This document shows positions 1 through 58,474 of a DNA stretch of 58,474 nt, piece by piece (positions within the stretch are counted from its first letter, which is position 1; each line of letters starts with the position of its first letter). The notes under the pieces are model-generated. The model saw only the letters and a program-made list of their open reading frames with translations, was not told the origin of the DNA and did no database searches. The position numbers and the translations under genes were made by a program. The DNA is from Chiloscyllium plagiosum (Eukaryota): the NCBI RefSeq assembly GCF_004010195.1, contig NC_057726.1, positions 61,968,519-62,026,992 on the forward strand, written 5' to 3'.

Positions 1-216
1 TCCATCAATAAACACATCGACCTGGACCCAATATACCAACCACTACAGCGGACAGCTGAAACTGACAACCGGAAGCGGCAGGGACAGACCACTATAAACA
101 CCGGAGGAAACATCAAAGAAGCGCTTCGCAGGAGGCTCCCAAACACTGATGATGTCGCCTAGCCAGGGGACGAAACGTTTGCAACAAAAACTTCCAGCTC
201 GGCGAACAGAACCACT
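1..216 (+). mobile_element. 3' terminal fragment of a Penelope-like retroelement
   Basis: Ends in gaaacgtttgcaacaaaaacttccagctcggcgaacagaaccac, related to the arms at 8014-8272; family call from recognition of the terminal motif only. Confidence 0.5.
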
Positions 217-260
217 GTTACTTAAGTAGATTTAATAACATTTTTCCTGAACTTGTTCAG

Positions 261-323
261 CCACCAGAAAAGAACTACCTGCCAAGTCACAAACAGCCAC
301 AAGTGAAGAACAGAGAGCAATAA
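261..323 (+). CDS. Probable terminal cytoplasmic exon of an upstream paralogue (PPEKNYLPSHKQPQVKNREQ*)
   Basis: Pyrimidine-rich acceptor ttttcctgaacttgttcag at 259-260, read in phase 0. Tyr codons at 6 and 29 (the second lies past the TAA) have the same 23-codon spacing as in genes B and C. AATAAA at 565-570. Confidence 0.45.
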   Translation, partial: PPEKNYLPSHKQPQVKNREQ

Positions 324-1249
324 CATAGTAACGACAAGGAAACATATAATTCGATCTGACACTCTCAGACACTCTTCAGATATTTGGAGATACTGAGATC
401 AGCATGCGCTGTGTAGATGGTCAGGAGAACGCAATCAATTTCCTCAACATCAACCTTCCCAAGTGCAAAATACAACCCAAGTCTCACAAAGTTAAACAAC
501 ATAAGTGATATCAACGACAATATTATATATTTAAGAGATCGCTCTTCTATATGGGCCCAATAACAATAAAAACACATTAAAATTTCTTTGTATTGTTTAC
601 TGATGTGAAGAAACACGTGAAGGAATGTAACCAACAGCAGAAGTTTCAAGCTATGCAGCCAGCATATAAATGATGTACTTTATAATTATGGAAACATTTT
701 TACACTGATCAAAAACAATTGTTATAACGCTGTGAAAGCAGATTTCACTAAGAGCATTTGGCAATGTTCAATATCTGAGGTTACTCAGAAAAAAACGACT
801 TTATGGAGATTTGACAGAACAGAATTTTGAGGGGCTAGATAGCGTAGAACAAGGAGAGGCTATTCCTGTTCGTATCATAAAAATAACGAGAGAGTATTGT
901 TATGAATTGATACCTGAAGGACAAGGGTTTTGAGGGGAAAAAAGAGTTTGCAAAGCAAGCAATTCGGCTACGGAATAAATCGCCTTGGATGTCGGTGTTG
1001 GCGTTCATGGGGCATTCATGAGGCAATTGGATGGTTGCTTAGATAGAAATAGTGTGCAAGGATATAAGGAAAAGGCTCTTGATAATGATGTTTGTTTGAA
1101 GAGCCGATGCTGGGTATGAATACTACAATTCTGAATGAATACTTGCATCAAAGGAATTTAGCCCAAACTCGCGTCAAAAACAGGAAGCAATAGTTAGTTG
1201 TCAGCGTGTGTGATCTGTTACTGGAAGCTTGTTTCCAATCCGATTCCAC

Positions 1250-2480
1250 AGTGTCTAGTTCTGGCTCCATTGTTTTTCCATGATACATAACATATTTCAA
1301 TTTAGTGGGCATGATTAAGAAGTTTGCAGATGATGCAAACATGATTATGTGTTGACAATGGGGAAAGAAGCTGTAGACTTCAGGAAGGTAACAATAGATT
1401 AGTCATGTGGGCAGAATGCTAGTAAATGAAATATGATGTTTGCGAATGGTAAATAAAGCAAAGTAATGCATAGCAAATAGCATGATGCTGTTAAACACAG
1501 AGGAACAGAGCGGCCTTTCAAAATATGTCCACAGATCCGTGTACACAGCAAAATAGGTAGATATCTTTGTTTCCTCTTTAGCCGCAGGCGAGACCCCAGA
1601 AGACTGAATAATAATCGATGTTGTTCCTTTGTACATGAAGGGCAACGGTGATAATGCAGGACATTATAGCCTGGTGACCCTAGCATCTGCAGTAGGGAAA
1701 TTGTGGAGAATGTTTTTAGGGACAGGATTTACTCGCATTTGGAGAAGAATGGAGTTATTAGGCAAAGTCAGCATAGCTTTATGCGGAGGAGGCCTTGTAT
1801 CTTAAACTTGATTTAATTATGTTGAAGAAGTGACAAAGATTATGAGTTAGGACAGTGAATGTTGTCTACAGGGAATCCACTAAAGTGTTTGAGACTAGAA
1901 ATTGGGACATCAGGCTGAGATTGCAGATGATGTTAATGAGCCCTCTTTTGAGGTTTTGTGTGCAGTTCTGCTCGCTCCATTATAGGAAGGATCTTACTGA
2001 AGAGGGTTCAGAAAAAAAACATTTTTCAGGATGTTGCTGGGAATGGCAAATACAAAAATATACCAAAATGCGCTGAATAGGCTGGGACTTTTCCATTGGA
2101 GTGTGGGAGATTGAAGCGTGACCTTACAAAAGTTTATATAAGCATCAGGTGGATGAAAATATTAATAGCAAGGGTCTTTTCCCTAGGGTAGGGGAGTTCA
2201 AAACTAGGGACCATATTTTTAAGGTAAGAGAAGAAAAAATAAACAAGGACATCAGTGGCAACCTTTTACAAAAAGGTGTTTCATGTGTGGAATGAACTGC
2301 CAGGGAAAATGATGGATGAAGGTACATTTAAAATATTTAAAAGACATTTGGATTAAACATGAAAAGGAAAATTTGGTGGGATATGGGCCAAACGCAGGCA
2401 AGTGGGACTCTTTTAGTTTTTGAGCATGGTCAGTGTGGGCTAGTTGGAACAGAGGGTCTATTTCCATGCTGAATGACTCT
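1250..2480 (+). mobile_element. Degenerate CR1-type LINE fragments (RT region and 3' end)
   Basis: aagtttgcagatgat (KFADD) near 1320; gtgcagttctg and gtgtggaatgaactgcc motifs shared with the other CR1 copies in the window. Confidence 0.75.
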
Positions 2481-2764
2481 AGGACGATGACCCTAAGAGC
2501 GGACTTAAGATAATGTAAGGACTGGAGAGGTCGTGTAAACACAAGTCAGGACAAAGCTATAATTCCTATCAATGACAAACTTGCAATGGTCACAGAAAGG
2601 ATACAGAAGAGATTGACGAGTATGGTGTTAGAGATTTTGAATATTAGCTCTTAAGAAAACGAGGAAAAGCTAAAATACGGCTTTCACTCGCGTTTTCCCT
2701 GTTGTCTAACTTACAGTAACTTGGACATAATACCGACTTCTCGAGCGTGAAGTAGCTTCTGTTT

Positions 2765-2914
2765 ATGCAAATTAAATTTGTCCTCTTTCTTCTGCTTCAG
2801 TGACTTTCGAGATTCATCAGACGAATAACGGAAAACACTGTATAATCCCATTTAACAAACGACGCCTATTTCTGAATCCTCAATTAGACGATGCCAAATG
2901 TCAATGTGACGTAA
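2765..2914 (+). promoter_or_regulatory. Candidate gene A promoter elements: octamer ATGCAAAT (2765-2772) and CRE/ATF-like TGACGTAA (2907-2914)
   Basis: Exact motifs 95-245 nt upstream of the ATG at 3009; function inferred only. Confidence 0.35.
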
Positions 2915-3008
2915 CTCCAAAAACGAACCGCAAACTCATCTCACTTGCGAAGTCGTCATAACAGCAGACAATCAGCATCTGAATCCATCACTTCAGCCGT
3001 TGCTCAGA

Positions 3009-3063
3009 ATGACAGCCAATATCATTTTTCTCTGCGTGATTCTCCAAGGGATTATTCATATAG
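3009..3063 (+). CDS. Gene A exon 1, signal peptide (MTANIIFLCVILQGIIHI)
   Basis: ATG, hydrophobic 18-mer and phase-1 donor G|gtatc; joins the V exon in frame. Confidence 0.8.
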
Positions 3064-3541
3064 GTATCACTAATTTATAAAATGCTTCTGAAACATTTTT
3101 ACACGGTTTAGAGCAAGCTACTTCCTCTACCCGACTATCCCTTAACGAGGATGTGATGTAGTAGTGATAGCTAATATTCAAATAACGCGAAAGTTTTGAA
3201 ATTCAATTTGACTTCACATAGTGTGTTTGGAATATGAATCTAGAGTCAGTAAAGATGACAATGAAAAGATAGTCGATTATCATTAAGAACTAAGTAGCTG
3301 ACTGATTTCCATTCTTAACGTGAGGGAAGGAAATCTGCTATCCTTTCTTGCTCCTGACTACATGCGATCTGGAGCAATGTGACTGACTCTTAGCTTCCTT
3401 CTGAAATAGTTCAGGAAGCCTCTCAGAACCGGAGTAGTTAGGAAAGGGCAATGATGCCTTTGCTAGCTATACCCACATGCCATGATTTTTTAGAATGGTT
3501 GTTTATTTTACAATCAATATGTGTTTGCTTATTTCTGCCAG

Positions 3542-3862
3542 CTGCGGATCGCACTTCATTCACTGTATCTCAGGCACCCAAAGAAGCGAATGTATCCAGA
3601 GGAGACAATATGACTTTCTACTGCATATTTCCCCTCTCTAAAGACCAAACCTGGGTACGGGTATTATGGTGGAAACATGGTGAGAATGAATACCTACGTG
3701 TAAGCACGGACAAGAGAAAAAGATTTGGGATGGCAAGCAGAGCAAGCGGTTTCCTTCGGCTGCTGGGTGTGACAATCCAAGACGCTGGAATCTATCACTG
3801 CACCGTGATCCGTCAGGGAGAAGTTAGAGGCAATGGCACTGGATCGCGTTTAACTGTGTATG
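3542..3862 (+). CDS. Gene A exon 2, Ig V-set domain with J-like G strand
   Basis: Acceptor ccag|; VSQ, FYC, WWK, DAGIYHC and GNGTGSRLTV motifs; phase-1 donor G|gtaaat; 321 nt. Confidence 0.93.
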
Positions 3863-3987
3863 GTAAATGAATATGTTGAGCAGGGACCTTTTGAAACAGC
3901 TTTATTGTATCCTCTTTGTCAGTATAAAGGTAACTATTAATACAATTCGCGATCATGCTCCCTGTTTAAATCTACTAATTAGACAGA

Positions 3988-4117
3988 TAAAAATCACACA
4001 CCACCAGGTTATAGTTCAACTGGTTTGTTTGGCAGCACTACCTTTCCGAGCGCAGCTCCGAAAGCTAGTGATTCCAAGCAAACCTGTCAGACTATAATCT
4101 GGTATTGTGTGATTTTT
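3988..4117. repeat. Palindromic (fold-back) element made from a Penelope-like terminus
   Basis: aaaaatcacacaccaccaggttatag...ctataatctggtattgtgtgattttt are reverse complements; the same sequence starts the element at ~17745. Confidence 0.7.
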
Positions 4118-5296
4118 AACTTTGTGCACCCCGGTCCAACACCGGCACCTCGAAATCATGGCTAATTAGACATGTAGCGTCACACGCAGATTGCTACAAA
4201 ATGAACTAGTATTAATCAGTTAGAGTGGAACTGCAAAGGCAACATATGCATCAACTTAATTATCGCGAAAACTCGGAACGGTGTTCAAGTTTCTAACAGA
4301 TTGAAAGCTTTTGTGTTATTGTGTTCCTCTCCCATCACCTTTCCCAGCTACACGTATACCGCCCTGTTCCTAACTCCTCTCAGTTGTGAAGAAAGGTCAC
4401 TAGATCCGAAACTTTAACTCTTTATTTTCTCCATAGATGCTACCAGATATGCTGACTTTGCTCGCAATTTTTGTATTGTTTCTGAGCCCCTGTGTAATAC
4501 GAAATTCTGAACCATACACCTTGCTTAGGTATTTTTTAGTGCACGTTTCCGCCTACCGTTGCCTTAGTTAATCAGCATGCCTGAAATTTAATCTCACATT
4601 TTGACAGAATTGCGGAATTCAACGTCACTGAGCTGCTAATTGTCGAATAAATGATTTACCCACGATCTGGAGCTTCAAACACACGGATTGCATCACTAGC
4701 GCCCAATAAATAAAATAAACAGAGGTTCAGTTTTCCTGAAATCTCTTGGTCTTCAGCTGAATGCATTGTATTCCAACAATTGTTATGCCCCAGCTATGAG
4801 TTATTCCAAAAGCTGGTAAAGACCCCATTTTATGATGAATATTGTTGACCACATACCTCTTAGTATGTATCAAACATGTAAAGATTCATTGTGTCAACCT
4901 ATTCCCAGAAATTTCGATTTTGGACTATGGAAGCCAAACACAACGTAATAAGACTTTTCGATTGCTCTGCCGAGTAATTTAAATTTTGAAGAACTCGAAA
5001 TGTCACTTTTGTTTTCTCTCTACAGATGCTGCCAGACCTCCTGTAATTCCGTTTTTATTTATGTTAATTCAAAGTCTTGGTGTTAATAATATAGGTAAAA
5101 TTGACTCAGTCGTCGATTTCTATCTGAAGCATGGAGAGGACGCACATAAAATATGTTTAACATTAAAAAGAAAAGAGGCTGCGCCTTCGAATGCCATCTT
5201 TGTAAAAAATAAACGGTCCAAACTTAGATAAGAACAATATTTAGTTTCTCCTAAAAGCACACAGTAACTTAATTTTATTCATTCTGTGCTTTGCAG

Positions 5297-5608
5297 CGGC
5301 CCCAACACCACTAGCTATTGTCTCCGGGCTATCAGAAGGGAATTCCTCTCCATCGCTGGCTCTAAACTGTGAAACAGCTGCGTTTTATCCGGAAAATCTC
5401 ACACTCACTTGGTATAAGAATGGTGTTGAATCTGCATTCGGAATAAAGACAAGTAAAATAAAGAACACGGAGGGACTATATGAAGTTTCCAGTACTTTAG
5501 TTGAGACGCAATCTGTCCTTAGCGGCACCAATTATACCTGTTCGGTAAAACACGTCTCCCTCCTGGCGCCAGCTGTTGTCACCTGGACCGTTTGGAAATC
5601 TAATCGAG
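5297..5608 (+). CDS. Gene A exon 3, Ig C1-set domain
   Basis: Acceptor tttgcag|; LALNCETAAFYPENLTLTWYKNG...GLYEVSSTL...YTCSVKHVSL are C1 hallmarks (FYP, YxCxVxH); donor G|gtagg. Not in the ORF track because it has no start codon. Confidence 0.93.
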
Positions 5609-6332
5609 GTAGGACACGGACTTCCAAAAAAGAATGCGTAACTGTTGAATTCGTAAAGACCAATTCGGTACTTAGCGCATATTATTAAAAATGGGGATGG
5701 AGCATGGAAGTCTGAAAGAAAAGATAAACACCAACATTTACCAAATGTATGGCGCATTTCAGCCTGATGTTCTCAAAACCGGGTCATATCATTCGCCACA
5801 CAAATATTCTCAGTTAAATTTATTTAATTGCAAATTCGGCCATTGCATTTACAACATGGCAAGAATGGAAATTAAGAGCAGCAGTAGGCCTAAAAGCTTG
5901 CTGAACCTGCTTATTACCGATTTTCTGAACCAACTCCAGTCTCCAGCACGATCCCCATATTCATCGGTTGTCTTAGTGCCGCAAATGCTATAGATTGCGG
6001 TCTTTGATGGTCAGAAAGACGTTCTCTCTGGAACTGAGAATGCTAAAGATTCAGAGCGTTTGAATAAATAAATTTTCCTAATAGTAGTGCTAAATAGCCG
6101 AACTCTCAGCTTGTGAAAATAACCCGAAAGTCTAGATTCATGCCAAGGGGTAACACAAGGCTCTTCTTCTTTATGTAAACCAGACCCTATATCGCTTTTT
6201 ATTCTATGATGTTGAATGATTACAGACACAGGAATATATCTAATAAACAGTTCTTAGTCCTTTTTGCAAAAGATAAAACAGAAATTTAGCCAATTTAGCA
6301 AGTTAATATCTACATTCATGTTAATCTTGCAG

Positions 6333-6446
6333 ATATTGCCCATATGCCATTTTACTACTCGTGCCTCAGATACATGGTGGGTGGACTGGCGTTTCTATTA
6401 CTCCTGATTATCACCGGGTCGCACTGTGCAATAGAGTTTGAGAAAA
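6333..6446 (+). CDS. Gene A exon 4, transmembrane (DIAHMPFYYSCLRYMVGGLAFLLLLIITGSHCAIEFEK)
   Basis: Acceptor tcttgcag|, donor A|gtaagt, phase 1-1, hydrophobic stretch; clearly homologous to the gene B TM exon (GGLA). Confidence 0.88.
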
Positions 6447-6810
6447 GTAAGTTTAATGTGATATGTTGATTTTAATACAGATACCAGTTGGTGATAGAGT
6501 GAACGTCAACGAGTATTCCAGGGAACGATCATTATTTTTGAACCAACAGTCTCTTTTCCCGACGAGTCACTGTGCTTTTTTTTTCCCGGAAAGTAATAAA
6601 TTCTCCAGTTCAAAACACAAAATTATGTGAACAATGGATTTGATCAGCCAGATATCAGCAATTACAATGTTCACCTGCAGCAAGGACTGAATCAAATTTG
6701 ACTTTACATGCTCCGTTTGCAAACATCTATCCTGACACCGCAATTAGTTTTTGCGAGGCTTTGTGGGTGTTAGCCTTGAAATGGTTACAGAACATTGTTC
6801 GTCTCTACAG

Positions 6811-6855
6811 AGGATAGAGTTTCAGTGTTGCAGAAATCAGCATTGGAAAAAACAG
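6811..6855 (+). CDS. Gene A candidate exon 5, short cytoplasmic exon (KDRVSVLQKSALEKT)
   Basis: Acceptor gtctctacag|, weak donor ag|gttcaa; 45 nt versus 44 nt in B and C. Confidence 0.4.
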
Positions 6856-7842
6856 GTTCAATTTTTGCACATTCTATAGAAATGTCTTTTTAAAAATCGC
6901 ATTCAAACCTTTTTTTAAAAAAAATCATTATTTTTAAAAAACGTACGAATTGATGTGAAAGCTGTTCATAGCTATTTTATTGCTTCGACATAATTCGAAG
7001 TCTAAAGCGAGCTAAACGCCGTGAACAACCGATCTGTTCATTCATGTATTTCCCACAGATGAAAATAACCAATCTTTGCAGTTTTGGAAGTATTTTTGCA
7101 ATGACAAATACCTAACAGCAGGCGCTAAGGAATTAAGCTGGTTTTGCGAGAGTAAAAGGGTCGCTGTTACGGAGTGCCATTTTCCTTCCCATGCCCAGTG
7201 CGTTCCTGATATAACCAAATAAACAGAGCGGAAACAACCCGGAAAATGCCGTTGAAATCCAAATACATAGCAAAACATCATTGTTCTACTTGCATGTTAT
7301 AAATCGGTTGGAAACTTTAGCACATTTACACCTGCGCTGTACTGAGTCCATTGACATATTTAGATATTTGTTACACAATGAGCGAACTAATTACGTGCTT
7401 TCGCAGTCGCGATTATTGAACAGCTTTCATCATGGTTTCTGCGCGCTATGTCTCACCATTGTTCAGTGTTTCACTAATAAAACAGTGAAAGGCAATGAAC
7501 TCGGCATCTCAGGAGTATTTCCTTGAGGACTGTGTGGAAAGCATAGGTCTAAAGTGCTCACACTTTGCATTGACGCAATCTTAACGATTAAGACTTCTAG
7601 AGTCATTCTCGAACAGGACCTCCTGTGAACATGCAAGTTGTGCTGAGAAGTGAATCAACCATCCAAAGATCACCACAGGCACTCATATTGCTGTGAGAAA
7701 CGGTACTATAAGGTTGGTTGTCTGCAGTCGTGTGTTGTAGTTCAGGCTTTTTGCGCTTTTTTTTCAACCCTTTGCTTAATCCTTCGAGTACCGGCCTAAA
7801 AAAAAGCACCAATTAACAATCTCCCAAAACATCAATTTTCAG

Positions 7843-7907
7843 ACCAAACAAGAGAAGCATGGGACTGCAGAATGATCAAGCAGCCAAAGAAAACTGAAGA
7901 ATATTAA
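7843..7907 (+). CDS. Gene A candidate terminal exon; short tail with no ITIM in either reachable frame
   Basis: Acceptor attttcag|. Phase 0 reads TKQEKHGTAE* (gene C's terminal exon starts TFQE); phase 1 reads DQTREAWDCRMIKQPKKTEEY*. Confidence 0.35.
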
Positions 7908-8013
7908 AAAATACTGTCAGCCAAGACGAAGCGTAATGTATCAAATGATTGCATCATTGAATGCAGACTATAACCGTCTGCGGGTTTTGAGAAGACTTGT
8001 CGCTCAGGTTGAG

Positions 8014-8272
8014 GTTCTGGATGTAGGTTTGCTCGCTGAGCTGGAAGTTCCGTTTTCAGACGTTTCGTCACCATATTAAGTAACATCTTCAGTCAGCCTC
8101 CAAATGAAGCACTGGTGGTGTAGCCCGCTTACTCAAACTCAAACATATAAACAGAGAGCGGGCTATAGCACTCGTGTTTCATTTGGAGGCTCACTAAAGA
8201 TGCTACTTAGTATGGTGACAAAATGTCTGAAAATGAAACTTCCAGCACAGCAAGCAAACCTACACCCAGAAC
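8014..8272. repeat. Inverted repeat (arms ~8014-8129 and ~8157-8272) derived from a Penelope-like terminus
   Basis: gttctggatgtaggtttgct...tagcccgct pairs with agcgggcta...agcaaacctacacccagaac. Confidence 0.8.
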
Positions 8273-10939
8273 AATAATTGTCTGTTATTTCATAGATACT
8301 TCTGGAAATTTCTGTAATAAAACAACAATGTGCTTTTTTGAGAAATCAGTAGTTTTAATGCAAGGTATTCCACACTATTTAGTCATCATGATGTGCATAG
8401 TCAATAAAACAAAATCCCGTTAGATCATTTTCTTCTTCATCAAATATTTGTGCGTTTTTCAGGTACTACTATAAAGCCTGATCTTTGATTTGCATTCTGA
8501 CCTCTAGAACAGACAATTCTTTTGATTTGTTTGATCTGTGAACTGGTCGGATCCTTTCCTGAACACAAACGACTCGATTCAAAGTAGGACGTGTGTTTCC
8601 CGATAATGTGTACGATTGTTCATTTTATTTCCAAGGGACCCATTTAGACAATTATTAGATATGAACAGAAGAACGACTAGCAGCTGAAAAATTACAATTT
8701 TTTTTTTATTGAGATTATCCCTGATTTACAGTGGCTGGCTGATCACCTGAAGGATGGTCAATAATTATTTGAGTTGTTTTAGGATTATCTCACACCAATT
8801 CTACAACTGTGCCATGGTTGAAAGTTCAAGACGAATTTTAAGGATAACATTATAAAGAAGCTATCTCACAACTGTTCTGGCATGATGAATTTGTAATTTA
8901 ACATGCTTTTTAGGATCTATAAAGTTACAATAGTAATTAAGAACAGACGTTTCCAAGAGACTGTACTCCACTCCCAAAATGAACAATCTCTTGTCATAAA
9001 TTTTCATGATGAATGACATTAACCTTTTTCCAAGCAAATACCATTTTGCTGCTGAGGACATTCAAAATCCTATATTCTGTATAGTCTCTGTGGTAACCGA
9101 ATCTTGCTCGACTATCCACCTTCATTCTTTCTGGTTACATGAAAGTTGTCCCACGATCATTTCATCACGACTTGCGCATCACAATATAGGATCGATTTGA
9201 AAACGTTTGTCAATATTTTAACCATCACAGACAACGCAAGGTAAACTCAGCAGGGCGACCAGCATCTGTGGAGAGAGAAACGGAATTAAAGTTTTCAACT
9301 TCTTTATGATTGTTCTTCAGAGCTGTCAGTCTTTTTAAATCCTTGGGGACAGGAGGAAAAGGGAAACAAACAAGTTCCCACTCTTTGACATTTAGCTGGC
9401 TCCTTTGACCTGTTGCTGCTGTCTTCCATTACTATTTCTGTTGATCACTACTTCCTGTTATGACGCGCGATCCCACCAAATATGAAACCAAGGCCTGTCC
9501 TTTGCACTTTCGCTACATGATGGACTTTTGTTGACACCATTTTACCTCTTCGTTCCTCCTCACAACTGAAAGTCTTATTATTCAAGCTCCACGTTTTTTC
9601 TCAGATTTCAACGCGTGAAATTCAATATTTTCTACGTTTGTGCGCTGCATCAGACTTGAGAACTAGAAACATTGCCAGCAGCATGTCGCGTTCAGAACTA
9701 TCACTATTTGATTGACTCCCCAATATACGTTTACTGCGAATTGGATTGCGTCTCAACTAAAGTACTGGAAACGTTATATAGTCCCTCGGTGTTCTTTATT
9801 TTACTTATTCCGAATGCAGATTCAACACCATACCCCCACACAATGCGCCCTCCCCAGCAAATACCTTTGAAGATAACCGGACTTCACAGAAAACAAACGA
9901 ACAAAATGCAGAACCCGTGAGACATCTCTGGGCACGTCCTTCTTTTTTCAGTTGGGTTCCTCTAACTTAACTTTTCTTTTGTCTCCTCTTGCCCATCGGC
10001 CTACACTATTCGTACTTCGTTTTGCCTGTATGGTGTGGAATGCCAGCTGAAATACTTCTGGAAACTCAGGTAAAATGCACATGCTGCACTTAACTGTTCC
10101 CTCTGTTAATTCTTCAAACTCTTCTGTAAGACAAATCCGATTTGCCTTTTTTATACCTTCATGCTGACTATACTTGATTCCTCTCTACCAAAGATATATA
10201 GTTTAGTGCTGAAAGACAGAGGACAGGGTGTGACGTACTTAAATCCTGAACTATTTACCTCCTATGAAGTTGCAATCAAGGTTACGCTATATTTGTCATC
10301 TCATAGAGTCATGCAGTCATGAAGGTCCACAGCAGAGAAAAAAAAAACCTCACTGTTTTCAGCCGATATAATATATTGCCAAAAAGCTGATCTTAAGTGA
10401 ACACACTCCAGATCACTATGCATTCAAAAATTACAGAGCAGTTCAGAAAAACGTGAACATTTCGGCATTCTACCATTGCTCGATTCTGATAAGAGGACAG
10501 GTGTTTACCAAGGGGTAATTCAGATGCTCGAATTGGTTTGCTAAATGTTAACACAAGCAATAAAGCTGAAACGGTTAATTATTTAAGTATTTGGTTAGCC
10601 CTATTCATGGTAACGTCACTTCTGTTGCATGACGGCATTAACGAAACATCACGTTTCAGCGTAACTGCAACAAAAACATTTAGACTTAGCAGCCCTAGTA
10701 GGACCGAAAAAATGTTTAAAGGCCGCACTGGGCCTTCGAATTTCATGACAGACATCAGTCAGACAGACATATTAGAATGTAATGCAACTTCCATTTATTT
10801 TTAACACTTTAGTTATTTGTAAGCACACAACCAACACTATCTAATTGGTTAAGTGGAATCCAGATACGACCCACGCATGGTGAACTGGCCATGTTCACTC
10901 TGACAAGTTATACTATTCTCGCCGAACTCAGGGTCTTCT

Positions 10940-12730
10940 CTTAATGTAGTTTGGTTAGCTTGATGATCCAGGTTATGTTTGGAACATAGCAAACAATTGT
11001 CCAACTAATATTTCACATCCTTGCCCACATTGGGTCACCAACACATCCACTTAATTGGTTCAGTGGTTGTTCCCACCCCTTGGTGCCATGGCATCAACAT
11101 ATTTGTCGTTTCGCTCTCGGGTTGGTGCCAGGCATCGTCCATCCGCAAGGGCAAGTCAATCCTTGAGCTGTATCTTATTCTCTACTTTTCGTCAGATGCA
11201 GGGTATATTCCCTCTCTGGTCAGTTTTAAGTCAGTATCACTGCTTTGTATAAAGTCTCCAACCCCAGTCTGATTGACGGAAATGGTAGCCTGTTTGCCTA
11301 TTGGGCTTTGCTATGATTTTCTCTCTCGTGCACCCTTGTTTTGCCAATTCACCCTCAACGTATGCTCCCAGCAGGGGCTAATTTGTGGTTTGTTATTACC
11401 TTGGTACTCCTCGGTTTTTGTCCGTGGATGGTATGAAGAATATGTTTATGAGGGACAGATTGGGGAGGGTGGCTGTCTCCCGCTGTCACAAATCCATAAT
11501 ATAACAAGATCATAAGACATTGGAGGAAAAATTAGGCCATTCAGCACATCGAGTCTGCTCCACCATTCAATCATGGCTAAAAGATTTTTCAACTGCATTT
11601 TCCCGTTTTTTCCCGGTAACCTTCGATCTCCTTGGCAATCAAGAAGTTATCTTGTTCTGTTTTATATGCACTCATTGACCTGGCTTCCACAGCCTTCTGT
11701 GAAAATGAATTCCACAGATTCACAACTCTCTGGAGAATGAAGTTTCTTCTTATCTCCGTTCTAAAGAGTCTTCCCTTTACTCTTAGGCTGTGCCCTCGGG
11801 TCTTCATCCCTCTTGAGTTGAGAGTGTGTTGCCGGAAAATCTTCATCCCTCTTGCCAGTGGAAATATTTTCCCAGCTTCCATTCCTTCCAGGCCATTCAT
11901 TATTCTGTAATTTTCAATCAGATCCAGCCTCATCCTTCTGAACTCCATCGAGTATCGCCCCAGAGGCGTCAAAAGATGCCCATATGTTAAACTTTTCATT
12001 TCAGGGATAATTCTCGTGAACCTCCTGTGGACCCACTCCAGGGACAATACATCCTTCTTGAGTTATGGGGTCCAACATTGCTCACAATACTCTCAATGTG
12101 GTCTATCCAGCGCTTCAGATGTACATATCTGCTTTGATAATCTTTCACACTCAAGGTGAATGTCAACACTATATTTGCCTTCCTATGTACTGATTCAAAC
12201 TGCAGGTTTTCCTTAAGAGAAACCTGGACTAGGATTCCTAAGTCCCTTTGCACTTCAGACTTCTGATTTTCTTCCCCATTTAGAACATAGCCCACATCTA
12301 TATTCTTCCCCAGAAAGTGCATCACCTCACACTTTCCCACATTTTATTTCATCTGCCACTTCTTAGCCCACTCTGCTAACCTTTCTAAAACTTTCTGCAG
12401 CCTCCCTGCCACCCCAATAGTACCTGCCTCTTCAGTATCTTTGGAGAGAAAAAAAAAATCCTTTTTCCAATGACAGAAAGTGAGAGAAAATACTACATAT
12501 GTACATATTACCTAAATTGATGTGTACTGGTGGGAGACTTTGTTGGGATGTCCAATTCCATGCGTCACTGGTGCTGACTGGGCAGCCTTAGTGTACATTG
12601 ATAGTTCTCAAAGCAGTTCCACACCGAGTTTGCCTTTAAAGCTGTCTGTGTAGATACGACATTCTGTTTTCCTATTTCAATCCTCCAGCGAGGAGGATCC
12701 ATCAACAAAGAGTTTAACGAGTTTTGCTGT
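10940..12730 (-). mobile_element. Degraded retrovirus-type pol relic (RNase H + integrase zinc-binding domain), interrupted by a CR1
   Basis: Minus strand reads KLFVDGSS (~12692-12715), then VHINLGNMYICSIFSH, then after the CR1 YGFVTAG (~11480-11497), then W*PNVGKDVKY*LDNCLLCSKHN (~10970-11045). Confidence 0.6.
11510..12430 (-). mobile_element. CR1-type LINE 3' portion
   Basis: ORFs MGKCEVMHF...QRDLG and RRFTRIIP...TRGHSLRV...RVVNLWNS are typical CR1 ORF2 C-terminus. Confidence 0.9.
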
Positions 12731-13719
12731 TGCATCTATTTCATGATTTTTGTCTAGACCTTTGCCTACATTTATTCCCTCCCCGTCACCCATGGCCTAT
12801 TATTTGGGACAAATGGTCCTTTGCCATTATTTGATGCCACAATCTGAGATTCATGTGGGTCACCACTTGGACTATGTTTACTAGTGAGAAAAGTGGACAC
12901 TCTAGTTGTTTAATTTCAATTTTTCAACCTTGTAGTGAATTCACCTTCTTCCCATGTTCCTGCTCTGACATGTTTGCACAGTTTCATTATTTGCTATTAT
13001 GTGTCTTATAATTTCTTCTTTAACTTTGGAGTTCTTTTTTCTCTCCCTCTCACTCATATACTTCCTTGAAGCAACTGGCTATTGCCATAGCCTTACTGAT
13101 TTTCCGGGTGTGGCCCCCTGCTCTCTACCTCCCAAGATTTTTTTTTTCCCATAGGTTCTGAGCCTGTGGTGATCTCCCACAATATTTCATATAGTCTGAT
13201 CACTTACGACTCACATACTTTCGAAGCATGGTCTCCTACTTGTGGCAATTGTCCACCATTTTCTAAATATCTAATAGTCTAATCCTAATCAAAAGGACAT
13301 GGGAGAGGACAGGACTGAAGTTCAGTGACTCTGCTCTGCTATAGGGGGCTTGTGTCTGAAGGCAATTTTTCTTTGCTGAATTGCCATCTGATTCCCCGAG
13401 TCAATGCATCGGACATATATTCAACATGCCCTCAAGGATGACTTCGAGACTTAACTCCCATGTATTAACTAAAGCAATTCCTCAACTGCGGCCATTTATC
13501 CATCAGACCAGAAAAACTACTGGTGTATTGACCCATAAACTGGTCGATTACTTCTGTTTCCTTCACCCACTTAATGCATGGACATCACATGAGGTATTTA
13601 ATCTATAATTTCAGGATCAGGCTGGGTCATTGTGATGTATCAGGAATTGATGAAGTGAATCCCAGAGTGACTTCAGTCACATTATGTTAGGGCGCACCTA
13701 GGGATATCTGAGGGTGTAG

Positions 13720-13940
13720 AAGGAGGAAGAGGAGGAGGAGGAAAAGAAAAGGGGGAAGAAGAAAAAGGAGGAGGAGGAGGAGGTCATGTAGNNNGAAGAA
13801 AGAGGAGGAGATGAAGAGGAAGAAGAAGACAATGAAGAAAAAGATGAAAGGAAGAGGTAGAAGAAGGAGAAGAAGAAGGAGGAGTAGAAGGAAGGAAGAG
13901 GGGAAGTAGTAGTAGTAGTAGGAGGAGGAGAGAAGAGAAA
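13720..13940 (+). repeat. Polypurine (GAA/GAG)n low-complexity tract containing a 3-N gap (13792-13794)
   Basis: Seen directly. Confidence 0.9.
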
Positions 13941-14329
13941 ACTATCCCTTGCAGTATCAACACTGGACTATTAATCCAGAAACTGAGCTAATGTTATCAA
14001 ACAATGTCAGATGGTAGAATTTGACTTCAAACATATCACGAATTGAGCATTTACTGAAGGCCATGAATTCATTGCCAATTGTTTGAAACCCCATCTGGTC
14101 GATTAGTGTCATTAGGTGAAATCTGCCATCTTCACCTGATCTGGCTGGTATGTGACTCCAGATCCAGGCCAACATGTTTGACTTTCAATTGCCCTCTGAA
14201 ATGACCAATCATACCACTCAGTCATATCAATTTTAATGAATTCTCAAGAAAGAAATGAAACCATATGAGCAACCTAGCATCAACCTCAGCACAGGAAAAG
14301 ACAGCGGCAGTATAATTAAACCCTGTTGA

Positions 14330-16320
14330 GCTTGCAACAACTTTTTATCAAAACATCTGGGTCTAGTGCCAAAATTTCGAGTACTGTCTCACAAATTAAT
14401 CAAGCACCTGTCTAACATACTGTACTTATGGAATCATACCTGACAGACAATGTTTAAGATGCCATCATCACAATTTCTGGATATGTCCTTTTACAGAAGC
14501 AGAACCAACCAACAGAGGTAGTGACAGATTGATATACAGATGGGAGGGATTTGCCCTCTGAGTCCTTAGTATTGATGCTGGATCCTATGAAGTGCATGGC
14601 TTCGGGTCAGACATGGGCCAGGAAACACCCTCTTCATTAGCACATACCATCCTCCCTCGGTTCATGAATGAGACCTCCTCCATATTGAACAACACTCTAA
14701 TGAAGCACTGAGGAACACAATGGCACAAAAATTACACAAAGTCGGGAATTTCGATGTCCACCCCTAATTGTGGCTTGGCAGCTGCACTACACGTCCAGCT
14801 GTTGGGTCTTAAGTGGCATAGCTGCCAGACTGGGCCTGAGGCAAGTGGTAAGGAAACCAACAAAAGGAAAGAAAAAGCATACTTGATCCGATCCTTGCCC
14901 ATCCCCAACTGCGGATGCATCATCCCACAACGGTATCCATCTGATTGACTACTACATATTCCTTGTGGAGACGAAGTCCCACCTGCATATTGTGAATAGG
15001 CTCCATCATGTTGTGTGGCATTACCAATGTGCAAAATGGAATAGACATCATATAGATCTAGCAACTCAGGACTGACTATCCATGAGACGCTGTCGACCAT
15101 TACGCTAGCAAAATTTACATCCTCATGGCTTGGCATTTCTCCCATTCAATCAGTACCTTTAATCCAGGGGATCAACCCTAGATCAATGGAAAACAGAAGC
15201 GGAAATCCCAGGAACTGATCCAGACATTACCGAAAATGAGATGTTGTCATTATTAGAGTGGTGTTGAAAAAGCACAGCAGGTCAGGCAACAACCAAGGAG
15301 CAGGAAAATCGACGTTTCAAGCAGGAGCCGTTCATCAGGAAGGAGGCTGGGAGCCTCCTGCTCCTCGGATGCTGCCTGACCTGCAGTGCATTTCCAGCGC
15401 CACTCTAATCTTGACTCTGATCTTCAGCATCTCAGTCCTCACTTCCGCCTGCTGAAAATGAGGTGTCAACCTGGTGAAGCTATGAAGCAGGACTGCATGT
15501 GCGTCAAATAGCATAAGCAGCAAGTGATGGATAGTTAGGAGAAAGGGCTGGCAAAGGGCTTATGCCCGAAACGCCGATTCTCCTGCTCCTTGGATGCTGC
15601 CTGACCTGTTGTGCTTTTCCAGCACCACACTCTTGACCAGTGATAGACAGAACCAAGCTATCCCACAGCTAACAGATGAGATCTAAGCTCTGCAGTCCTG
15701 AACTGTGCAATTGTGAATATTTAAGCAAGAAACTTGTGGAGAAAGATCCACAAATACCCACGCCCTAAATGATGAAAGAGTCCCACACATTAGAGCATAC
15801 GATGAGGGTGAAGCATTTGCAGAATCTACAGCCAGAAGTGTCACGTGGTTGGACTTTTTGGCCTACTTCAGTGGTCCCCAGCAATGGAGATACAAGTATT
15901 GATCCAGGTAAATTGACCCCAGGTAATATCAAGAAACAGTTGGAGACAATGGCATTGCAAAGGTTACAGGTCTATAAGCATCCACGCTCAAATGATGTTC
16001 AATAGAAGCAGTGCTCACTATCTATAAGATATACTGCAGCAATTCAGCAAAGAATCTTTGACAGCACCTTCCAAACCCATAATTACTTCCATCTGGAAGG
16101 GCAAGGAAAGCAAATACATTGAAACACCATCACCTGCAAGTCCCCTTCCAAGCCACTCACCATTTGACTTGGAAATAAATTACAGTTTCGTCAATGTCGT
16201 TGTGTTAAAATCCTGGAATTCCCTGTCTAAGCTCATTCTGGATCAACCTACAGCATGTGAATTTCAGCAGTTTAAGAAGTCAGCTCACGACCATCTTCTG
16301 AAGTGCAATTAGGATAGGCA
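14330..16320 (+). mobile_element. Old, fragmented non-LTR LINE (endonuclease-like 5' part and 3' end), interrupted by short Penelope-terminus repeats at ~15255-15640
   Basis: atggaatcatacctgacagacaat (ESYLTDN, APE-like). The 3' end gacagcaccttccaaaccc...tcctggaattccct recurs in reverse at ~28050-28680, ~36000-36260 and ~36760-37350. Confidence 0.55.
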
Positions 16321-17334
16321 ATAAGAATAAAATAAAGGCCATCCAGAGATGCACACATTCCATGACTGCATTAAAAACAAGTGTTGTAACATTAAAATGA
16401 CAGTTGGTTTGATTAGAATCCAATGCAAAATGCTCTATTATAACTCTGTAGAACTTTGTCAGCAGACAACCAATATTCTCTATACTGTTGACTAGAATCT
16501 AGATAACATCAATACGTGATGAACTGGCCATATTCGTTCCAACGAGTCATAGTCTTCTCTGAGTTCTGAAATCAATGTCTACTCTTCATGATGCTTGATT
16601 TCGAGTTGTCACTCAAGTTGTCCTTGTCAAAATCTTTACTATGCCTTCTTTTTTATGTTTCCTCCCAGTCTTCCAGGATGGTTGATGTCATGCTCCCTTA
16701 CACAAGATAATCATAGTTCAGAGCTCGTGTGGCAAGAGTCGTGTGAACAGGAGATATCCACGTGCCTATAACCTGTTAGCAGTCACATGTTGTCCAACTT
16801 TGCAACCACAGAGGTCGAATACCTTTTAGGATTGGACATTTGGCTCGTCAGCAGCCCAGCTTTACTTCTTCCTTTCATCGCAAGCTGATTGGCTGTTTAT
16901 GTAAAGTTAGCATAAATTTCCATTTTGCTTGGAGCTTCAACTGTTAGCCACGGATTCTGTCTCACCGGAAGGAATGGGAAGCGAATATGCAGGTACTACT
17001 TGGTGTGAAAGATCGCGCCTGTACCTCTGATCCATTGGCAAATAACCTTAATCTTGTGCATCAAGGTAACTGGCGACTCTACTGTGGTAAACAGTTCTTC
17101 CCTTTTCACACTAACAAAACCCTGTGTATTTTGTACACTTCAATTATATCAGTCCTGAATCTCTTCTGTTCGAAAGAAAACGAATCTAGCTTATCTAAAC
17201 CTTGCTCATAATTGACCTTTTTAAAAGCTATGGCAATATTCATGGAAAAGTCCTCTGTAATCCTTCTATAACTATTTGCTTTCTGTGATATGGTGACCGT
17301 ATCCAACGAAAGACTGCATCCAATGATGGGCAGA

Positions 17335-17740
17335 CCAGGGGTGCATACTCAGCCTCCTACTGTGCTCACTGTATACCCATGACTGCGTTGTCAAATATCA
17401 GACTAATGTCATTTACAAGTTCGCTGATGACATCTGCAGAGTCGGTCGAATCTTAGATGGCGAAGAAAGAGACTATGGAAGGGAAGTGGAAGACCTGGAA
17501 AAATGGTGCACTCAGAGCAACCTAGCTCTTAATGCCGGCAAAACCAAGGAGCTCATCATTGACGTTCGGTGGGGTGTTATTCATGTCTTCATACACATTA
17601 ACAGAACAGAAGTGGAACGAGTGGAGAGTGTCAAACTCCTGGGAGTGGTTATCAATAACAAACTTTCTAGGTGCACCCACGACAGCATTCTGTCTGAATG
17701 TATCACTACATGGTATGGCATCCGTACCATTCAAGATCGG
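17335..17740 (+). mobile_element. Non-LTR RT fragment (Rex1/Babar- or L2-like)
   Basis: KFADD followed by WCTQSNLALNAGKTKELIID...VERVESVKLLGV. Confidence 0.7.
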
Positions 17741-17741
17741 A

Positions 17742-18872
17742 GTTAAAAATCACACAACACCAGGTTATAGTCCAACAGGTTTAATTGGAAGCACACTAGC
17801 TTTCGGAGCATCGTTCCTTCATCAGGTGGTAGTGGAGGGCTCAATCCTAACACATAGAATTTAGCAAAACTTTACAGTGTGATGTAACTGAAATTATACA
17901 TTGAAACATTGATTGTCTGTTAAGCATTTCATCTGTTAGAATACCATGGTAGTTTCACTTCTTTCATATGTAATTCACAAAACCTTCTTTAAAAAAGTTG
18001 CATTCTCAGGTTAGCTGTTAACAATGGTGGTAGCTAGACAATATGTTGAAGGTGTTGGCCCCCTGTGTTCTCTGTCTATGCCATGATGTTTAGATTGATT
18101 CATGCAGTTTTTGAGCTCAGAGTTCTACATGAATGCGTGCAGATTTTGAGCAAAGTACAATGTAACCCTGCAAGTACAAATTCACCCCACAAAATATATG
18201 TGTGCATGTGCGCCTTTGTATGTCTGTGTGTGTCAGTCTGTCTGGGTTGAGGGTTGTGAGTGTGAGAAAGTGTCTGTGTGTGTGTATAGTGAGTGCAGAG
18301 TGTCTTAAGTCTGTGAGTGGGTGCATGTGTGAGTATGGGAGTGTGTGTCTGTAAGGGCATGTGTGGGTATCCGTGTGTATATGTGTATAGGAATGCCTGT
18401 GTGTATGTGAGAGAGAGAGAGTGTGTAGGAGTATCTGTGTGTGTGTATAGTGCAATGGTGGTTACCTGTAATGTGAGATGAGCCCAAGGTCCTGGTTAAA
18501 GCCCTCCCTATGGGTACCGAACTTAGCTATGATCCTCTGCTCGGCCACTTTTCGCTGCTGCCTGCCCCGAAGTCCGCCTTGAAGGATGGTCACCCGAAGG
18601 TCCGAGGTCGAATGTCCTGGACAACTGAAGTGTTCCACAACAGGGAGGAACACTCTTGTCTGTTGATTGTTGTGTGGTGCCCATTCATCTGTTGTCGTAG
18701 CCTTTGCTCGGTTTCCCCAGTGTACCATGCCTCCGGGCATCCTTGCCTGCAACGTATAAGATAGACAACGTTGGCTAAACCACATGAGTACCTGCATTGT
18801 ACAAGGTGGGAGGTGTCCCCACGCGTAATAGTGGTATCTATGTCCACACTATGACACGTCTTGCAGCGCCTC
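17742..18872 (-). mobile_element. Penelope-like element 3' part with GIY-YIG endonuclease and a (TG)n-rich tract (~18200-18445)
   Basis: ANVVYLIRCRQGCPEAWYTGETEQRLRQQMNGH is a GIY-YIG signature; RKVAEQRIIAKFGTHREGFN. Confidence 0.88.
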
Positions 18873-20382
18873 CCATTGGATATTTTTATCTCGCCACTCT
18901 GCAGGCACCCTGCATCTATCCCTGATGAAGGGCTTTTGCCCGAAACGTCAATTTTCTTGCTCCTCGGATGCTGCCTGACCTGCTGTGCTTTTCCAGCACC
19001 ACTCTGATCTAGACTCTCACTTTATATTCCCTATAATCGCAAGGCTCGTCTGTAGTTCTCATTCTTTCCTCTCAACGAGTCCGCTCACCCATCAAACCAC
19101 TGGCTGCTGTCTTATCACAAGTTCGAAATTCAGCAGCATATTTTTCCAACTTGTTTCTGCGTGCTAGGCCAATTGTTGAATGCCAAAACTATTATCAGCA
19201 TTTTCATCATTATGCGATTTTAAACTCGGATAGACTTCCACTGTTTCAGCAGCAAGGCGCAATTGATGATTTGTGAATTCTGGAAATGATTTCTCACAAT
19301 GCTCCTTCTAATTGAACGTTTGCACGCCAATGTTCTCTTTGAGATTCCGTCCTAGCAATCTGAGAAAACAGAACTTTTTTTTCTACATGCAGGAGTATAG
19401 AACCTACCTCGCAGACATCCTGCCGATTTCTGTGCTGCTTTTACAGCGTCAGACTGCAGCCTGACTGCGAGCCCAAAGTGAAGACGCAATGTAAGTATCT
19501 GGGGTACCGAAGCCATTGCTTTCAGTCTCTGTCTCAAAATTGCTTTCCATTGTCGATAACAAAACCTGATATTCAGCAAAACTGTCTACTTTTAACTTTG
19601 TAACATAGCTGTCTAGCGTTTACTGTTCGAATGCACTTGCGGCGAATCTTTTATTCTGTGCCTTCTGTTAATCTGAGGGTAGGTGACAGTCTGTTGATGA
19701 CATCCTTTCCTCTCAACGAGTCATCTCACCCATCAACCGGGTGTCTTCTGACTTACATGTGTTCCCTGTTCGTGAACGTCTTGAAATTAAAGTCTTCATT
19801 AATTTTCTGCGTTTTGACTTATTCTATTGCAGTCTCTTTGATCTCTTCCATCTACAGAATTGTCGAAGTTTTCTGATCTCCTCACATCTTGGCTTCTTGA
19901 ACATCCTAACCGGTGACGCTGCCATTTGCGCCCGTGCCTTCAATTGACAAAAGTCTCAGTTGGATAATTTCCTCCCTAAATCTCAACATGTCTTTATTTC
20001 ATTTTCTCCCTTTAAGATACTCCTTGAAAGTGACTGATTTTGGTGAACTTGGATCACCTATGATGCTTCCTTTATGTTTAGGTGTCAAAAATTGCTGTAT
20101 AACGTCCTGAAGAAGCGACATAAAGAAAAACGGGTGTTATGAAAGATTTGCTTGGAATACAGGGATTACGTTTGACGTCCTGCTGTTTTTTTGCTGGTAT
20201 TGCAGTATATTTTCAAGGGCTATCCAAAAGCAAAACTTTGCAATCCAAAGCTACTTCATAAATAACAGGCGCAGGATGTTAACGTCATTGCGACGAGTTT
20301 TATGTTAAATAATCAGCAAGCCCCTTTGACAAAGACAAACACGGTCACTGCAGACAGACATCCGTTGAAACTTTAGGCCGGA

Positions 20383-20443
20383 ATGATGTCGAATGCCAAG
20401 TTTCTTTTAATTCTCCTGACGCTCCTGGACCTCACTACTGCAG
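20383..20443 (+). CDS. Gene B exon 1, signal peptide (MMSNAKFLLILLTLLDLTTA)
   Basis: Classical n/h/c signal peptide; phase-1 donor G|gtatct. Confidence 0.88.
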
Positions 20444-20617
20444 GTATCTGTTCCATTAAACACAAAATGGTTTTCCAGTACTGCATCAGTTGAATCAATT
20501 GTCGCTCTTCGGTTTGTTCTCTTATTTCTTTCATAATTACATGTTGAATTATGGTGTTAGGTGTCTGGTTTTGCCTAGTTTGCAATTAACTAAAATGCGC
20601 TCTTATGTTACTTCCAG

Positions 20618-20938
20618 ATGCACCAGATTCCTCTGTGAGCATCCGTCAATCTCCCCCAAAGGCAGTTATATCAAAGGGTTCAGACATCATTCTCTACTGC
20701 ATTTTGCCCCTTTCCCATGATAATTCAGAGTTCGAGGTACGTTGGTGGAAACGGGGTGAGAATAAATTTCTGCAACCAGGAGTAGATAAAAGGAAACATA
20801 TTGGTGTCATATCTAAAGGATCTGCTAACCTGGATCTGCGAAACGCAATGCTCCAGGACTCAGGAATCTACCACTGTACAGTAATCCGTCAGGGAGCATT
20901 TTATGGAAATGGAACAGGAACTAATCTAACTGTCTGCA
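20618..20938 (+). CDS. Gene B exon 2, Ig V-set domain with J-like G strand
   Basis: Acceptor cttccag|; IRQSP, LYC, WWK, DSGIYHC and GNGTGTNLTV; donor A|gtaagt; 321 nt, same length as in gene A. Confidence 0.93.
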
Positions 20939-21634
20939 GTAAGTGACGGGGTAATGGGAATATCCAAAACGCCTTGTTGTCATAGATTTATTGTGCGGCC
21001 TTTCACTCTATAAATCACGTTATATTGTTTACTTACAACGTTTACTTCAGATTTCTTATCTCGAGACCACCCCGCTTACATTAAAACATTGCACACAACT
21101 GGATAATTAAATGGCAAAGTTTAATGTTTCATTTACTTTGCTATATAAATCGCCATGATATTAACCCAGGTGAGAAATGGGTTCTAAATGCAGACTCTGG
21201 AAAACAGAATTTGAACAGACTTGGTTTCAGATACATGACCTTGTGAAGCCGAATGTTAACGGATAGGTCTAAACGCTAGCGTTCACTTCAAATTTCTTAA
21301 CTCAAGACCACCCTAAGCCCGCGGTGATCCAAGGAGACAAAACTTTTGGTTGTCTGTCCTGGCGACAGCTTCAGATTTTTCGATGACCCAATTGAGTCAT
21401 CTTCTCTTCTTCTTAGTATCTAATGTATTGATTCTCCATCTGTGCGGGCTCCATGATATCGACTATGATTCTCCTGTCTTTATAATTATTAGGCTGATTG
21501 CTTATTTCTCTCCTTAGGATCGCAGTAAAACAGTAATGTATTATCAATCAGGCATCAAGTGAGAATGCCATTCTTGTCCTTTTAATCTCAACATTTATCC
21601 AGCGACCTGATTTTTCCATTTTTTTTGTTTGCAG

Positions 21635-21940
21635 TTTCTCCAGCTCCAATAAAGATTTACACAAAGCCACGCAAGGACAATTCATCGAAGTCTCTGACTC
21701 TTGTGTGTCAGACGAGTGCGTTCCATCCGGGCGATTTTACTCTCGTTTGGTATAAAAATGGCACCGCAATCTCACCGGCGATAATTAAAAAACAGAACGC
21801 TGAAGGACTGTATCAAGCTTTCAGTTCTTTGGAAGAGGCGCAACCTGAGCGGACCGAAGTTGTCTACATCTGTTTGGTAATACACATCTCCCTTCGGACT
21901 CCCGCCATTGCTATCCACACTGTGACAAATACCTACTCAG
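21635..21940 (+). CDS. Gene B exon 3, Ig C1-set domain
   Basis: Acceptor tttgcag|; LTLVCQTSAFHP...WYKNG...GLYQAFSSL...YICLVIHISL; donor G|gtatga. Confidence 0.93.
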
Positions 21941-22479
21941 GTATGAGGCCAACAGACCTAAAAGTCAGCTCAACAATTTGTAAAATTTAGGAAAAAGCTG
22001 CATTTAAAGTTCGTTGACATTAATAGTGTTTTAAAAAAGGTTTCGAAATTGAACGATAGGAAATCCTAAAATCAACGTTAAGTTTTAATGTTTCCATGTA
22101 AAATTTTATTGCCCACGCTCATTGTCAAAACAAATTGACATCAGTATCATCCAACAGTCTGTGAGCGCTCAGGTCCAGGCAATTTCTATATTCCTTCCAA
22201 TTATTGGTCTAATTCATATTTAACATTTACATCACCAATTTCTTAACTGACCATATACTTGCTTTTTTATTAGTGCTTCTAAGAGAAGCTGCCAAATATA
22301 TTATTTGTTATCCGCACTGTCATTATGTCAGAAGGTAGTCTTGTGGGCAAGATGTATTGCAATTTTTTTCTTGGGAGGGATAAAGAAACACATGAGAGGA
22401 AATATTAAACTGATAAGGGCTGATCCGTGATTCATTACAATCATGGATGATCGTCCAAACAAGTGCCTTTGCCCACACG

Positions 22480-23250
22480 TTTGTTATATCCCTTCATATC
22501 TTTGCCGTTTAGAAACTTGTCAATCTTTAATTTACACACGCTCATATATATGCTTCCACAGTCTGGGGTAGGCAATGCCACAGGCGCAAATCCTTCTAAA
22601 AAAAGGATTTCTTATCTCGGTACAAGATGACTTTACCCGTGTGCCCTGGTTCTCCAATCCCCAACTATGGGAAAAACGTTTTGTTATTCACCGTTTTCTT
22701 TTCCTTAAGTGATTGGTAGTTTCCAATGAGATCACCCTTATTTTGTGAAACGCTGGAGAATACAAGCTCATTTTTCTCAATCTCTCTCCACAGAACAATT
22801 CTGCCAACCCAGGAACAAGTCCAATGAACCTTTGTTGCACTCAATCCATTGCAGTAATATTCTTTGTACGATCAGGGGATCAAAGACACGCACATTACTC
22901 CGGGCGTGATCTAACCATGGTTCTGTAATATTGATGCAAACCTTTGCTAATCCTGTACTCCAGTCCTCTAGTGATATTGACTAACATGCATTCGTCTGGC
23001 TAATTGTTTATTGTTCACCCGTACGAGCATTAAGTAATTTATTGTTGAAGTCAGATAGACCCGCTTGAAATCTTCAGCGTACTATACAGTGTAGCATGAT
23101 ATCTTGCCATTTAAGAAGTACTCTGTACAACTGTTCCTCTTACTAAGGCGACACATGTTTCCATATCATCTTCTATCTCTACTCACCACGTCTGTCCAAA
23201 TATGCTTGAAATTGCTTTGCATCGTCCTCACAGCACACATTCAAGTTTCG
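22480..23250 (-). mobile_element. Highly degenerate CR1-type LINE 3' fragment
   Basis: ccaatgaacctttgttgcact and cacattactcc motifs parallel the minus-strand CR1 at 11510-12430. Confidence 0.5.
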
Positions 23251-23994
23251 CTGACATTTTAATTTCTCGTTGTACTTTCGGTAGGTGTATTAGAATATAT
23301 CTGAAACTTCTGAATACTTCTTCAATGGATGCCATCATTCCAAACCTTCTTTGTCAATGCTTCAACCCACCAAATTTTAGTTGTTTGAATTTAATACCTC
23401 GTCTCAAATACCTCACTTTCAAACATTGTATAGACACATATATATAGACTACTAGTCACTCATCTCTCAAGATACTTTTACAGCAGGGTTATGCATCATA
23501 CCTTTTCTACATAACACGAGATGTAAAATATCGGGGTCCCCAGGTGTTTCTCAATACTGCTCCCCAGAAGACCATGCAAAACACATTCACAGCCTTAGTG
23601 ATGATTAAGTTTTCCAGTCTGTCTATAGATTGAAGTCACCAATGTGCAGACCTTTGATGCTGGGAGGCATTTTGTGCTACTAATTTCACTTGCAACCCAG
23701 GCCTGTGACACTCGTAACGGCAATCCATTCGTTCATTCCGAACCATTTTCTTTTCTGGAATTAACAAACAATGGTGTGGTAAGGCGCAAGTCTATAAGGA
23801 GAATGTCTTGATTCACCCCATTATACTCCACAATATTGAGATCGCATGTCAGTCAAATGAATACAATCCATATTTTTCTTAGCAATAGCGAAACTAATAT
23901 CAATGCATTATCACTACTTCTTCTCACCATTACCTCTCAAGCCATTGATTAGACCAGTGGAAAAGGGAATTTTCCCTTGCATATTGTTCTGGTC

Positions 23995-26683
23995 TCATGT
24001 ATCAGAAATAAGGTGGGTGAACTTAAGGTGTGGATCGGTACCTGGGACTATGATGTTGTGGCCATCACGGAAACATGGATAGAAGAGGGACAGGAATGGT
24101 TGTTGGAGGTTCCTGGTTACAGATGTTTCAGTAAGATTAGGGAGGGTGGTAAAAAAGGAGGGGTTGACGTTGCTAATTAGAAATTGTATAACGGCTGCTG
24201 AAAGGCAGTTCTTGCCTTTGGAGGTAGTATGGGCTGAAGTCAGAAACAGGAAAGGAGCAGTCACCTTGTTGGGTGTTTACTATAGGCCCCCCAATAGCAG
24301 CAGAGATGTGGAGAAACAGATTGGGAAACAAATTTTGGAAAGGTGCAGAAGCCACAGGATAGTAGTCATGGGCGATTTCAATTTCCAAATATTGATTGGA
24401 AGCTCTTTAGATCAAGTAGATTGGATGGGGTGGTGTTTGTGCAGTGTGTACAGGAAGCTTTTCGAACTCAGTATGTAGATTGTCCGACCAGAGGGGATGC
24501 CATATTCGATTTGGCACTTGGTAATGAACCGGGACAAGTGATGGGCTTGTTAATGGGTGAGCATTTTGGTGATGGTCACCACAATTCTGTGACTTTCACC
24601 TTGGTTATGGAGAGAGACAGGTGCGTGCAACAGGGTAGGTTTTACAATTGGGGGAAGGGTAAATCTGATGCTGTAAGACAGGATCTGAGGAGCATATGTT
24701 GGGAGCATAGGCTGTCAGGGAAGGATGTCGTGGAAATGTGGAACTTTTTCAAGGAACAGATACGACGTGTCCTTGATATGTATGTACCTGTCAGGCAGGA
24801 AAGAGATGGTCGTGTGAGGGAACCTTGGTTGACGAGGGAGGTTGAATGACTTGTAAAGAGGAAGAAGGAGGCTTACATAAGGTTGAGGAAACAAGGTTCA
24901 AACAGAGTGTTGGAGGGATACAGGAGCTGAAGACAGGGATTAGGAGAGCTAAGAGAGGGCATGAAAAATCTTTGGTGGATAGGATCACGGATAACCCCAA
25001 GGCATTTTATGCGTATATGAGAAACATGAGAATGACGAGAACGAGGGTAGGTCAGATCAAGGACAGTAGTGGCAGACTGTGTATTGAGTCGGAAGAGATA
25101 GGAGAGGTCTTGAATGAGTACTTTTCTTCAGTATTTACGAACGAGAGGGACCGTATTGTTGAAGAGGAGAGTGTGAAANNNNNNNNNNNNNNNNNNNNNN
25201 NNNNNNNNNNNNNNNNNNNNNNNNNNNNNNNNNNNNNNNNNNNNNNNNNNNNNNNNNNNNNNNNNNNNNNNNNNNNNNNNNNNNNNNNNNNNNNNNNNNN
25301 NNNNNNNNNNNNNNNNNNNNNNNNNNNNNNNNNNNNNNNNNNNNNNNNNNNNNNNNNNNNNNNNNNNNNNNNNNNNNNNNNNNNNNNNNNNNNNNNNNNN
25401 NNNNNNNNNNNNNNNNNNNNNNNNNNNNNNNNNNNNNNNNNNNNNNNNNNNNNNNNNNNNNNNNNNNNNNNNNNNNNNNNNNNNNNNNNNNNNNNNNNNN
25501 NNNNNNNNNNNNNNNNNNNNNNNNNNNNNNNNNNNNNNNNNNNNNNNNNNNNNNNNNNNNNNNNNNNNNNNNNNNNNNNNNNNNNNNNNNNNNNNNNNNN
25601 NNNNNNNNNNNNNNNNNNNNNNNNNNNNNNNNNNNNNNNNNNNNNNNNNNNNNNNNNNNNNNNNNNNNNNNNNNNNNNNNNNNNNNNNNNNNNNNNNNNN
25701 NNNNNNNNNNNNNNNNNNNNNNNNNNNNNNNNNNNNNNNNNNNNNNNNNNNNNNNNNNNNNNNNNNNNNNNNNNGAGGGAGTCGGAGGGTGGGTCAGTAA
25801 ATTTGCAGATGATACGAAGATTGGTGGAGTTGTGGATAGTGAGGAGGGCTGTTGTCGGCTGCAAAGGGACTTAGATATGATGCAGAGCTGGGCTGAGGAG
25901 TGGCAGATGGAGTTCAACCCTGTCAAGTGTGAGGTTGACATTTTGGAAAGACAAATAAGAATGCGGAATACAGGGTTGACGGTAGGGTTCTTAGTAAGGT
26001 GGAGGAGCAGAGCGATCTTGGGGTCTATGTTCATAGATCTTTGAAAGTTGCCACTCAGGTGGATAGAGCTTGTAAGAAGGCCTATGGTGTATTAGCGTTC
26101 ATTAGCAGAGGGATTGAATTCAAGAGTCGTGAAGTGATGTTGCAGCTATACAGGACCTTGGTTCGGCCACATTTGGAGTACTGTGTGCAGTTCTGGTCGC
26201 CTCACTTTATGAATGATGTGGAAGCTTTGGAGGGGATGCAGAGAAGATTTACCAGGATGTTGCCTGGAATGGAGAATAGGTCGTACGAGGATAGGTTGAG
26301 AGTGCTAGGCCTTTTCTCATTAGAACGGTGAAAGATGAGGGGTGACTTGATAGAGGTGTATAAGATGATCAGGGGAATAGATAGAGTAGACAGTCAGAAA
26401 CTTTTTCCCCGGGTACAACAGAGTGTTACAAGGGGACATAAATTTAAGGTGAAGGGTGGAAGGTATAGGGGGGATGTCAGGGGTAGGTTCTTTACCCAGA
26501 GAGTGGTGGGGGCATGGAATGCGCTGCCTGTGGGAGTAGCAGAGTCAGAATCATTGGCGACCTTTAAGCGGCAATTGGATAGGTACATGGATGGGTGCTT
26601 AAGCTAGGACAAATGTTCGGCACAACATCGTGGGCCGAAGGGCCTGTTCTGTGCTATATTGTTCTATGTTCTATGTTCTATGT
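23995..26683 (+). mobile_element. Relatively young CR1 LINE ORF2 (APE + RT) with (TTCTATG)n tail, in gene B intron 3; contains assembly gap 25179-25774
   Basis: DVVAITETW, GVYYRPP, VMGDFN, KFADD and RPHLEYCVQFWSP; a few frameshifts and stops; heptamer tail at ~26660-26683. Confidence 0.95.
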
Positions 26684-26880
26684 CATTCTTTGCGGGATGT
26701 AGTTAGTTCGGACACTAGATCTATAAAGTTAAATTGTTTTAAAAAATGGTAATCTGAGAATATGTTGCATAGCTGCATACATACGAGCAGTACTTGAACC
26801 AGCAAATTATCTCGAGATTTCTTTTTCGGCAACGACAGGTGTAAATAACAAATTAAACACTAATCGTTTTGATCTTGCAG

Positions 26881-26991
26881 ATCTCAATGATAAATATCAG
26901 TTTATCTGGATGTCTGGATATGTGATGGGTGGACTGGCAATTCTGGTATTCATCATCGTTGTTGGGATCAAAATCTGTTCAAAAAATGACG
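26881..26991 (+). CDS. Gene B exon 4, uncharged transmembrane (DLNDKYQFIWMSGYVMGGLAILVFIIVVGIKICSKND)
   Basis: Acceptor tcttgcag|, donor G|gtaggt, phase 1-1; homologous to the gene A TM exon. Confidence 0.9.
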
Positions 26992-28049
26992 GTAGGTATG
27001 ACCTTAATCCTTTGATAATTATATAGATCATCAGAAAGGTCGGAAGAGTGTCTGAAGGGTATCATGTGGGAATGGCGATTGGTTGATATGCAAAGGAAAC
27101 CGTTTGCTGGAGCTCGGGACTAAATTTAGAATTCATAATGGAAGGATCGTCACAAAATGAAAATGAAAAATCTGGTTATTGGATATTACGAACGGAAATT
27201 TCCACATTCTAAGTATGGGAATCTTAATTTGATATGATCTTTCAGTTTGTCTAGTTCGTCATCTTCTGTTATGTTCTTCCAACTAATCATGGAGGGATTC
27301 AGATTTCCGATGGAATTCTGAATCTGTAAGCTTCCTAACGAACTGCACATGAGATTGCCATATGCTCACCTGGAATTGCGAAATGTGGTCTTAAATACAA
27401 AATCCAAATGCTTAATTAAAGATCTGAGGAAGCTGCGAGTCAGGAAGGCATTGTTATCTTTGTGAGAAAAATTTGCCCGACATCATTAGCGCCATTTTTG
27501 GCATCCTTTTAACCTATTGGTTCTTTACAGTTACAGACTTGGAACCACGAGGTCACAGTATTGCAGTGCTCATGCTACTGGACGAGTAATCCAAAGTTCT
27601 AGATCTATGATTCATTGCAGATTGGGAAGACTTTTTAATCCACTTAAAACTTAGATAAACTTTTGGCCTCAGTAAGAGATTATTAATTTTAGGGGCTGTC
27701 ACAAAACGCCAAGTAAAAGATCATCTCAACTGTTTAGCAGATACTGAACTATGTGTAACGCCAGTCAGAAGGCCCTTTGGTAATGGGCCTTCAAAATGGT
27801 GATGCAGGCCGCGTGGTTGTGTTTTGATAAGTGCGACTAAAGATCGACAGTAAGTATCTTTGCCAGTGCTCTCCCTGTCTTGAGAATGAATTATGCAATA
27901 ATTTTATCTACCATTCTTTCCATGTGCTTACTATTTTTATTAAATCCACAAAACATGGCATAGCCCTCTCCTTTGCATACGAAAGATCTTATATACGGTG
28001 TGTGCCCACGTAGCTCATTACCTTAGCAATGGAAAGCCAGTCTTATTTA

Positions 28050-28680
28050 TTTATTCATTCATTTTGTGCGATGTAGGCATCTCTGGCTGACCAACATTTA
28101 TTGCTTGTCCCTAGATGGCCTTGAGAAAGTGGTGTCCACCTGCTGTGGGCTGACCCATTATGACATTAGGGAGGGAATTCATTCGGGAGGACCCAGCAAC
28201 AGTGAATAAATACCGATATATTTCCAAGTCAGGGTGGTGAGTGGCTTGGAGGGGAACTACAGGGGTTGGTGTTCCCATCTATCAGATGCCCTTATCCTTC
28301 TAGATTGAAGTGGACATGGGTTTGGAAGGTGCTGTCTAAAGATGTTTGGTGAATTTCTGCAGTGCATATTGTAGATGGTACACACTGCTGCTATGAGCAT
28401 AGGAGGTGCAGGGAGTGGATGCTTGTGGATACAATGCCAATCAAGCAGGCTACTTTCTTCTGGGTTTTGTCAAGCTTCTTGAGTGTTGTTGGGGCTGCTC
28501 TCATCTGGCTAGTGGGGAGCATTTCATCGCACTCCTGATTTATGCCTTGGCGATGAGGGCAGACGTCGGGAGTCAATAGGTGAGTTAGTCATCGCAGTAT
28601 TCCTAGCCTCTGACCTGCTCTTGGAGCCATTGTATTTATCTAGTGAGTTCAGTTGAGCGTTCGTTAGACCAAAGTTTGCA
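28050..28680 (-). mobile_element. LINE 3' fragment (same family as ~16000-16320 and ~36760-37350)
   Basis: Shared tttggaaggtgct...gaatttctgcagtgc motifs. Confidence 0.6.
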
Positions 28681-29065
28681 CTTCATTGGTGACCAAAATT
28701 GGTCAGAGCATTCAATGGTCTGAACTGAACGACGAGCACATTCTATATTTTGTTTGGTTCCTCATATCTTTTATGATACTGCATTACACCTGAGTTTTAC
28801 ATCTTGTAGTTTACCCATTGCTGATCTGCATTGAATTTCCATATTTCTAGCATGGTCTACTAAATGCTAGATAACTTACAAATTCTAAATTTCCAATCTG
28901 TTTGAATGGAGTGTATGGAATCAGTTTTACTCATATTTAATGGAGCTCCCAGCTCGCTATATATTTCATGTATATAATCATGTAAAAGTCTACCTTTCGA
29001 TGGAAATACTTCTGAATACACAAATTGTAATCAGTGAACCTAATTCAATTGCACTATTTTGCCAG

Positions 29066-29109
29066 GTAAAAAAGAAAATGTAACAACTGTGAATTCTTAT
29101 GATGAGCAG
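29066..29109 (+). CDS. Gene B exon 5, cytoplasmic (GKKENVTTVNSYDEQ)
   Basis: Acceptor ttttgccag|, strong donor CAG|gtaagc; 44 nt, phase 1 to 0, exactly what is needed to join the TM exon to the ITIM exon. Confidence 0.82.
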
Positions 29110-29619
29110 GTAAGCTGATGTTATTTGTCCCAAGAAATGGATTCCAATTTATATATACCTTGTTAAAATGGAAATGTTTCATCACAGGCTTTCGCAACAA
29201 GTACTTGCTTATCGTTGATATGATGTTCAAAGTCATTTGAAATTTGAGTAAGATAGCTGAGTGATGAGGAAACGATTGGCAACTTTAACATTGTGAAGCT
29301 CTGCAATAAGGAGACCAACCCTGGCCAAGGGTTAATTTTGCAGCATTTGGTAAATGACTAAAATACTGAAACTGCCTCTCGTTTAAAAATATCTATGACA
29401 CTATTGTGGTGAAAATCTATAAATGAAATATCAGTTACAATAGGCACCGTATTACTGTCCTCATCATCAACAGACGTTTACACATACAGTATTAACCGTT
29501 GCTTCTGCATCAGTTGATAGCCCAGGCACCTTTATGTTGACTGTCTAAGCATCAGTCTCTAACTGTTAAAATCAATTAACTAACCAGCTGACAAACCGCC
29601 TCCTTCTTGTCTCATGCAG

Positions 29620-29742
29620 CCGGTTGCGACCCAAAACGTGATTTATACTGCAGTAGATTTGAAAAACACCAATAAAACTTCAAGAGCTCGAGATGACCAA
29701 GACGCGACAGCGTACGCTCAAGTGAAGCTCAGAAGTTCATAA
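29620..29742 (+). CDS. Gene B exon 6, cytoplasmic tail with ITIM (VIYTAV) and ITSM (TAYAQV)
   Basis: Acceptor ccttcttgtctcatgcag|; PVATQNVIYTAVDLKNTNKTSRARDDQDATAYAQVKLRSS*; spliced CDS is 966 nt = 321 aa + stop. Confidence 0.9.
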   Translation, partial: PVATQNVIYTAVDLKNTNKTSRARDDQDATAYAQVKLRSS

Positions 29743-30367
29743 AGGAAATGTTGATGCCCCGTGAAAAACCGATAATCATACTACAGCAGAGTGTTTGAAG
29801 ATTCTGTGTCTTTCATAGTGCATTGTCTCTAAAGCTTCATGTAATTCTGATGAATGCATTGAGCTGGACTCAGAAATTGCAAAATCAATGAATCAACAAT
29901 ACTTTCAAACGTCGGTTGTTCATGTAAAGCAGGGGACTGGTCTAATAAGGTAACATATTTGACTCCAGAATTCTCTGGATTTGAGAAATCCGAACAAACT
30001 ACAGAGAGACAAAAAAACTAAGGAAGCATAGAATTTGTCGAGAAAATCCAAAGCAGTCAAGACAGTTTACAGAGAATCAGTAACTGAAGGGCGCTGCAAT
30101 CTTGAGTGCACAAAACCGTTGTTCTTGTTTCACAAACCGTGACTTGTTTCATATTATTCCATTTGCGATGGAATTGACACCTGACGTGCTATGAGTGAGC
30201 CCGGGATCCGCACTGACAGTTTAGCTCTTTTAAAATGAAGGCATAAATTGTCCCCCTGCGTGTATCCAATTATTGAGATGTAGGACATTTGAACGCTATA
30301 GAATGTAAAACAGCCATTGCGGTTTTAAATTATTTTGTAATTATTAGTCAGCTATATACATACTTAC

Positions 30368-30373
30368 AATAAA
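30368..30373 (+). other. Candidate polyadenylation signal of gene B
   Basis: AATAAA ~630 nt after the stop. Confidence 0.45.
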
Positions 30374-33300
30374 AATTGCTTTCAATATAAATCTGCATTG
30401 AAACATATTTACAAAGTCGTACTATTATATACTTACTGTCATGCTGCGTCTACATTTTATCATGCACACGAATAGATTCCTTCCTTCTAGTTCCAAATCG
30501 ACCTTAATGCAACGTGTATTTTCTTTCAGAGAACGCAAGAACAGAAAATTGTATTTGAACTTCATAAATTATGTCACAGCGTCCGATTTTCATTCAGGGC
30601 GATCGTCCTGGTTTAGAAATAAAGCATTTCCCTCCATAATCTGAGTGAAGCTTATTTCTCAATGACACGTACACAGCTGAGCTCTGGGTTGGCTTGCCAT
30701 TTCATTTGGAAACATTATTGCTAGTCTTTGCGTATTCGAGTATAATCTTGTGGCTTCCATAATACGCAACAGGCCGTTAACTTCAACTAAGAGAAGGGTT
30801 CTGAAAGAAATAATGAGAAGTTATTCGGGGTATTATAAATTAATGAATGAGAAAACGTGCTAAACTAATTACATCCTCGTTGTAGAAAATAAAACACATC
30901 AAATTGTTACTTTAATGTTTCATGGTCTGTCAATTAATGCATGTAGGTTTTTGTTGTGAACCATTTCTTCTATTACTGAGTCTGGTGCCAGAAATGCTAT
31001 AAAGCAGGGTTCAAAATATTGAGTTGAGTCTAAGTTGGGAGTAACTTGACTAATTTATATGACCAGGCATTACTGCAGCTAGTGAGGGGAGGAAATTAGC
31101 CAACTAGGCCAGAAGATTAAATATATTTAGGGCCTGATTTTTAACTTTCTGTGGATGAATAGATTCTGTGACAGCTTAAGTTTGACTCTAACTTGAAAAA
31201 AAAAGCAAATTATGTAAATAGTTGGCTAATGCTTTAGGTACGGTTATCACTGGTTCGTTATTGAATCTGTGTAATACCGAAAAAGGAATATATGTGCAAT
31301 ACCAAGTATTTTAAAGACTAAGACCACGACAGCATTGAGGTAAAAACAATGACTGCAGATGCTGGAAACCAGATTCTGGATCAGTTGTGCTGGAAGAGCA
31401 CAGCAGTTCAGGCATAGAACCCAGCTATTCTTTTGGTAGACATTGCGCCATTGCTTGTATCCACGTGAAACACAGTGTTAAATAATTTGTCCTGCAACTT
31501 ATCTTCACAATATTTGATATTATCTCTGCCATGCAATTACTTTCGACTAAGAAATGTATTTTTAAGCAATATAATCAGCATACGGATTCACGTTCACACA
31601 CACCCGTGGCATGTAGGAAGAGTGCGGTAATTCTTTACCATGAAATTTCTGAAATTGACAACTACTGCCACTGTTCATGCGACAACTGTAATATTTAAAC
31701 AATTGATTGCAATCTTGAAAACAATTATGTGCTTATGCATTAATCTTCTCAGCGCCATTATGGTGACAATGATAGCTTGGGCGTTGTTGGAACTGCACTG
31801 ATTCAGGCAATGACTTGTACCTTGCAGATGGTGAACATGCTTTGGGAAGTCCGGTGGCAAGTTACTTCTGTCAGGATTTCTAGATGTGACCCGCTCTTGA
31901 AGCTATTACAATTATATGTTAGCCCCAATTCACTTTTTGGTAACTCCCATGAAGTTGGTGGTGGGGAGTGCAGTAATGCCAACGCCATTGAATATTAAGC
32001 AGACGGGGAAGCAGAGTGATTAGATTGTCTCTTCTCCACGATGGTCTTATTGAAGATGTTTTTTTGCTTGGTATTTAAGTGCATGAATGTTACTTGCCAG
32101 TTTTCAGGCCAAGCCTGGATATCGTCCTGGTCTCGTTGCATATGTGCATGGAATGCTATTTGCCTATTGCAGTATCTGAATGTTTCCTTTAGTGCAGCAT
32201 TTATGGCTAGGAATCAATTATAGTCCAAGTAAAGTTTAGTATGATGTTACCTTTGCAATTTTTAAATACTGTACACCTCGAACAAAAATGGACTCGAATT
32301 TGGGGAGACTATTTTTTGCATTTTACAGTGAATACTATTACAGAATAATGCATGTAGGCAGAAAGGTAATTTCAACAGTCAGCAATTTAAACCAAACACT
32401 TAAGTTTTTCACTTTTAACTTTAAAGATGAACCTTTTCAGGCATTCTTTCTACTTTATACAGCTTTGATTAACCGTTAATCCCGCAATGAATGTGTTCAT
32501 CTGCAGGATTTCACATTCGCCATATTCCACTTTTCAGTAGATGATAGATTCACACTTATGGAAATTCCTGAATTCTCGTGTACCAATGACTTATATAGCT
32601 TGTAAGTAAAAGCAATAGAGAATCAGGCAGCTATTGCATCAATTATTTCCATGTCAAATCTCCTACTTTTATCATTGTGCTTTGTTTCTATGCCTCAACC
32701 TTATTATTTTGTGATCAATTGTAGCGAATATTTCCGTTCGAAATTCCATGCAATCACACCTGGGAATTCTTGCCTTGTCGCTTCCCTCTGCTATTGTTTC
32801 AAGTAATATCTAGTTTCATCGAAGAGAAATCAAGTGCACTGTATTTCAAAAAAAAGTCTGCCGGTTGCTCTTGATAAACTTGTGCTTGTAGAAGTGTTTG
32901 GAAATTTTTGTCGAGTTTGTGGCCGGGCCCGTCAAATATAAATAAACAATTTTGTCACTACATATTTAAAAATAAATGTTGCCACATTCGTTAAACATTC
33001 TTTTGAAAACTAGGTGACAGGTTCTTGAGAAGTGGAAAAGATAATGAGTAAACGACTAACTAAAGTTTCCATCTTATTTTGTTCCATAATAAGCATTGCA
33101 AAATGTGAAGGCACGTTTGTGGGTTGTCGAGGCTAAGTCAAGAATATGACTTGATAACTCATTTCTGGTGAGCCAGTGCTAATTTTAACTTACATGCTAA
33201 TTGCAACACTCTGAAAATATAATGTTTGCAAAGCGATGGCTATTCCACCTCACAGTTCAATGCAATCATATAAGCAGATGTTTATTTTAAACAGCAATTA

Positions 33301-35229
33301 CGCTCGATATTTTCCATTATAAATGTCCCAAAACACATTATCAGATTGCAGTTGTAACCTGGTCACTTTAAAACGGACTTAAATGCTTCCAATCTTTTCA
33401 CCGTTCAATGTCACATGACATGTAGATTTTTCTTTTCCTAACTGTGTGACGAGGTCCAGAGACGTGAAATGCAGGGTGATGGATCCAGGGGACCAGCCGT
33501 GTATCGAACTGAAAATATCATCTGAACTGATAGATGGAAGTTTCAGGGTCTCTATTAGTGTACATCGATGACTGCACATTTTCAGAATGCTCACCTTACA
33601 AACAATGGAAGTATGGAGGCACTAAGACTGCATCCTGGGGAACTGTTAGACAATTGGACATACAACTGAGTTTCAGAGGTGTGCTAGCAACAGAAAATTC
33701 TCTCTTGTTTAATTAAGCAGAAACAAAGCTGCATATTTATTTGTATTGAAACTGTAGGCAATTAGGCAAGAATCGATGTATGTGATATTAGTGGATTTTC
33801 AAGCAAATGTCGTTAATAATTTTGCAAGTTTAATTTATTAGTATCCCAGACAAACGCCTTTGATATACGTCCTGATCACCATCTGAATAATCTATTTCTC
33901 CATGACCTATTGATCCTCAGAAATTTTAGTTAAAGAACATTAATGAACCTGATGATTTTTCCCAACAATTAACAACGAGTTTATGGTAATCACCAGACTT
34001 TTAATTCAAGATTGTTTAACATTGAATTAATATATCACAATCGCCATAATAGGATTCAAAGCCGGGTTCACAGAACATTACCTGTGACTCTGAATTAACT
34101 GTCCAACGATAACAAGATTATGCCATTGCCTCCTCAGATATTTGCACAGATGATCTTTAAGTGTCAAATGTATTGTGTCTGTCAGGTGTCATATGCAGAC
34201 AGAGCAGGTAAGGACAGCAGATTCCCTTTATGAAAGGATACTCGTGAACTGGATGATGTTTAAAACAACCAAAAATGTCTACATGGTTGCTGTTGGCTAG
34301 CTTTTTACCGAATTCAAGTTTCACCATTTCCATGGTGGGATTCAAACCCCTGTCTCCAGAACATTAATGTGGGGTTCTGGTAACTAGCTCAATTACATTA
34401 CGACGACGCCACCACATCCCCATACACTTACAGCATTACAAAATTATTTCTTGCTGTTATGACCATGCGCACCAGAGCAGTCTCTCGGCCTCAAAGCACA
34501 GGTCTTTCACCTGTTTATGTAATTTATTGATGGTTAAATAAACAAATTGGGTCTGGAAGTGCAGTTAAACCATGCAGCATGGGGAAACCATTTTTTGTCT
34601 GAGCCATTTCAAATCGTAGTTTTCCACTTAATGTCAGATACCATGGACTTATCTTGCAGTTCGTGCATGGAGCAGATCAGATGGTTATGCGGGAGAACAT
34701 ACAATCTTACAACCCATGAAGTCATTAGAGAGAATAATATGTGAACGACGTATCGGTAACTTCAATTTTCACTGACTGTTAGTATTATATCCAAGATGAA
34801 AAACATTCATGTGTAATGTAGCTGTCAAACCTGCAAGAAAGTTAAGTGGATTGTTAGATTTTAGGCCATTTGACTCTATTGTATTTTATTTATGTTCAAC
34901 TCACTTTTTGCCAATGTTTAATTGTGGTTAGGTAGTTGGGCCTTGGGTCACGCTCTGTATCTAGTTGTGTCGGCAGATGAATTTAGCTGGAAGGCGTAAT
35001 TGTTTATGAGTCATCTTCAGGGTTCTAACAAATGAAACAGTACTGCTCCATAAGAAGAATAACGGCATGTGATGGCACAATCTTGCTATGTGGTATTGAG
35101 ATGCTGTTGATGTAAATTCATGGTATAATCTTCCTGATTGCACACAAATGTTTAAATGTGTCAAACTTCTTGAAAATTCGAATAATTTATCTCACATCCG
35201 AATTAGGAGCAAGAATATTTTACTTAGAA

Positions 35230-37450
35230 TCTCAAATTTGACCCATCATTCAATAATGTCATGGCTGTTCTGATTACAATGTCAACTGTATATTCTCGAC
35301 TACATTTCACAAGCCTTCTTTCCATTGTTTATTAAGAATCAACCCATGCCTTAAAAATGTACAAATAGTCTGCATCTACCACATTTTGAGGAATGGTTGG
35401 AAAGACCTCCGGCAATTTGCGGTATAATGAATTCCTTATCTCTGTTCTAAAAGGCAACTCCTGTTATAAAAGTGTGGCTTCCAGTTCGACAGTTTCCACG
35501 AGAGGAAGGATAATGTTCATGACCACCCTGTAAAGACTCATCAGGATCCTATATGTCTCAATTAAGTCACTTTTTCCTCTTCCAAATTCTAGAGGACATA
35601 GTCTTAACGATGACAATGTAACCCACACATTCCTGGTATCTCCCAGCGCTACCCTCATCCCTTTTTTATTATTGATGAAAAGCTTATACCTCTGCCTGAC
35701 CAGCTGTGTTTTTCCAGCGCCACACTTTTCAACACACATTTTTGATATCATCTCTGGTAAAGCTTCTCCAACTGCTTCTAAAACAATTACATGCTTCCTT
35801 AATATAAAATGAGGCCAAGACTGAATACAGTACCCCAGACATGTTTTCACCAATGACCTGCATAATTTTACGAGGTTCTCACTACTTTTGTGTTCAATTC
35901 CACCTCATTATAAATGCTGAAATTCTATTAGATTTCATAATAACTTACTGCACCTCCATACTAACCTTCACTTTTTGCTGACTTGGAAGATGTGACATCG
36001 ATTGCAGGCCAGCATTTATTGCTGCTCCCCAGTTGCCCTTGCTGAGGTTTAACTCATAATGCAATTAGGGAAGGAATTCCAAGATTTGGACCCAACAACA
36101 GTGAAGGAATGGCGATATATTTCCACAGTCAGAGTGATGAATGGCTTGGCAGGACTCTTGACGATGTTGGTGCTCCCATGTATATTCTTGTTCTTCTAAA
36201 TGGAACCGGTCATGCATTTGGAAGATGCTATCCGAAGATCCTTGGCGAATTTCTGCATTGCATCTCATTGAGAGCACATAATGCCGCAATTGACCATCAA
36301 TGGAGCCAATGGAATGAATTCCTTATCTCTGCCCAAAATTACAACTCCTGCTTATAAACTGCAGCCTCCAGTTGGAGAATCATCCGTAAAAGGAGACATA
36401 ATGTCCACATCCACTCTGTGAAGACTCCTCACGAGCCTGTATATCTCAATCAAGTTACTTTTTACTCTTCCAAATTCTAGACGATATAAACTTAATCATG
36501 TATGCAAAGTGCGTATTCCTGGTATTATCACTAGTAAAGCTTCTACAACTGTTTCCAATGCAATTTATGTTTCTTTAAAACATAAAAAGACTAGTACTGA
36601 ACACTTTAATCCAGATATGTTCTCAAGAATGACCTGTACAATCGAAACATAATCTCGCTACATTTGTAAACAATTTCCCTCATTGTAAATGGTGAAATTC
36701 CGTTAGATTTCATATGTAATTACTGCGCCTCCCTACCAATCATTTATTTTTATTATTTTGGAATGTGGCTATCGCTGACTGGCTAGACTTTTTTGCTGCT
36801 CCCTTGTTGCCCATGAACAGTTAATGGTGAGTTGCCTTCTTGAATTTCGACAGTGCACCTCCTGCAGATTGACCCATAATGCCGCAGGGGAGGGAATTCC
36901 AAGATTTTGATCCAGCGACAGGGAAGTAATTGCGATATATTTGCAAATCAGAAAGGCGAGTGGCTTGGAGAGATCTTTAACGTGGTGGTGTTCCCATGTA
37001 CCTACAGCCCTTGTCCTTCGAGGTGGAAGTGGTCGTGTGTTTGGAAGGTGCTATCTGAAGATCTTTGGTGAATTCTGCAGTGCTTATTGTAGATAGCATG
37101 CAGTGCTGCTCGGAGTGTCGGTGGTGAAGGGAGTGGATCCTCTGTCCTGGATGGTTTGAAGCATCTTGAGTATTGTTGGAGCTGCACCCATTGAGCCAAG
37201 TGGGGACTACTCCAACACACTCCTGATTTACGCCTTTTAGGTGATGTAGGGAGTTACTAAATAATTTACTGGCCATAGTAATCCTAGCCTCGGACCTGCT
37301 CTTGTAGCCACTATATTTATGTGGTGAGTCCTGTTGAGTTTCTGCAATGAATGCATTAAGGCACAAAGTTATTCAGTGTCTCAGAACTTTGTAACCTCTC
37401 ACCATTTAGAAAATAAACGTTTTTTTCATTCCTTAGGACGAAATTTTGCA
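35230..37450 (-). mobile_element. Nested degenerate CR1 and other LINE fragments, with a locally duplicated block (~35425-36260 resembles ~36310-37090)
   Basis: MVKTCLGYCIQSWPH and DLIETYRI motifs; aatgaattccttatctctg and ctcttccaaattctag each occur twice. Confidence 0.6.
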
Positions 37451-39094
37451 TTTTCCACGTTATATTCAATTCCCAAATTGTTTCACAATCATTCAAACAC
37501 TTGTTAGCAGAAGGATATTTTGCCCAATGCAACATTGACTCTAAACCAGCTTACCTTTAGACCTGGTTATTTCAGAGAGAGGGCCAATTACTGTAAATGG
37601 GGGTTAGTCTGGCTGACCTGAAATTAAGCTACTGATTTAAGACCTTTAATTGCAGTATTTATACTTTTGTTAAAGCTTTGCCAAAACACAGTAAAACTTC
37701 TACTGGATTGATTTCAGTGAGTTTAGTTGCATGGCAAGGTTTGAAGTTAGGATGCAGGTTAAGCTAAAACATTAAACATGATACTTAATTTTAAAAGTCA
37801 CTTCCTACAACTCAGTTCTGCCAACTATAAATCCATGATTCTCTGTACAGAAATCTAATTGTTTCTTGCTTCAATCAGGTCCTTTAAAGGACTACTTTTT
37901 TTTATTTGAAATAAGCGTAAGAAAGTGCATAAATTGTAAACTATAAGGTGCATGGTGCATACTAAGTTGCTTTTATATAATACCGCAATTAATTCCACAG
38001 CAGTGTCCATTTCTAACAGCAATGAATTATGTCAAGACAAAACACTTTCCAGAATTGTAAGGAGAACCCTTATTAAAGATCAGCTCATTAACGTGTTTAT
38101 GTTTCAACTATAGGAAGCTACTTTTTTAATGGAATGATTGCAGAAGATTGCGTTATTGGCGAAGGTTTTCATGGGTGAAATCGATAAATGCACTTAACTG
38201 TTTTACTCATCTCCAAACTAAATCATGTGCTAAAATAGTATTTTCCCTTCACCTGGTCTGAATTATCTGTCAGGCTCAAGAGCAATATTGGCTCTAACTC
38301 CCAAGAGCAATTACTGCAGATCTTGAATGATTCCAACCTGGAAGACAAAAGCAAACATGACAATAGAAATGAGTTCTCGATTGACAATGACTTTTTTCCT
38401 CATTTTATTCCCGGGTATTTTCCCATGTGTTGCTATTACTGTTAGCGCTGTTTCGAATTATTTTCCTCCTTTTGCCCTAAATATATCAATCAGGGTACTC
38501 AACCTAATTTCTGCAGGTAGTTAAGTTTAAGATTGCTCCAACTAACGATTTCCAAAGCTTATTCGTTTTTTGCTTCCCCTCTTATTGGTCTTGGATTTTT
38601 TTTCTTAAATATTCTATTCTGAACAAGAATTGTCTCCTGGTTTATAGTGTTTCCACCATGCACCTTTTCACTGCAATGACAAACATATTTTACGGTTCCA
38701 GAATGTGAATTAACTTAGGTACAGGATATTATGTATCAATCCGTTCTGAGCATTGCAGCTGTGCCTGTCACAACTAGACGTCAACTTATCACGTTAAGAT
38801 TATAAAGGTTAACTGAGTCAATCAATCATTTTATCAAGTACAACCTGGGATAAAATCTAACAAAACTTTTAAATGGATCCATAAGTCTGATGCTGCACTG
38901 AGTTAACATTGCTTCATGTGATGCGGGCCTGACGTACATAAAACGCACGCCTCCATTTCCCGCTTAAACTCGAACCACAGACATGAACCTCCAACGGCAT
39001 TGCCTCACACTACTCATTAGGTTACACACTGGCATTTTTCGCCAAACACTGTGTCTTTCGTGTTACCTTCAAACTTCAAGAACCATTTGATGAT

Positions 39095-39149
39095 ATGGCT
39101 GTGAAGGCTGTGTTTCAGAGTATACAGCTCATAAAGATTATTTTCATTG
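39095..39149 (+). CDS. Gene C exon 1, leader (MAVKAVFQSIQLIKIIFI)
   Basis: 55 nt as in gene A; phase-1 donor G|gtatgt; weaker hydrophobic core. Confidence 0.7.
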
Positions 39150-39242
39150 GTATGTTCCAGAATTCGCTCTTTGTCTTTATGTTTGTCTCATGTTATCTCT
39201 CTAAATCTTCCTCAGTGTTTTGCAAACACTTTTCTTTTACAG

Positions 39243-39557
39243 TTGCTGCTGATGTTCCTGTTGAAGTGTCCCAGATCCCCGAACGTATCTATGCCACAAC
39301 TGGCACAAACCTCACATTCTATTGCACGTTTTCTGTTTTTCAAGACAAACAGGCGATCATTTATTGGTGGAAACTTGGTGAAAATGAATTCATTCATTTT
39401 GGATCAGACAACAGGAAACGACTTTTCATCGAGAAAGGAAGAGCCTCATTACAACTCCTGAATATCAGTGTCCAAGACTCTGGAGTCTATTATTGCAGAC
39501 TGACATGCCCGGGAAAAAGAGCCGCAAATGGAAGTGGATCAACACTTGTCGTCCGTG
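39243..39557 (+). CDS. Gene C exon 2, Ig V-set domain with J-like G strand
   Basis: Acceptor ttttcttttacag|; VSQIP, FYC, WWK, ASLQL, DSGVYYC and ANGSGSTLVV; donor G|gtaaga. Confidence 0.93.
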
Positions 39558-39789
39558 GTAAGAGATGGTCAATGGAGTAGACTGAAAATTCTCTATCTTA
39601 TTACAATTAGAAAAATGTAACTGGCAACACGTTTTTCTCTTCCTTGGGCGTTCCATTAAATTAGAAAATAAATGTTTCAAAAGAAATATTTAATTATGAA
39701 TCAGATGATATCCCTCTACGTCGAGGTTCCACGATCTTGATTTTCTAACATTGTTTCGATTATTTCATGCATGAAAACTCGCACAGACC

Positions 39790-40090
39790 AACTAATCTGC
39801 ACATCTTTGCACTATTGGAGGAAACCAAAACACCCAGAGTAAACCCATACTGACACGGGCGAACGTGCAAACTCCACATAGTCAACTAACCGTGGCTAAT
39901 GCTTTGGTTTCTTCCCATAGCCTAAGATTTGCAGGATATGTGGATTGACAATGCTAAATTATCCAGTAAAGTCCAGGGATATGCAGGCTAGTAGGATAGG
40001 GTGGAGGACTAGGTCTGGGTAGTGTGCTCTTTGGATGGTCGGTGCACCCTTGATGGACCGAATGGCCTCTGTTTACACGGTAGACATTAT
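39790..40090. mobile_element. Two partial HE1-like SINE copies in opposite orientation
   Basis: gaggaaacc...tgcaaactccaca (reverse) followed by atgctaaatt...ggaccgaatggcct (forward); both match 45969-46308. Confidence 0.65.
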
Positions 40091-41575
40091 TCTAAGCGTT
40101 TCCATGTCATTCAAGTATGGATATTGAGTGGAAAATTACTTGAACATTGTTCAGTATAGGAAACATTTGACAGTATTAAACTTGTTTTTGCTGACTGTCT
40201 CAACAAGGACAGTCAAGCTAAAAGTCGTTTAAATGCATTTGAAATCTAATTTCAATCAAAACATGATGTCCAAATTTGCTGCATGTGATCAGCTTTGAAT
40301 GTTGTGTGCCAGTTTGTCTGCGGTAAAAAAAAGAAAGACTTCGATGTTGCAAATTCTTTTCCACATCATTACGTATTTTAAAGTGTTAGTTAACTATAGC
40401 TGACATAATGGCAAAATGCTTTAAAAGCAGAAATCTGAACCTACCAGATAATTAGTGATAATGCTTGGTGGATATATATTGACCAAAAAATTGGGACAAT
40501 TACAATTAACTTGTCTGATCAATACTAGAGGATATTTTACTTTCATTGAAGAGGTCAGAATGGGTTTTGGTGTATTCCCCTGGATGGACGGCCTGTTTCC
40601 CATTGCAGCGCTCTCTCCGTACAATTCTAAAGGATTGGCCTTGATTGTTCCTCCAAATCCATTGAGTAGAGCTTGGAGCTGACACCCGTCTTGGAATGAA
40701 GCGTGTTTCCACGTGCTATGAGAACATTGTGCGTTCCAGCTCGAAGAATCAAACATTCGGATGTTTGGTCGCATTTGTAGTTTTCAATCGATTTGGTCAG
40801 TTTTTGGTGGGCTAACGCAAGACGTTGAATCACCTCAAATCCCTTCAGAAGCAGAAACAAAACTTAATAACGAATGCAATTACTTGTTTCCTGAATTTTG
40901 TAAACTCTATTTGCCTCAGTTTTAATCTCCGATATATCTCCCACTCTGAAGTAACTCGTGAAATGTACGAACATCTCAGTCCCAGACTGAGACTATAGAG
41001 TTCTCAATCATGTTATGCCTCCCATGTTTATTTCAGCAGCAAGATGGATTGTGGCTTTGAGGCGACAATTCCTCTGCTCACTGTAAGTAGCCACACAGAT
41101 TGAATACATTCTGGAAGTTTCCTCTGGTCACATATTGATTGCGTATTAAAGTTTGCCAAAAGGAAAGCTATCTCATATTCACTACCGTGGCATCCTGAAA
41201 TTCTTTGAACAATCTTTAATTTGTTTTCTCTCTCATCAGGTGATGCAGGAAAGATAAATTTGGTGATCCAGGGAAATTTGAAATAAATTTAGAGATCCAA
41301 CCCCACTTGCAGGTTGCTATAATCCGAATATGCTATCTGGAAGGCCATTAGAAGCATGTTCAGTAGGAACTCCAAAGGGCCGTGGATCAATGCTTGAACC
41401 TGGTCATTTTCACACCGAAAGGAAAGAACAGATACGAGAACATTATTGCATAATACTTCCAAGAAAGCAGCGTGGGCAGGATAGACCAAAATAGCAGGTT
41501 TGCTGTAGCATTCTATAATTATATAGAAGATCATAATTGATAGACAAAGCATTCACTTCACCATTACCATTCATG

Positions 41576-41609
41576 CTATTTGCTGTTATTTGCTGTTATT
41601 TGCTGTTAT
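41576..41609 (+). repeat. Tandem 10-mer (tatttgctgt) x3
   Basis: Seen directly. Confidence 0.8.
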
Positions 41610-41696
41610 AGTCTATCCAGAATAATTGAAAAGGGACGCCATTCTAATTTGCAGACCAGACGAGATTATTAACTTCCTTGTTCGTTGTTTCACCAG

Positions 41697-42011
41697 CTTC
41701 TCCAACTCCAGTGAGGATTGTTTCCCGTCCCTCTGAAAGTACTGCGCACAGTTCTTTGTCTTTGGTATGTGAAATGGATTTGGTTTTCCTGGACGGTCTG
41801 ACTATCACTTGGTACAAAAATAATCGAAGCATTGAGAATGGGATAAATACGACCACGAAGCAACTCAGTGGAGCAGGGCTGTATAAAGTTTCAAGCTATT
41901 TGGAAGAAGCACGGCCTATCCAAGGAAGAACTGTTTTTGTCTGTCTGATGTCTCAAGCGACCCTACAGATTCCAGCCATGGCCATTTACTTGGTCCCTAT
42001 TTCTCGTCTAG
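41697..42011 (+). CDS. Gene C exon 3, divergent Ig C1-set domain
   Basis: Acceptor caccag|; LSLVCEMDLVFLDGLTITWYKN...GLYKVSSYL...FVCLMSQ; donor G|gtaaga; colinear with the A and B C1 exons. Confidence 0.9.
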
Positions 42012-42159
42012 GTAAGATTCTACGCTCAGCAGACGCAAAATCAAAAAGCCTCAGATATAATCTGACACAAAAGCTCAGAACGTACTTGCACAATCCAAAT
42101 TATAAGAAACCTGCAAGTGCAATATTTCTCTGCGTAAAATCTCACAACCTATGATCTGT

Positions 42160-43400
42160 AACGAGGAGGTCATGCCTGATCAACCTAATTTAATTTTGCA
42201 AAGAGGTGAAAATATATGCAGACAACGACAATGCTTTTGATACACTCTATTCCGATTTCAGCTACGTTTTGATGCAATCCCGCACGGGAAAGTGGAAGAA
42301 AGTATAGCAGATCATTGGATCCAAGGAAATTTGGCAAATTGGGTCCATAATTAGCTGACAAGCAAGGAGCAGATAGTTATGGCTGACAGGCGTTTTTCCA
42401 ATTGAAAACCTGAGTTCAATGGGGTCCCACACGGATCGGTGTGAGGCCCCTGCAGTTTCTGTTTATGTAAATGATTTAAACTTTAATGTATGAGGGTTGA
42501 TCAATAAGTTCACAGATAATACGAAAAAGACGGTGGAAGGTAAATATTAAGTAGGGTTACTTTAGATTACACAAGGCTATGGACGAACTGGTCAGATGAG
42601 ATGATCAGTGAGAAGTGGAACTCAATCCAGAAAAATGCATGCTGATGTAATTGGACAGGACAGGCAAGGCAGGGAATACATTGTAAAAGGTGGGACCCTA
42701 CGAAGCATTGAGGATCAGATGGTATGCTTGTTACGCACATACACTAGCCACTTAAGTTTTAGGGCAGCGAATTGATGAATTGATTAAGAAGGCATTTGGT
42801 GTATTTGCTGTTGATAGCCAAGGCGTAAATTTAAAAACAGGGAAGGTATTCTGGAACTATATAAAATTGTTCGTTCGCCACAGCTAGTGTATGATATGCA
42901 GTTCTGGATTCCACATTATAGGAGGGATGTGATTGTACAGGAGACGATGCAGAGAAGATATACCATGATATTGCTTGGACTGCAGAGTTTCAGTTATGAG
43001 ACAGATTGGACAGACTGGGATGTTTTCTTAGAGCAAGTGAAATTGAGAAGGGACTTGACTGAGATTTATAAAATTAGGAGGGGTACGGATAGGGTAAAAG
43101 GAGGAAGAAACTGTTCCAATTAATGGAGCGATCACTGAATGGGGGTAGGGAGAGTGGGTGGAGCAAATAGATTTAAGCTAAGAAGCAGAAGGTTTAGACC
43201 AGATGTGAGGGGAAAAAAGCGTTTTCACCAGAAGGTGGGGGAAATTTGGAATTCACTGACTGTAAGTGTGGTAGAGATAGAAACCCTCATAAAATTTAAG
43301 AAGTATGTGGATATATACTGTACTTGCAAAGGCATATGAGACTTTTGGTTAAGTGCTGGAAATTGTGATTTTAATAGTTAAGTAGTTATTCCTTACTGGC
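42160..43400 (+). mobile_element. Degenerate CR1 LINE (RT + 3' end) in gene C intron 3
   Basis: ggggtcccacacggatcggtg (GVPxGSV), QFWIPHYRRDV and LRRDLTEIYKI. Confidence 0.85.
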
Positions 43401-43809
43401 ATGAACACGTAAAGCCTTCTTTTATTTTATAGATCTCAATAATTGTATGGCAACATCACATTTCATTGTCTGCTGCTGAATGAGTCGGTGCTAGGAATTA
43501 CACTGCAGTAATAACCATGGAAACTAAGCATTACCTGAGTTTGCAAAATCTGTTCAGTATAACAAGTGCTTCACCCTAGTCCTAATTTCCAGAACAGTTA
43601 GGTTCGCAATTTTTGACAGACCATATCCTCTGAACTAGTTACATCAAGACATACCTAACATAATAAAACTCCACAAAGGCATGCTTTGATAGAATTCCAC
43701 ATGATGACAAAGGGGAGTACAACTTGAAGGAATTAACTCGTGAAACATTGAAAAAAAGCTTAATTGTCATAGATAGCACCATTTCTGAAAGTGAGTATTA
43801 ATGTTGCAG

Positions 43810-43926
43810 ACGATGACAACATATTTCGCACTTACGTACGGATCTTTGCATGCGCAGGATTTGTACTGATGTTTTTGGCACTGCTGGCTATCATTAGAAT
43901 GTGGCACATATTCACTAACCACAAAG
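43810..43926 (+). CDS. Gene C exon 4, transmembrane (DDDNIFRTYVRIFACAGFVLMFLALLAIIRMWHIFTNHK)
   Basis: Acceptor gttgcag|, donor G|gtaaga, phase 1-1, hydrophobic stretch. Confidence 0.88.
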
Positions 43927-44057
43927 GTAAGATATCATACTATCATTTAACGGAAACCATTCAAAAACTAACAGAAGTTGTGAAATACAATATTGCTTTA
44001 ATATTGGTATGAGTGTAAAGGTATATTTTCTTAGTTTTTACTTCTTTTACAACCAAG

Positions 44058-44335
44058 TGTTCAATTCACGCCTCAGGCGACTGACTGTGTGGAGTTTGCA
44101 CATTCTCCCCGTGTCTGCGTGGGTTTCCTCCGGCTGCTCCGGCTTCCTCCTACAATCCAAAAATGTGCAGGCTAGGTGAATTGGCCATGCTAAATTGCCC
44201 ATAGTGTTAGGTGAAGGGGTATGTGAAGGGAAGGTGAAGGGGAGTGGGTCTGGGTGGGTATGCGCTTCGGCGGGTCGGTGTGGACTTATTGGGCCGAAAG
44301 GCCTGTTTCCACACTGTAAGTTGTACAATCTAAAA
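44058..44335 (+). mobile_element. 5'-truncated HE1-like SINE
   Basis: Near-identical to the body of 45969-46308. Confidence 0.85.
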
Positions 44336-44565
44336 AGTCGGAAGTCTGCTTTCGGGGATCTGTGTGATCAAATACACTAAGAGAAACATTTATCCAACAT
44401 TTTTATCCACGTTATAGACAGAAATTGAGTCAGTAATTTTGCTCCCATTTGCTAACCAATGGAAGAGTAGATATGTCTTACTTTGCCCTGACTGTAAATT
44501 GACATTTACTATATAGTACTTGCGGAATCATTTCTTGCAATAACATGTGGAATTTTGTGTTTTAG

Positions 44566-44609
44566 CAAACAGACAGGGAAACGATGAAGCAAGCCATTGT
44601 GGCAACTCT
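44566..44609 (+). CDS. Gene C exon 5, cytoplasmic (ANRQGNDEASHCGNS)
   Basis: Acceptor ttttgtgttttag|, donor |gtaagt; 44 nt, phase 1 to 0, same size as gene B exon 5. Confidence 0.82.
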
Positions 44610-45136
44610 GTAAGTTTATACCTATCCTACATTTTAAGTACAAGCAATTATTTCCATATGGCTATTGGAAGGTGAAACTCCACACCTGAAAATCTGGACA
44701 TTTTATTCATATACAATGTGAAAGAAGGCAACAACGTTTTCAAAAAAGTAAATGAAGAGTTTAGAAAAGACGGGTGAATAGGGCTAAATAGATGCCTGAT
44801 ACTAAGAACATGGAAAGAACATCGAGGCAATGTTCCACGATTCTCGCACAATATCAACCACATGACTCGTGAAACAGTGATGAACATTAAATATCGTGCA
44901 TTCAGAACAATGTTCTAATGATGGCAAACTAAATTAGCAGTGATCATGAATTTAGGACAATCTATTTGAAAGCACACATTTTTGAGAAGGATGCTAATTA
45001 GATGAATTTAACTAAATGACATTAAGTTTGATGCAATAACAAAACTAAACAAACTTTATGATTTCTGTATTACTTTAATACGCTTTCTGTGATATATTCT
45101 ATTGCATAGTTGAGCTAATTTTATCAATTTTTTTAG

Positions 45137-45274
45137 ACTTTTCAAGAAACAATTGATAATTCGTTGACTTATGCCACTGTCCAGCCAGTTAGTTCTATGA
45201 AAAATGGAAATCCAAGGACGAAAGAAAAAGGCACAGAATATGCAGAAATTAGGAATGTACATCAAAAGAGATAA
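45137..45274 (+). CDS. Gene C exon 6, cytoplasmic tail with ITIM (LTYATV) and ITSM (TEYAEI)
   Basis: Acceptor ttttttag|; TFQETIDNSLTYATVQPVSSMKNGNPRTKEKGTEYAEIRNVHQKR*; spliced CDS is 984 nt = 327 aa + stop. Confidence 0.9.
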   Translation, partial: TFQETIDNSLTYATVQPVSSMKNGNPRTKEKGTEYAEIRNVHQKR

Positions 45275-45968
45275 GCACCAATCGTCTACACGGCAACAAG
45301 TTTCTAATTATGTCGATGTTTGCTGCATTGCAGATGCCTTTCAGTTTTGTATATTGTCCCTAGTTATAAACGTGACATTGTAGTTCCCCTAATGTCTTCT
45401 AGTTCAGTTGTCATTCTCACGGATATTAAGCTTAGCCCAATGCAACGGCTAAACATGTGCAGATGGCCGGAGTTTTGAGGTGATAACAACGAATAAGCAA
45501 CTATCAGCACTTCCCCCTAAACCTACAAAGCCTTTGCAAATCCGTGCATATGCAGAGCAAAGAGAAATCAGCAAAAAAAAATCAGTGAAGCAATGCTTGT
45601 GTTCAATGCGGGTTGCAAGGGTCGCCACAGACATCAATTATCTTCACTTCCAATCAGGTTAGTAGTCATTCCTGGAAGGGGTTACACTTGACTGATTGAG
45701 GAGCTACTGTTTAACAACATACTTTATGTAACATTATGATTAAATAATGAACTTGATCCCTTAAAGCTACTGTTTTGCTATGCAATTCCAAGTAGATACC
45801 TTTTGAGAAAAAAGTCACATGTTATAAACATACTTTCTATGGTTTGATTTTGCTGATACTTTTACTTCTATCAACATCGAAGCATATTGTTAATTTTGGT
45901 ATTTCAAAATAAAAATTAAAATGGTAGTGGTTTTAACATTTGGCTTGCTGTGTGTGTGTATAATTTAT

Positions 45969-46308
45969 GGGCGGCACGGTGGCACAGTGGTTAGCACTGC
46001 TGCCTCGCAGCGCCAGAGACCCGGGTTCAATTCGCGCCTCAGGCGACTGACTGTGTGGAGTTTGCACGTTCTCCCCGTGTCTGTGTGGGTTTCCTCCGGG
46101 TGCTCCGGTTTCCTCCCACAGTCGAAAGATGTGCAGGTCAGGTGAAGTGGCCATGCTAAATTGCCCGTAGTGTTAGGTAAGGGGTAAATGTAGGGGTATG
46201 GGTGGGTTACGCTTCGGCGGGTCGGTGTGGACTTGTTGGGGTGTGGACTTGTTGGGCCGAAGGGCCTGTTTCCACACTGTAAAGTAATCTAATCTAATCT
46301 AATCTAAT
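45969..46308 (+). mobile_element. Full-length HE1-like tRNA-derived SINE with (AATCT)n tail
   Basis: A box tggcacagtgg, B box ggttcaattc, 3' end gggccgaagggcctgtt shared with the CR1 3' end at ~26632-26650, and a microsatellite tail. Confidence 0.9.
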
Positions 46309-48082
46309 TCAATGTCATTAGCAGTTTACCTGTTGCTGGCATCACAACTACTGAAAGTTAGGGCATCTTGTTAACTTTATTAAATTTAAACTGCCATGGT
46401 GAACAGAAAATCTCTCTAACAGAGATTTCTGCATCCATTCTGGAATCTTCCTTTGAGTTCAGAAGTCGCAATCCCTGCATTGTTGCTGATGAGCAAACAC
46501 ACATGGTCCTGAGATAACAATGTGTCTTCCTTCTCTCGACCAGATCATATCTGAAATGATTTATTTAATTTCATTTCTGTAAAATGAAATGATAATGCAG
46601 TTCCAGTATTTCAAGTAAACATGACTCATGAACGTAACTTAGAAATATAGAGCATAAAAGTAGGACTTCGCCATTGGTAATTTGAGCCTTCTCCACCATC
46701 GATGTGATCATAGAAAACATCCATTTCAGCGTCCTGTTCTTGCTTCTCTCTATTCCCTTTGATTTTTATACAACTTAAGAACTATGCATAGCTCTTTCTT
46801 GAAAACATTGGAAGATTTGATCTCAGCAATTTTCTGTGGCGGACAATTCCATGGACTCACCACTCCCTGAGTGAGGAAATTTCTCTATTATTAGGCTGTG
46901 ACCACTGGTTGTTGAACTGCCCAGTCATCAAGAACATCCTTCCTATGCTTAAAGTGCTGTAGAATATGATTTCAAAAATAACATCTCCAAACCAGATCAT
47001 CAAGGGTTAATTAGACAAAGCAATAAACAACTACAGAGAGTGGAAAAGTAGCAGGCTTTATCTGTTTTGTCAGAAGGCGGACTGGGAATGGGAACAGGCA
47101 GTTTTGCAACGTTACCTGGAGTTGTTATTTTCACAGAGGAAAATCTATTAATGTATAGGACTTTTGACAGTTCATTTGACTTCACCAATGAACTGGGTTC
47201 ACGGCCCATGGCATGGAAATTTCGATCTAACTAAAGCAACATCTGTCATTTGGGAGGCCTGACAGGCAAAACGATGTGAGACTCACATGTTTGAATATAT
47301 TTAAGTAGCTTAAGCTAATAATTAGTTCGAATATATTTGAAGTATTATTGACTACAAATTAGGTCCAACCTCTCCATTGTGATTAAGTTAATAAACTTGC
47401 ATTTTTACCGAAGCCCATGTCTCTTGCATTCATTTGGTCAGATCTGAAAGAACCAGCGAAGTCACGTCAGCCTAACTTTGTGCCTGTGACCTGTTATGGA
47501 CCTGGCCCAAAACATTTCAAAAAAGGGGCTCAGACCCTAACAGCTAGTTGTTTGAAGTAGGTGTACACGGATATTCCAGGAGAGGTGCTACTCGTCAAAC
47601 CATTTAGTTTTAAACAAGATAGAATTTACTTACAAGATTACTAAATGAAACAGAAACAAAAGAGAACAGAATACTAAACAACTTGTCGGAAAACCCAACA
47701 CACTATCGCAACTTAACGATGCTGTTCCAAATACTTGAAACAAATCCATAAATACCCCTTAGTACAAAAGGTAAAATCAAACACAGGATATGACAGGAAA
47801 GACGTCATAGAGAGAGGAAGATCAGCATGGACCTGCTTCTTTGGGTCAAACAGCTTCACAACACTGATTGATTGTGAAAACCAAATCAAACCAGAGTAGA
47901 GCTGAGCTGGGAGAACTGGTCACTCACCTTTTTTCGCACACATTTTTCAACTTGAAAGCATTCTGCATGAGGCAGTATCTGCTAACTATAATCAGACTGA
48001 CCCTAAAACGTATCCAAACCCAGATGTTTTGGAATCTGTGTCATTTACGATCTCTCTGGAAAAAAAAGGGCAAGGGAGATCA

Positions 48083-48392
48083 TGTTGTGGCTGTATAGGG
48101 CATTGGTTAGGCCACTGTTGGAACATTGCGTGCAATTCTGGTCTCCTTCCTATAGGAAAGATGTTGTGAAACTTGAAAGGGTTCAGAAAAGATTTACAAG
48201 GATGTTGCCAGGGTTGGAGGATCTGAGCTCCAGGGAGAGGCTGAACAGGCTGGGGCTGTTTTCCCTAGAGCGTCGGAGGCTGACGGGCGACCTTATAGAG
48301 GTTTACAAAATTATGAGGGGCATGGATTGAATAAATAGGCAAAGTATTTTCCCTGGGGTCGGGGGGTCCAGAACTAGAGGGCATAGGTTTAA
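48083..48392 (+). mobile_element. CR1 LINE fragment
   Basis: LYRALVRPLLEHCVQFWSP...LERVQKRFTRMLPGL. Confidence 0.92.
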
Positions 48393-49365
48393 ATGTCTTC
48401 AGAAACTTCAATAGGTAAGTATCAGAGTGTATGATTGTCTCAGACATGTTACTGGTAACATAAACATTGAAATGTTGTAACACCAACACCAAGCTCAAAG
48501 TTTCCTTCTCAACTGTCGAATATTTCTGCTGATGAATGTTCAATTTCCTGGAGAAATACCTGACAGGTTTTGCAGTCTTCTGGTCATCTTCCAGAATGAG
48601 CACAGTACCAACACCCATACCACATACATCGTTACCCACCTTGAATGGTTTTACATGATTAGGTATGTCTAATACTGGGGCAGTGGTTTACACAACTTTC
48701 AGGCTGTCAAATGCCTTCTGATGGTCCGCTGTCCACTGATATTTCACGAGTGTCTTTAGCAATGCAGTAATTGGAGCAGCTAAAAGTTCATCCAAATTCC
48801 TGGCAAAGCTCACTTAATCCCAAGAATTGTAGTAGTACTCTTTACATCGAGCTTATGGGAAGCACCACCCCAGCCCCGCCAATTATCTTTGTTCTGCATT
48901 CCGTGGGGCCATTTATGGCCCAGGAAGGTGACTTGGGCTTTGGTAAATTCATTTTTAGCCAAGTTTATCAGCAAACCTACCTTTTGAAGTTGATGGAACA
49001 CGACTCGTGAATGTTGTAAATGTTCCTTCCATGAGTGACTAAACATCACCAGGTCATCTATATCTCCAACACACTTGTGCACACTGGTAATGTCCTTATT
49101 GCTTAGTCTCTGAAAATGTGGCTGACGCATTTTTCATAACAAATGGCATGACTTTGAACTTATGTGGTCCATTCAGCATTCCAAAAGCCAAAATTGTCTT
49201 TGCTCTTTCTGACAAAGGTACCAGCTAGTATCCTCTGAGCAAGTCCAACTTAGAAATATAATTTGTTTGTCCCACCTGCTCAGCACAGTTTTCCTAATGT
49301 GAAATTGGAAGCGCATCAGTTTTTTGTAATTGCATTTACTTTGCGATAGTCCATACATAACCGTT
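48393..49365 (-). mobile_element. Ty3/gypsy LTR retrotransposon pol fragment (RT + RNase H)
   Basis: IDDLVMFSHSWKEHLQH...VTFLGH and KPVRYFSRKLNIHQQKYSTVEKETLSLVLVLQHFNVYV. Confidence 0.85.
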
Positions 49366-51060
49366 GGGAGAAAGTGAGGACCACAGATGCTGGAGATCAG
49401 AGTCAAGAGTGTGGTGCTGGAAAAGCACAGCAGATCAGGCAGAATCCGAGGAGCAGGCATAAGCCTTCATCAGGAATGAGGCTTGTGAGCCAGGGGGCTG
49501 AGAGATAAATGGAAGGAGGCTGGCGTTACCGAGAAGGTAGATGAGAATATGATAGGTAGATGAAGGTAGGGGAAACGTTGAGAGGTCAGAGAGGAGGGTG
49601 AAGCAGATAGATGGGCAAGGTGATGGACGTGTCAAGAGGGCAGTGTCAAGTTGGAGTCTTGGGACTAGGATTATGTGGGGGGAGGTGGGATGAGGAAAAT
49701 GGTGAAATCCCCATTGATCCCTTGTGATTGAGGCGTTCTTCCTCCAGGCATCAGCTGGTAAGAGCATTGTGATGGAGTAGGCCCAATACCTGCATGTCCT
49801 TGGTGGAGTGGGAGGAGGAGTTGAAGTGTTCAGCAATGGGGCAGTGGGGTTGGTTGGTGCGAGTGTCCTAGAGATGTTCTCTGAAACTATCTGCAAGTTG
49901 GCATTCTGTCACTGATTAAATAAGATAATCAGTGGGCTAGGTAGGTTTTACAATGAGAGCCTTCTTCATCAGATGGTTATGGCTCGCATGAGGGGACATA
50001 GTTTTAAATTGAGAGGTGATAGATATGGTCTGATGTCAGAGGCGTGGATCTGACAAGGGAGTCGCAGAGGGAATGGTCTCTCTGTAACATTGATACAGGT
50101 GGAGAGGAAAATATATTTCTCATAGTGGGGTCCATTTGTAGGTGGTTGAATTGGAGGAGGAGGATACAATGTATACAGAGTTGGTGGTGTGGAAGGTGAG
50201 GACCAAGGGGGTTCTATCCTTGCTGCGTTAGAAGGAGTGGGGATCGAGGGCAGAGGTGCAGAAAGTGGAGGAAATGTACTGGAAGGCATCGTCGACCATG
50301 TGAGAGGGGAGCTTGCAATATTTGAAAAAGGAGGCCATCTGGGATTTTCGAAGAAGAATTGGTGATCCAGAGAACAGATTATGGCAGACACAGAAGAAAT
50401 GGCAATAAGGGGTAGAGTTTTCGAAAGAGATAGAGTGGGAGGAGGCCTGGCCTAAACAGCTGTAGGAGTCGGCGGGCTTATAGTTCATGTCTACAGTTAG
50501 TCGGTTGCTGGAGATGGAGGTGGAGAGGTCCAGGAAGGGGAGGGAGGTGTCTGAGATGGTCCAGGTGAATTTGAGGTCGGGGTGAAAAATGTCAGTGAAG
50601 TTGATGAACTGTTCAACCTCCTCATCGGAGCATGAGGTAGTGGTGATACAGTCATCAATGCTGTGGCGGAATAGGTTGGATGCCTCAACAAGGGCCTCCA
50701 AGTTTCTTCCACTCACGCCATTCTAACCAGTACCCTTCCATTGGCATCCTCATTTGCCAGCTGAACTGGCCTTCACCCTTAACAACTTCTCCTTTCAATC
50801 CTCCAGCTTCCTCCAAACCAAACGGGTAGCCACTGGTACCTGCATAGGCCCCAGCTATGCCTGCCTCTTTGACGGATTCGTGGAACAGTCCATCTTCTGC
50901 AGCTACACAGGCACCACCCCCCAAATGTTCCTTTGCTATTGATGACTGTATCAGCATTACCTTGTGCTCCCATGAGGAGTTTGAACAGTTCATCAACTTC
51001 ACTAACACCTTTCAGCCCGACCTGGAATTCACCTCGGCCATCTCAGATACCTCTCCCCCT
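49366..51060. mobile_element. Penelope-like RT fragments (minus strand ~49370-50700; plus strand ~50720-51060)
   Basis: IDDC...FHPDLKFTWTISDTSLPFLDL and NNFSFQSSSFLQTKRVATGTCIGPSYACLF. Confidence 0.85.
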
Positions 51061-51061
51061 T

Positions 51062-51517
51062 CATAGAGTCATAGAGATGTACAGCCTGGAAACAGACCCT
51101 TCGGTCCAACCCATCCATGCCGACCAGATATCCCAACCTAATCTTGTCCCACCTGCCAGCATCTGGCCCATATCCCTCCAAACCCTTCCTATTCATGTAC
51201 CCATCCAAATCCCTCTTAAATGTTGCAATTGTACCAGCCTCCACCACATCATCTGACAGCTCATTCCATACACGTACCACCCTCAGCATGAAAGATTTGC
51301 CCCATAGGTCTCTTTTATATCTTTCCCCTCTTTCCCTAAACCTATGCCCTCTAGTTCTGCACTCCCCGATCCCAGGGAAAAGACTTTGTCTATTTATCCT
51401 ATCCATGCCCCTCATAATTTTGTAAACCTCTATAAGGTCTCCCCTCAGCCTCCGATGCTCCAGGGAAAACAGCCCCAGACTGTTCAGCCTTTCCCTGTAG
51501 CTCAGATCCTCCAACCC
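51062..51517 (-). mobile_element. CR1 LINE 3' end
   Basis: GLEDLSYRERLNSLGLFSLE...RVVRVWNEL; (CTATGACT)-like tail at ~51062-51078. Confidence 0.92.
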
Positions 51518-53199
51518 TTGCACTTTGAGTAAAGGTGAGCGGACACAATATGCCAAAAATTATGTACAATCGGGAGGAATCCACCGAGGAAAATTTGAAT
51601 ATTGATTTCTGAATCCATGAAGTCACATTACATCATTCTGATCATTGTAAAGATTTTCTTTAAACGTTATATCAATATGTTGCTATCTCTGATTGATCTG
51701 TTCCTTTGGCAGCTGGGCATGCCCAGGAATTTCATAGGGGCGATGGCAATATAGACTGATATTTATGAATGACCAAACACTTCCATTTATAACCGTTGCT
51801 CTGTTAGCTTCTGAGGCAATTCTTGAACTATGTGTTTACTGCTTACTGAAACTGACAATTTAATACTCATGCATGTTCATGATCACTCATAAGAAATATT
51901 GATGCTAACAAGGGCACAGAATTTAGTTTGTGTGGGAGTATGTCAATGTTCATCTCTGATAGGGGTTAGGGAACACCAGCATTAACCACACTGGTCGTGT
52001 ATTTATAGTTCTAGGTGACAGACGGATTTGGGAAGGGTTACAAGAACCAAACATAAGGGATCATATTTGATATGATCGTCACCAAACAACATTTTCCAAA
52101 TAACATTTTCTATTCAATTAGTGACAGGGTTAACAACTGTAGAGTTTTCACGGTGGCAAACTTGCTCCTACAACCAAAAGGCTTGAGCAAGGATGCACAG
52201 GCCTGTCACAACCAGGTGTAAATCGGTGTAGATAATTGAATAACCAAGGGAAGGAGAAGAAGGCTGCGTGTACATTTTTATCCTAAAATACAATAAAGAC
52301 TATTTAATAAGTGCAGAATACAAGGCTGAAGCATTTGCAATTTTGGTCTGTTCGGGTTACTGGGTGGATTATTCATTCGAGCTTCGGTCATTCAGCTTCA
52401 GCCATCACAAAATTCTTCGGTAGAATAGTTTCACTACAATACAGGTCAATCCAATCCTTCACCTCCTTTAGGATTGTATTTTATATTTGCTCTGCTTGTA
52501 ATTCCTGTCAAAATGTAACGCTATGCAGGGTTTGTTCCTTAAATTTCATCTAGCAAATGTCCATCATCTCAACTAGCTTTTTCAAATCTTCTTTGTACTT
52601 CACAATACTTTCCATGTTCTTGCCAAGTGAAAAGTTTTAAATTGTACCATGTACACTGAAATCCCAGATATTAATGTGTTTAATAATAACAGATAATGTA
52701 TCAGCCCTGGGAAATCCAGTTGTATTCTTTCACAATCCATAAAAAAACCTCTTTTTTGTCAGATATCATTTTCCAGCATTATCAACAAAATTTAAATTAT
52801 TCCTCTAATAACAATTGCACTGCTAAGTCTACTTATGTGACAGTTTATAAAAACAAATATTCTTCCAAGTCCACGCACACCAGATGAAACACACCATTAT
52901 CCTCAGGAACACACTTTTCTGCATCATCAAAACAGTAAATTAAGTTAGTTGAAAACTGTTTATGGATGCCAATACCTGACGGGTTTCATTAAATAATCCA
53001 CATTGTCCAAGTAATTCTTTACCATGCAGAGATAGGTACCATGGTTGCAATTAGGAAGAATGTCTGTGATACGATTTAAGAAATTAGCAAAAACGGAAAG
53101 GAGTTCTGAGTGGTCTAGCAGATTTGAAAGTAAATATATCTCGAGGACCAGATGAAATGCAAAACAGGTTCTAGAGTGTAGCAAGTGGTAAAATAACAA

Positions 53200-54530
53200 T
53201 GATGCTTGCAAAAGGTTGCCATTCCTCTGTGGCAACCGGAGAAGTGTTGGAGAGGTGGAAGACGGCCGATGTGGTACTGTTATTCAAGAAACAGAAAGTG
53301 TTAAACCAGGAAACTACAAGCCAATCGTTCTAATGACTGCTATTAGTAGTGAAACGATTGGGAAAAATTCATAGGAACAGAACGAATCTGCATTTAAAGA
53401 GGGAGTGATTAATCCAAAACAGTCGGCATGGTTTTGCAATGGAAAGTTATTTCTAACCAGCGTGACTAATTTTTTCGAAGACGTGGCTCAGTATGTAGAC
53501 GAGTGCAATGCGTTTGTTGCCGTCTAATTGTACTTTATCAATGTTTTTGATAAAGTCCGATGTGGGAGAGTTATATAAAAGCTAAGAACCCATGGGCTGC
53601 AAGGAAATCTAGCACATTTGACCTAGAATTGGCTGAGTGGCAGGACGTAGAGGACAACGTTGCAGAGGTATTTTTCCAGCAGGAATTATGCATCCAGTGG
53701 GGTCCTACATGGGTCAGTGTTGAGTCCCTTGCTGTTGGCGTGTACGTATACATCATTTAGACTTGAATGGAGGAGGGCTGATCAGTAATCACGCAGATGA
53801 TACAAAAAAACATGGTAAATAGTCAGGAGGATAAACTCACTATACCAAAATATAGAAGAGCTGGTCTGATGTGCTCATCGGTGGCAAATGGAAGTCAATC
53901 CAGACCAGCCTCAGATGATGCACGTGGGCAGGACAAGCAAAACAAGGGACTAAATGATGAATGATAGGGGCCTCCGATGCACGGAGGACCAGAGGTACCT
54001 TGGCACGCATGTACACTGGTCATGACAAGTAGATACACAATTAGACAAGCTGTCAGGACAAGTAGATACACAATTAAGAAAACAAATGAGATGCTTGCCT
54101 TTATTAGTCGATAGAGTTTGAGAGCGGGGAGGTCATGCTGTTTTCGTATAAAACATTGTTCAAGCCACAGCTAGAATATTGTACACATTTGTGGACTTCA
54201 CATTTACTGGGCCGATGTGTCAGAACTAGGGAGGAGGAGAATTACCAGGGCGTTTCCTGGGCTGGAGAGATTTAGTTGTGAACAGAGATTTGACAGACTG
54301 GGATTGTTTTGTTTAGAGCAGAAAGAGTGAGAAGAGACATGGTAGAGACACATAAAATTATGAAAGACATGGACAGAATAGACAAGAATAATTTTTTCTC
54401 CTTAATGGAGGGATCCATGACCACAAGGCATAGATGTATGGTAAGGGACAGAATGTTCAGAGGAGATGTGGGAAAAAACTTCTTCACCGAGAGGGTGGAG
54501 GGAATCTGAGGCTCACTGCCTATCGGGATG
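53200..54530 (+). mobile_element. Degenerate CR1 LINE RT and 3' region
   Basis: ggaaactacaagcca (GNYKP), tttgataaagtccga (FDKV), gcagatgataca and KNFFTERVEGI. Confidence 0.8.
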
Positions 54531-54569
54531 GTAGTGGGGAAATCCTCGATGCCAAGACATAGAAGGCTA

Positions 54570-56095
54570 TTGCCAAAGAGTGCTTTGCTGGAAAAGCACA
54601 GCCAGTCAGGCAGAATCCAAGGAACAGGAGAATCAATGTTTCAGACACGTGACCAAGGGTACGTGGAACAGTCCATCTTCCACATCTGCACCAGTACTAT
54701 TTCCCATCTTTTCACCCATTACATCAATGTATGTATTGGCACTATCTCATGCTCCCACAAAGAGGTTGAACAGTTCATCAACTTTACAAACGCTTTCCAC
54801 CCCGACCTCAAGTTCACCTGGACCATCTCATGCACCTCCCTGCGCTACCTGGACCTCTCTATCTCCATTTATGATGACCAAGTCAACACAGACATCCACT
54901 ACAAACTCGTGGACTCCCACAGCTACCTGGGCTACACCTCCTCCCACTCTGTCTCCTGTAAAACACGATCTTTTATTTCAATTTCCTCTACGTCCACTTC
55001 ATCTGCTCTCAGGAGGACCAATTCCATCGTAGAATATCCCAGGTGGCCTCCTTCTTCAAAGACCGAAATTTCCCCTCCGAGGTGGTCAATTATGCCCTCC
55101 AACATAATGACTCCACTTCCCGCACTTCCACCTTTGAACCCCAACACTCCAGTCACATCACCCCCAGTCCTCACCTACCACCTCACCAACCTCCGGATAC
55201 ATTACATCATCCTCCACTATTTCCACCACCTACAAACAGACCCTACCACCCGACATATACTTCCCCCCCACCCCATTTGCACTTCGGAGAGGCCATTCCC
55301 TTGTCAATTCCTCGATCCCCTACCAACACACTCTCCTCTCCCAGCATCTTCACCTGCCATTGGAAAAAGTGCAAAATCTGCGCCCACGCCTCCTCACTCA
55401 CCTCCACCCAAGGCCCGAAAGGATCATTCCACATCCATCAGAAATGTATCTGTATTTCCACACATATCATCTGCTGCATCTGTTGCACCCGATATGTTAT
55501 CATCTACATTGGGGAGACAGTACACCGACTTGCACACTGTTTCAGAGAATATCTCTGGGCTACCTGCACTAACCCACCCCACCGTCTTAGGGCTGAACAC
55601 TTTAACTTGCCCTCCCACTCCGTCAAGGACACGCAGGTGCTGGGCCTCCTCCATCTCCAAACACTAACAACCCGACCTCTGGAGGAAGAATACCTCATCT
55701 TCCGTTTTGGGAACCTCCAACCACACAGGATCAATGTGGATTTCACCAGGTTCCCCTCTTCCTCTCCCCCCACCTTATCCCAGTCCCAACCTTCCAACTC
55801 AACACCACCCTCTTGAACAGTCTTACCTGTCCATCCTCCTTCCCTCCTACCTGCTCCGCCCTCCTCTCTGACCTATCACTGTCACCCCACCTTCATCTTC
55901 CTATGGCTTTCCCAGCTACGTGTGGCCCAGCCCCACCTTCCTCCTTTTTATCTCTCAGCTCACAAGCCTCATTCCTGATGAACAGTTTATGCCCAAAACA
56001 CCGACCGTCCTGCTCCTTGGATGCTGCCTGACTAGCTGTGTTTTTCCAGCACCACACTCTTCGACTCTGATCTCCGGCATCTGCAGTCCTCACTC
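54570..56095 (+). mobile_element. Penelope-like element (RT C-terminus + GIY-YIG)
   Basis: FHPDLKFTW...YLDL, IICCICCTRYVIIYIGETVHRLAHCFREY and EEEYLIFRFGNLQPHRINVDF. Confidence 0.9.
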
Positions 56096-57658
56096 TCTTA
56101 TATTTGGACTGGAAAATGGGATTAGAATAGTTGGGTGGTTGTTTTAAAAGGTGTGAACGCAATAGTCTGATACGTATTTTCCTGTGCTGTAGATCTCAAC
56201 GACTCTAAAGATTCTTAAATTGATAGTGATATCACCTTATTTATCTATCAACCTTTTCCTTAATGTGATCCATATGTCGGAATGATTGAGTTAATATACC
56301 AACTCTATATAGCAGTTTAAAGCAGTTGGACAGAGTTGTTGACCTGAACATAGATTATATTTAGCGTTGAAACATTGAAATATCTACTTAGTTACCAAAC
56401 TAGTCAATGCAAAGCCATTTTTTAATGTATGAAAAAATGGAAAAAACAATGCTGGAATTTTGGACTGAGGTGGTAGTACTTGAAACCCCAGCCGTTGAAG
56501 AAATCAACAAAGCTGTATTCTTTGTAGCTCTGAAGTAAAGATAAACTAAACCAAAAATACCATTTTAAGATGCTCAAACGATAGGGAGTGAGACTGATAA
56601 CTCACTTGTGATGCCGAAACAGCTAAAGCTTTCCTGCACATGTAACATATTCAAAAGTTCGTTTTACCGAGTCATTTTGTTTAAGGTGTACACTGATCCT
56701 TCTATCTTATTGGCACCCCTACGCAGAATGTGCTGGCGTATGATTGCACATCAGGGTTCATTTAATTTACCTTCTATTGCAACATCTGTAACGTTAGACC
56801 AAAATGTTTTAAAAGATTCTTGAGGAAATATGAATTCCTGATGAAGGGCATATGCCTGAAACGTCAAATCTCCTGCTCCTCCGATGCTGCGTGACCGGGT
56901 TGTGCTTTTCCTGCACCACGCACTTCGACGCAAATTGAAACCACCGAGCTTGTTTCAATTTGCCGTTATTTTAAACATACCTTAGCGATTTAAATCTACT
57001 TGCCATTTAAATTTTAACTGAAATTGCCTTTGTGTGCTTGAACTAAACATTTGTATCGAGTTGTGCTGTCAATCCCAATTACACAAACAAAACATCCAGG
57101 CTTGATGGTTTTGTATCGTGCTCTTATATTGAATATTAAAGTGATTGTAGTGAGTTTAGGATTCTCCTGTTTTCAAAGACTTTGTCTCCGCAAGACTTCC
57201 AGCTCTAAATTGTGATCTTTAAACTAATTTAAAAATGAAAATGAAAACAAAACCGCTGTGGCTTTGGAATGAACCTAATGGCTTATCCATGTCTAAACAT
57301 ATCTGCTAAATTTATAAACCCAGAAATTAGTTGGTCCAAAATCACACATCACACCACTCAGAAAGTGTGCCCGAAGATTTAAAATTGTTCGCAGAAAGAG
57401 TTAACTCTTCTGGTCTGAGAAGGGGTAGGGTCCAAATAACCCACTAACATCACATCGTACATTCACATACACTACAAAGAATTGTTTATATCTTTGGATA
57501 ATTTAAAAGTAACATTTTAAATGTTCATTGTGGTAAATAAAATCTGATCACATTATATCCTTTAAAGCCTTCAAAATGAACAATACGTGTACGTAGACAA
57601 AACAAACATCCCTTTCTCAGTGCGGACACGAAACTCAATGTCTTCCAAAAATGTTTAA

Positions 57659-57749
57659 ATGTTGACATCAAGTCTGTCCAGTCGCAACGGTGTGTCAACC
57701 TGCACCCTTTTCCTCGTATCATGCGTGATGGATACATTGCTTTCTCTTG
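57659..57749 (+). CDS. Possible leader exon of a further paralogue (…VSTCTLFLVSCVMDTLLSL)
   Basis: Hydrophobic stretch ending at phase-1 donor G|gtaatc; no V exon inside the window to confirm. Confidence 0.25.
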
Positions 57750-58269
57750 GTAATCATTTTTACCCTGCAGCTGTTTTCCTATTTCTCACAGTGTTTTATT
57801 TTCTGTACTCAATGGTAAATCACACAAAAGGGCACTGGAGATTAACTCAATTGCTCCTTTCATGACCTTCATCATCTTATTATGGAACATTTAATAATTA
57901 TTCTTCACAATTTACAGTATAGGTGTCACTGGCGATGATCCTAAATTTTTCATTAAACAACCTACAAGTTACATTTTAGATTATCCCTCCTAAGTGGTAA
58001 CTTCAGACGGAGACTGCTGCTTCTCACAGCTTCGCAAAATTTAAAGCATATCCAATGGTACACCCGCTATCTATCCTCGTTGCTAATTGTCCTAAAAATA
58101 TTATGACTACACCTACTAGTCTTCCTTATGCTAGGCCCAACTGTACTAAAGCTTCATGGTCGAAGCCCGAGATTTAGCTATTTATGAACTTTCGTACTAT
58201 ACAGAAACGCAGCGAGCACTAGAAAGTTGGCATCAGACATGAAAGACCGTGTTAAGGGATTATAGCTGA

Positions 58270-58474
58270 AAATGTGTTGCTGTAAAAGCGCAGCAGGTCA
58301 GGCAGCATCCAAGGAATAGGAGAATCGACGTTTCAGGCATAAGCCCTTCTTCAGGAATGAGGAAAGTGTGCCCAGCAGGCTAAGATAAAAGATAGGGAGA
58401 AGGGACTTGGGGGAGGGGCGTTGGAAATGCGATCGGTGGAAGGAGGTCAAGGTGAGGGTGATAGGCCGGAGTGG
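58270..58474 (-). mobile_element. Penelope-like terminal repeat running off the window
   Basis: gcagcaggtcaggcagcatccaagga...gacgtttc matches 49410-49560 and the reverse of 55960-56060. Confidence 0.75.

What the first reader, a model, noticed from the sequence alone, without database searches (positions are those of the whole stretch)
3009..45274. Tandem family of non-rearranging VJ-C1 (antigen-receptor-like) paired immune receptors in a probable shark
Seen: three co-oriented genes share the plan leader-V-C1-TM-short exon-terminal exon with phase-1 domain junctions. The V exon already contains the J-type di-glycine G strand, and the second domain is C1-set. Established: C1-set domains are largely restricted to Ig, TCR, MHC, b2m, tapasin, SIRP and some B7-family proteins; a single V(J)+C1+TM is the architecture of a TCR chain; germline V-J continuity occurs in NKp30, CD8b, CD28/CTLA4, SIRP and teleost NITRs. 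Inference: these genes combine a TCR-chain-like ectodomain with innate-style signalling (ITIM/ITSM, or a TM Arg). That would make them a paired NK/myeloid receptor system resembling the hypothesised pre-RAG precursor of antigen receptors. I cannot tell whether this family has already been named.
Basis: partly seen in the sequence, partly recalled or inferred. Interest (0 to 1): 0.92.

Follow-up and report, generated by a model that had tools for sequence, protein, structure and literature searches.

The report
Shark VJ-C1 paired receptor gene cluster
Three neighbouring bamboo-shark genes encode membrane receptors built like one chain of a T-cell receptor but made without gene rearrangement; they belong to a large family found in sharks, rays and chimaeras that databases label inconsistently.

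Summary
The window is from Chiloscyllium plagiosum. It carries three co-oriented paralogues, A, B and C. Each has a leader exon, a single-exon V domain that already contains the J-like G strand, one C1-set exon and a transmembrane (TM) exon. All 12 of these exons have AG/GT sites and phase-1 junctions. B, and probably C, continue with a 44-base exon and a terminal ITIM+ITSM exon. A has an Arg at the start of its TM helix and no detectable tail exon. The assembly gap lies inside a LINE in B's C1-TM intron.

The genes are not unique. They are three old lineages of a family that I found in 16 cartilaginous-fish species. NCBI labels its members variously as SIRP-alpha-like, tapasin-related-like, Ig-lambda-like or CD276 homologue. 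Family-wide, a basic residue at the TM start goes with short tails that lack tyrosine motifs, which fits inhibitory and activating forms. The nearest solved non-antibody relatives are shark UrIg2 and SIRP-alpha.

I could not read Kinlein 2021 on the shark NCR3 family, which may already name this family. The scan has noted the same kind of gene many times elsewhere in this genome. Interest is moderate.

The parts
3009..3063 (+). Gene A leader exon (MTANIIFLCVILQGIIHI + 1 base)
   Evidence: ATG, hydrophobic core, GT donor, phase 1. The leader resembles those of family proteins P0161, P0169 and P0081.
3542..3862 (+). Gene A V(J) exon, 321 bases
   Evidence: Pfam V-set 36.7 bits. AG/GT, phase 1-1. 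G strand reads GNGTGSRLTV inside the exon. 70% identical to the first V of P0160 from Scyliorhinus torazame.
5297..5608 (+). Gene A C1-set exon, 312 bases
   Evidence: Pfam C1-set 47.7 bits. FYP...W...YTCSVKH hallmarks are present. PDB best matches are Ig constant domains and UrIg2.
6333..6446 (+). Gene A stalk/TM exon with Arg at the TM start (SCLR|YMVGGLAFLLLLIITG). If its donor is unused, the reading frame stops at 6467-6469.
   Evidence: 64.5% identical over 31 residues to P0013 of Scyliorhinus canicula, which has the same Arg and a 5-residue tail. AATAAA at 6595. No tail exon was found downstream.
20383..20443 (+). Gene B leader exon
   Evidence: Identical to the start of XP_043563364.1 (P0005).
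20618..20938 (+). Gene B V(J) exon, 321 bases
   Evidence: Pfam V-set 42.0 bits. AG/GT, phase 1-1. Identical to the V of P0005.
21635..21940 (+). Gene B C1-set exon, 306 bases
   Evidence: Pfam C1-set 39.1 bits. Splice sites.
23953..26604 (+). LINE fragment in gene B's C1-TM intron. It holds the assembly gap 25179-25774.
   Evidence: ORFs. Exo_endo_phos_2 E 0.0012 on the left and RVT_1 E 0.0003 on the right, both below Pfam cut-offs. The right flank is 55% identical to the RT-like N-terminus of the fused model P0022.
26881..26991 (+). Gene B stalk/TM exon. It has no basic residue at the TM start: Gly (GGA) stands where gene A has Arg (AGA).
   Evidence: 77.6% identical over 58 residues to P0019 of C. 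punctatum.
29066..29109 (+). Gene B short cytoplasmic exon, 44 bases, takes phase 1 to phase 0 ((G)KKENVTTVNSYDEQ)
   Evidence: 13 of 15 residues match P0019. AG and GTAAGC sites. Top candidate of my splice-site scorer.
29620..29742 (+). Gene B terminal exon: ITIM VIYTAV, ITSM-like TAYAQV, stop
   Evidence: Aligns to the tail units of more than 30 family proteins.
29926..30042 (+). Decayed second tail unit behind gene B's stop (VTYLTP..., with an internal stop)
   Evidence: tblastn to P0026, P0155 and P0172, E 0.07-0.17, so weak.
30491..30613 (+). Alternative last exon used by the C. punctatum model instead of the ITIM exon. It is followed by a stop and by AATAAA at 30618. It may be only 3' UTR.
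   Evidence: 85% identical over 41 residues to P0019. Sequence context. AATAAA.
39095..39149 (+). Gene C leader exon
39243..39557 (+). Gene C V(J) exon, 315 bases
   Evidence: Pfam V-set 32.0 bits. Splice sites. 59% identical to the second V of P0160.
41697..42011 (+). Gene C C1-set exon, 315 bases. Its hallmarks are weakened: VFLDG stands for FYP and CLMSQ for CxVxH.
   Evidence: Pfam C1-set 36.8 bits. Alignment.
43810..43926 (+). Gene C stalk/TM exon, with Arg directly before the hydrophobic core (YVR|IFACAGFVLMFLALLAII)
44566..44609 (+). Gene C candidate short exon, 44 bases as in gene B. Inferred only.
   Evidence: Best-scoring AG...GTAAGT interval of the right phase between the TM and terminal exons. 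The same scorer ranked gene B's homology-backed short exon first.
45137..45274 (+). Gene C terminal exon: ITIM LTYATV, ITSM TEYAEI, stop
   Evidence: Aligns to the last tail unit of more than 35 family proteins, best E 1.4e-05.

Best explanation
What the genes are. A, B and C are three anciently diverged members of a multigene family of cartilaginous fish. The family encodes non-rearranging type I membrane receptors. Each has a signal peptide, one V domain with a germline J-like G strand (VJ), one C1-set domain, a short stalk, a TM helix and a cytoplasmic tail.

How they most likely work (inferred, not shown). The V domain binds an unknown cell-surface ligand.
- Long-tailed members carry an ITIM plus an ITSM-like motif. 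Gene B is one, and gene C is one if its last two exons are used. After tyrosine phosphorylation such motifs would recruit SH2 phosphatases and inhibit the cell.
- Members with an Arg at the outer end of the TM helix and a short tail without motifs would pair with an acidic-TM, ITAM-bearing adaptor and activate. Gene A is one, and gene C may also be made in such a form.

In this respect the family works like the SIRP family and other paired receptors. By sequence it sits among the non-rearranging VJ-C1 genes (UrIg2, SIRP). It is not a TCR or an Ig.
For: Shown.
- Exon structure, phases and open frames.
- V-set and C1-set above Pfam cut-offs in 6 of 6 domain exons.
- The J-like strand lies inside the V exon and there is no RSS.
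- ITIM/ITSM exons in B and C.
- Arg (AGA) in A where B has Gly (GGA).

Family size and range.
- The V profile found 1418 representatives at E<=0.001, 286 at E<=1e-10 and 20 at E<=1e-30.
Of those 112, 93 also have a C1.
- The named hits come from 16 species, covering sharks, rays and a chimaera.

Age of the three lineages.
- In the V tree of 95 rows, A falls in a 15-row clade (SH-aLRT 96), B in a 6-row clade (98) and C in a 12-row clade (98). Each clade holds both sharks and rays.
- The S. torazame model P0160 fuses an A-type V to a C-type V-C1-TM. This suggests the A and C types are neighbours there too.

Paired forms.
- Of 59 rows with a TM helix: basic residue and no motif 16; basic residue with motif 3; no basic residue with motif 28; no basic residue and no motif 12. 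The basic state changes at least 14 times on the tree.
- Gene A's TM is 64.5% identical to a catshark protein with the same Arg and a 5-residue tail.

Nearest relatives.
- The family profile against PDB ranks UrIg2 2nd, SIRP-alpha 6th (V plus first C1 in one stretch) and SIRP-gamma 27th of 12030.
- The ESM Atlas puts clusters named SIRP-alpha nearest by features, at 0.97.
- The SIRP layout and its alpha/beta signalling are taken from passages of PMC12975943.
Against: - The public relatives are predicted models, some clearly fused or truncated (P0160, P0019, P0022).
- Gene A's tail is unknown.
- Gene C combines the Arg with an ITIM/ITSM exon, which does not fit a clean activating/inhibitory split. 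Its C1 has lost the FYP and His hallmarks.
- The Arg sits at the TM boundary, so it could be a plain juxtamembrane residue.
- The link between a basic residue and a motif-less tail is not significant once relatedness is allowed for. There are 10 independent pairs, 7.3 going the same way against 1.2 the other way, with a median sign-test p of 0.07. Fisher's p of 0.00018 ignores relatedness. Truncated models could also inflate the count of tails without motifs.
- A and B V domains are only 49% identical, far less than in classical paired receptors.
- Ligand, adaptor and cell type are all unknown.
Confidence: 0.72

Rival explanations
1. The genes are members of the 'shark NCR3 (NKp30) family' already described in nurse shark (Kinlein et al. 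2021, Immunogenetics; GenBank MT914154-MT914161). If so, the finding is already known under that name. This is a rival on naming and novelty, not on mechanism.
For: - PMC12227049 uses eight nurse-shark 'NCR3 genes' as non-rearranging VJ genes (passages).
- PMC10751288 groups NKp30 with UrIg as 'nonrearranging AgRs' in a legend about 'VJC1-IgSF' precursors (passages).
- By predicted structure, the V domain of family member P0026 is nearest, after one unnamed Ig cluster, to a cluster named 'natural cytotoxicity triggering receptor 3-like' (TM 0.87).
- Relatives include V-TM forms without a C1, which is NKp30's layout.
- An N-x-T sequon sits in the G strand, and NKp30 has a site at Asn-121 (passage of PMC12272517). 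That this site lies in NKp30's G strand is my recollection.
- An Arg at the TM start that pairs with CD3-zeta is NKp30-like (for the TM charge pairing; the position is recalled).
Against: - Human NKp30 is absent from the best 60 PDB matches in all three V-domain searches. TCR-alpha, CD79b, VNAR and PD-L1 are present.
- None of the source names seen for family proteins is NCR3 or NKp30. Several are 'NCR3 ligand 1-like', which is a different thing.
- The scan's MHC notes for this genome are on other pieces, whereas shark NCR3 is called MHC-linked.
- I could not read the paper or fetch its sequences.
Confidence: 0.45
2. The genes are true orthologues or co-orthologues of the SIRP family of bony vertebrates. 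An ancestral one-C1 form would later have gained a second C1.
For: - NCBI's commonest label is SIRP-alpha-like, written as tyrosine-protein phosphatase non-receptor type substrate 1-like.
- SIRP-alpha ranks 6th and SIRP-gamma 27th of 12030 PDB matches. The SIRP-alpha alignment covers V plus the first C1 in one stretch.
- Atlas clusters named SIRP-alpha score 0.97, sharing 208-209 of 256 features.
- SIRPs also have ITIM and basic-TM members and V-only splice forms (passages of PMC12975943). The same is seen here.
Against: - All three genes here have one C1 rather than two. Only 3 of the 112 family-scoring proteins show two or more C1 hits, and some of those may be fused models.
- SIRP is not among the best 60 matches for the V domain alone.
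- Automatic names follow the best database hit and are inconsistent here.
- No bony-vertebrate protein appeared among the strong hits. In one search the best 32 hits are all chondrichthyan, and the first outsider is a multi-V turtle protein at 26% identity.
- No tree with SIRPs and no synteny could be made.
Confidence: 0.2
3. One or more of the three genes are untranscribed or decaying copies, and the apparent 'pair' is an accident of decay. In particular, gene A would have lost its tail exons and gene C would have a degenerating C1.
For: - No tail exon was found for A in about 13 kb downstream.
- C's C1 lacks the FYP and His hallmarks that its catshark counterpart keeps.
- A decayed tail unit lies behind B's stop.
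- NCBI's model of B stops after the C1.
- There is no RNA evidence.
Against: - All 12 core exons are open with intact splice sites.
- A's Arg-bearing TM and short tail recur in a catshark protein (64.5% identity over 31 residues). Short-tailed Arg forms recur at least 14 times on the tree.
- C's terminal exon keeps both motifs and a strong acceptor.
- B's truncated NCBI model is explained by the gap and the LINE in its intron.
Confidence: 0.15
4. The family would be a direct surviving image of the membrane-bound, pre-RAG antigen-receptor precursor, closer to TCR/Ig than UrIg, UrIg2, SIRP or NKp30 are.
For: - The layout is VJ-C1-stalk-TM. Gene A adds a membrane-proximal Cys, a TM Arg and a short tail, as in a TCR chain.
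- The best V-domain PDB matches that include the J strand are TCR alpha/beta, VNAR and the amphioxus IgVJ-C2.
- For the V part of P0026, the nearest Atlas cluster by features is named 'putative Antigen receptor' (0.95).
- The family spans chimaeras to rays, so it dates at least to the chondrichthyan ancestor.
Against: - No TCR chain is among the best 60 matches of the V-C1 profile, whereas UrIg2 and SIRP-alpha are.
- The canonical F/W before GxG is missing. An N-glycan sequon stands there instead, which may not suit V-V pairing.
- No linkage to the Ig/TCR complex or the MHC was shown.
- No rooted tree was made.
- The literature already puts forward UrIg2 as the candidate (abstract and sections 4 and 7 of PMC12227049).
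Confidence: 0.1

Closest known systems
SIRP family (SIRP-alpha, -beta, -gamma) of mammals
   Same: Both have an N-terminal V domain with a J-like G strand followed by C1-set domain(s), a TM helix, inhibitory members with tyrosine motifs, activating members with a basic TM residue and short tail, and V-only splice forms (passages of PMC12975943). By sequence, SIRP-alpha ranks 6th of 12030 PDB matches to the family profile, and Atlas features score 0.97.
   Different: These genes have one C1 where SIRPs have two. The basic residue is an Arg at the outer TM boundary, whereas my recollection (not checked here) is that SIRP-beta has a Lys within the TM. The family is much larger and only cartilaginous fish were found to have it. 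CD47 binding, DAP12 pairing and synteny were not tested.
UrIg and UrIg2 (non-rearranging shark VJ-C1 genes; PMC12227049)
   Same: Both are from cartilaginous fish, have a single-exon VJ domain with a split leader, and have C1-type domains. UrIg2 (PDB 9dmx) is the best non-antibody match to the family profile (rank 2, E 8.8e-34) and ranks 3rd for gene A's C1 alone.
   Different: UrIg has three C1 domains and is secreted. UrIg2 has nine or more C1 domains plus a TM (sections 4 and 7). The word ITIM does not occur in that paper. UrIg and UrIg2 are each described there as one gene, whereas these genes belong to a clustered multigene family with one C1 and signalling tails.
NKp30 / NCR3, including the nurse-shark NCR3 family (Kinlein 2021, not readable here)
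   Same: Both have a non-rearranging VJ-type V domain and a TM charge that pairs with an adaptor. Structural likeness of the V domain to an 'NCR3-like' Atlas cluster is TM 0.87. Relatives without a C1 have NKp30's layout.
   Different: Mammalian NKp30 has no C1 and no ITIM. Human NKp30 is not among the best 60 PDB matches of the V domain. The MHC linkage of NCR3 was not seen for this window (unchecked notes).
TCR and Ig light chains
   Same: Both have one V(J) domain plus one C1 domain per chain. V matches run through the J strand (TCR alpha 2.8e-07 and TCR beta 1.2e-06; TCR scFv 1.7e-11). Gene A has a stalk Cys, a TM Arg and a short tail.
   Different: These genes have no RSS and no separate J segment. 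The motif is N-G-T-G rather than F/W-G-x-G. B and C carry ITIM/ITSM tails. No TCR chain is in the best 60 of the V-C1 profile search.
Other joined-VJ receptors: CD79b, CD8-beta, CTLA4/PD-1, NITR, PRARP
   Same: [quoted passage not shown] CD79b matches the V-TM profile through V, stalk and TM (E 2.9e-10). CTLA4-like, CD79a, PD-1 and CD8B clusters are structural neighbours of the V domain.
   Different: As I recall, none of these has a C1-set domain after the V. The PRARP paper (Fu 2019) is not held, so its layout is recalled only.

Membership tests
SIRP family | N-terminal V-set domain with a J-like G strand | tested here: met
   V-set in 3 of 3 V exons. The GxG strand lies inside the exon.
SIRP family | [quoted passage not shown] | tested here: not met
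   Each of A, B and C has one C1 exon. No further V or C1 match was found in the six-frame translation of the window (the C1 model in that call was partly built in wrong frames; exon reading agrees). 3 of 112 family proteins show two or more C1 hits.
SIRP family | Paired signalling: ITIM-bearing members, and members with a basic TM residue and a short tail | tested here: met
   B and C have ITIM/ITSM exons. A has a TM Arg. Family table 16/3/28/12 of 59 rows. These are motifs only; no signalling was shown.
SIRP family | Phylogenetic grouping with SIRPs and conserved synteny | tested here: inconclusive
   SIRP-alpha ranks 6th and SIRP-gamma 27th of 12030. Atlas score 0.97.
SIRP family | Binding of CD47; DAP12 association of the beta form | not testable with these tools
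   Needs experiments.
NKp30 / NCR3 family | Single VJ-type V domain, short stalk, TM; no C domain (mammalian form; passage of PMC12272517) | tested here: not met
   All three genes have a C1 exon. 19 of 112 family proteins lack a C1 hit. Some of these are isoforms of C1-bearing genes (P0089/P0090, P0126/P0084).
NKp30 / NCR3 family | TM charge that pairs with CD3-zeta | tested here: inconclusive
   Arg at the TM start in A and C but not in B. The adaptor is unknown.
NKp30 / NCR3 family | V domain groups with NKp30 V domains | tested here: inconclusive
   Human NKp30 is not in the best 60 PDB matches in 3 of 3 V searches. An 'NCR3-like' Atlas cluster is the second structural neighbour (TM 0.87).
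NKp30 / NCR3 family | Identity with the nurse-shark NCR3 genes MT914154-MT914161; MHC linkage | not testable with these tools
   The paper is not held and the sequences could not be fetched. MHC notes are on other pieces (unchecked).
UrIg / UrIg2 | VJ exon followed by three (UrIg, secreted) or nine or more (UrIg2, TM) C1 domains | tested here: not met
   One C1 exon per gene.
UrIg / UrIg2 | Sequence kinship of the V and C domains | tested here: inconclusive
   UrIg2 ranks 2nd of 12030 for the family profile and 3rd for A's C1. No tree was made.
Rearranging antigen receptors (TCR, Ig) | Separate V and J segments flanked by RSS | tested here: not met
   V and the J-like strand are in one exon. 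There is no RSS-like site in or beside the V exons.
PRARP (Fu et al. 2019) | Layout and phylogeny as defined in that paper | not testable with these tools
   The paper is not held. PMC10751288 and PMC11599192 name it only as a VJ gene. No hit carried that name.

The most novel reading that the evidence does not exclude
The family is an undescribed, pan-chondrichthyan set of membrane-bound, non-rearranging VJ-C1 receptors. Its short-tailed, TM-Arg members are built like a single TCR chain. Its long-tailed members carry ITIM/ITSM, and the two forms have interconverted many times. It would be the membrane-receptor counterpart of UrIg/UrIg2 and a sister of SIRP and NKp30. It would therefore be the best living model of how a signalling VJ-C1 receptor looked before RAG split the V exon.
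Probability: 0.3. Interest if true: 0.75.

Novelty: new member of a known kind. Interest (0 to 1): 0.5.

Why it matters
Non-rearranging genes that join a VJ-type V domain to a C1 domain are the raw material in current models of how antibodies and T-cell receptors arose. UrIg and UrIg2 in sharks are the cases now discussed (PMC12227049). The family seen here adds what those lack: one C1, a TM helix, and either an inhibitory tail or an adaptor-type TM Arg. That combination brings it closer in layout to a TCR chain and in logic to SIRP or NKp30.

If the family is not yet described, it gives a testable system, covering ligands, adaptors and dimerisation, for how a VJ-C1 receptor signalled before RAG. 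If it is the published shark NCR3 family, this window is routine annotation. Its use would then be to correct NCBI's truncated model of gene B and the inconsistent automatic names.

Tried and rejected
RNA evidence. The look-up of sequencing runs listed DNA holders of 'organism B', two raw single-cell RNA runs and two doubtful RNA rows. No reads were laid, so the gene models rest on sequence and homology alone.

Exon-only homologue search. Gene B's V exon found nothing within the tool's length limits. This says nothing about longer relatives, and the representative search found them.

No model, no fold search and no test of V-C1 geometry or dimer interfaces was possible.

Linkage to the MHC, to B7H6-like genes or to SIRP neighbours therefore remains untested.

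Trees with outgroups. I could not obtain SIRP, NKp30, TCR, UrIg or PRARP sequences as stored proteins, so I made no tree that tests family membership. The V tree holds only family members, the window's exons and three reptile V domains as outgroup. Rows dropped before the tree were: proteins over 520 residues; V hits under 70 bits or covering fewer than 85 model positions; and 14 of 109 rows with identical V sequences. Gene B's V was dropped as identical to P0005.

Literature. None returned a paper that describes a V-C1-TM-ITIM family in cartilaginous fish, and none of six accession or locus names of family members occurs in the library. This is weak evidence of absence. Not held were Kinlein 2021 (PMC8273117), Fu 2019, Flajnik 2012 (PMC3709836), Ohta & Flajnik 2015 (PMC4594805) and Flajnik 2023 (PMC10530332). 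I did not ask for the supplements of PMC12227049 or PMC10751288 (gene tables, alignments). They may list NCR3 copies and map positions that bear on novelty.

Ideas considered and dropped.
- A 34-base 'intron' after gene A's TM exon, ending the protein ...EFEKNTSW. This is too short for a vertebrate intron.
- An upstream acceptor at about 29587 that would join B's TM exon straight to a longer terminal exon. I dropped it in favour of the homology-backed short exon.
- Fossil tail exons of gene A at 6811-7980 and of an upstream paralogue at 261-359, both from the scan's notes. I saw no convincing match.
- Shared origin of the LINE pieces in the C1-TM introns of B and C. They are only about 48% identical at the protein level, so I take them as separate insertions.
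- The first local C1 and TM models were built partly in wrong frames. They were rebuilt.

Full report
What is there. The window is 40% G+C vertebrate DNA with two runs of N, at 13792-13794 and 25179-25774. Open stretches on the + strand show three V-like and three C1-like exons. I fixed the exon borders by reading the splice sites and then by script.
- Gene A: leader 3009-3063, V 3542-3862, C1 5297-5608, TM 6333-6446.
- Gene B: leader 20383-20443, V 20618-20938, C1 21635-21940, TM 26881-26991.
- Gene C: leader 39095-39149, V 39243-39557, C1 41697-42011, TM 43810-43926.
All 12 exons end at a GT, and all 9 internal exons follow a pyrimidine-rich AG. Leaders leave one base over, and the domain and TM exons are multiples of three, so every junction is phase 1. 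Pfam puts V-set first for 3 of 3 V exons and C1-set first for 3 of 3 C1 exons, all above the curated cut-offs.

VJ character. Each V exon runs on through Y-x-C, a CDR3-like loop and N-G-[TS]-G-[ST]-x-L-x-V before the donor site. The GxG bulge of a J segment is therefore germline-joined. The F/W that precedes GxG in Ig/TCR J segments is replaced by Asn, which makes an N-glycan sequon in all three genes. The J consensus FGxGTx(L/V)xV is quoted in PMC11599192 (passage). A loose scan for heptamer-12/23-nonamer signals found 3 sites in the whole window and none in or next to a V exon.

Tails. B's terminal exon (29620-29742) reads ...NVIYTAVDL...TAYAQVKLRSS-stop. C's (45137-45274) reads ...LTYATV...TEYAEIRNVHQKR-stop. 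Both start in phase 0 while the TM exons end in phase 1, so a 3n+2 exon must lie between them.
- For B this exon is 29066-29109 (44 bases). It matches 13 of 15 residues of the Chiloscyllium punctatum model GCC26423.1 (P0019) and has AG and GTAAGC sites.
- A simple splice-site scorer ranks that exon first in B. In C it ranks a 44-base exon at 44566-44609 first. That exon is inferred only.
- The C. punctatum model skips the ITIM exon and ends in a different exon, equivalent to 30491-30613 here, which is followed by AATAAA at 30618. I cannot tell whether this is a real isoform or a piece of 3' UTR.
- Behind B's stop lies a decayed second tail unit at 29926-30042 (weak matches).
- For gene A, tblastn with all family proteins found nothing after the TM exon. 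If the TM exon's donor is not used, the frame stops at 6467-6469, giving a 16-residue tail, with AATAAA at 6595.

TM segments. A reads SCLR|YMVGGLAFLLLLIITG and C reads YVR|IFACAGFVLMFLALLAII. B has Gly (GGA) where A has Arg (AGA).

The gap. N 25179-25774 lies in B's C1-TM intron, inside a LINE. Endonuclease-like ORFs lie to its left and an RT piece with the FADD motif to its right. The Pfam hits are weak and below cut-off: Exo_endo_phos_2 at E 0.0012 and RVT_1 at E 0.0003. The two flanks are co-oriented and in the order expected of one element, but the gap length is an estimate, so frames cannot be compared. No coding exon is expected in the gap, because A and C have none between C1 and TM. 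That B's exons on the two sides belong together is supported by P0019, which joins a B-type C1 to this TM exon (77.6% identity over 58 residues). NCBI's own model of B (XP_043563364.1, P0005) stops by read-through after the C1.

Origin and relatives. P0005 is identical to gene B's leader, V and C1, and it names the organism as Chiloscyllium plagiosum.
- A profile of the three V exons, run against 1.84 billion representatives, gave 1418 hits at E<=0.001, 286 at E<=1e-10 and 20 at E<=1e-30.
- By my local V model, 72 of the 150 listed proteins are family members (at least 70 bits).
- Named members come from 16 species: C. plagiosum, C. punctatum, Stegostoma, Heterodontus, Heptranchias, Carcharodon, two Scyliorhinus, Mustelus, Amblyraja, Pristis, Hypanus, Hemitrygon, two Mobula and the chimaera Callorhinchus.
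- In one search, 33 of 50 hits are chondrichthyan, including the best 32. Of the other 17, 13 are reptile proteins, mostly multi-V, at 22-30% identity. One is a whitefish V-C model, two are invertebrate proteins and one is unnamed. In one search all 20 hits are chondrichthyan.
- The automatic names disagree: SIRP-alpha-like (the commonest), SIRP-beta-1-like, tapasin-related-like, CD276 homologue, Ig lambda-1-like, MHC class I or II chain-like, NCR3 ligand 1-like, and uncharacterised. No source calls any of them NCR3, NKp30 or PRARP.
- The scan's own notes (unchecked) list many more such genes in this genome. On the same piece they lie at -456 kb, +16 kb, +30 kb, +229 kb, +7.0 Mb and +7.3 Mb, and there are others on other pieces. 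So the scan has found this before on other DNA.

Age of A, B and C. In a V-domain tree of 95 rows (quick IQ-TREE, SH-aLRT support), A sits in a 15-row clade (96) with Scyliorhinus, Mustelus, Heterodontus, Heptranchias and ray sequences. B sits in a 6-row clade (98) with Mustelus, Heterodontus, Hemitrygon and Mobula. C sits in a 12-row clade (98) with S. torazame, Heptranchias, Mustelus and others. The three genes are therefore old paralogues that predate the shark-ray split. This fits their low identity to one another (V 38-49%, C1 36-42%). The S. torazame model P0160 fuses an A-type V with a C-type V-C1-TM, which hints that the A and C types are neighbours there too. With 106 columns for 95 rows, many forks are unresolved.

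Inhibitory and activating forms. Among 59 tree rows with a recognisable TM helix, the counts are:
- basic residue at the TM start and no [SIVLT]xYxx[ILV] motif in the tail: 16;
- basic residue with a motif: 3;
- no basic residue with motifs: 28;
- no basic residue and no motif: 12.
Most of the 16 have tails of 5-17 residues and the form R|hydrophobic core, often ending in -IIVD or -IIVE. Gene A's TM is 64.5% identical over 31 residues to S. canicula P0013, which has the same Arg and a 5-residue tail. The basic state changes at least 14 times on the tree.

The test that allows for relatedness is not significant. It uses 10 independent pairs, with 7.3 going the same way against 1.2 the other way, and gives a median p of 0.07. 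Fisher's p of 0.00018 ignores relatedness, and truncated gene models may add false tails without motifs. Some genes also have predicted isoforms that skip the C1 (P0089/P0090, P0126/P0084), as SIRPs have V-only variants. Gene C is odd in carrying both the Arg and an intact ITIM/ITSM exon. Its catshark counterpart has the Arg and a tail without motifs.

What it is closest to.
- V domain alone. The PDB matches that run through the J strand are TCR alpha/beta, VNAR and the amphioxus IgVJ-C2. PD-L1 matches the body of the domain, and CD79b matches V, stalk and TM of the V-TM forms. Human NKp30 and SIRP are in none of the three best-60 lists.
- C1 alone. It matches Ig constant domains and UrIg2.
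- Whole family profile (22 full-length relatives, alignment A2). The best non-antibody chains are UrIg2 V-C1-C2-C3 (rank 2, E 8.8e-34), SIRP-alpha (rank 6, E 4.4e-30, one stretch over V and the first C1) and SIRP-gamma (rank 27) of 12030 matches. The remaining rows are immunoglobulin chains or constructs by their names, and no TCR chain is listed.
- ESM Atlas, whole family member P0026. The nearest clusters by features are named SIRP-alpha (0.97).
- ESM Atlas, V part of P0026. The nearest cluster by features is a 'putative Antigen receptor' cluster. By predicted structure the neighbours are an 'NCR3-like' cluster (TM 0.87), then CTLA4-, CD79a-, PD-1-, TCR-alpha- and CD8-beta-like clusters.
These Atlas results are leads, not tests.

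Reading. The genes are members of a cartilaginous-fish family of non-rearranging VJ-C1 membrane receptors. They work, by inference from motifs, like SIRPs or other paired receptors. ITIM/ITSM tails would recruit SH2 phosphatases. Short-tailed forms would pair through the TM Arg with an ITAM adaptor. My recollection, not tested here, is that an Arg at the outer end of the helix fits CD3-zeta or FcR-gamma better than DAP12. The family fails the membership test for SIRP on the number of C1 domains, for mammalian NKp30 on having a C1, for UrIg/UrIg2 on C1 number and tails, and for TCR/Ig on lacking RSS.

Novelty. [quoted passage not shown] For PMC12227049 I read the abstract, sections 4 and 7, and passages. 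For PMC10751288 I read passages only. Eight nurse-shark NCR3 genes exist in GenBank, but the paper that describes them is not held. I put the chance that they are this family at about 0.45. I recall that human NKp30's V domain resembles these V domains at its start and in the glycosylated G strand. That is memory, not a result. My ten searches found no paper on a V-C1-TM-ITIM family in cartilaginous fish (see Tried and rejected), but key papers and all supplements were out of reach.

I therefore file the finding as a new member of a known kind (paired VJ-type IgSF receptors, SIRP/NCR3-like) with moderate interest. I keep open, at about 0.3, the reading that this is an undescribed TCR-chain-like family relevant to antigen-receptor origins.

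Limits. There is no structure model, no synteny and no tree with outgroup families. My own spliced models were never joined for a search. Each exon was searched apart.

Noticed in passing
window 23953-26604 (+), 42605-43336 (+), 11589-12340 (-), 17327-17746 (+), 48082-48330 (+), 51029-51556 (-): There are many fragments of one kind of LINE/RT element, with the recurring motif ...RFTRMLPG...LGLFSLE.RRL.GDLIEVYK. Two sit in the C1-TM introns of genes B and C. Those two are only about 48% identical at the protein level, so they are probably separate insertions.
   Followed up: partly
window 29926-30042 and 30491-30640: Behind gene B's stop lie a decayed second ITIM/ITSM unit and then an open exon-like stretch. 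A C. punctatum gene model uses that stretch as its last exon instead of the ITIM exon. A poly-A signal follows at 30618. This may be an alternative tail without motifs, or it may be only 3' UTR.
   Followed up: partly
window 41697-42011: Gene C's C1 domain has lost the FYP motif and the His of CxVxH. The catshark counterpart P0160 keeps both (FHP, VSH). This could reflect relaxed constraint or a changed partner surface.
   Followed up: no
window 13712-13906 and 18050-18480: These are low-complexity stretches. The first is a purine-rich microsatellite around a 3-base N run (13792-13794). The second is a TG/CA-rich repeat that gives long spurious ORFs on both strands.
   Followed up: no
window 48265-50716 (-) and 54528-55816 (+): ORFs with retroelement-like pieces lie downstream of the receptor cluster, in opposite orientations. 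One shared motif is ...FINFT..FHPDLKFTW... No cellular gene was recognised between 45.3 kb and the end of the window.
   Followed up: no
proteins P0011, P0024, P0036, P0109, P0137, P0184-P0193 (reptiles): Turtles and lizards have receptors with two to four tandem V domains, each ending in a J-like NGTG/GNGT strand, plus a TM and an ITIM/ITSM tail. They are the nearest non-chondrichthyan hits to this family's V domain (22-30% identity). NCBI labels them PIGR-like, FCRL5-like or DSCAM-like.
   Followed up: no
protein P0197 (Coregonus): A whitefish model shows two repeats of a germline-joined VJ (...GNGSNLIV / GNGTTVIV) followed by a C-type domain. It may be another non-rearranging VJ-C gene, or it may be a mis-joined model.
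   Followed up: no

Follow-up and report, generated by a model that had tools for sequence, protein, structure and literature searches.

In the definition given in PMC3533184, paired receptors are encoded by clustered genes with similar ectodomains, among which some members carry ITIMs and others, the activating ones, carry a membrane Arg or Lys without ITIM, and this is the arrangement found in the shark family considered here. The SIRP set comprises the inhibitory SIRPalpha, the activating SIRPbeta and the non-signalling SIRPgamma. According to PMC13107469, TCRalpha and CD89 contact the Asp pair in zeta/gamma dimers through an Arg near the upper end of their transmembrane (TM) helix, a shift of this Arg by one residue abolishing assembly in CD89, and coupling to zeta/gamma through an Arg in the upper TM half is assumed there for NKp30 and NKp46. 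We considered the window G000:C17:61968519-62026992 of the bamboo shark Chiloscyllium plagiosum, by which we mean the whole stretch of 58,474 nucleotides that was analysed. It contains three genes on the + strand, A, B and C, built on one plan of leader, V, C1, TM and cytoplasmic exons, and in all three the V exon is recognised as Pfam V-set and the next exon as Pfam C1-set. Their features, in window coordinates, are the following.

3009..3063, + strand: gene A exon 1, leader peptide (ATG, GT donor, phase 1, hydrophobic)
3542..3862, + strand: gene A exon 2, V domain of VJ type in one exon (Pfam V-set, E 4.8e-9)
5297..5608, + strand: gene A exon 3, C1-set domain (Pfam C1-set, E 2.2e-12; FYP, C-13-W spacing)
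6333..6446, + strand: gene A exon 4, TM exon (AG..GT, 114 nt, phase 1-1, open frame, hydropathy)
6362..6364, + strand: gene A Cys codon of YYSC, two residues N-terminal of the Arg, unconserved
6368..6370, + strand: AGA codon of gene A for the Arg at the N-terminal edge of its TM helix
7059..7222, + strand: candidate last coding exon of gene A (good acceptor, in frame; predicted)
20383..21940, + strand: gene B leader (20383-20443), V (20618-20938) and C1 (21635-21940) exons
26881..26991, + strand: gene B TM exon, with Gly codon GGA at 26916-26918 aligned with the AGA of A
29066..29742, + strand: gene B cytoplasmic exons, one of 44 nt (29066-29109) and the last (29620-29742)
39095..45274, + strand: gene C, same architecture as A and B
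43810-43926, + strand: gene C TM exon, with Arg codon CGG at 43839-43841, 1-3 positions N-terminal of the Arg column of A
45137-45274, + strand: gene C last exon, with ITIM/ITSM-like motifs

The TM exon of gene A reads ...YYSCLRYMVGGLAFLLLLIITG... in frame with the C1 exon upstream. It is an exact AG..GT exon whose AGA codon is aligned with the GGA of B, as the first-pass annotation had claimed; the 'one-nucleotide' difference announced there holds for the two codons, which are one base apart, but not for the exons, where 61 of the 111 ungapped bases differ, with 9 differences in the 30 bases around the codon. At the Arg codon, no difference is listed in the DNA runs X1, X3 and X4 (one study). 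This Arg stands 17 residues before the first charged residue on the cytosolic side, and falls outside the best hydrophobic windows of 19 and 21 residues and inside the 23-residue window only. The V exon shows the motifs DxGxYxC and J-like GxGSxLxV, and no exact RSS heptamer or nonamer was found around it in 3400-4200. Five sites of this exon (window 3567-3827) differ in other DNA runs, three of them changing the residue, and these differences are possibly polymorphism, or possibly come from contigs of a second gene, A', which is described below.

Gene A most likely ends either in the predicted exon 7059-7222, which encodes a Cys-rich extension of 53 residues without ITIM, or by read-through of the TM exon, where a stop follows after 8 further codons, again without ITIM; an AATAAA overlaps the stop of the candidate exon and a second one lies at 7476-7481. 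On the exons of A, nothing usable came from the single-cell runs X5 and X6, of which about 2% and 6% were read, or from the contig runs X7 and X8, and the 3' end given here is a model. Between the TM exon of A and the start of B (6447-20382), nucleotide and protein profiles of the family tail exons found neither an intact tail exon (best nucleotide E 1.3) nor a decayed ITIM exon. The same profiles recover the B exon (E 3e-18 and 6e-16), the C exon and a decayed second exon behind B, which was seen as an additional family tail exon at window about 29890-30010 (+) with a nucleotide profile E of 1e-4. The Arg is thus found in the gene in which no family tail exon was detected and not in the ITIM/ITSM gene, as had been claimed, the last exon of B (29620-29742) carrying the ITIM/ITSM-like motifs VIYTAV and TAYAQV. 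Three Ns at 13792-13794, in a simple repeat 7.3 kb past the TM exon of A, could hide a gap, and blastn reports no nucleotide similarity between the TM and downstream region of A and any paralogue. An inverted, ~90% identical copy of part of the C1 exon of A lies at window 9707-9835 (-), 2.5 kb behind the last exon of A, and is a sign of local rearrangement. The leader, V and C1 exons of gene B match by eye the named C. plagiosum protein P0012, a database model that stops short of the TM exon. Gene C, which combines an Arg with an ITIM/ITSM-like tail, is possibly a dual-signal member, or its Arg possibly a boundary residue.

Among the described systems, SIRP resembles A in having a V + C1-set ectodomain without rearrangement (the C1-set criteria applied to A being those given in PMC2785349), clustered paired members and ITIM/ITSM-like tails. 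The best solved-structure sequence match of catshark P0002, a protein related to A, is SIRPalpha (E 4.5e-13), with antibody heavy chains very close behind, and NCBI gives many of the relatives the label 'SIRP-like'. By contrast, SIRP is V-C1-C1 where A has a single C1 exon ahead of its TM exon, and the basic residue of SIRP is described as DAP12-binding (PMC12975943). The Arg of A stands at the top of the TM, a position that fits zeta/gamma use better than DAP12 use. In activating SIRP members the basic residue is a central Lys, and the mammalian SIRP genes are flanked by NSFL1C and PDYN; in the shark, SEP and opioid-precursor markers lie on C20 and C4 and none on C17, and no V/C1 match was seen between the C20 markers in the 200 kb read of about 500 kb.

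NKp30 (NCR3) shares with A a single-exon VJ-type V and an Arg in the upper TM half, which in NKp30 serves zeta/gamma (PMC13107469, PMC6514059), and to this extent the likeness to NKp30 drawn by the first-pass annotation stands. It fails for the remainder of the gene: NKp30 is presented as a molecule of one Ig domain that is MHC-linked (PMC6514059, PMC12227049), whereas A has V plus C1, lies on C17 and counts dozens of paralogues with ITIMs. Matches to MHC class I are on C37 and unplaced contigs, with none on C17 among the 50 matches listed. The identification of gene A as NKp30 itself was rejected, on its extra C1 and its position on C17 and not on the MHC class I contig C37.

The NxxR receptors coupled to FcRgamma (CD89, NKp46, GPVI, OSCAR, LILRA and the TM1 of Xenopus XFL) resemble A in their Arg near the TM N-terminus and their short tail, and the family of A in being paired with ITIM members. 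Their activating TM is, in the accounts of PMC6557307 and PMC2413239, one old conserved module; in the shark family, by contrast, the nearest relatives of most Arg TMs are Gly sisters, so that the Arg TM would have been made repeatedly, and A has Ser at position -3 and therefore no NxxR, Asn at -3 occurring among 27 Arg rows only in C17:68917112 and its protein P0075. The activating KIR and Ly49 receptors are described with TMs alike save for the charged residue and with ITIM relics (PMC6557307, PMC3533184), as in this family, and differ from it by unrelated ectodomains, by having known ligands and, in human KIR, by the use of Lys and DAP12; no paper on a recurrent origin of activating KIR/Ly49 was found in a literature search with poor coverage of subscription journals. 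Finally, UrIg/UrIg2 and PRARP are like A in having a non-rearranging, intact VJ exon followed by C1 (PMC12227049, PMC10751288), PRARP being set beside A by description only. UrIg is, unlike A, reported as secreted, with three C1 domains and MHC linkage (PMC12227049).

The V exon of A has at least 50 matches in the genome and, among the matches listed, most are on C17, mainly in two clusters; gene A belongs to a cluster of about 45-50 V exons. We scanned about 1.5 Mb picked around these V matches and found there 35 TM exons, together with several V/C1 units without a TM exon. In databases, the relatives of gene A are shark, ray and chimaera proteins, and the rows retained also include at least one coelacanth protein. 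They are predicted models, the short tails of which may be truncations, and their labels (SIRP-like, tapasin-like, CD276 or CD276-like, class II beta) are inconsistent. A literature search, in which subscription journals were poorly covered, found no description of this shark family.

We aligned 112 TM segments, consisting of the 35 genomic exons and 77 database rows. The column that holds the Arg of A is mostly Gly or Arg (40 Gly and 15 Arg among the 77 database rows), and across the family its residue tracks the type of tail, beyond chance in tests on related rows. For the genome, we scored by hand the tails of 32 of the 35 TM exons, leaving out one of unknown tail class, the ambiguous A' and one duplicated TM: an intact tyrosine-motif exon is present in 2/12 Arg genes versus 17/20 non-Arg genes (Fisher p 2e-4, relatives being treated as independent), and the correlation between Arg and tail loss that the first-pass annotation had proposed to look for in the paralogues is thus present. 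For the databases, three rows from the same genome were dropped and the remaining 74 of 77 give a family tail exon in 0/14 Arg versus 36/60 other proteins (p 3e-5, again with relatives treated as independent), while a simple motif pattern applied to the full 77 rows detects a tail in 2/15 Arg versus 39/62 others. An independent-pairs test, which found three pairs on starred branches of the tree and cannot reach significance with this number, gave a mean of 2.2 in the same direction and 0.0 in the opposite one.

Ten Arg genes lack an intact tail, and seven of them have kept a decayed tail remnant, recognised by a frameshift, a stop or the loss of Tyr. The exceptions to the rule are C17:70626020 (Arg with an intact tail exon), C17:69272497 (Arg and an intact second tail exon), gene C and A', which combine an Arg at neighbouring positions with tyrosine exons, and three non-Arg genes without an intact tail. 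The activating/inhibitory signature attributed to this locus therefore holds in that A is of activating type and B of inhibitory type, but it is broken by gene C and by the 2/12 Arg genes that have a tail. Since at least two Arg genes appear damaged, C17:61541650 in the frame of its TM exon and C17:69148748 by a stop at the end of its C1 exon, some of the tail decay may be pseudogene decay.

In an unrooted tree of the 35 TM exons, from which the trait codon had been removed, the presence or absence of Arg requires 7 changes (7-8 in bootstraps), at least 3 of which are forced by starred branches. A single Arg clade was rejected on this tree (p-AU 1e-24), as was a one-time origin of the Arg TM with subsequent exon shuffling to all genes. 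The Arg codons AGA, CGT and CGA adjoin sisters with GGA, GGT and GGA, one sister comparison (AGA versus GGG) requiring two changes, and the introns flanking the Arg exons likewise link them to Gly sisters. Because the tree is unrooted, the choice between gain and loss rests on the tail remnants and on Gly being the commonest residue, from which we infer that the direction of change was Gly to Arg. A itself has no tail remnant, so that its own descent from an ITIM gene is extrapolated from the family. At G000:C17:61.5-61.8 Mb, four Arg genes have a common TM/3' region with one frameshift in the tail remnant, indicating one origin; as three different Gly genes match them in the ectodomain at 88-96%, ectodomain exchange is likely at this place.

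Pairing by V identity was studied on 24 hand-linked genes. Each of the nine Arg genes for which V and C1 are linked has a non-Arg relative at 71-96% V identity, and for 8/9 this relative is a Gly gene with an intact tail. Near-identical pairs of an Arg-short and a Gly-ITIM protein are known in the B lineage, from catshark (P0010/P0173, 206/210) and from Mustelus (P0011/P0175, 205/210). For A, the nearest V among the matches listed is that of A' (G000:C17:62088433(-)), 116 kb away; identity is 88% in V and 73% in C1, and similarity is limited to the exons and their edges. The A' locus (G000:C17:62083700-62092600 (-), L036-L037) has an identical duplicate of the C1 exon upstream of V, near an assembly gap. 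At the Arg column of A it has Ile, with Arg one position later, and the usual acceptor of its tyrosine exon is apparently lost; judged from its sequence, A' is no clean inhibitory partner for A. In a C1+TM tree, A joins A' (91) and not catshark P0002, the TM of which is identical to that of A at 19/26 residues (73%) and which has Arg and a tail of 5 residues. This TM match to an Arg-bearing, short-tailed protein suggests that the Arg of A is probably old, a switch that A would share with the catshark protein. The ligand-sharing counterpart of A would be A' and not B.

We think it likely that gene A activates immune cells and that its Arg pairs with the aspartates of an adaptor dimer of CD3zeta type. 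In the mechanism that we propose, activating members would arise repeatedly from inhibitory ones by a change from Gly to Arg, which would be a single base in most sister comparisons, the ITIM tail would decay once the Arg is in place, and the ectodomains of the on and off members would be kept alike through exon exchange or gene conversion. In A, the Arg near the top of the TM helix would dock the Asp pair of a CD3zeta-like dimer. A search of the genome for TMs of the zeta/gamma family gave one match over the cut-off, CD3zeta-like, with the Asp present and nearer to CD3zeta (43 bits) than to FcRgamma (35). FcRgamma has been reported missing from sharks, in a source based on older genomes (PMC4016189), and a profile search of the genome for DAP10 gave nothing over the cut-off; these three points together favour CD3zeta as adaptor. 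In 21/27 Arg rows, the Arg stands 16-17 residues from the cytosolic end.

The Arg of A might nevertheless lie at the membrane interface without any adaptor, A being expressed as a non-signalling decoy or adhesion molecule, like SIRPgamma, that competes with its inhibitory relatives for ligand. Its place at the edge of the hydrophobic stretch, the lack of NxxR, the Arg that gene C and A' have at nearby positions in addition to tyrosine exons, and the reported absence of FcRgamma from sharks in older genomes (PMC4016189) are all in line with this. However, a neutral residue is unlikely to recur at one column across lineages and in linkage with tail loss in two datasets, the spacing of 16-17 residues is kept in 21/27 Arg rows and a CD3zeta-like TM with Asp exists in the genome, so we regard an adaptor-free A as unlikely. 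Lower still do we place the view that A is a decaying copy, in which Arg and missing tail would reflect lost constraint and not changed function: several members of the cluster are indeed broken, the 3' exon of A is unlike every family tail and an inverted piece of its C1 exon is found downstream, but all exons of A keep an open frame and canonical splice sites, other DNA runs list neither stop nor frameshift in the parts of these exons that they cover, and the Arg-bearing TM is 73% identical to that of a catshark protein; this makes decay very improbable.

A dual-signal receptor with both Arg and ITIM, like KIR2DL4, would result if the tyrosine-motif exon of A were missing from the assembly or too diverged for recognition. 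The profiles that catch even decayed exons elsewhere find none behind A, the intact first tail exons of its relatives are about 1.2-5.2 kb from the TM and catshark P0002 stops 5 residues past it, and we give even less credence to this possibility, also in view of the three Ns in the simple repeat 7.3 kb past the TM exon, the two Arg paralogues that retain an intact tail exon and the 23 ITIM-like hexamers in 14 kb downstream, 4 of them with a plausible in-frame acceptor (raw counts, without shuffle control). Least credible of all, to the point of being negligible, is the matched pair proposed by the first-pass annotation, that is, A and B as a recent activating/inhibitory pair one point mutation apart. 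The two genes are adjacent, on the same strand, and have AGA and GGA in the aligned codon; against this, they are identical at only 52/106 residues in V (49%), 42/101 in C1 (42%) and 8/26 in the TM, the TM exons differ at 61/111 bases, and the starred clade that contains the V of B takes in ray and catshark proteins and leaves out A, which has its nearest V in A', while genuine near-identical Arg/Gly pairs are found elsewhere in the family. The Cys of YYSC, which had been put forward as a dimerising feature, does not appear as a conserved one either: Cys occupies this place in 1/112 TM segments, and Gly occupies it in the catshark counterpart. A Cys-mediated dimer might still form in A. One position past the Arg column, Cys is present in 62/112 rows, inhibitory ones included.

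With gene A read as an activating receptor of CD3zeta type, a wider proposal can be made for the family, which we advance tentatively and hold to be somewhat doubtful as a whole: cartilaginous fishes may possess a large paired-receptor family with VJ-C1 ectodomains and a reusable Gly codon, in which one base would give a CD3zeta-docking Arg, with ITIM decay and ectodomain swaps, a switch that would have been flipped about seven times in one genome. Intermediates with Arg plus intact ITIM are still present in the cluster, and the route would be laid out inside one cluster, starting with Gly and an intact ITIM, passing through Arg with the ITIM first intact and then decayed, and ending with Arg and no trace of it. 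If this is true, and if sharks are without FcRgamma, innate receptors would operate on the TCR zeta chain by an Arg contact of the TCRalpha type, and the family would be a living model for a non-rearranging VJ-C1 receptor gaining antigen-receptor signalling. The logic of on and off receptors is textbook knowledge, gene A alone is modest news and the family is more useful. It makes two questions testable, namely whether one TM substitution is enough for an ITAM adaptor and which adaptor is used if FcRgamma is absent, and it enlarges the small set of non-rearranging antigen-receptor relatives by VJ-C1 genes that are membrane-bound and would signal.

Besides the genes discussed above, a second Arg TM class ends in V-D/E-H and has short tails from chimaera to sharks (G000:C17:68917112 (-) and 69531569 (-); proteins P0018, P0026, P0029, P0049, P0056 and P0063). 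One of its genomic copies has NxxR and another Gln replacing Arg. This class looks old and is nearer than the remainder of the family to the picture of an old module. A distinct class, conserved in other sharks, is found at G000:C17:61889191-61903143 (+) and comprises the proteins P0065, P0030, P0061 and P0086; it has a TM that starts with Trp-Trp-Ile-Tyr, a Cys-rich juxtamembrane segment and a CxxC motif in the tail, with no family tyrosine exon. Within the window, mutually similar G-rich stretches lie at about 24000-26620, 42300-43100, 48080-48390 and 53590-54360, one of them broken by a run of 596 Ns, and they resemble LINE remnants.

What the first reader, a model, noticed from the sequence alone, without database searches (positions are those of the whole stretch)
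29620..29742. Gene B is a complete inhibitory receptor with an ITIM + ITSM tail invisible to the ORF track
VIYTAV (29638-29655) fits V/I/L/SxYxxL/V and TAYAQV (29707-29724) fits TxYxxV/I, with the tyrosines 23 residues apart. The TM is uncharged. ITIM followed by ITSM is the arrangement in PD-1 and CD33-related Siglecs that recruits SHP-1/SHP-2. Inference: a checkpoint-like receptor with a V-C1 ectodomain.
Basis: partly seen in the sequence, partly recalled or inferred. Interest (0 to 1): 0.8.

Follow-up and report, generated by a model that had tools for sequence, protein, structure and literature searches.

The report
Shark SIRP-like inhibitory receptor tail exon
A bamboo shark immune-receptor gene that the public annotation cuts short most likely continues through a membrane anchor to a short tail carrying two tyrosine "off-switch" motifs, making it an ordinary but so far unannotated member of a shark receptor family that resembles mammalian SIRP-alpha.

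Summary
VIYTAV (29638-29655) and TAYAQV (29707-29724) are there, in one frame, with the tyrosines 23 residues apart and a stop at 29740-29742.

It is not chance. An ITIM followed by an ITSM 15-35 residues on occurs twice in all six frames of the window: here and in the tail of paralogue gene C. A profile of tail modules from other cartilaginous fishes picks out these two exons (E 9e-8 and 6e-9).

The window is Chiloscyllium plagiosum. Gene B's RefSeq model (XP_043563364.1, 245 aa) stops in the intron after the C1 exon.

A coherent six-exon model exists, but the TM exon cannot join the tail exon directly. A 44-nt exon (29066-29109) is needed. It matches gene C's annotated structure and a C. punctatum model.

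The tail is shortened. A decayed further module lies in frame behind the stop.

Transcription evidence is one 159-nt contig, and no splice junction was seen.

The closest named relative is SIRP-alpha, not PD-1 or Siglecs. SIRP orthology is unproven. The scan noted the same kind of gene at two other places in this genome. Verdict: a new member of a known kind, of modest interest.

The parts
20383..20443 (+). Exon 1: ATG and signal peptide (MMSNAKFLLILLTLLDLTTA), donor CAG|gtatct, ends with 1 base of an open codon
   Evidence: Identical to the N-terminus of RefSeq XP_043563364.1 (P0001).
20618..20938 (+). Exon 2: V-set domain with J-like end (NGTGTNLTV), phase 1-1
   Evidence: Pfam V-set 1.6e-10. 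100% to P0001 residues 21-127. AlphaFold model pLDDT 88 with a V-type fold.
21635..21940 (+). Exon 3: C1-set domain (FHP in the BC loop, 13 residues between Cys and Trp, LVIH after the F-strand Cys), phase 1-1
   Evidence: Pfam C1-set 2.2e-9. PDB hits UrIg2 4.5e-11, SIRP-gamma 3e-9, SIRP-alpha 1.2e-8. The signature criteria come from PMC2785349 (passages) and were read on the sequence.
26881..26991 (+). Exon 4: stalk, uncharged transmembrane helix and stop-transfer (…FIWMSGYVMGGLAILVFIIVVGIKICSKND), phase 1-1
   Evidence: 78% identical to the TM part of the C. punctatum model P0003. Paralogue A has Arg (AGA) where B has Gly (GGA).
29066..29109 (+). Exon 5: 44-nt cytoplasmic exon (G)KKENVTTVNSYDEQ, acceptor ttttgccag|, donor CAG|gtaagc. 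It changes the phase from 1 to 0.
   Evidence: One of 94 phase-compatible AG..GT segments between the TM and tail exons. It is the only one that matches the C. punctatum model P0003 (GKEEKVTTVNSYDEQ). Four of the 94 are 44 nt long, the length of gene C's annotated exon 44566-44609.
29620..29742 (+). Exon 6 coding part: cytoplasmic tail PVATQNVIYTAVDLKNTNKTSRARDDQDATAYAQVKLRSS plus stop. ITIM at 29638-29655, ITSM at 29707-29724.
   Evidence: hmmsearch E 9.2e-8 against a profile of tail modules of other species. tblastn to the tails of P0012 and P0053: 43% and 39% identity, E about 1e-7. One 159-nt contig of run X7 lies on 29631-29789.
29926..30057 (+). Decayed later tail module in the 3' flank, in the same frame as the tail exon (KAGDWSNKVTYLTPEFSGFEKSEQTTERQKN*GSIEF…). 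About 60 codons with 7 stops separate it from the tail's stop, and its second tyrosine is lost.
   Evidence: tblastn with the P0042 tail, 38% over 45 residues, E 3.8e-4, and one P0135 alignment spanning 29632-30018. An overlapping piece in another frame gives hmmsearch E 0.0097.
30491..30613 (+). Rival terminal exon used by the C. punctatum gene model instead of the ITIM exon (open here too, no tyrosine motif)
   Evidence: P0003 residues 241-281 match at 85%. Sequence read. No X7 contig lies there.
27531..27587 (+). Read from the TM exon's phase it gives VTDLEPRGHSIAVLMLLDE and then a stop.
   Evidence: Sequence (segments from 27531). No homology support and no read support.

Best explanation
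Gene B is a six-exon gene of the whitespotted bamboo shark. It encodes a type I membrane receptor of a cartilaginous-fish multigene family with an antigen-receptor-like ectodomain: one V domain with a J-like end, then one C1 domain. The order of parts is leader, V, C1, an uncharged transmembrane exon, a 44-nt cytoplasmic exon, and a last exon holding an ITIM (VIYTAV) and an ITSM (TAYAQV) 23 residues apart. Shown here: the domains, the in-frame exon chain with canonical splice sites, homology of the tail exon to the first two-tyrosine module of relatives' tails, and the absence of these exons from the public model. Inferred from what is known of ITIM/ITSM receptors such as SIRP-alpha: after ligand binding, Src-family kinases phosphorylate both tyrosines. 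The pair then docks the tandem SH2 domains of SHP-1/SHP-2 (the ITSM possibly SAP-type adaptors), which damps activation. Gene B would act as the inhibitory partner of neighbouring gene A, which has Arg in its TM. The tail is a shortened version of a 2-3 module ancestral tail.
For: Organism and truncated public model: the V exon is 100% identical to XP_043563364.1 (C. plagiosum, 245 aa), which reads through the C1 donor into the intron. Domains: V-set 1.6e-10 and C1-set 2.2e-9. The C1 signatures FHP, 13 residues Cys-Trp and xVxH are all present (one search read against PMC2785349). Exon chain: 61+321+306+111+44+123 = 966 nt in frame, and every boundary is AG|..|GT. Exon 5: same 44-nt length and phase as gene C's exon, which RefSeq uses in XP model P0183, and 13 of 15 residues identical to the C. 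punctatum model P0003. Tail homology: a profile of 19 modules from 11 proteins of other species ranks gene C's tail (6.3e-9) and gene B's tail (9.2e-8) first among 3036 six-frame peptides. The Tyr-Tyr spacing of 23 equals that of P0012's first module and of gene C. Family context: of 34 fetched relatives with tails of 40 aa or more, 27 carry an ITIM; of 12 with shorter tails, none does (crude TM finder, isoforms included). Transcription hint: run X7 (286 million letters against a 3.85 Gb genome, PMC7677710) holds a depth-6.5 contig on 29631-29789. It runs through the stop codon unspliced, while the unique introns around it are uncovered.
Against: No splice junction was observed. X7 is only guessed to be RNA, and nothing of it lies on the TM exon or exon 5. 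Two single-cell RNA runs gave no reads on any exon, though only about 2 and 6 in 100 of their reads were examined. RefSeq's pipeline ended the model after C1. The C. punctatum model skips the ITIM exon for a downstream exon. A LINE-like insertion and an N run lie in intron 3. The tail has lost its later modules, which is also what early decay would look like. The nearest V-domain relatives in catshark and Mustelus (P0173, P0169) have Arg in the TM region and short tails. The conserved second motif in most relatives is TxYAQT, not a canonical ITSM: only 7 of 34 long tails have TxYxx[VI]. Orthologous DNA could not be fetched, so selection on the exon is untested.
Confidence: 0.68

Rival explanations
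1. Gene B is on the way out or is used differently. Its mRNAs end after the C1 exon (a secreted V-C1 form, as in RefSeq), or at another 3' exon (the 27531 acceptor, or 30491-30613 as in the C. punctatum model). The ITIM/ITSM exon would then be a still-intact relic that is not part of the protein.
For: The RefSeq model stops in intron 3. The C. punctatum model joins exon 5 to the 30491-30613 equivalent. The later tail modules are already decayed. A LINE-like insertion and an N run sit in intron 3. Other notes of this scan report decaying tails in this family (unchecked). No junction reads were seen.
Against: The tail exon keeps an open frame, a strong acceptor (a CT-rich tract and ctaac about 36 nt upstream) and both canonical motifs. 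The rival exons have no homology to any relative's tail. P0003 is a poor model: half of its V domain is missing and intron sequence is read before the TM. The only non-repeat X7 contig in 4.5 kb lies exactly on the tail exon and starts 11 nt inside it.
Confidence: 0.27
2. The two motifs are a chance match in non-coding DNA.
For: Each motif is short and degenerate: 220 ITIM-pattern matches occur in the six-frame translation of the window.
Against: The ordered pair occurs only twice in 94,454 translated residues. Both lie 3' of a TM exon of paralogous genes and both have spacing 23. Profile E-value 9.2e-8 and tblastn E about 1e-7 to relatives' tails.
Confidence: 0.02
3. It is a PD-1/CD28-family or CD33-Siglec-type checkpoint receptor.
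For: ITIM followed by ITSM is the tail arrangement recalled for those receptors. PD-1 is among the structural neighbours of the V model (rank 31).
Against: The second domain is C1-set. PD-1/CD28 members have a lone V domain and Siglecs have C2 domains (recalled). The best named relatives are SIRP-type.
Confidence: 0.03

Closest known systems
SIRP-alpha (SHPS-1, PTPNS1) and the SIRP paired-receptor family of mammals
   Same: The N-terminal V domain has a J-like GxGTxLxV end and is followed by a C1-set domain. There is a single TM and tyrosine motifs in the tail that in SIRP-alpha recruit SHP-1/SHP-2 (PMC12975943, passages). Neighbouring paralogues have a basic TM residue and a short tail, like SIRP-beta. 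The family profile hits SIRP-alpha over V plus C1 at E 9.4e-31. NCBI names 21 of the 52 best relatives SIRP-alpha-like or SIRP-beta-like.
   Different: Gene B has one C1 domain, not two. It has two tail tyrosines, whereas four are recalled for SIRP-alpha. The V model's nearest folds are IgNAR V and TCR V, with no SIRP among the listed rows. The tail search found no bony-vertebrate SIRP. Orthology, synteny and CD47 binding are untested.
Annotated cartilaginous-fish 'tyrosine-protein phosphatase non-receptor type substrate 1-like' proteins, such as gene C of this window (P0183), Callorhinchus P0042 and Pristis P0020
   Same: Same family: 37-59% identity in V, the same exon plan in gene C, and the same tail module with spacing 22-23.
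   Different: Most relatives carry 2-3 modules (4-6 tyrosines), while gene B carries one. Gene B's second motif is a canonical ITSM (TAYAQV), where most relatives have TVYAQT. Gene B's full form is not in the public annotation.
UrIg / UrIg2, non-rearranging antigen-receptor-like genes of elasmobranchs (PMC12227049, abstract and outline seen)
   Same: Non-rearranging V-C1 start. It is the best PDB hit of the C1 exon (4.5e-11) and second for the family profile (1.6e-34).
   Different: UrIg2 is V-C1-C2-C3 and forms Fc-like dimers (abstract). The paper's text holds no 'ITIM' or 'SIRP'. Gene B goes from C1 straight to a TM.
PD-1 and CD33-related Siglecs
   Same: An ITIM followed by an ITSM at about 20-25 residues, and an uncharged TM (arrangement recalled, not tested).
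   Different: The ectodomain architecture differs (V only, or V plus C2), and no sequence relationship was found.

Membership tests
ITIM/ITSM inhibitory immunoreceptor (functional class) | Type I membrane protein with an Ig ectodomain and an uncharged TM | tested here: met
   Leader, V-set, C1-set and a TM core without a charged residue.
ITIM/ITSM inhibitory immunoreceptor (functional class) | Cytoplasmic [SIVL]xYxx[IVL] and TxYxx[VI] | tested here: met
   VIYTAV and TAYAQV, 23 apart. Homologous to relatives' tails.
ITIM/ITSM inhibitory immunoreceptor (functional class) | The tail exon is part of the mature mRNA | tested here: inconclusive
   The exon chain is in frame and matches gene C's annotated plan. 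Only one 159-nt contig of a run guessed to be RNA lies on the exon, and no junction was seen.
ITIM/ITSM inhibitory immunoreceptor (functional class) | Tyrosine phosphorylation and SHP-1/SHP-2 (or SAP) recruitment | not testable with these tools
   Needs biochemistry.
SIRP family | V-set domain with a joined J-like motif | tested here: met
   NGTGTNLTV fits GxGTxLxV. The J consensus and the listing of SIRP among VJ-type IgSF members come from PMC11599192 (passage). V-set call.
SIRP family | C1-set membrane-proximal domains: (F/Y)(F/Y/H)P, 13 residues between Cys and Trp, xVxH after the F-strand Cys | tested here: met
   FHP, 13 residues (QTSAFHPGDFTLV) and LVIH. Criteria from PMC2785349.
SIRP family | Three-domain V-C1-C1 ectodomain | tested here: not met
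   Only one C1 exon lies between the V and TM exons. Relatives are also V-C1 (consensus).
SIRP family | Paired inhibitory and activating members in one cluster | tested here: met
   Gene A's TM has Arg where B has Gly. Among fetched relatives, short-tailed forms carry no ITIM.
SIRP family | Closer in sequence or fold to SIRPs than to other V-C1 proteins | tested here: inconclusive
   In the profile search of PDB, SIRP-alpha ranks 4th (9.4e-31), behind an Ig chain, UrIg2 and 'CT3'. For the V exon alone, no SIRP is in the best 60 by sequence or in the listed Foldseek rows.
SIRP family | Orthology (synteny with the SIRP locus) and CD47 binding | not tested
   The window holds only the three paralogues and repeats. 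Loci of other species could not be fetched.
PD-1 / CD28 family | A single V domain, no C domain | tested here: not met
   A C1-set exon is present. The family definition is recalled.
CD33-related Siglecs | V-set followed by C2-set domains | tested here: not met
   The second domain is C1-set by Pfam and by signature. The family definition is recalled.
UrIg / UrIg2 | V-C1-C2-C3 architecture | tested here: not met
   The TM exon follows the single C1 exon. UrIg2 architecture from the PDB title and the abstract.

The most novel reading that the evidence does not exclude
The three genes of this window belong to a V(J)-C1 paired-receptor family that in this search appears only in cartilaginous fishes. 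It would be a sister or forerunner of SIRPs that sits as close to Ig/TCR/UrIg chains as to SIRP. Its inhibitory tails are built from repeated two-tyrosine modules. The 58-kb cluster would then catch the turnover between receptor types in the act: A is activating with a decayed tail, B is inhibitory with a tail cut down to one ITIM/ITSM module, and C has both an Arg near the TM and a tail. It would give a non-rearranging antigen-receptor-like family with SHP-type signalling at the base of jawed vertebrates.
Probability: 0.35. Interest if true: 0.55.

Novelty: new member of a known kind. Interest (0 to 1): 0.33.

Why it matters
It corrects a public gene model: a protein annotated as a 245-aa 'immunoglobulin superfamily member' is probably a 321-codon membrane receptor with an inhibitory tail. 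It also adds an inhibitory partner to a shark paired-receptor cluster. The family is named inconsistently by automatic annotation: SIRP-alpha-like, SIRP-beta-like, tapasin-related, NCR3LG1-like, Ig lambda-like and MHC class II-like. I found no paper describing it, so a curated description of the family would help comparative immunology. SIRPs have been argued to be related to antigen-receptor precursors (PMC2785349), and shark V-C1 receptors bear on that question. For the single gene, the result is expected rather than surprising.

Tried and rejected
Direct TM-to-tail splicing is rejected because it is out of frame. The second possible TM donor (GGTAG|gtatga) also leads to an early stop in the tail exon, by my own reading.

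The 27531 acceptor and 92 other phase-compatible AG..GT segments (94) are not favoured. None matches a relative, and only 29066-29109 matches P0003.

DNA-level comparison of the three paralogues found only repeats and weak V/C1 matches, so protein-level comparison was used instead.

The Atlas search with the 40-aa tail gave best scores of 0.84 and 0.82 to unnamed clusters, below the level that counts.

The word-indexed search with P0003 found 4 proteins. The search with the P0042 tail region found 4, all cartilaginous fish and no tetrapod SIRP. A blank here is weak evidence because the index needs shared 5-residue words.

Reads:
- The two single-cell RNA runs gave 33 reads (all on the 28210-28511 repeat) and 0 reads.
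- Nothing in any run bridged an exon junction.

Literature:
- No paper was found with 'signal-regulatory protein' + elasmobranch (0 hits), 'non-receptor type substrate 1' + shark (0 hits) or 'antigen receptor precursor' + ITIM (0 hits).
- The listings held nothing on this family, judging by titles and abstract starts only.
- 'PRARP' returned unrelated papers. I recall that family only by name and did not test it.
- The bamboo shark genome paper's text has no 'SIRP' or 'ITIM', and nor does the UrIg2 paper's.
- Supplements were not opened, and gene lists there could name this family.

The spliced model was searched exon by exon only. The joined protein was never assembled, searched or folded.

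Full report
**1. What is at the coordinates**

Reading from the acceptor tctcatgcag| at 29620 gives PVATQNVIYTAVDLKNTNKTSRARDDQDATAYAQVKLRSS and a stop at 29740-29742.

- VIYTAV lies at 29638-29655 and TAYAQV at 29707-29724.
- The stretch is not in an ORF list at the default 60-aa limit. At 20 aa it appears only as a 42-aa ATG ORF.

**2. More than chance**

I translated the whole window in six frames, giving 3036 stop-free peptides of 12 aa or more (94,454 aa).

- The ITIM pattern occurs 220 times and the ITSM pattern 26 times.
- An ITIM followed by an ITSM 15-35 residues later occurs twice: in this exon and in the last exon of paralogue gene C (45138-45274, LTYATV…TEYAEI). Both have spacing 23.
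- I built a profile from 19 two-tyrosine modules. They came from the tails of 11 proteins of other cartilaginous fishes; 13 were tried and 2 gave no module by my pattern.
- That profile ranks gene C's tail first (E 6.3e-9) and gene B's tail second (E 9.2e-8) among the 3036 peptides. The next hit is at E 0.0097.
- tblastn of relatives' tails against 26991-31200 aligns the exon at 43% identity to Callorhinchus P0012 and 39% to P0053, with E about 1e-7 for that small search space.

**3. The gene around it**

The window holds three paralogous genes on the + strand, with V exons at about 3544, 20618 and 39245.

For gene B the exons are:

| Exon | Coordinates |
|---|---|
| Leader | 20383-20443 |
| V | 20618-20938 |
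| C1 | 21635-21940 |
| TM | 26881-26991 |
| 44-nt cytoplasmic exon | 29066-29109 |
| Tail | 29620-29742 |

- All boundaries are AG|…|GT. The four middle exons start after 1 base of an open codon, as is usual for Ig-superfamily exons. The lengths add to 966 nt in frame.
- Pfam calls V-set (1.6e-10) and C1-set (2.2e-9).
- The C1 exon has all three C1 signatures listed in the SIRP-alpha structure paper (PMC2785349, passages): FHP at the BC loop, exactly 13 residues between Cys and Trp, and LVIH after the F-strand Cys.
- The V domain ends in NGTGTNLTV, a J-like GxGTxLxV (consensus from PMC11599192, passage).
- The TM core has no charged residue. Gene A has Arg (AGA) where gene B has Gly (GGA).

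I searched and folded the exons one at a time. The joined model was never assembled.

**4.

The TM exon ends with one base of an open codon, while the tail exon is read from its first base. A direct join is therefore out of frame and stops early.

Between the two exons there are 94 AG…GT segments with the right length class and no stop. One of them, 29066-29109, stands out on three grounds:

- It has a good acceptor and a CAG|gtaagc donor.
- It is 44 nt long, exactly the length of the exon that RefSeq uses in gene C (44566-44609; P0183 matches the window at 100% there and in the tail exon).
- It encodes (G)KKENVTTVNSYDEQ, which appears as GKEEKVTTVNSYDEQ after the TM in the C. punctatum model GCC26423.1 (P0003).

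**5. Organism and public annotation**

The V exon is identical to XP_043563364.1, 'immunoglobulin superfamily member [Chiloscyllium plagiosum]', 245 aa. That model runs leader, V, C1 and then reads through the C1 donor into the intron (…TNTYSGMRPTDLKVSSTICKI). The TM and tail are therefore missing from the public protein. Gene C, 15 kb downstream, is annotated in full as 'tyrosine-protein phosphatase non-receptor type substrate 1'.

**6. The family**

A profile of 15 relatives found 52 proteins at E ≤ 1e-20.

- The 51 with a name are all from chimaeras, sharks and rays.
- Their automatic names scatter: 15 SIRP-alpha-like, 6 SIRP-beta-like, 9 tapasin-related, 4 NCR3LG1-like, 4 Ig lambda-like, 3 MHC class II-like, 1 TCR beta-like, 1 CD276, and 8 generic or uncharacterised.

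Against solved structures:

- The family profile hits an Ig chain, UrIg2, 'CT3' and then SIRP-alpha (9.4e-31, V plus C1 in one stretch).
- The C1 exon alone hits UrIg2, an IgA1 heavy chain and MR1 first, then SIRP-gamma (rank 4) and SIRP-alpha (rank 6).
- The V exon alone hits antibody and TCR V regions, with no SIRP in the best 60.
- An AlphaFold model of the V exon (pLDDT 88) is nearest to IgNAR V, TCR V, NKp30, PD-1 and Ig-beta. No SIRP is among the listed rows.

So 'SIRP-like' describes the architecture and the signalling plan well, but SIRP orthology is not shown. Only one C1 domain is present.

**7. The tail in family context**

Relatives carry two or three modules of the form xxYxx[LV]DL…SxK…(about 20)…TxYA[QE]x, for example:

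- P0042: MVYATL…TVYAQT…VTYAAL…TEYAEI
- P0020: LTYAAV…TPYAQV…LTYATV…TEYAEL

.

Gene B's exon matches the first module and then stops. About 60 codons further on, in the same frame, lies KAGDWSNKVTYLTPEFSGFEKSEQTTERQKN*GSIEF. This aligns with the later module of P0042 (38% over 45 residues, E 3.8e-4). It has seven stops before it, a Pro at the ITIM +3 position, and no second tyrosine.

Gene B's tail is therefore a cut-down version of a longer tail.

Of 34 fetched relatives with tails of 40 aa or more, 27 have an ITIM but only 7 have a canonical ITSM. None of the 12 short-tailed forms has an ITIM (crude TM finder; isoforms, gene C itself and the poor model P0003 are included).

**8. Expression**

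One search for runs found DNA holders of one study, two single-cell poly(A) RNA runs, and small runs guessed to be RNA. Reads were laid on 26700-31200:

- The single-cell runs gave 33 reads (all on a high-copy repeat at 28210-28511) and 0 reads. Only about 2 and 6 in 100 of their reads were examined.
- Run X7 (286 million letters) covers the repeat, plus one 159-nt contig at depth 6.5 on 29631-29789. That contig starts 11 nt inside the tail exon and runs through the stop into the 3' flank, with one difference (29687 C>G, Ala to Gly by my reading of the frame).
- The genome is about 3.85 Gb (PMC7677710, passage). A genomic library of that size would give under 0.1-fold coverage, so this contig more likely comes from RNA. 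That is an inference.
- No contig lay on the TM exon or exon 5, and no junction was seen.

**9. What speaks against a working inhibitory receptor**

- The RefSeq model is truncated.
- The C. punctatum model skips the ITIM exon for 30491-30613, which is also open here. That model is poor in other ways.
- A LINE-like element and an N run lie in intron 3.
- The later tail modules are lost.
- The nearest V-domain relatives in catshark and Mustelus (P0173, P0169) have Arg in the TM region and short tails.

**10. Mechanism**

Shown:

- A V-C1 ectodomain, an uncharged TM, and an in-frame 54-residue cytoplasmic part ending in ITIM-x19-ITSM.
- Homology of that tail to a receptor family's tails.

Inferred from what is established for ITIM/ITSM receptors and stated for SIRP-alpha (PMC12975943, passages):

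- Src-family kinases phosphorylate the tyrosines.
- The two phosphotyrosines bind the tandem SH2 domains of SHP-1/SHP-2.
- Signalling from co-engaged activating receptors is then damped.
- Gene A, with its TM Arg, would pair with an ITAM adaptor as SIRP-beta does with DAP12.

The ligand is unknown.

**11. Novelty**

No paper describing this family turned up in seven relevant text searches (for the recalled name PRARP returned unrelated papers). Supplements were not seen.

Relatives are already in RefSeq under SIRP-like names, and gene C of this very window is annotated with the same exon plan. This scan's first readers also noted SIRP-like ITIM/ITSM genes 363 kb upstream and 8.6 Mb downstream in the same genome (unchecked).

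The finding is therefore a new, unannotated member of a known kind. It is a useful correction, but not surprising.

Noticed in passing
window 29926-30057 (and 29963-30028 in another frame): A decayed further two-tyrosine tail module lies behind gene B's stop codon, in frame with the tail exon. The ancestral tail therefore had more modules.
   Followed up: partly
window 39095-45274 (gene C): Gene C equals RefSeq 'tyrosine-protein phosphatase non-receptor type substrate 1 [Chiloscyllium plagiosum]' (P0183, 327 aa). Its model uses a 44-nt exon (44566-44609) and a tail exon (45138-45274) with LTYATV…TEYAEI.
   Followed up: yes
window 30491-30613: A 41-codon open stretch without tyrosine motifs serves as the last exon in the C. 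punctatum model GCC26423.1 and matches here at 85%. It could be an alternative 3' exon or a prediction artefact.
   Followed up: partly
window about 24000-26650, N run 25179-25774: A LINE-like element with long open frames (reverse-transcriptase-like by eye, not scanned against Pfam) fills much of gene B's intron 3 and is interrupted by a 596-N run. This may be why the public model stops after the C1 exon.
   Followed up: no
window 28210-28660: A very high-copy repeat lies in the intron before exon 5 (summed contig depth up to 93,197 in DNA run X1 against about 15-50 beside it). It is also the only part hit by the single-cell RNA reads.
   Followed up: no
P0173 (Scyliorhinus canicula), P0169 (Mustelus asterias): The relatives closest to gene B's V domain in other sharks (59% and 57% identity) have Arg in the TM region and tails of 7-9 residues. 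In this lineage inhibitory and activating forms seem to switch between species or isoforms.
   Followed up: partly
window 29687: The X7 contig reads G where the window has C. By my reading of the frame this changes Ala to Gly, between the two motifs.
   Followed up: no
family-wide: Automatic names for one and the same cartilaginous-fish family range over SIRP-alpha-like, SIRP-beta-like, tapasin-related, NCR3LG1-like, Ig lambda-like, MHC class II-like, TCR beta-like and CD276.
   Followed up: yes
window 46000-58474 and 8000-19000: The long open frames outside the three receptor genes look like retroelement fragments. No other host gene was evident. They were judged by eye and not scanned.
   Followed up: no
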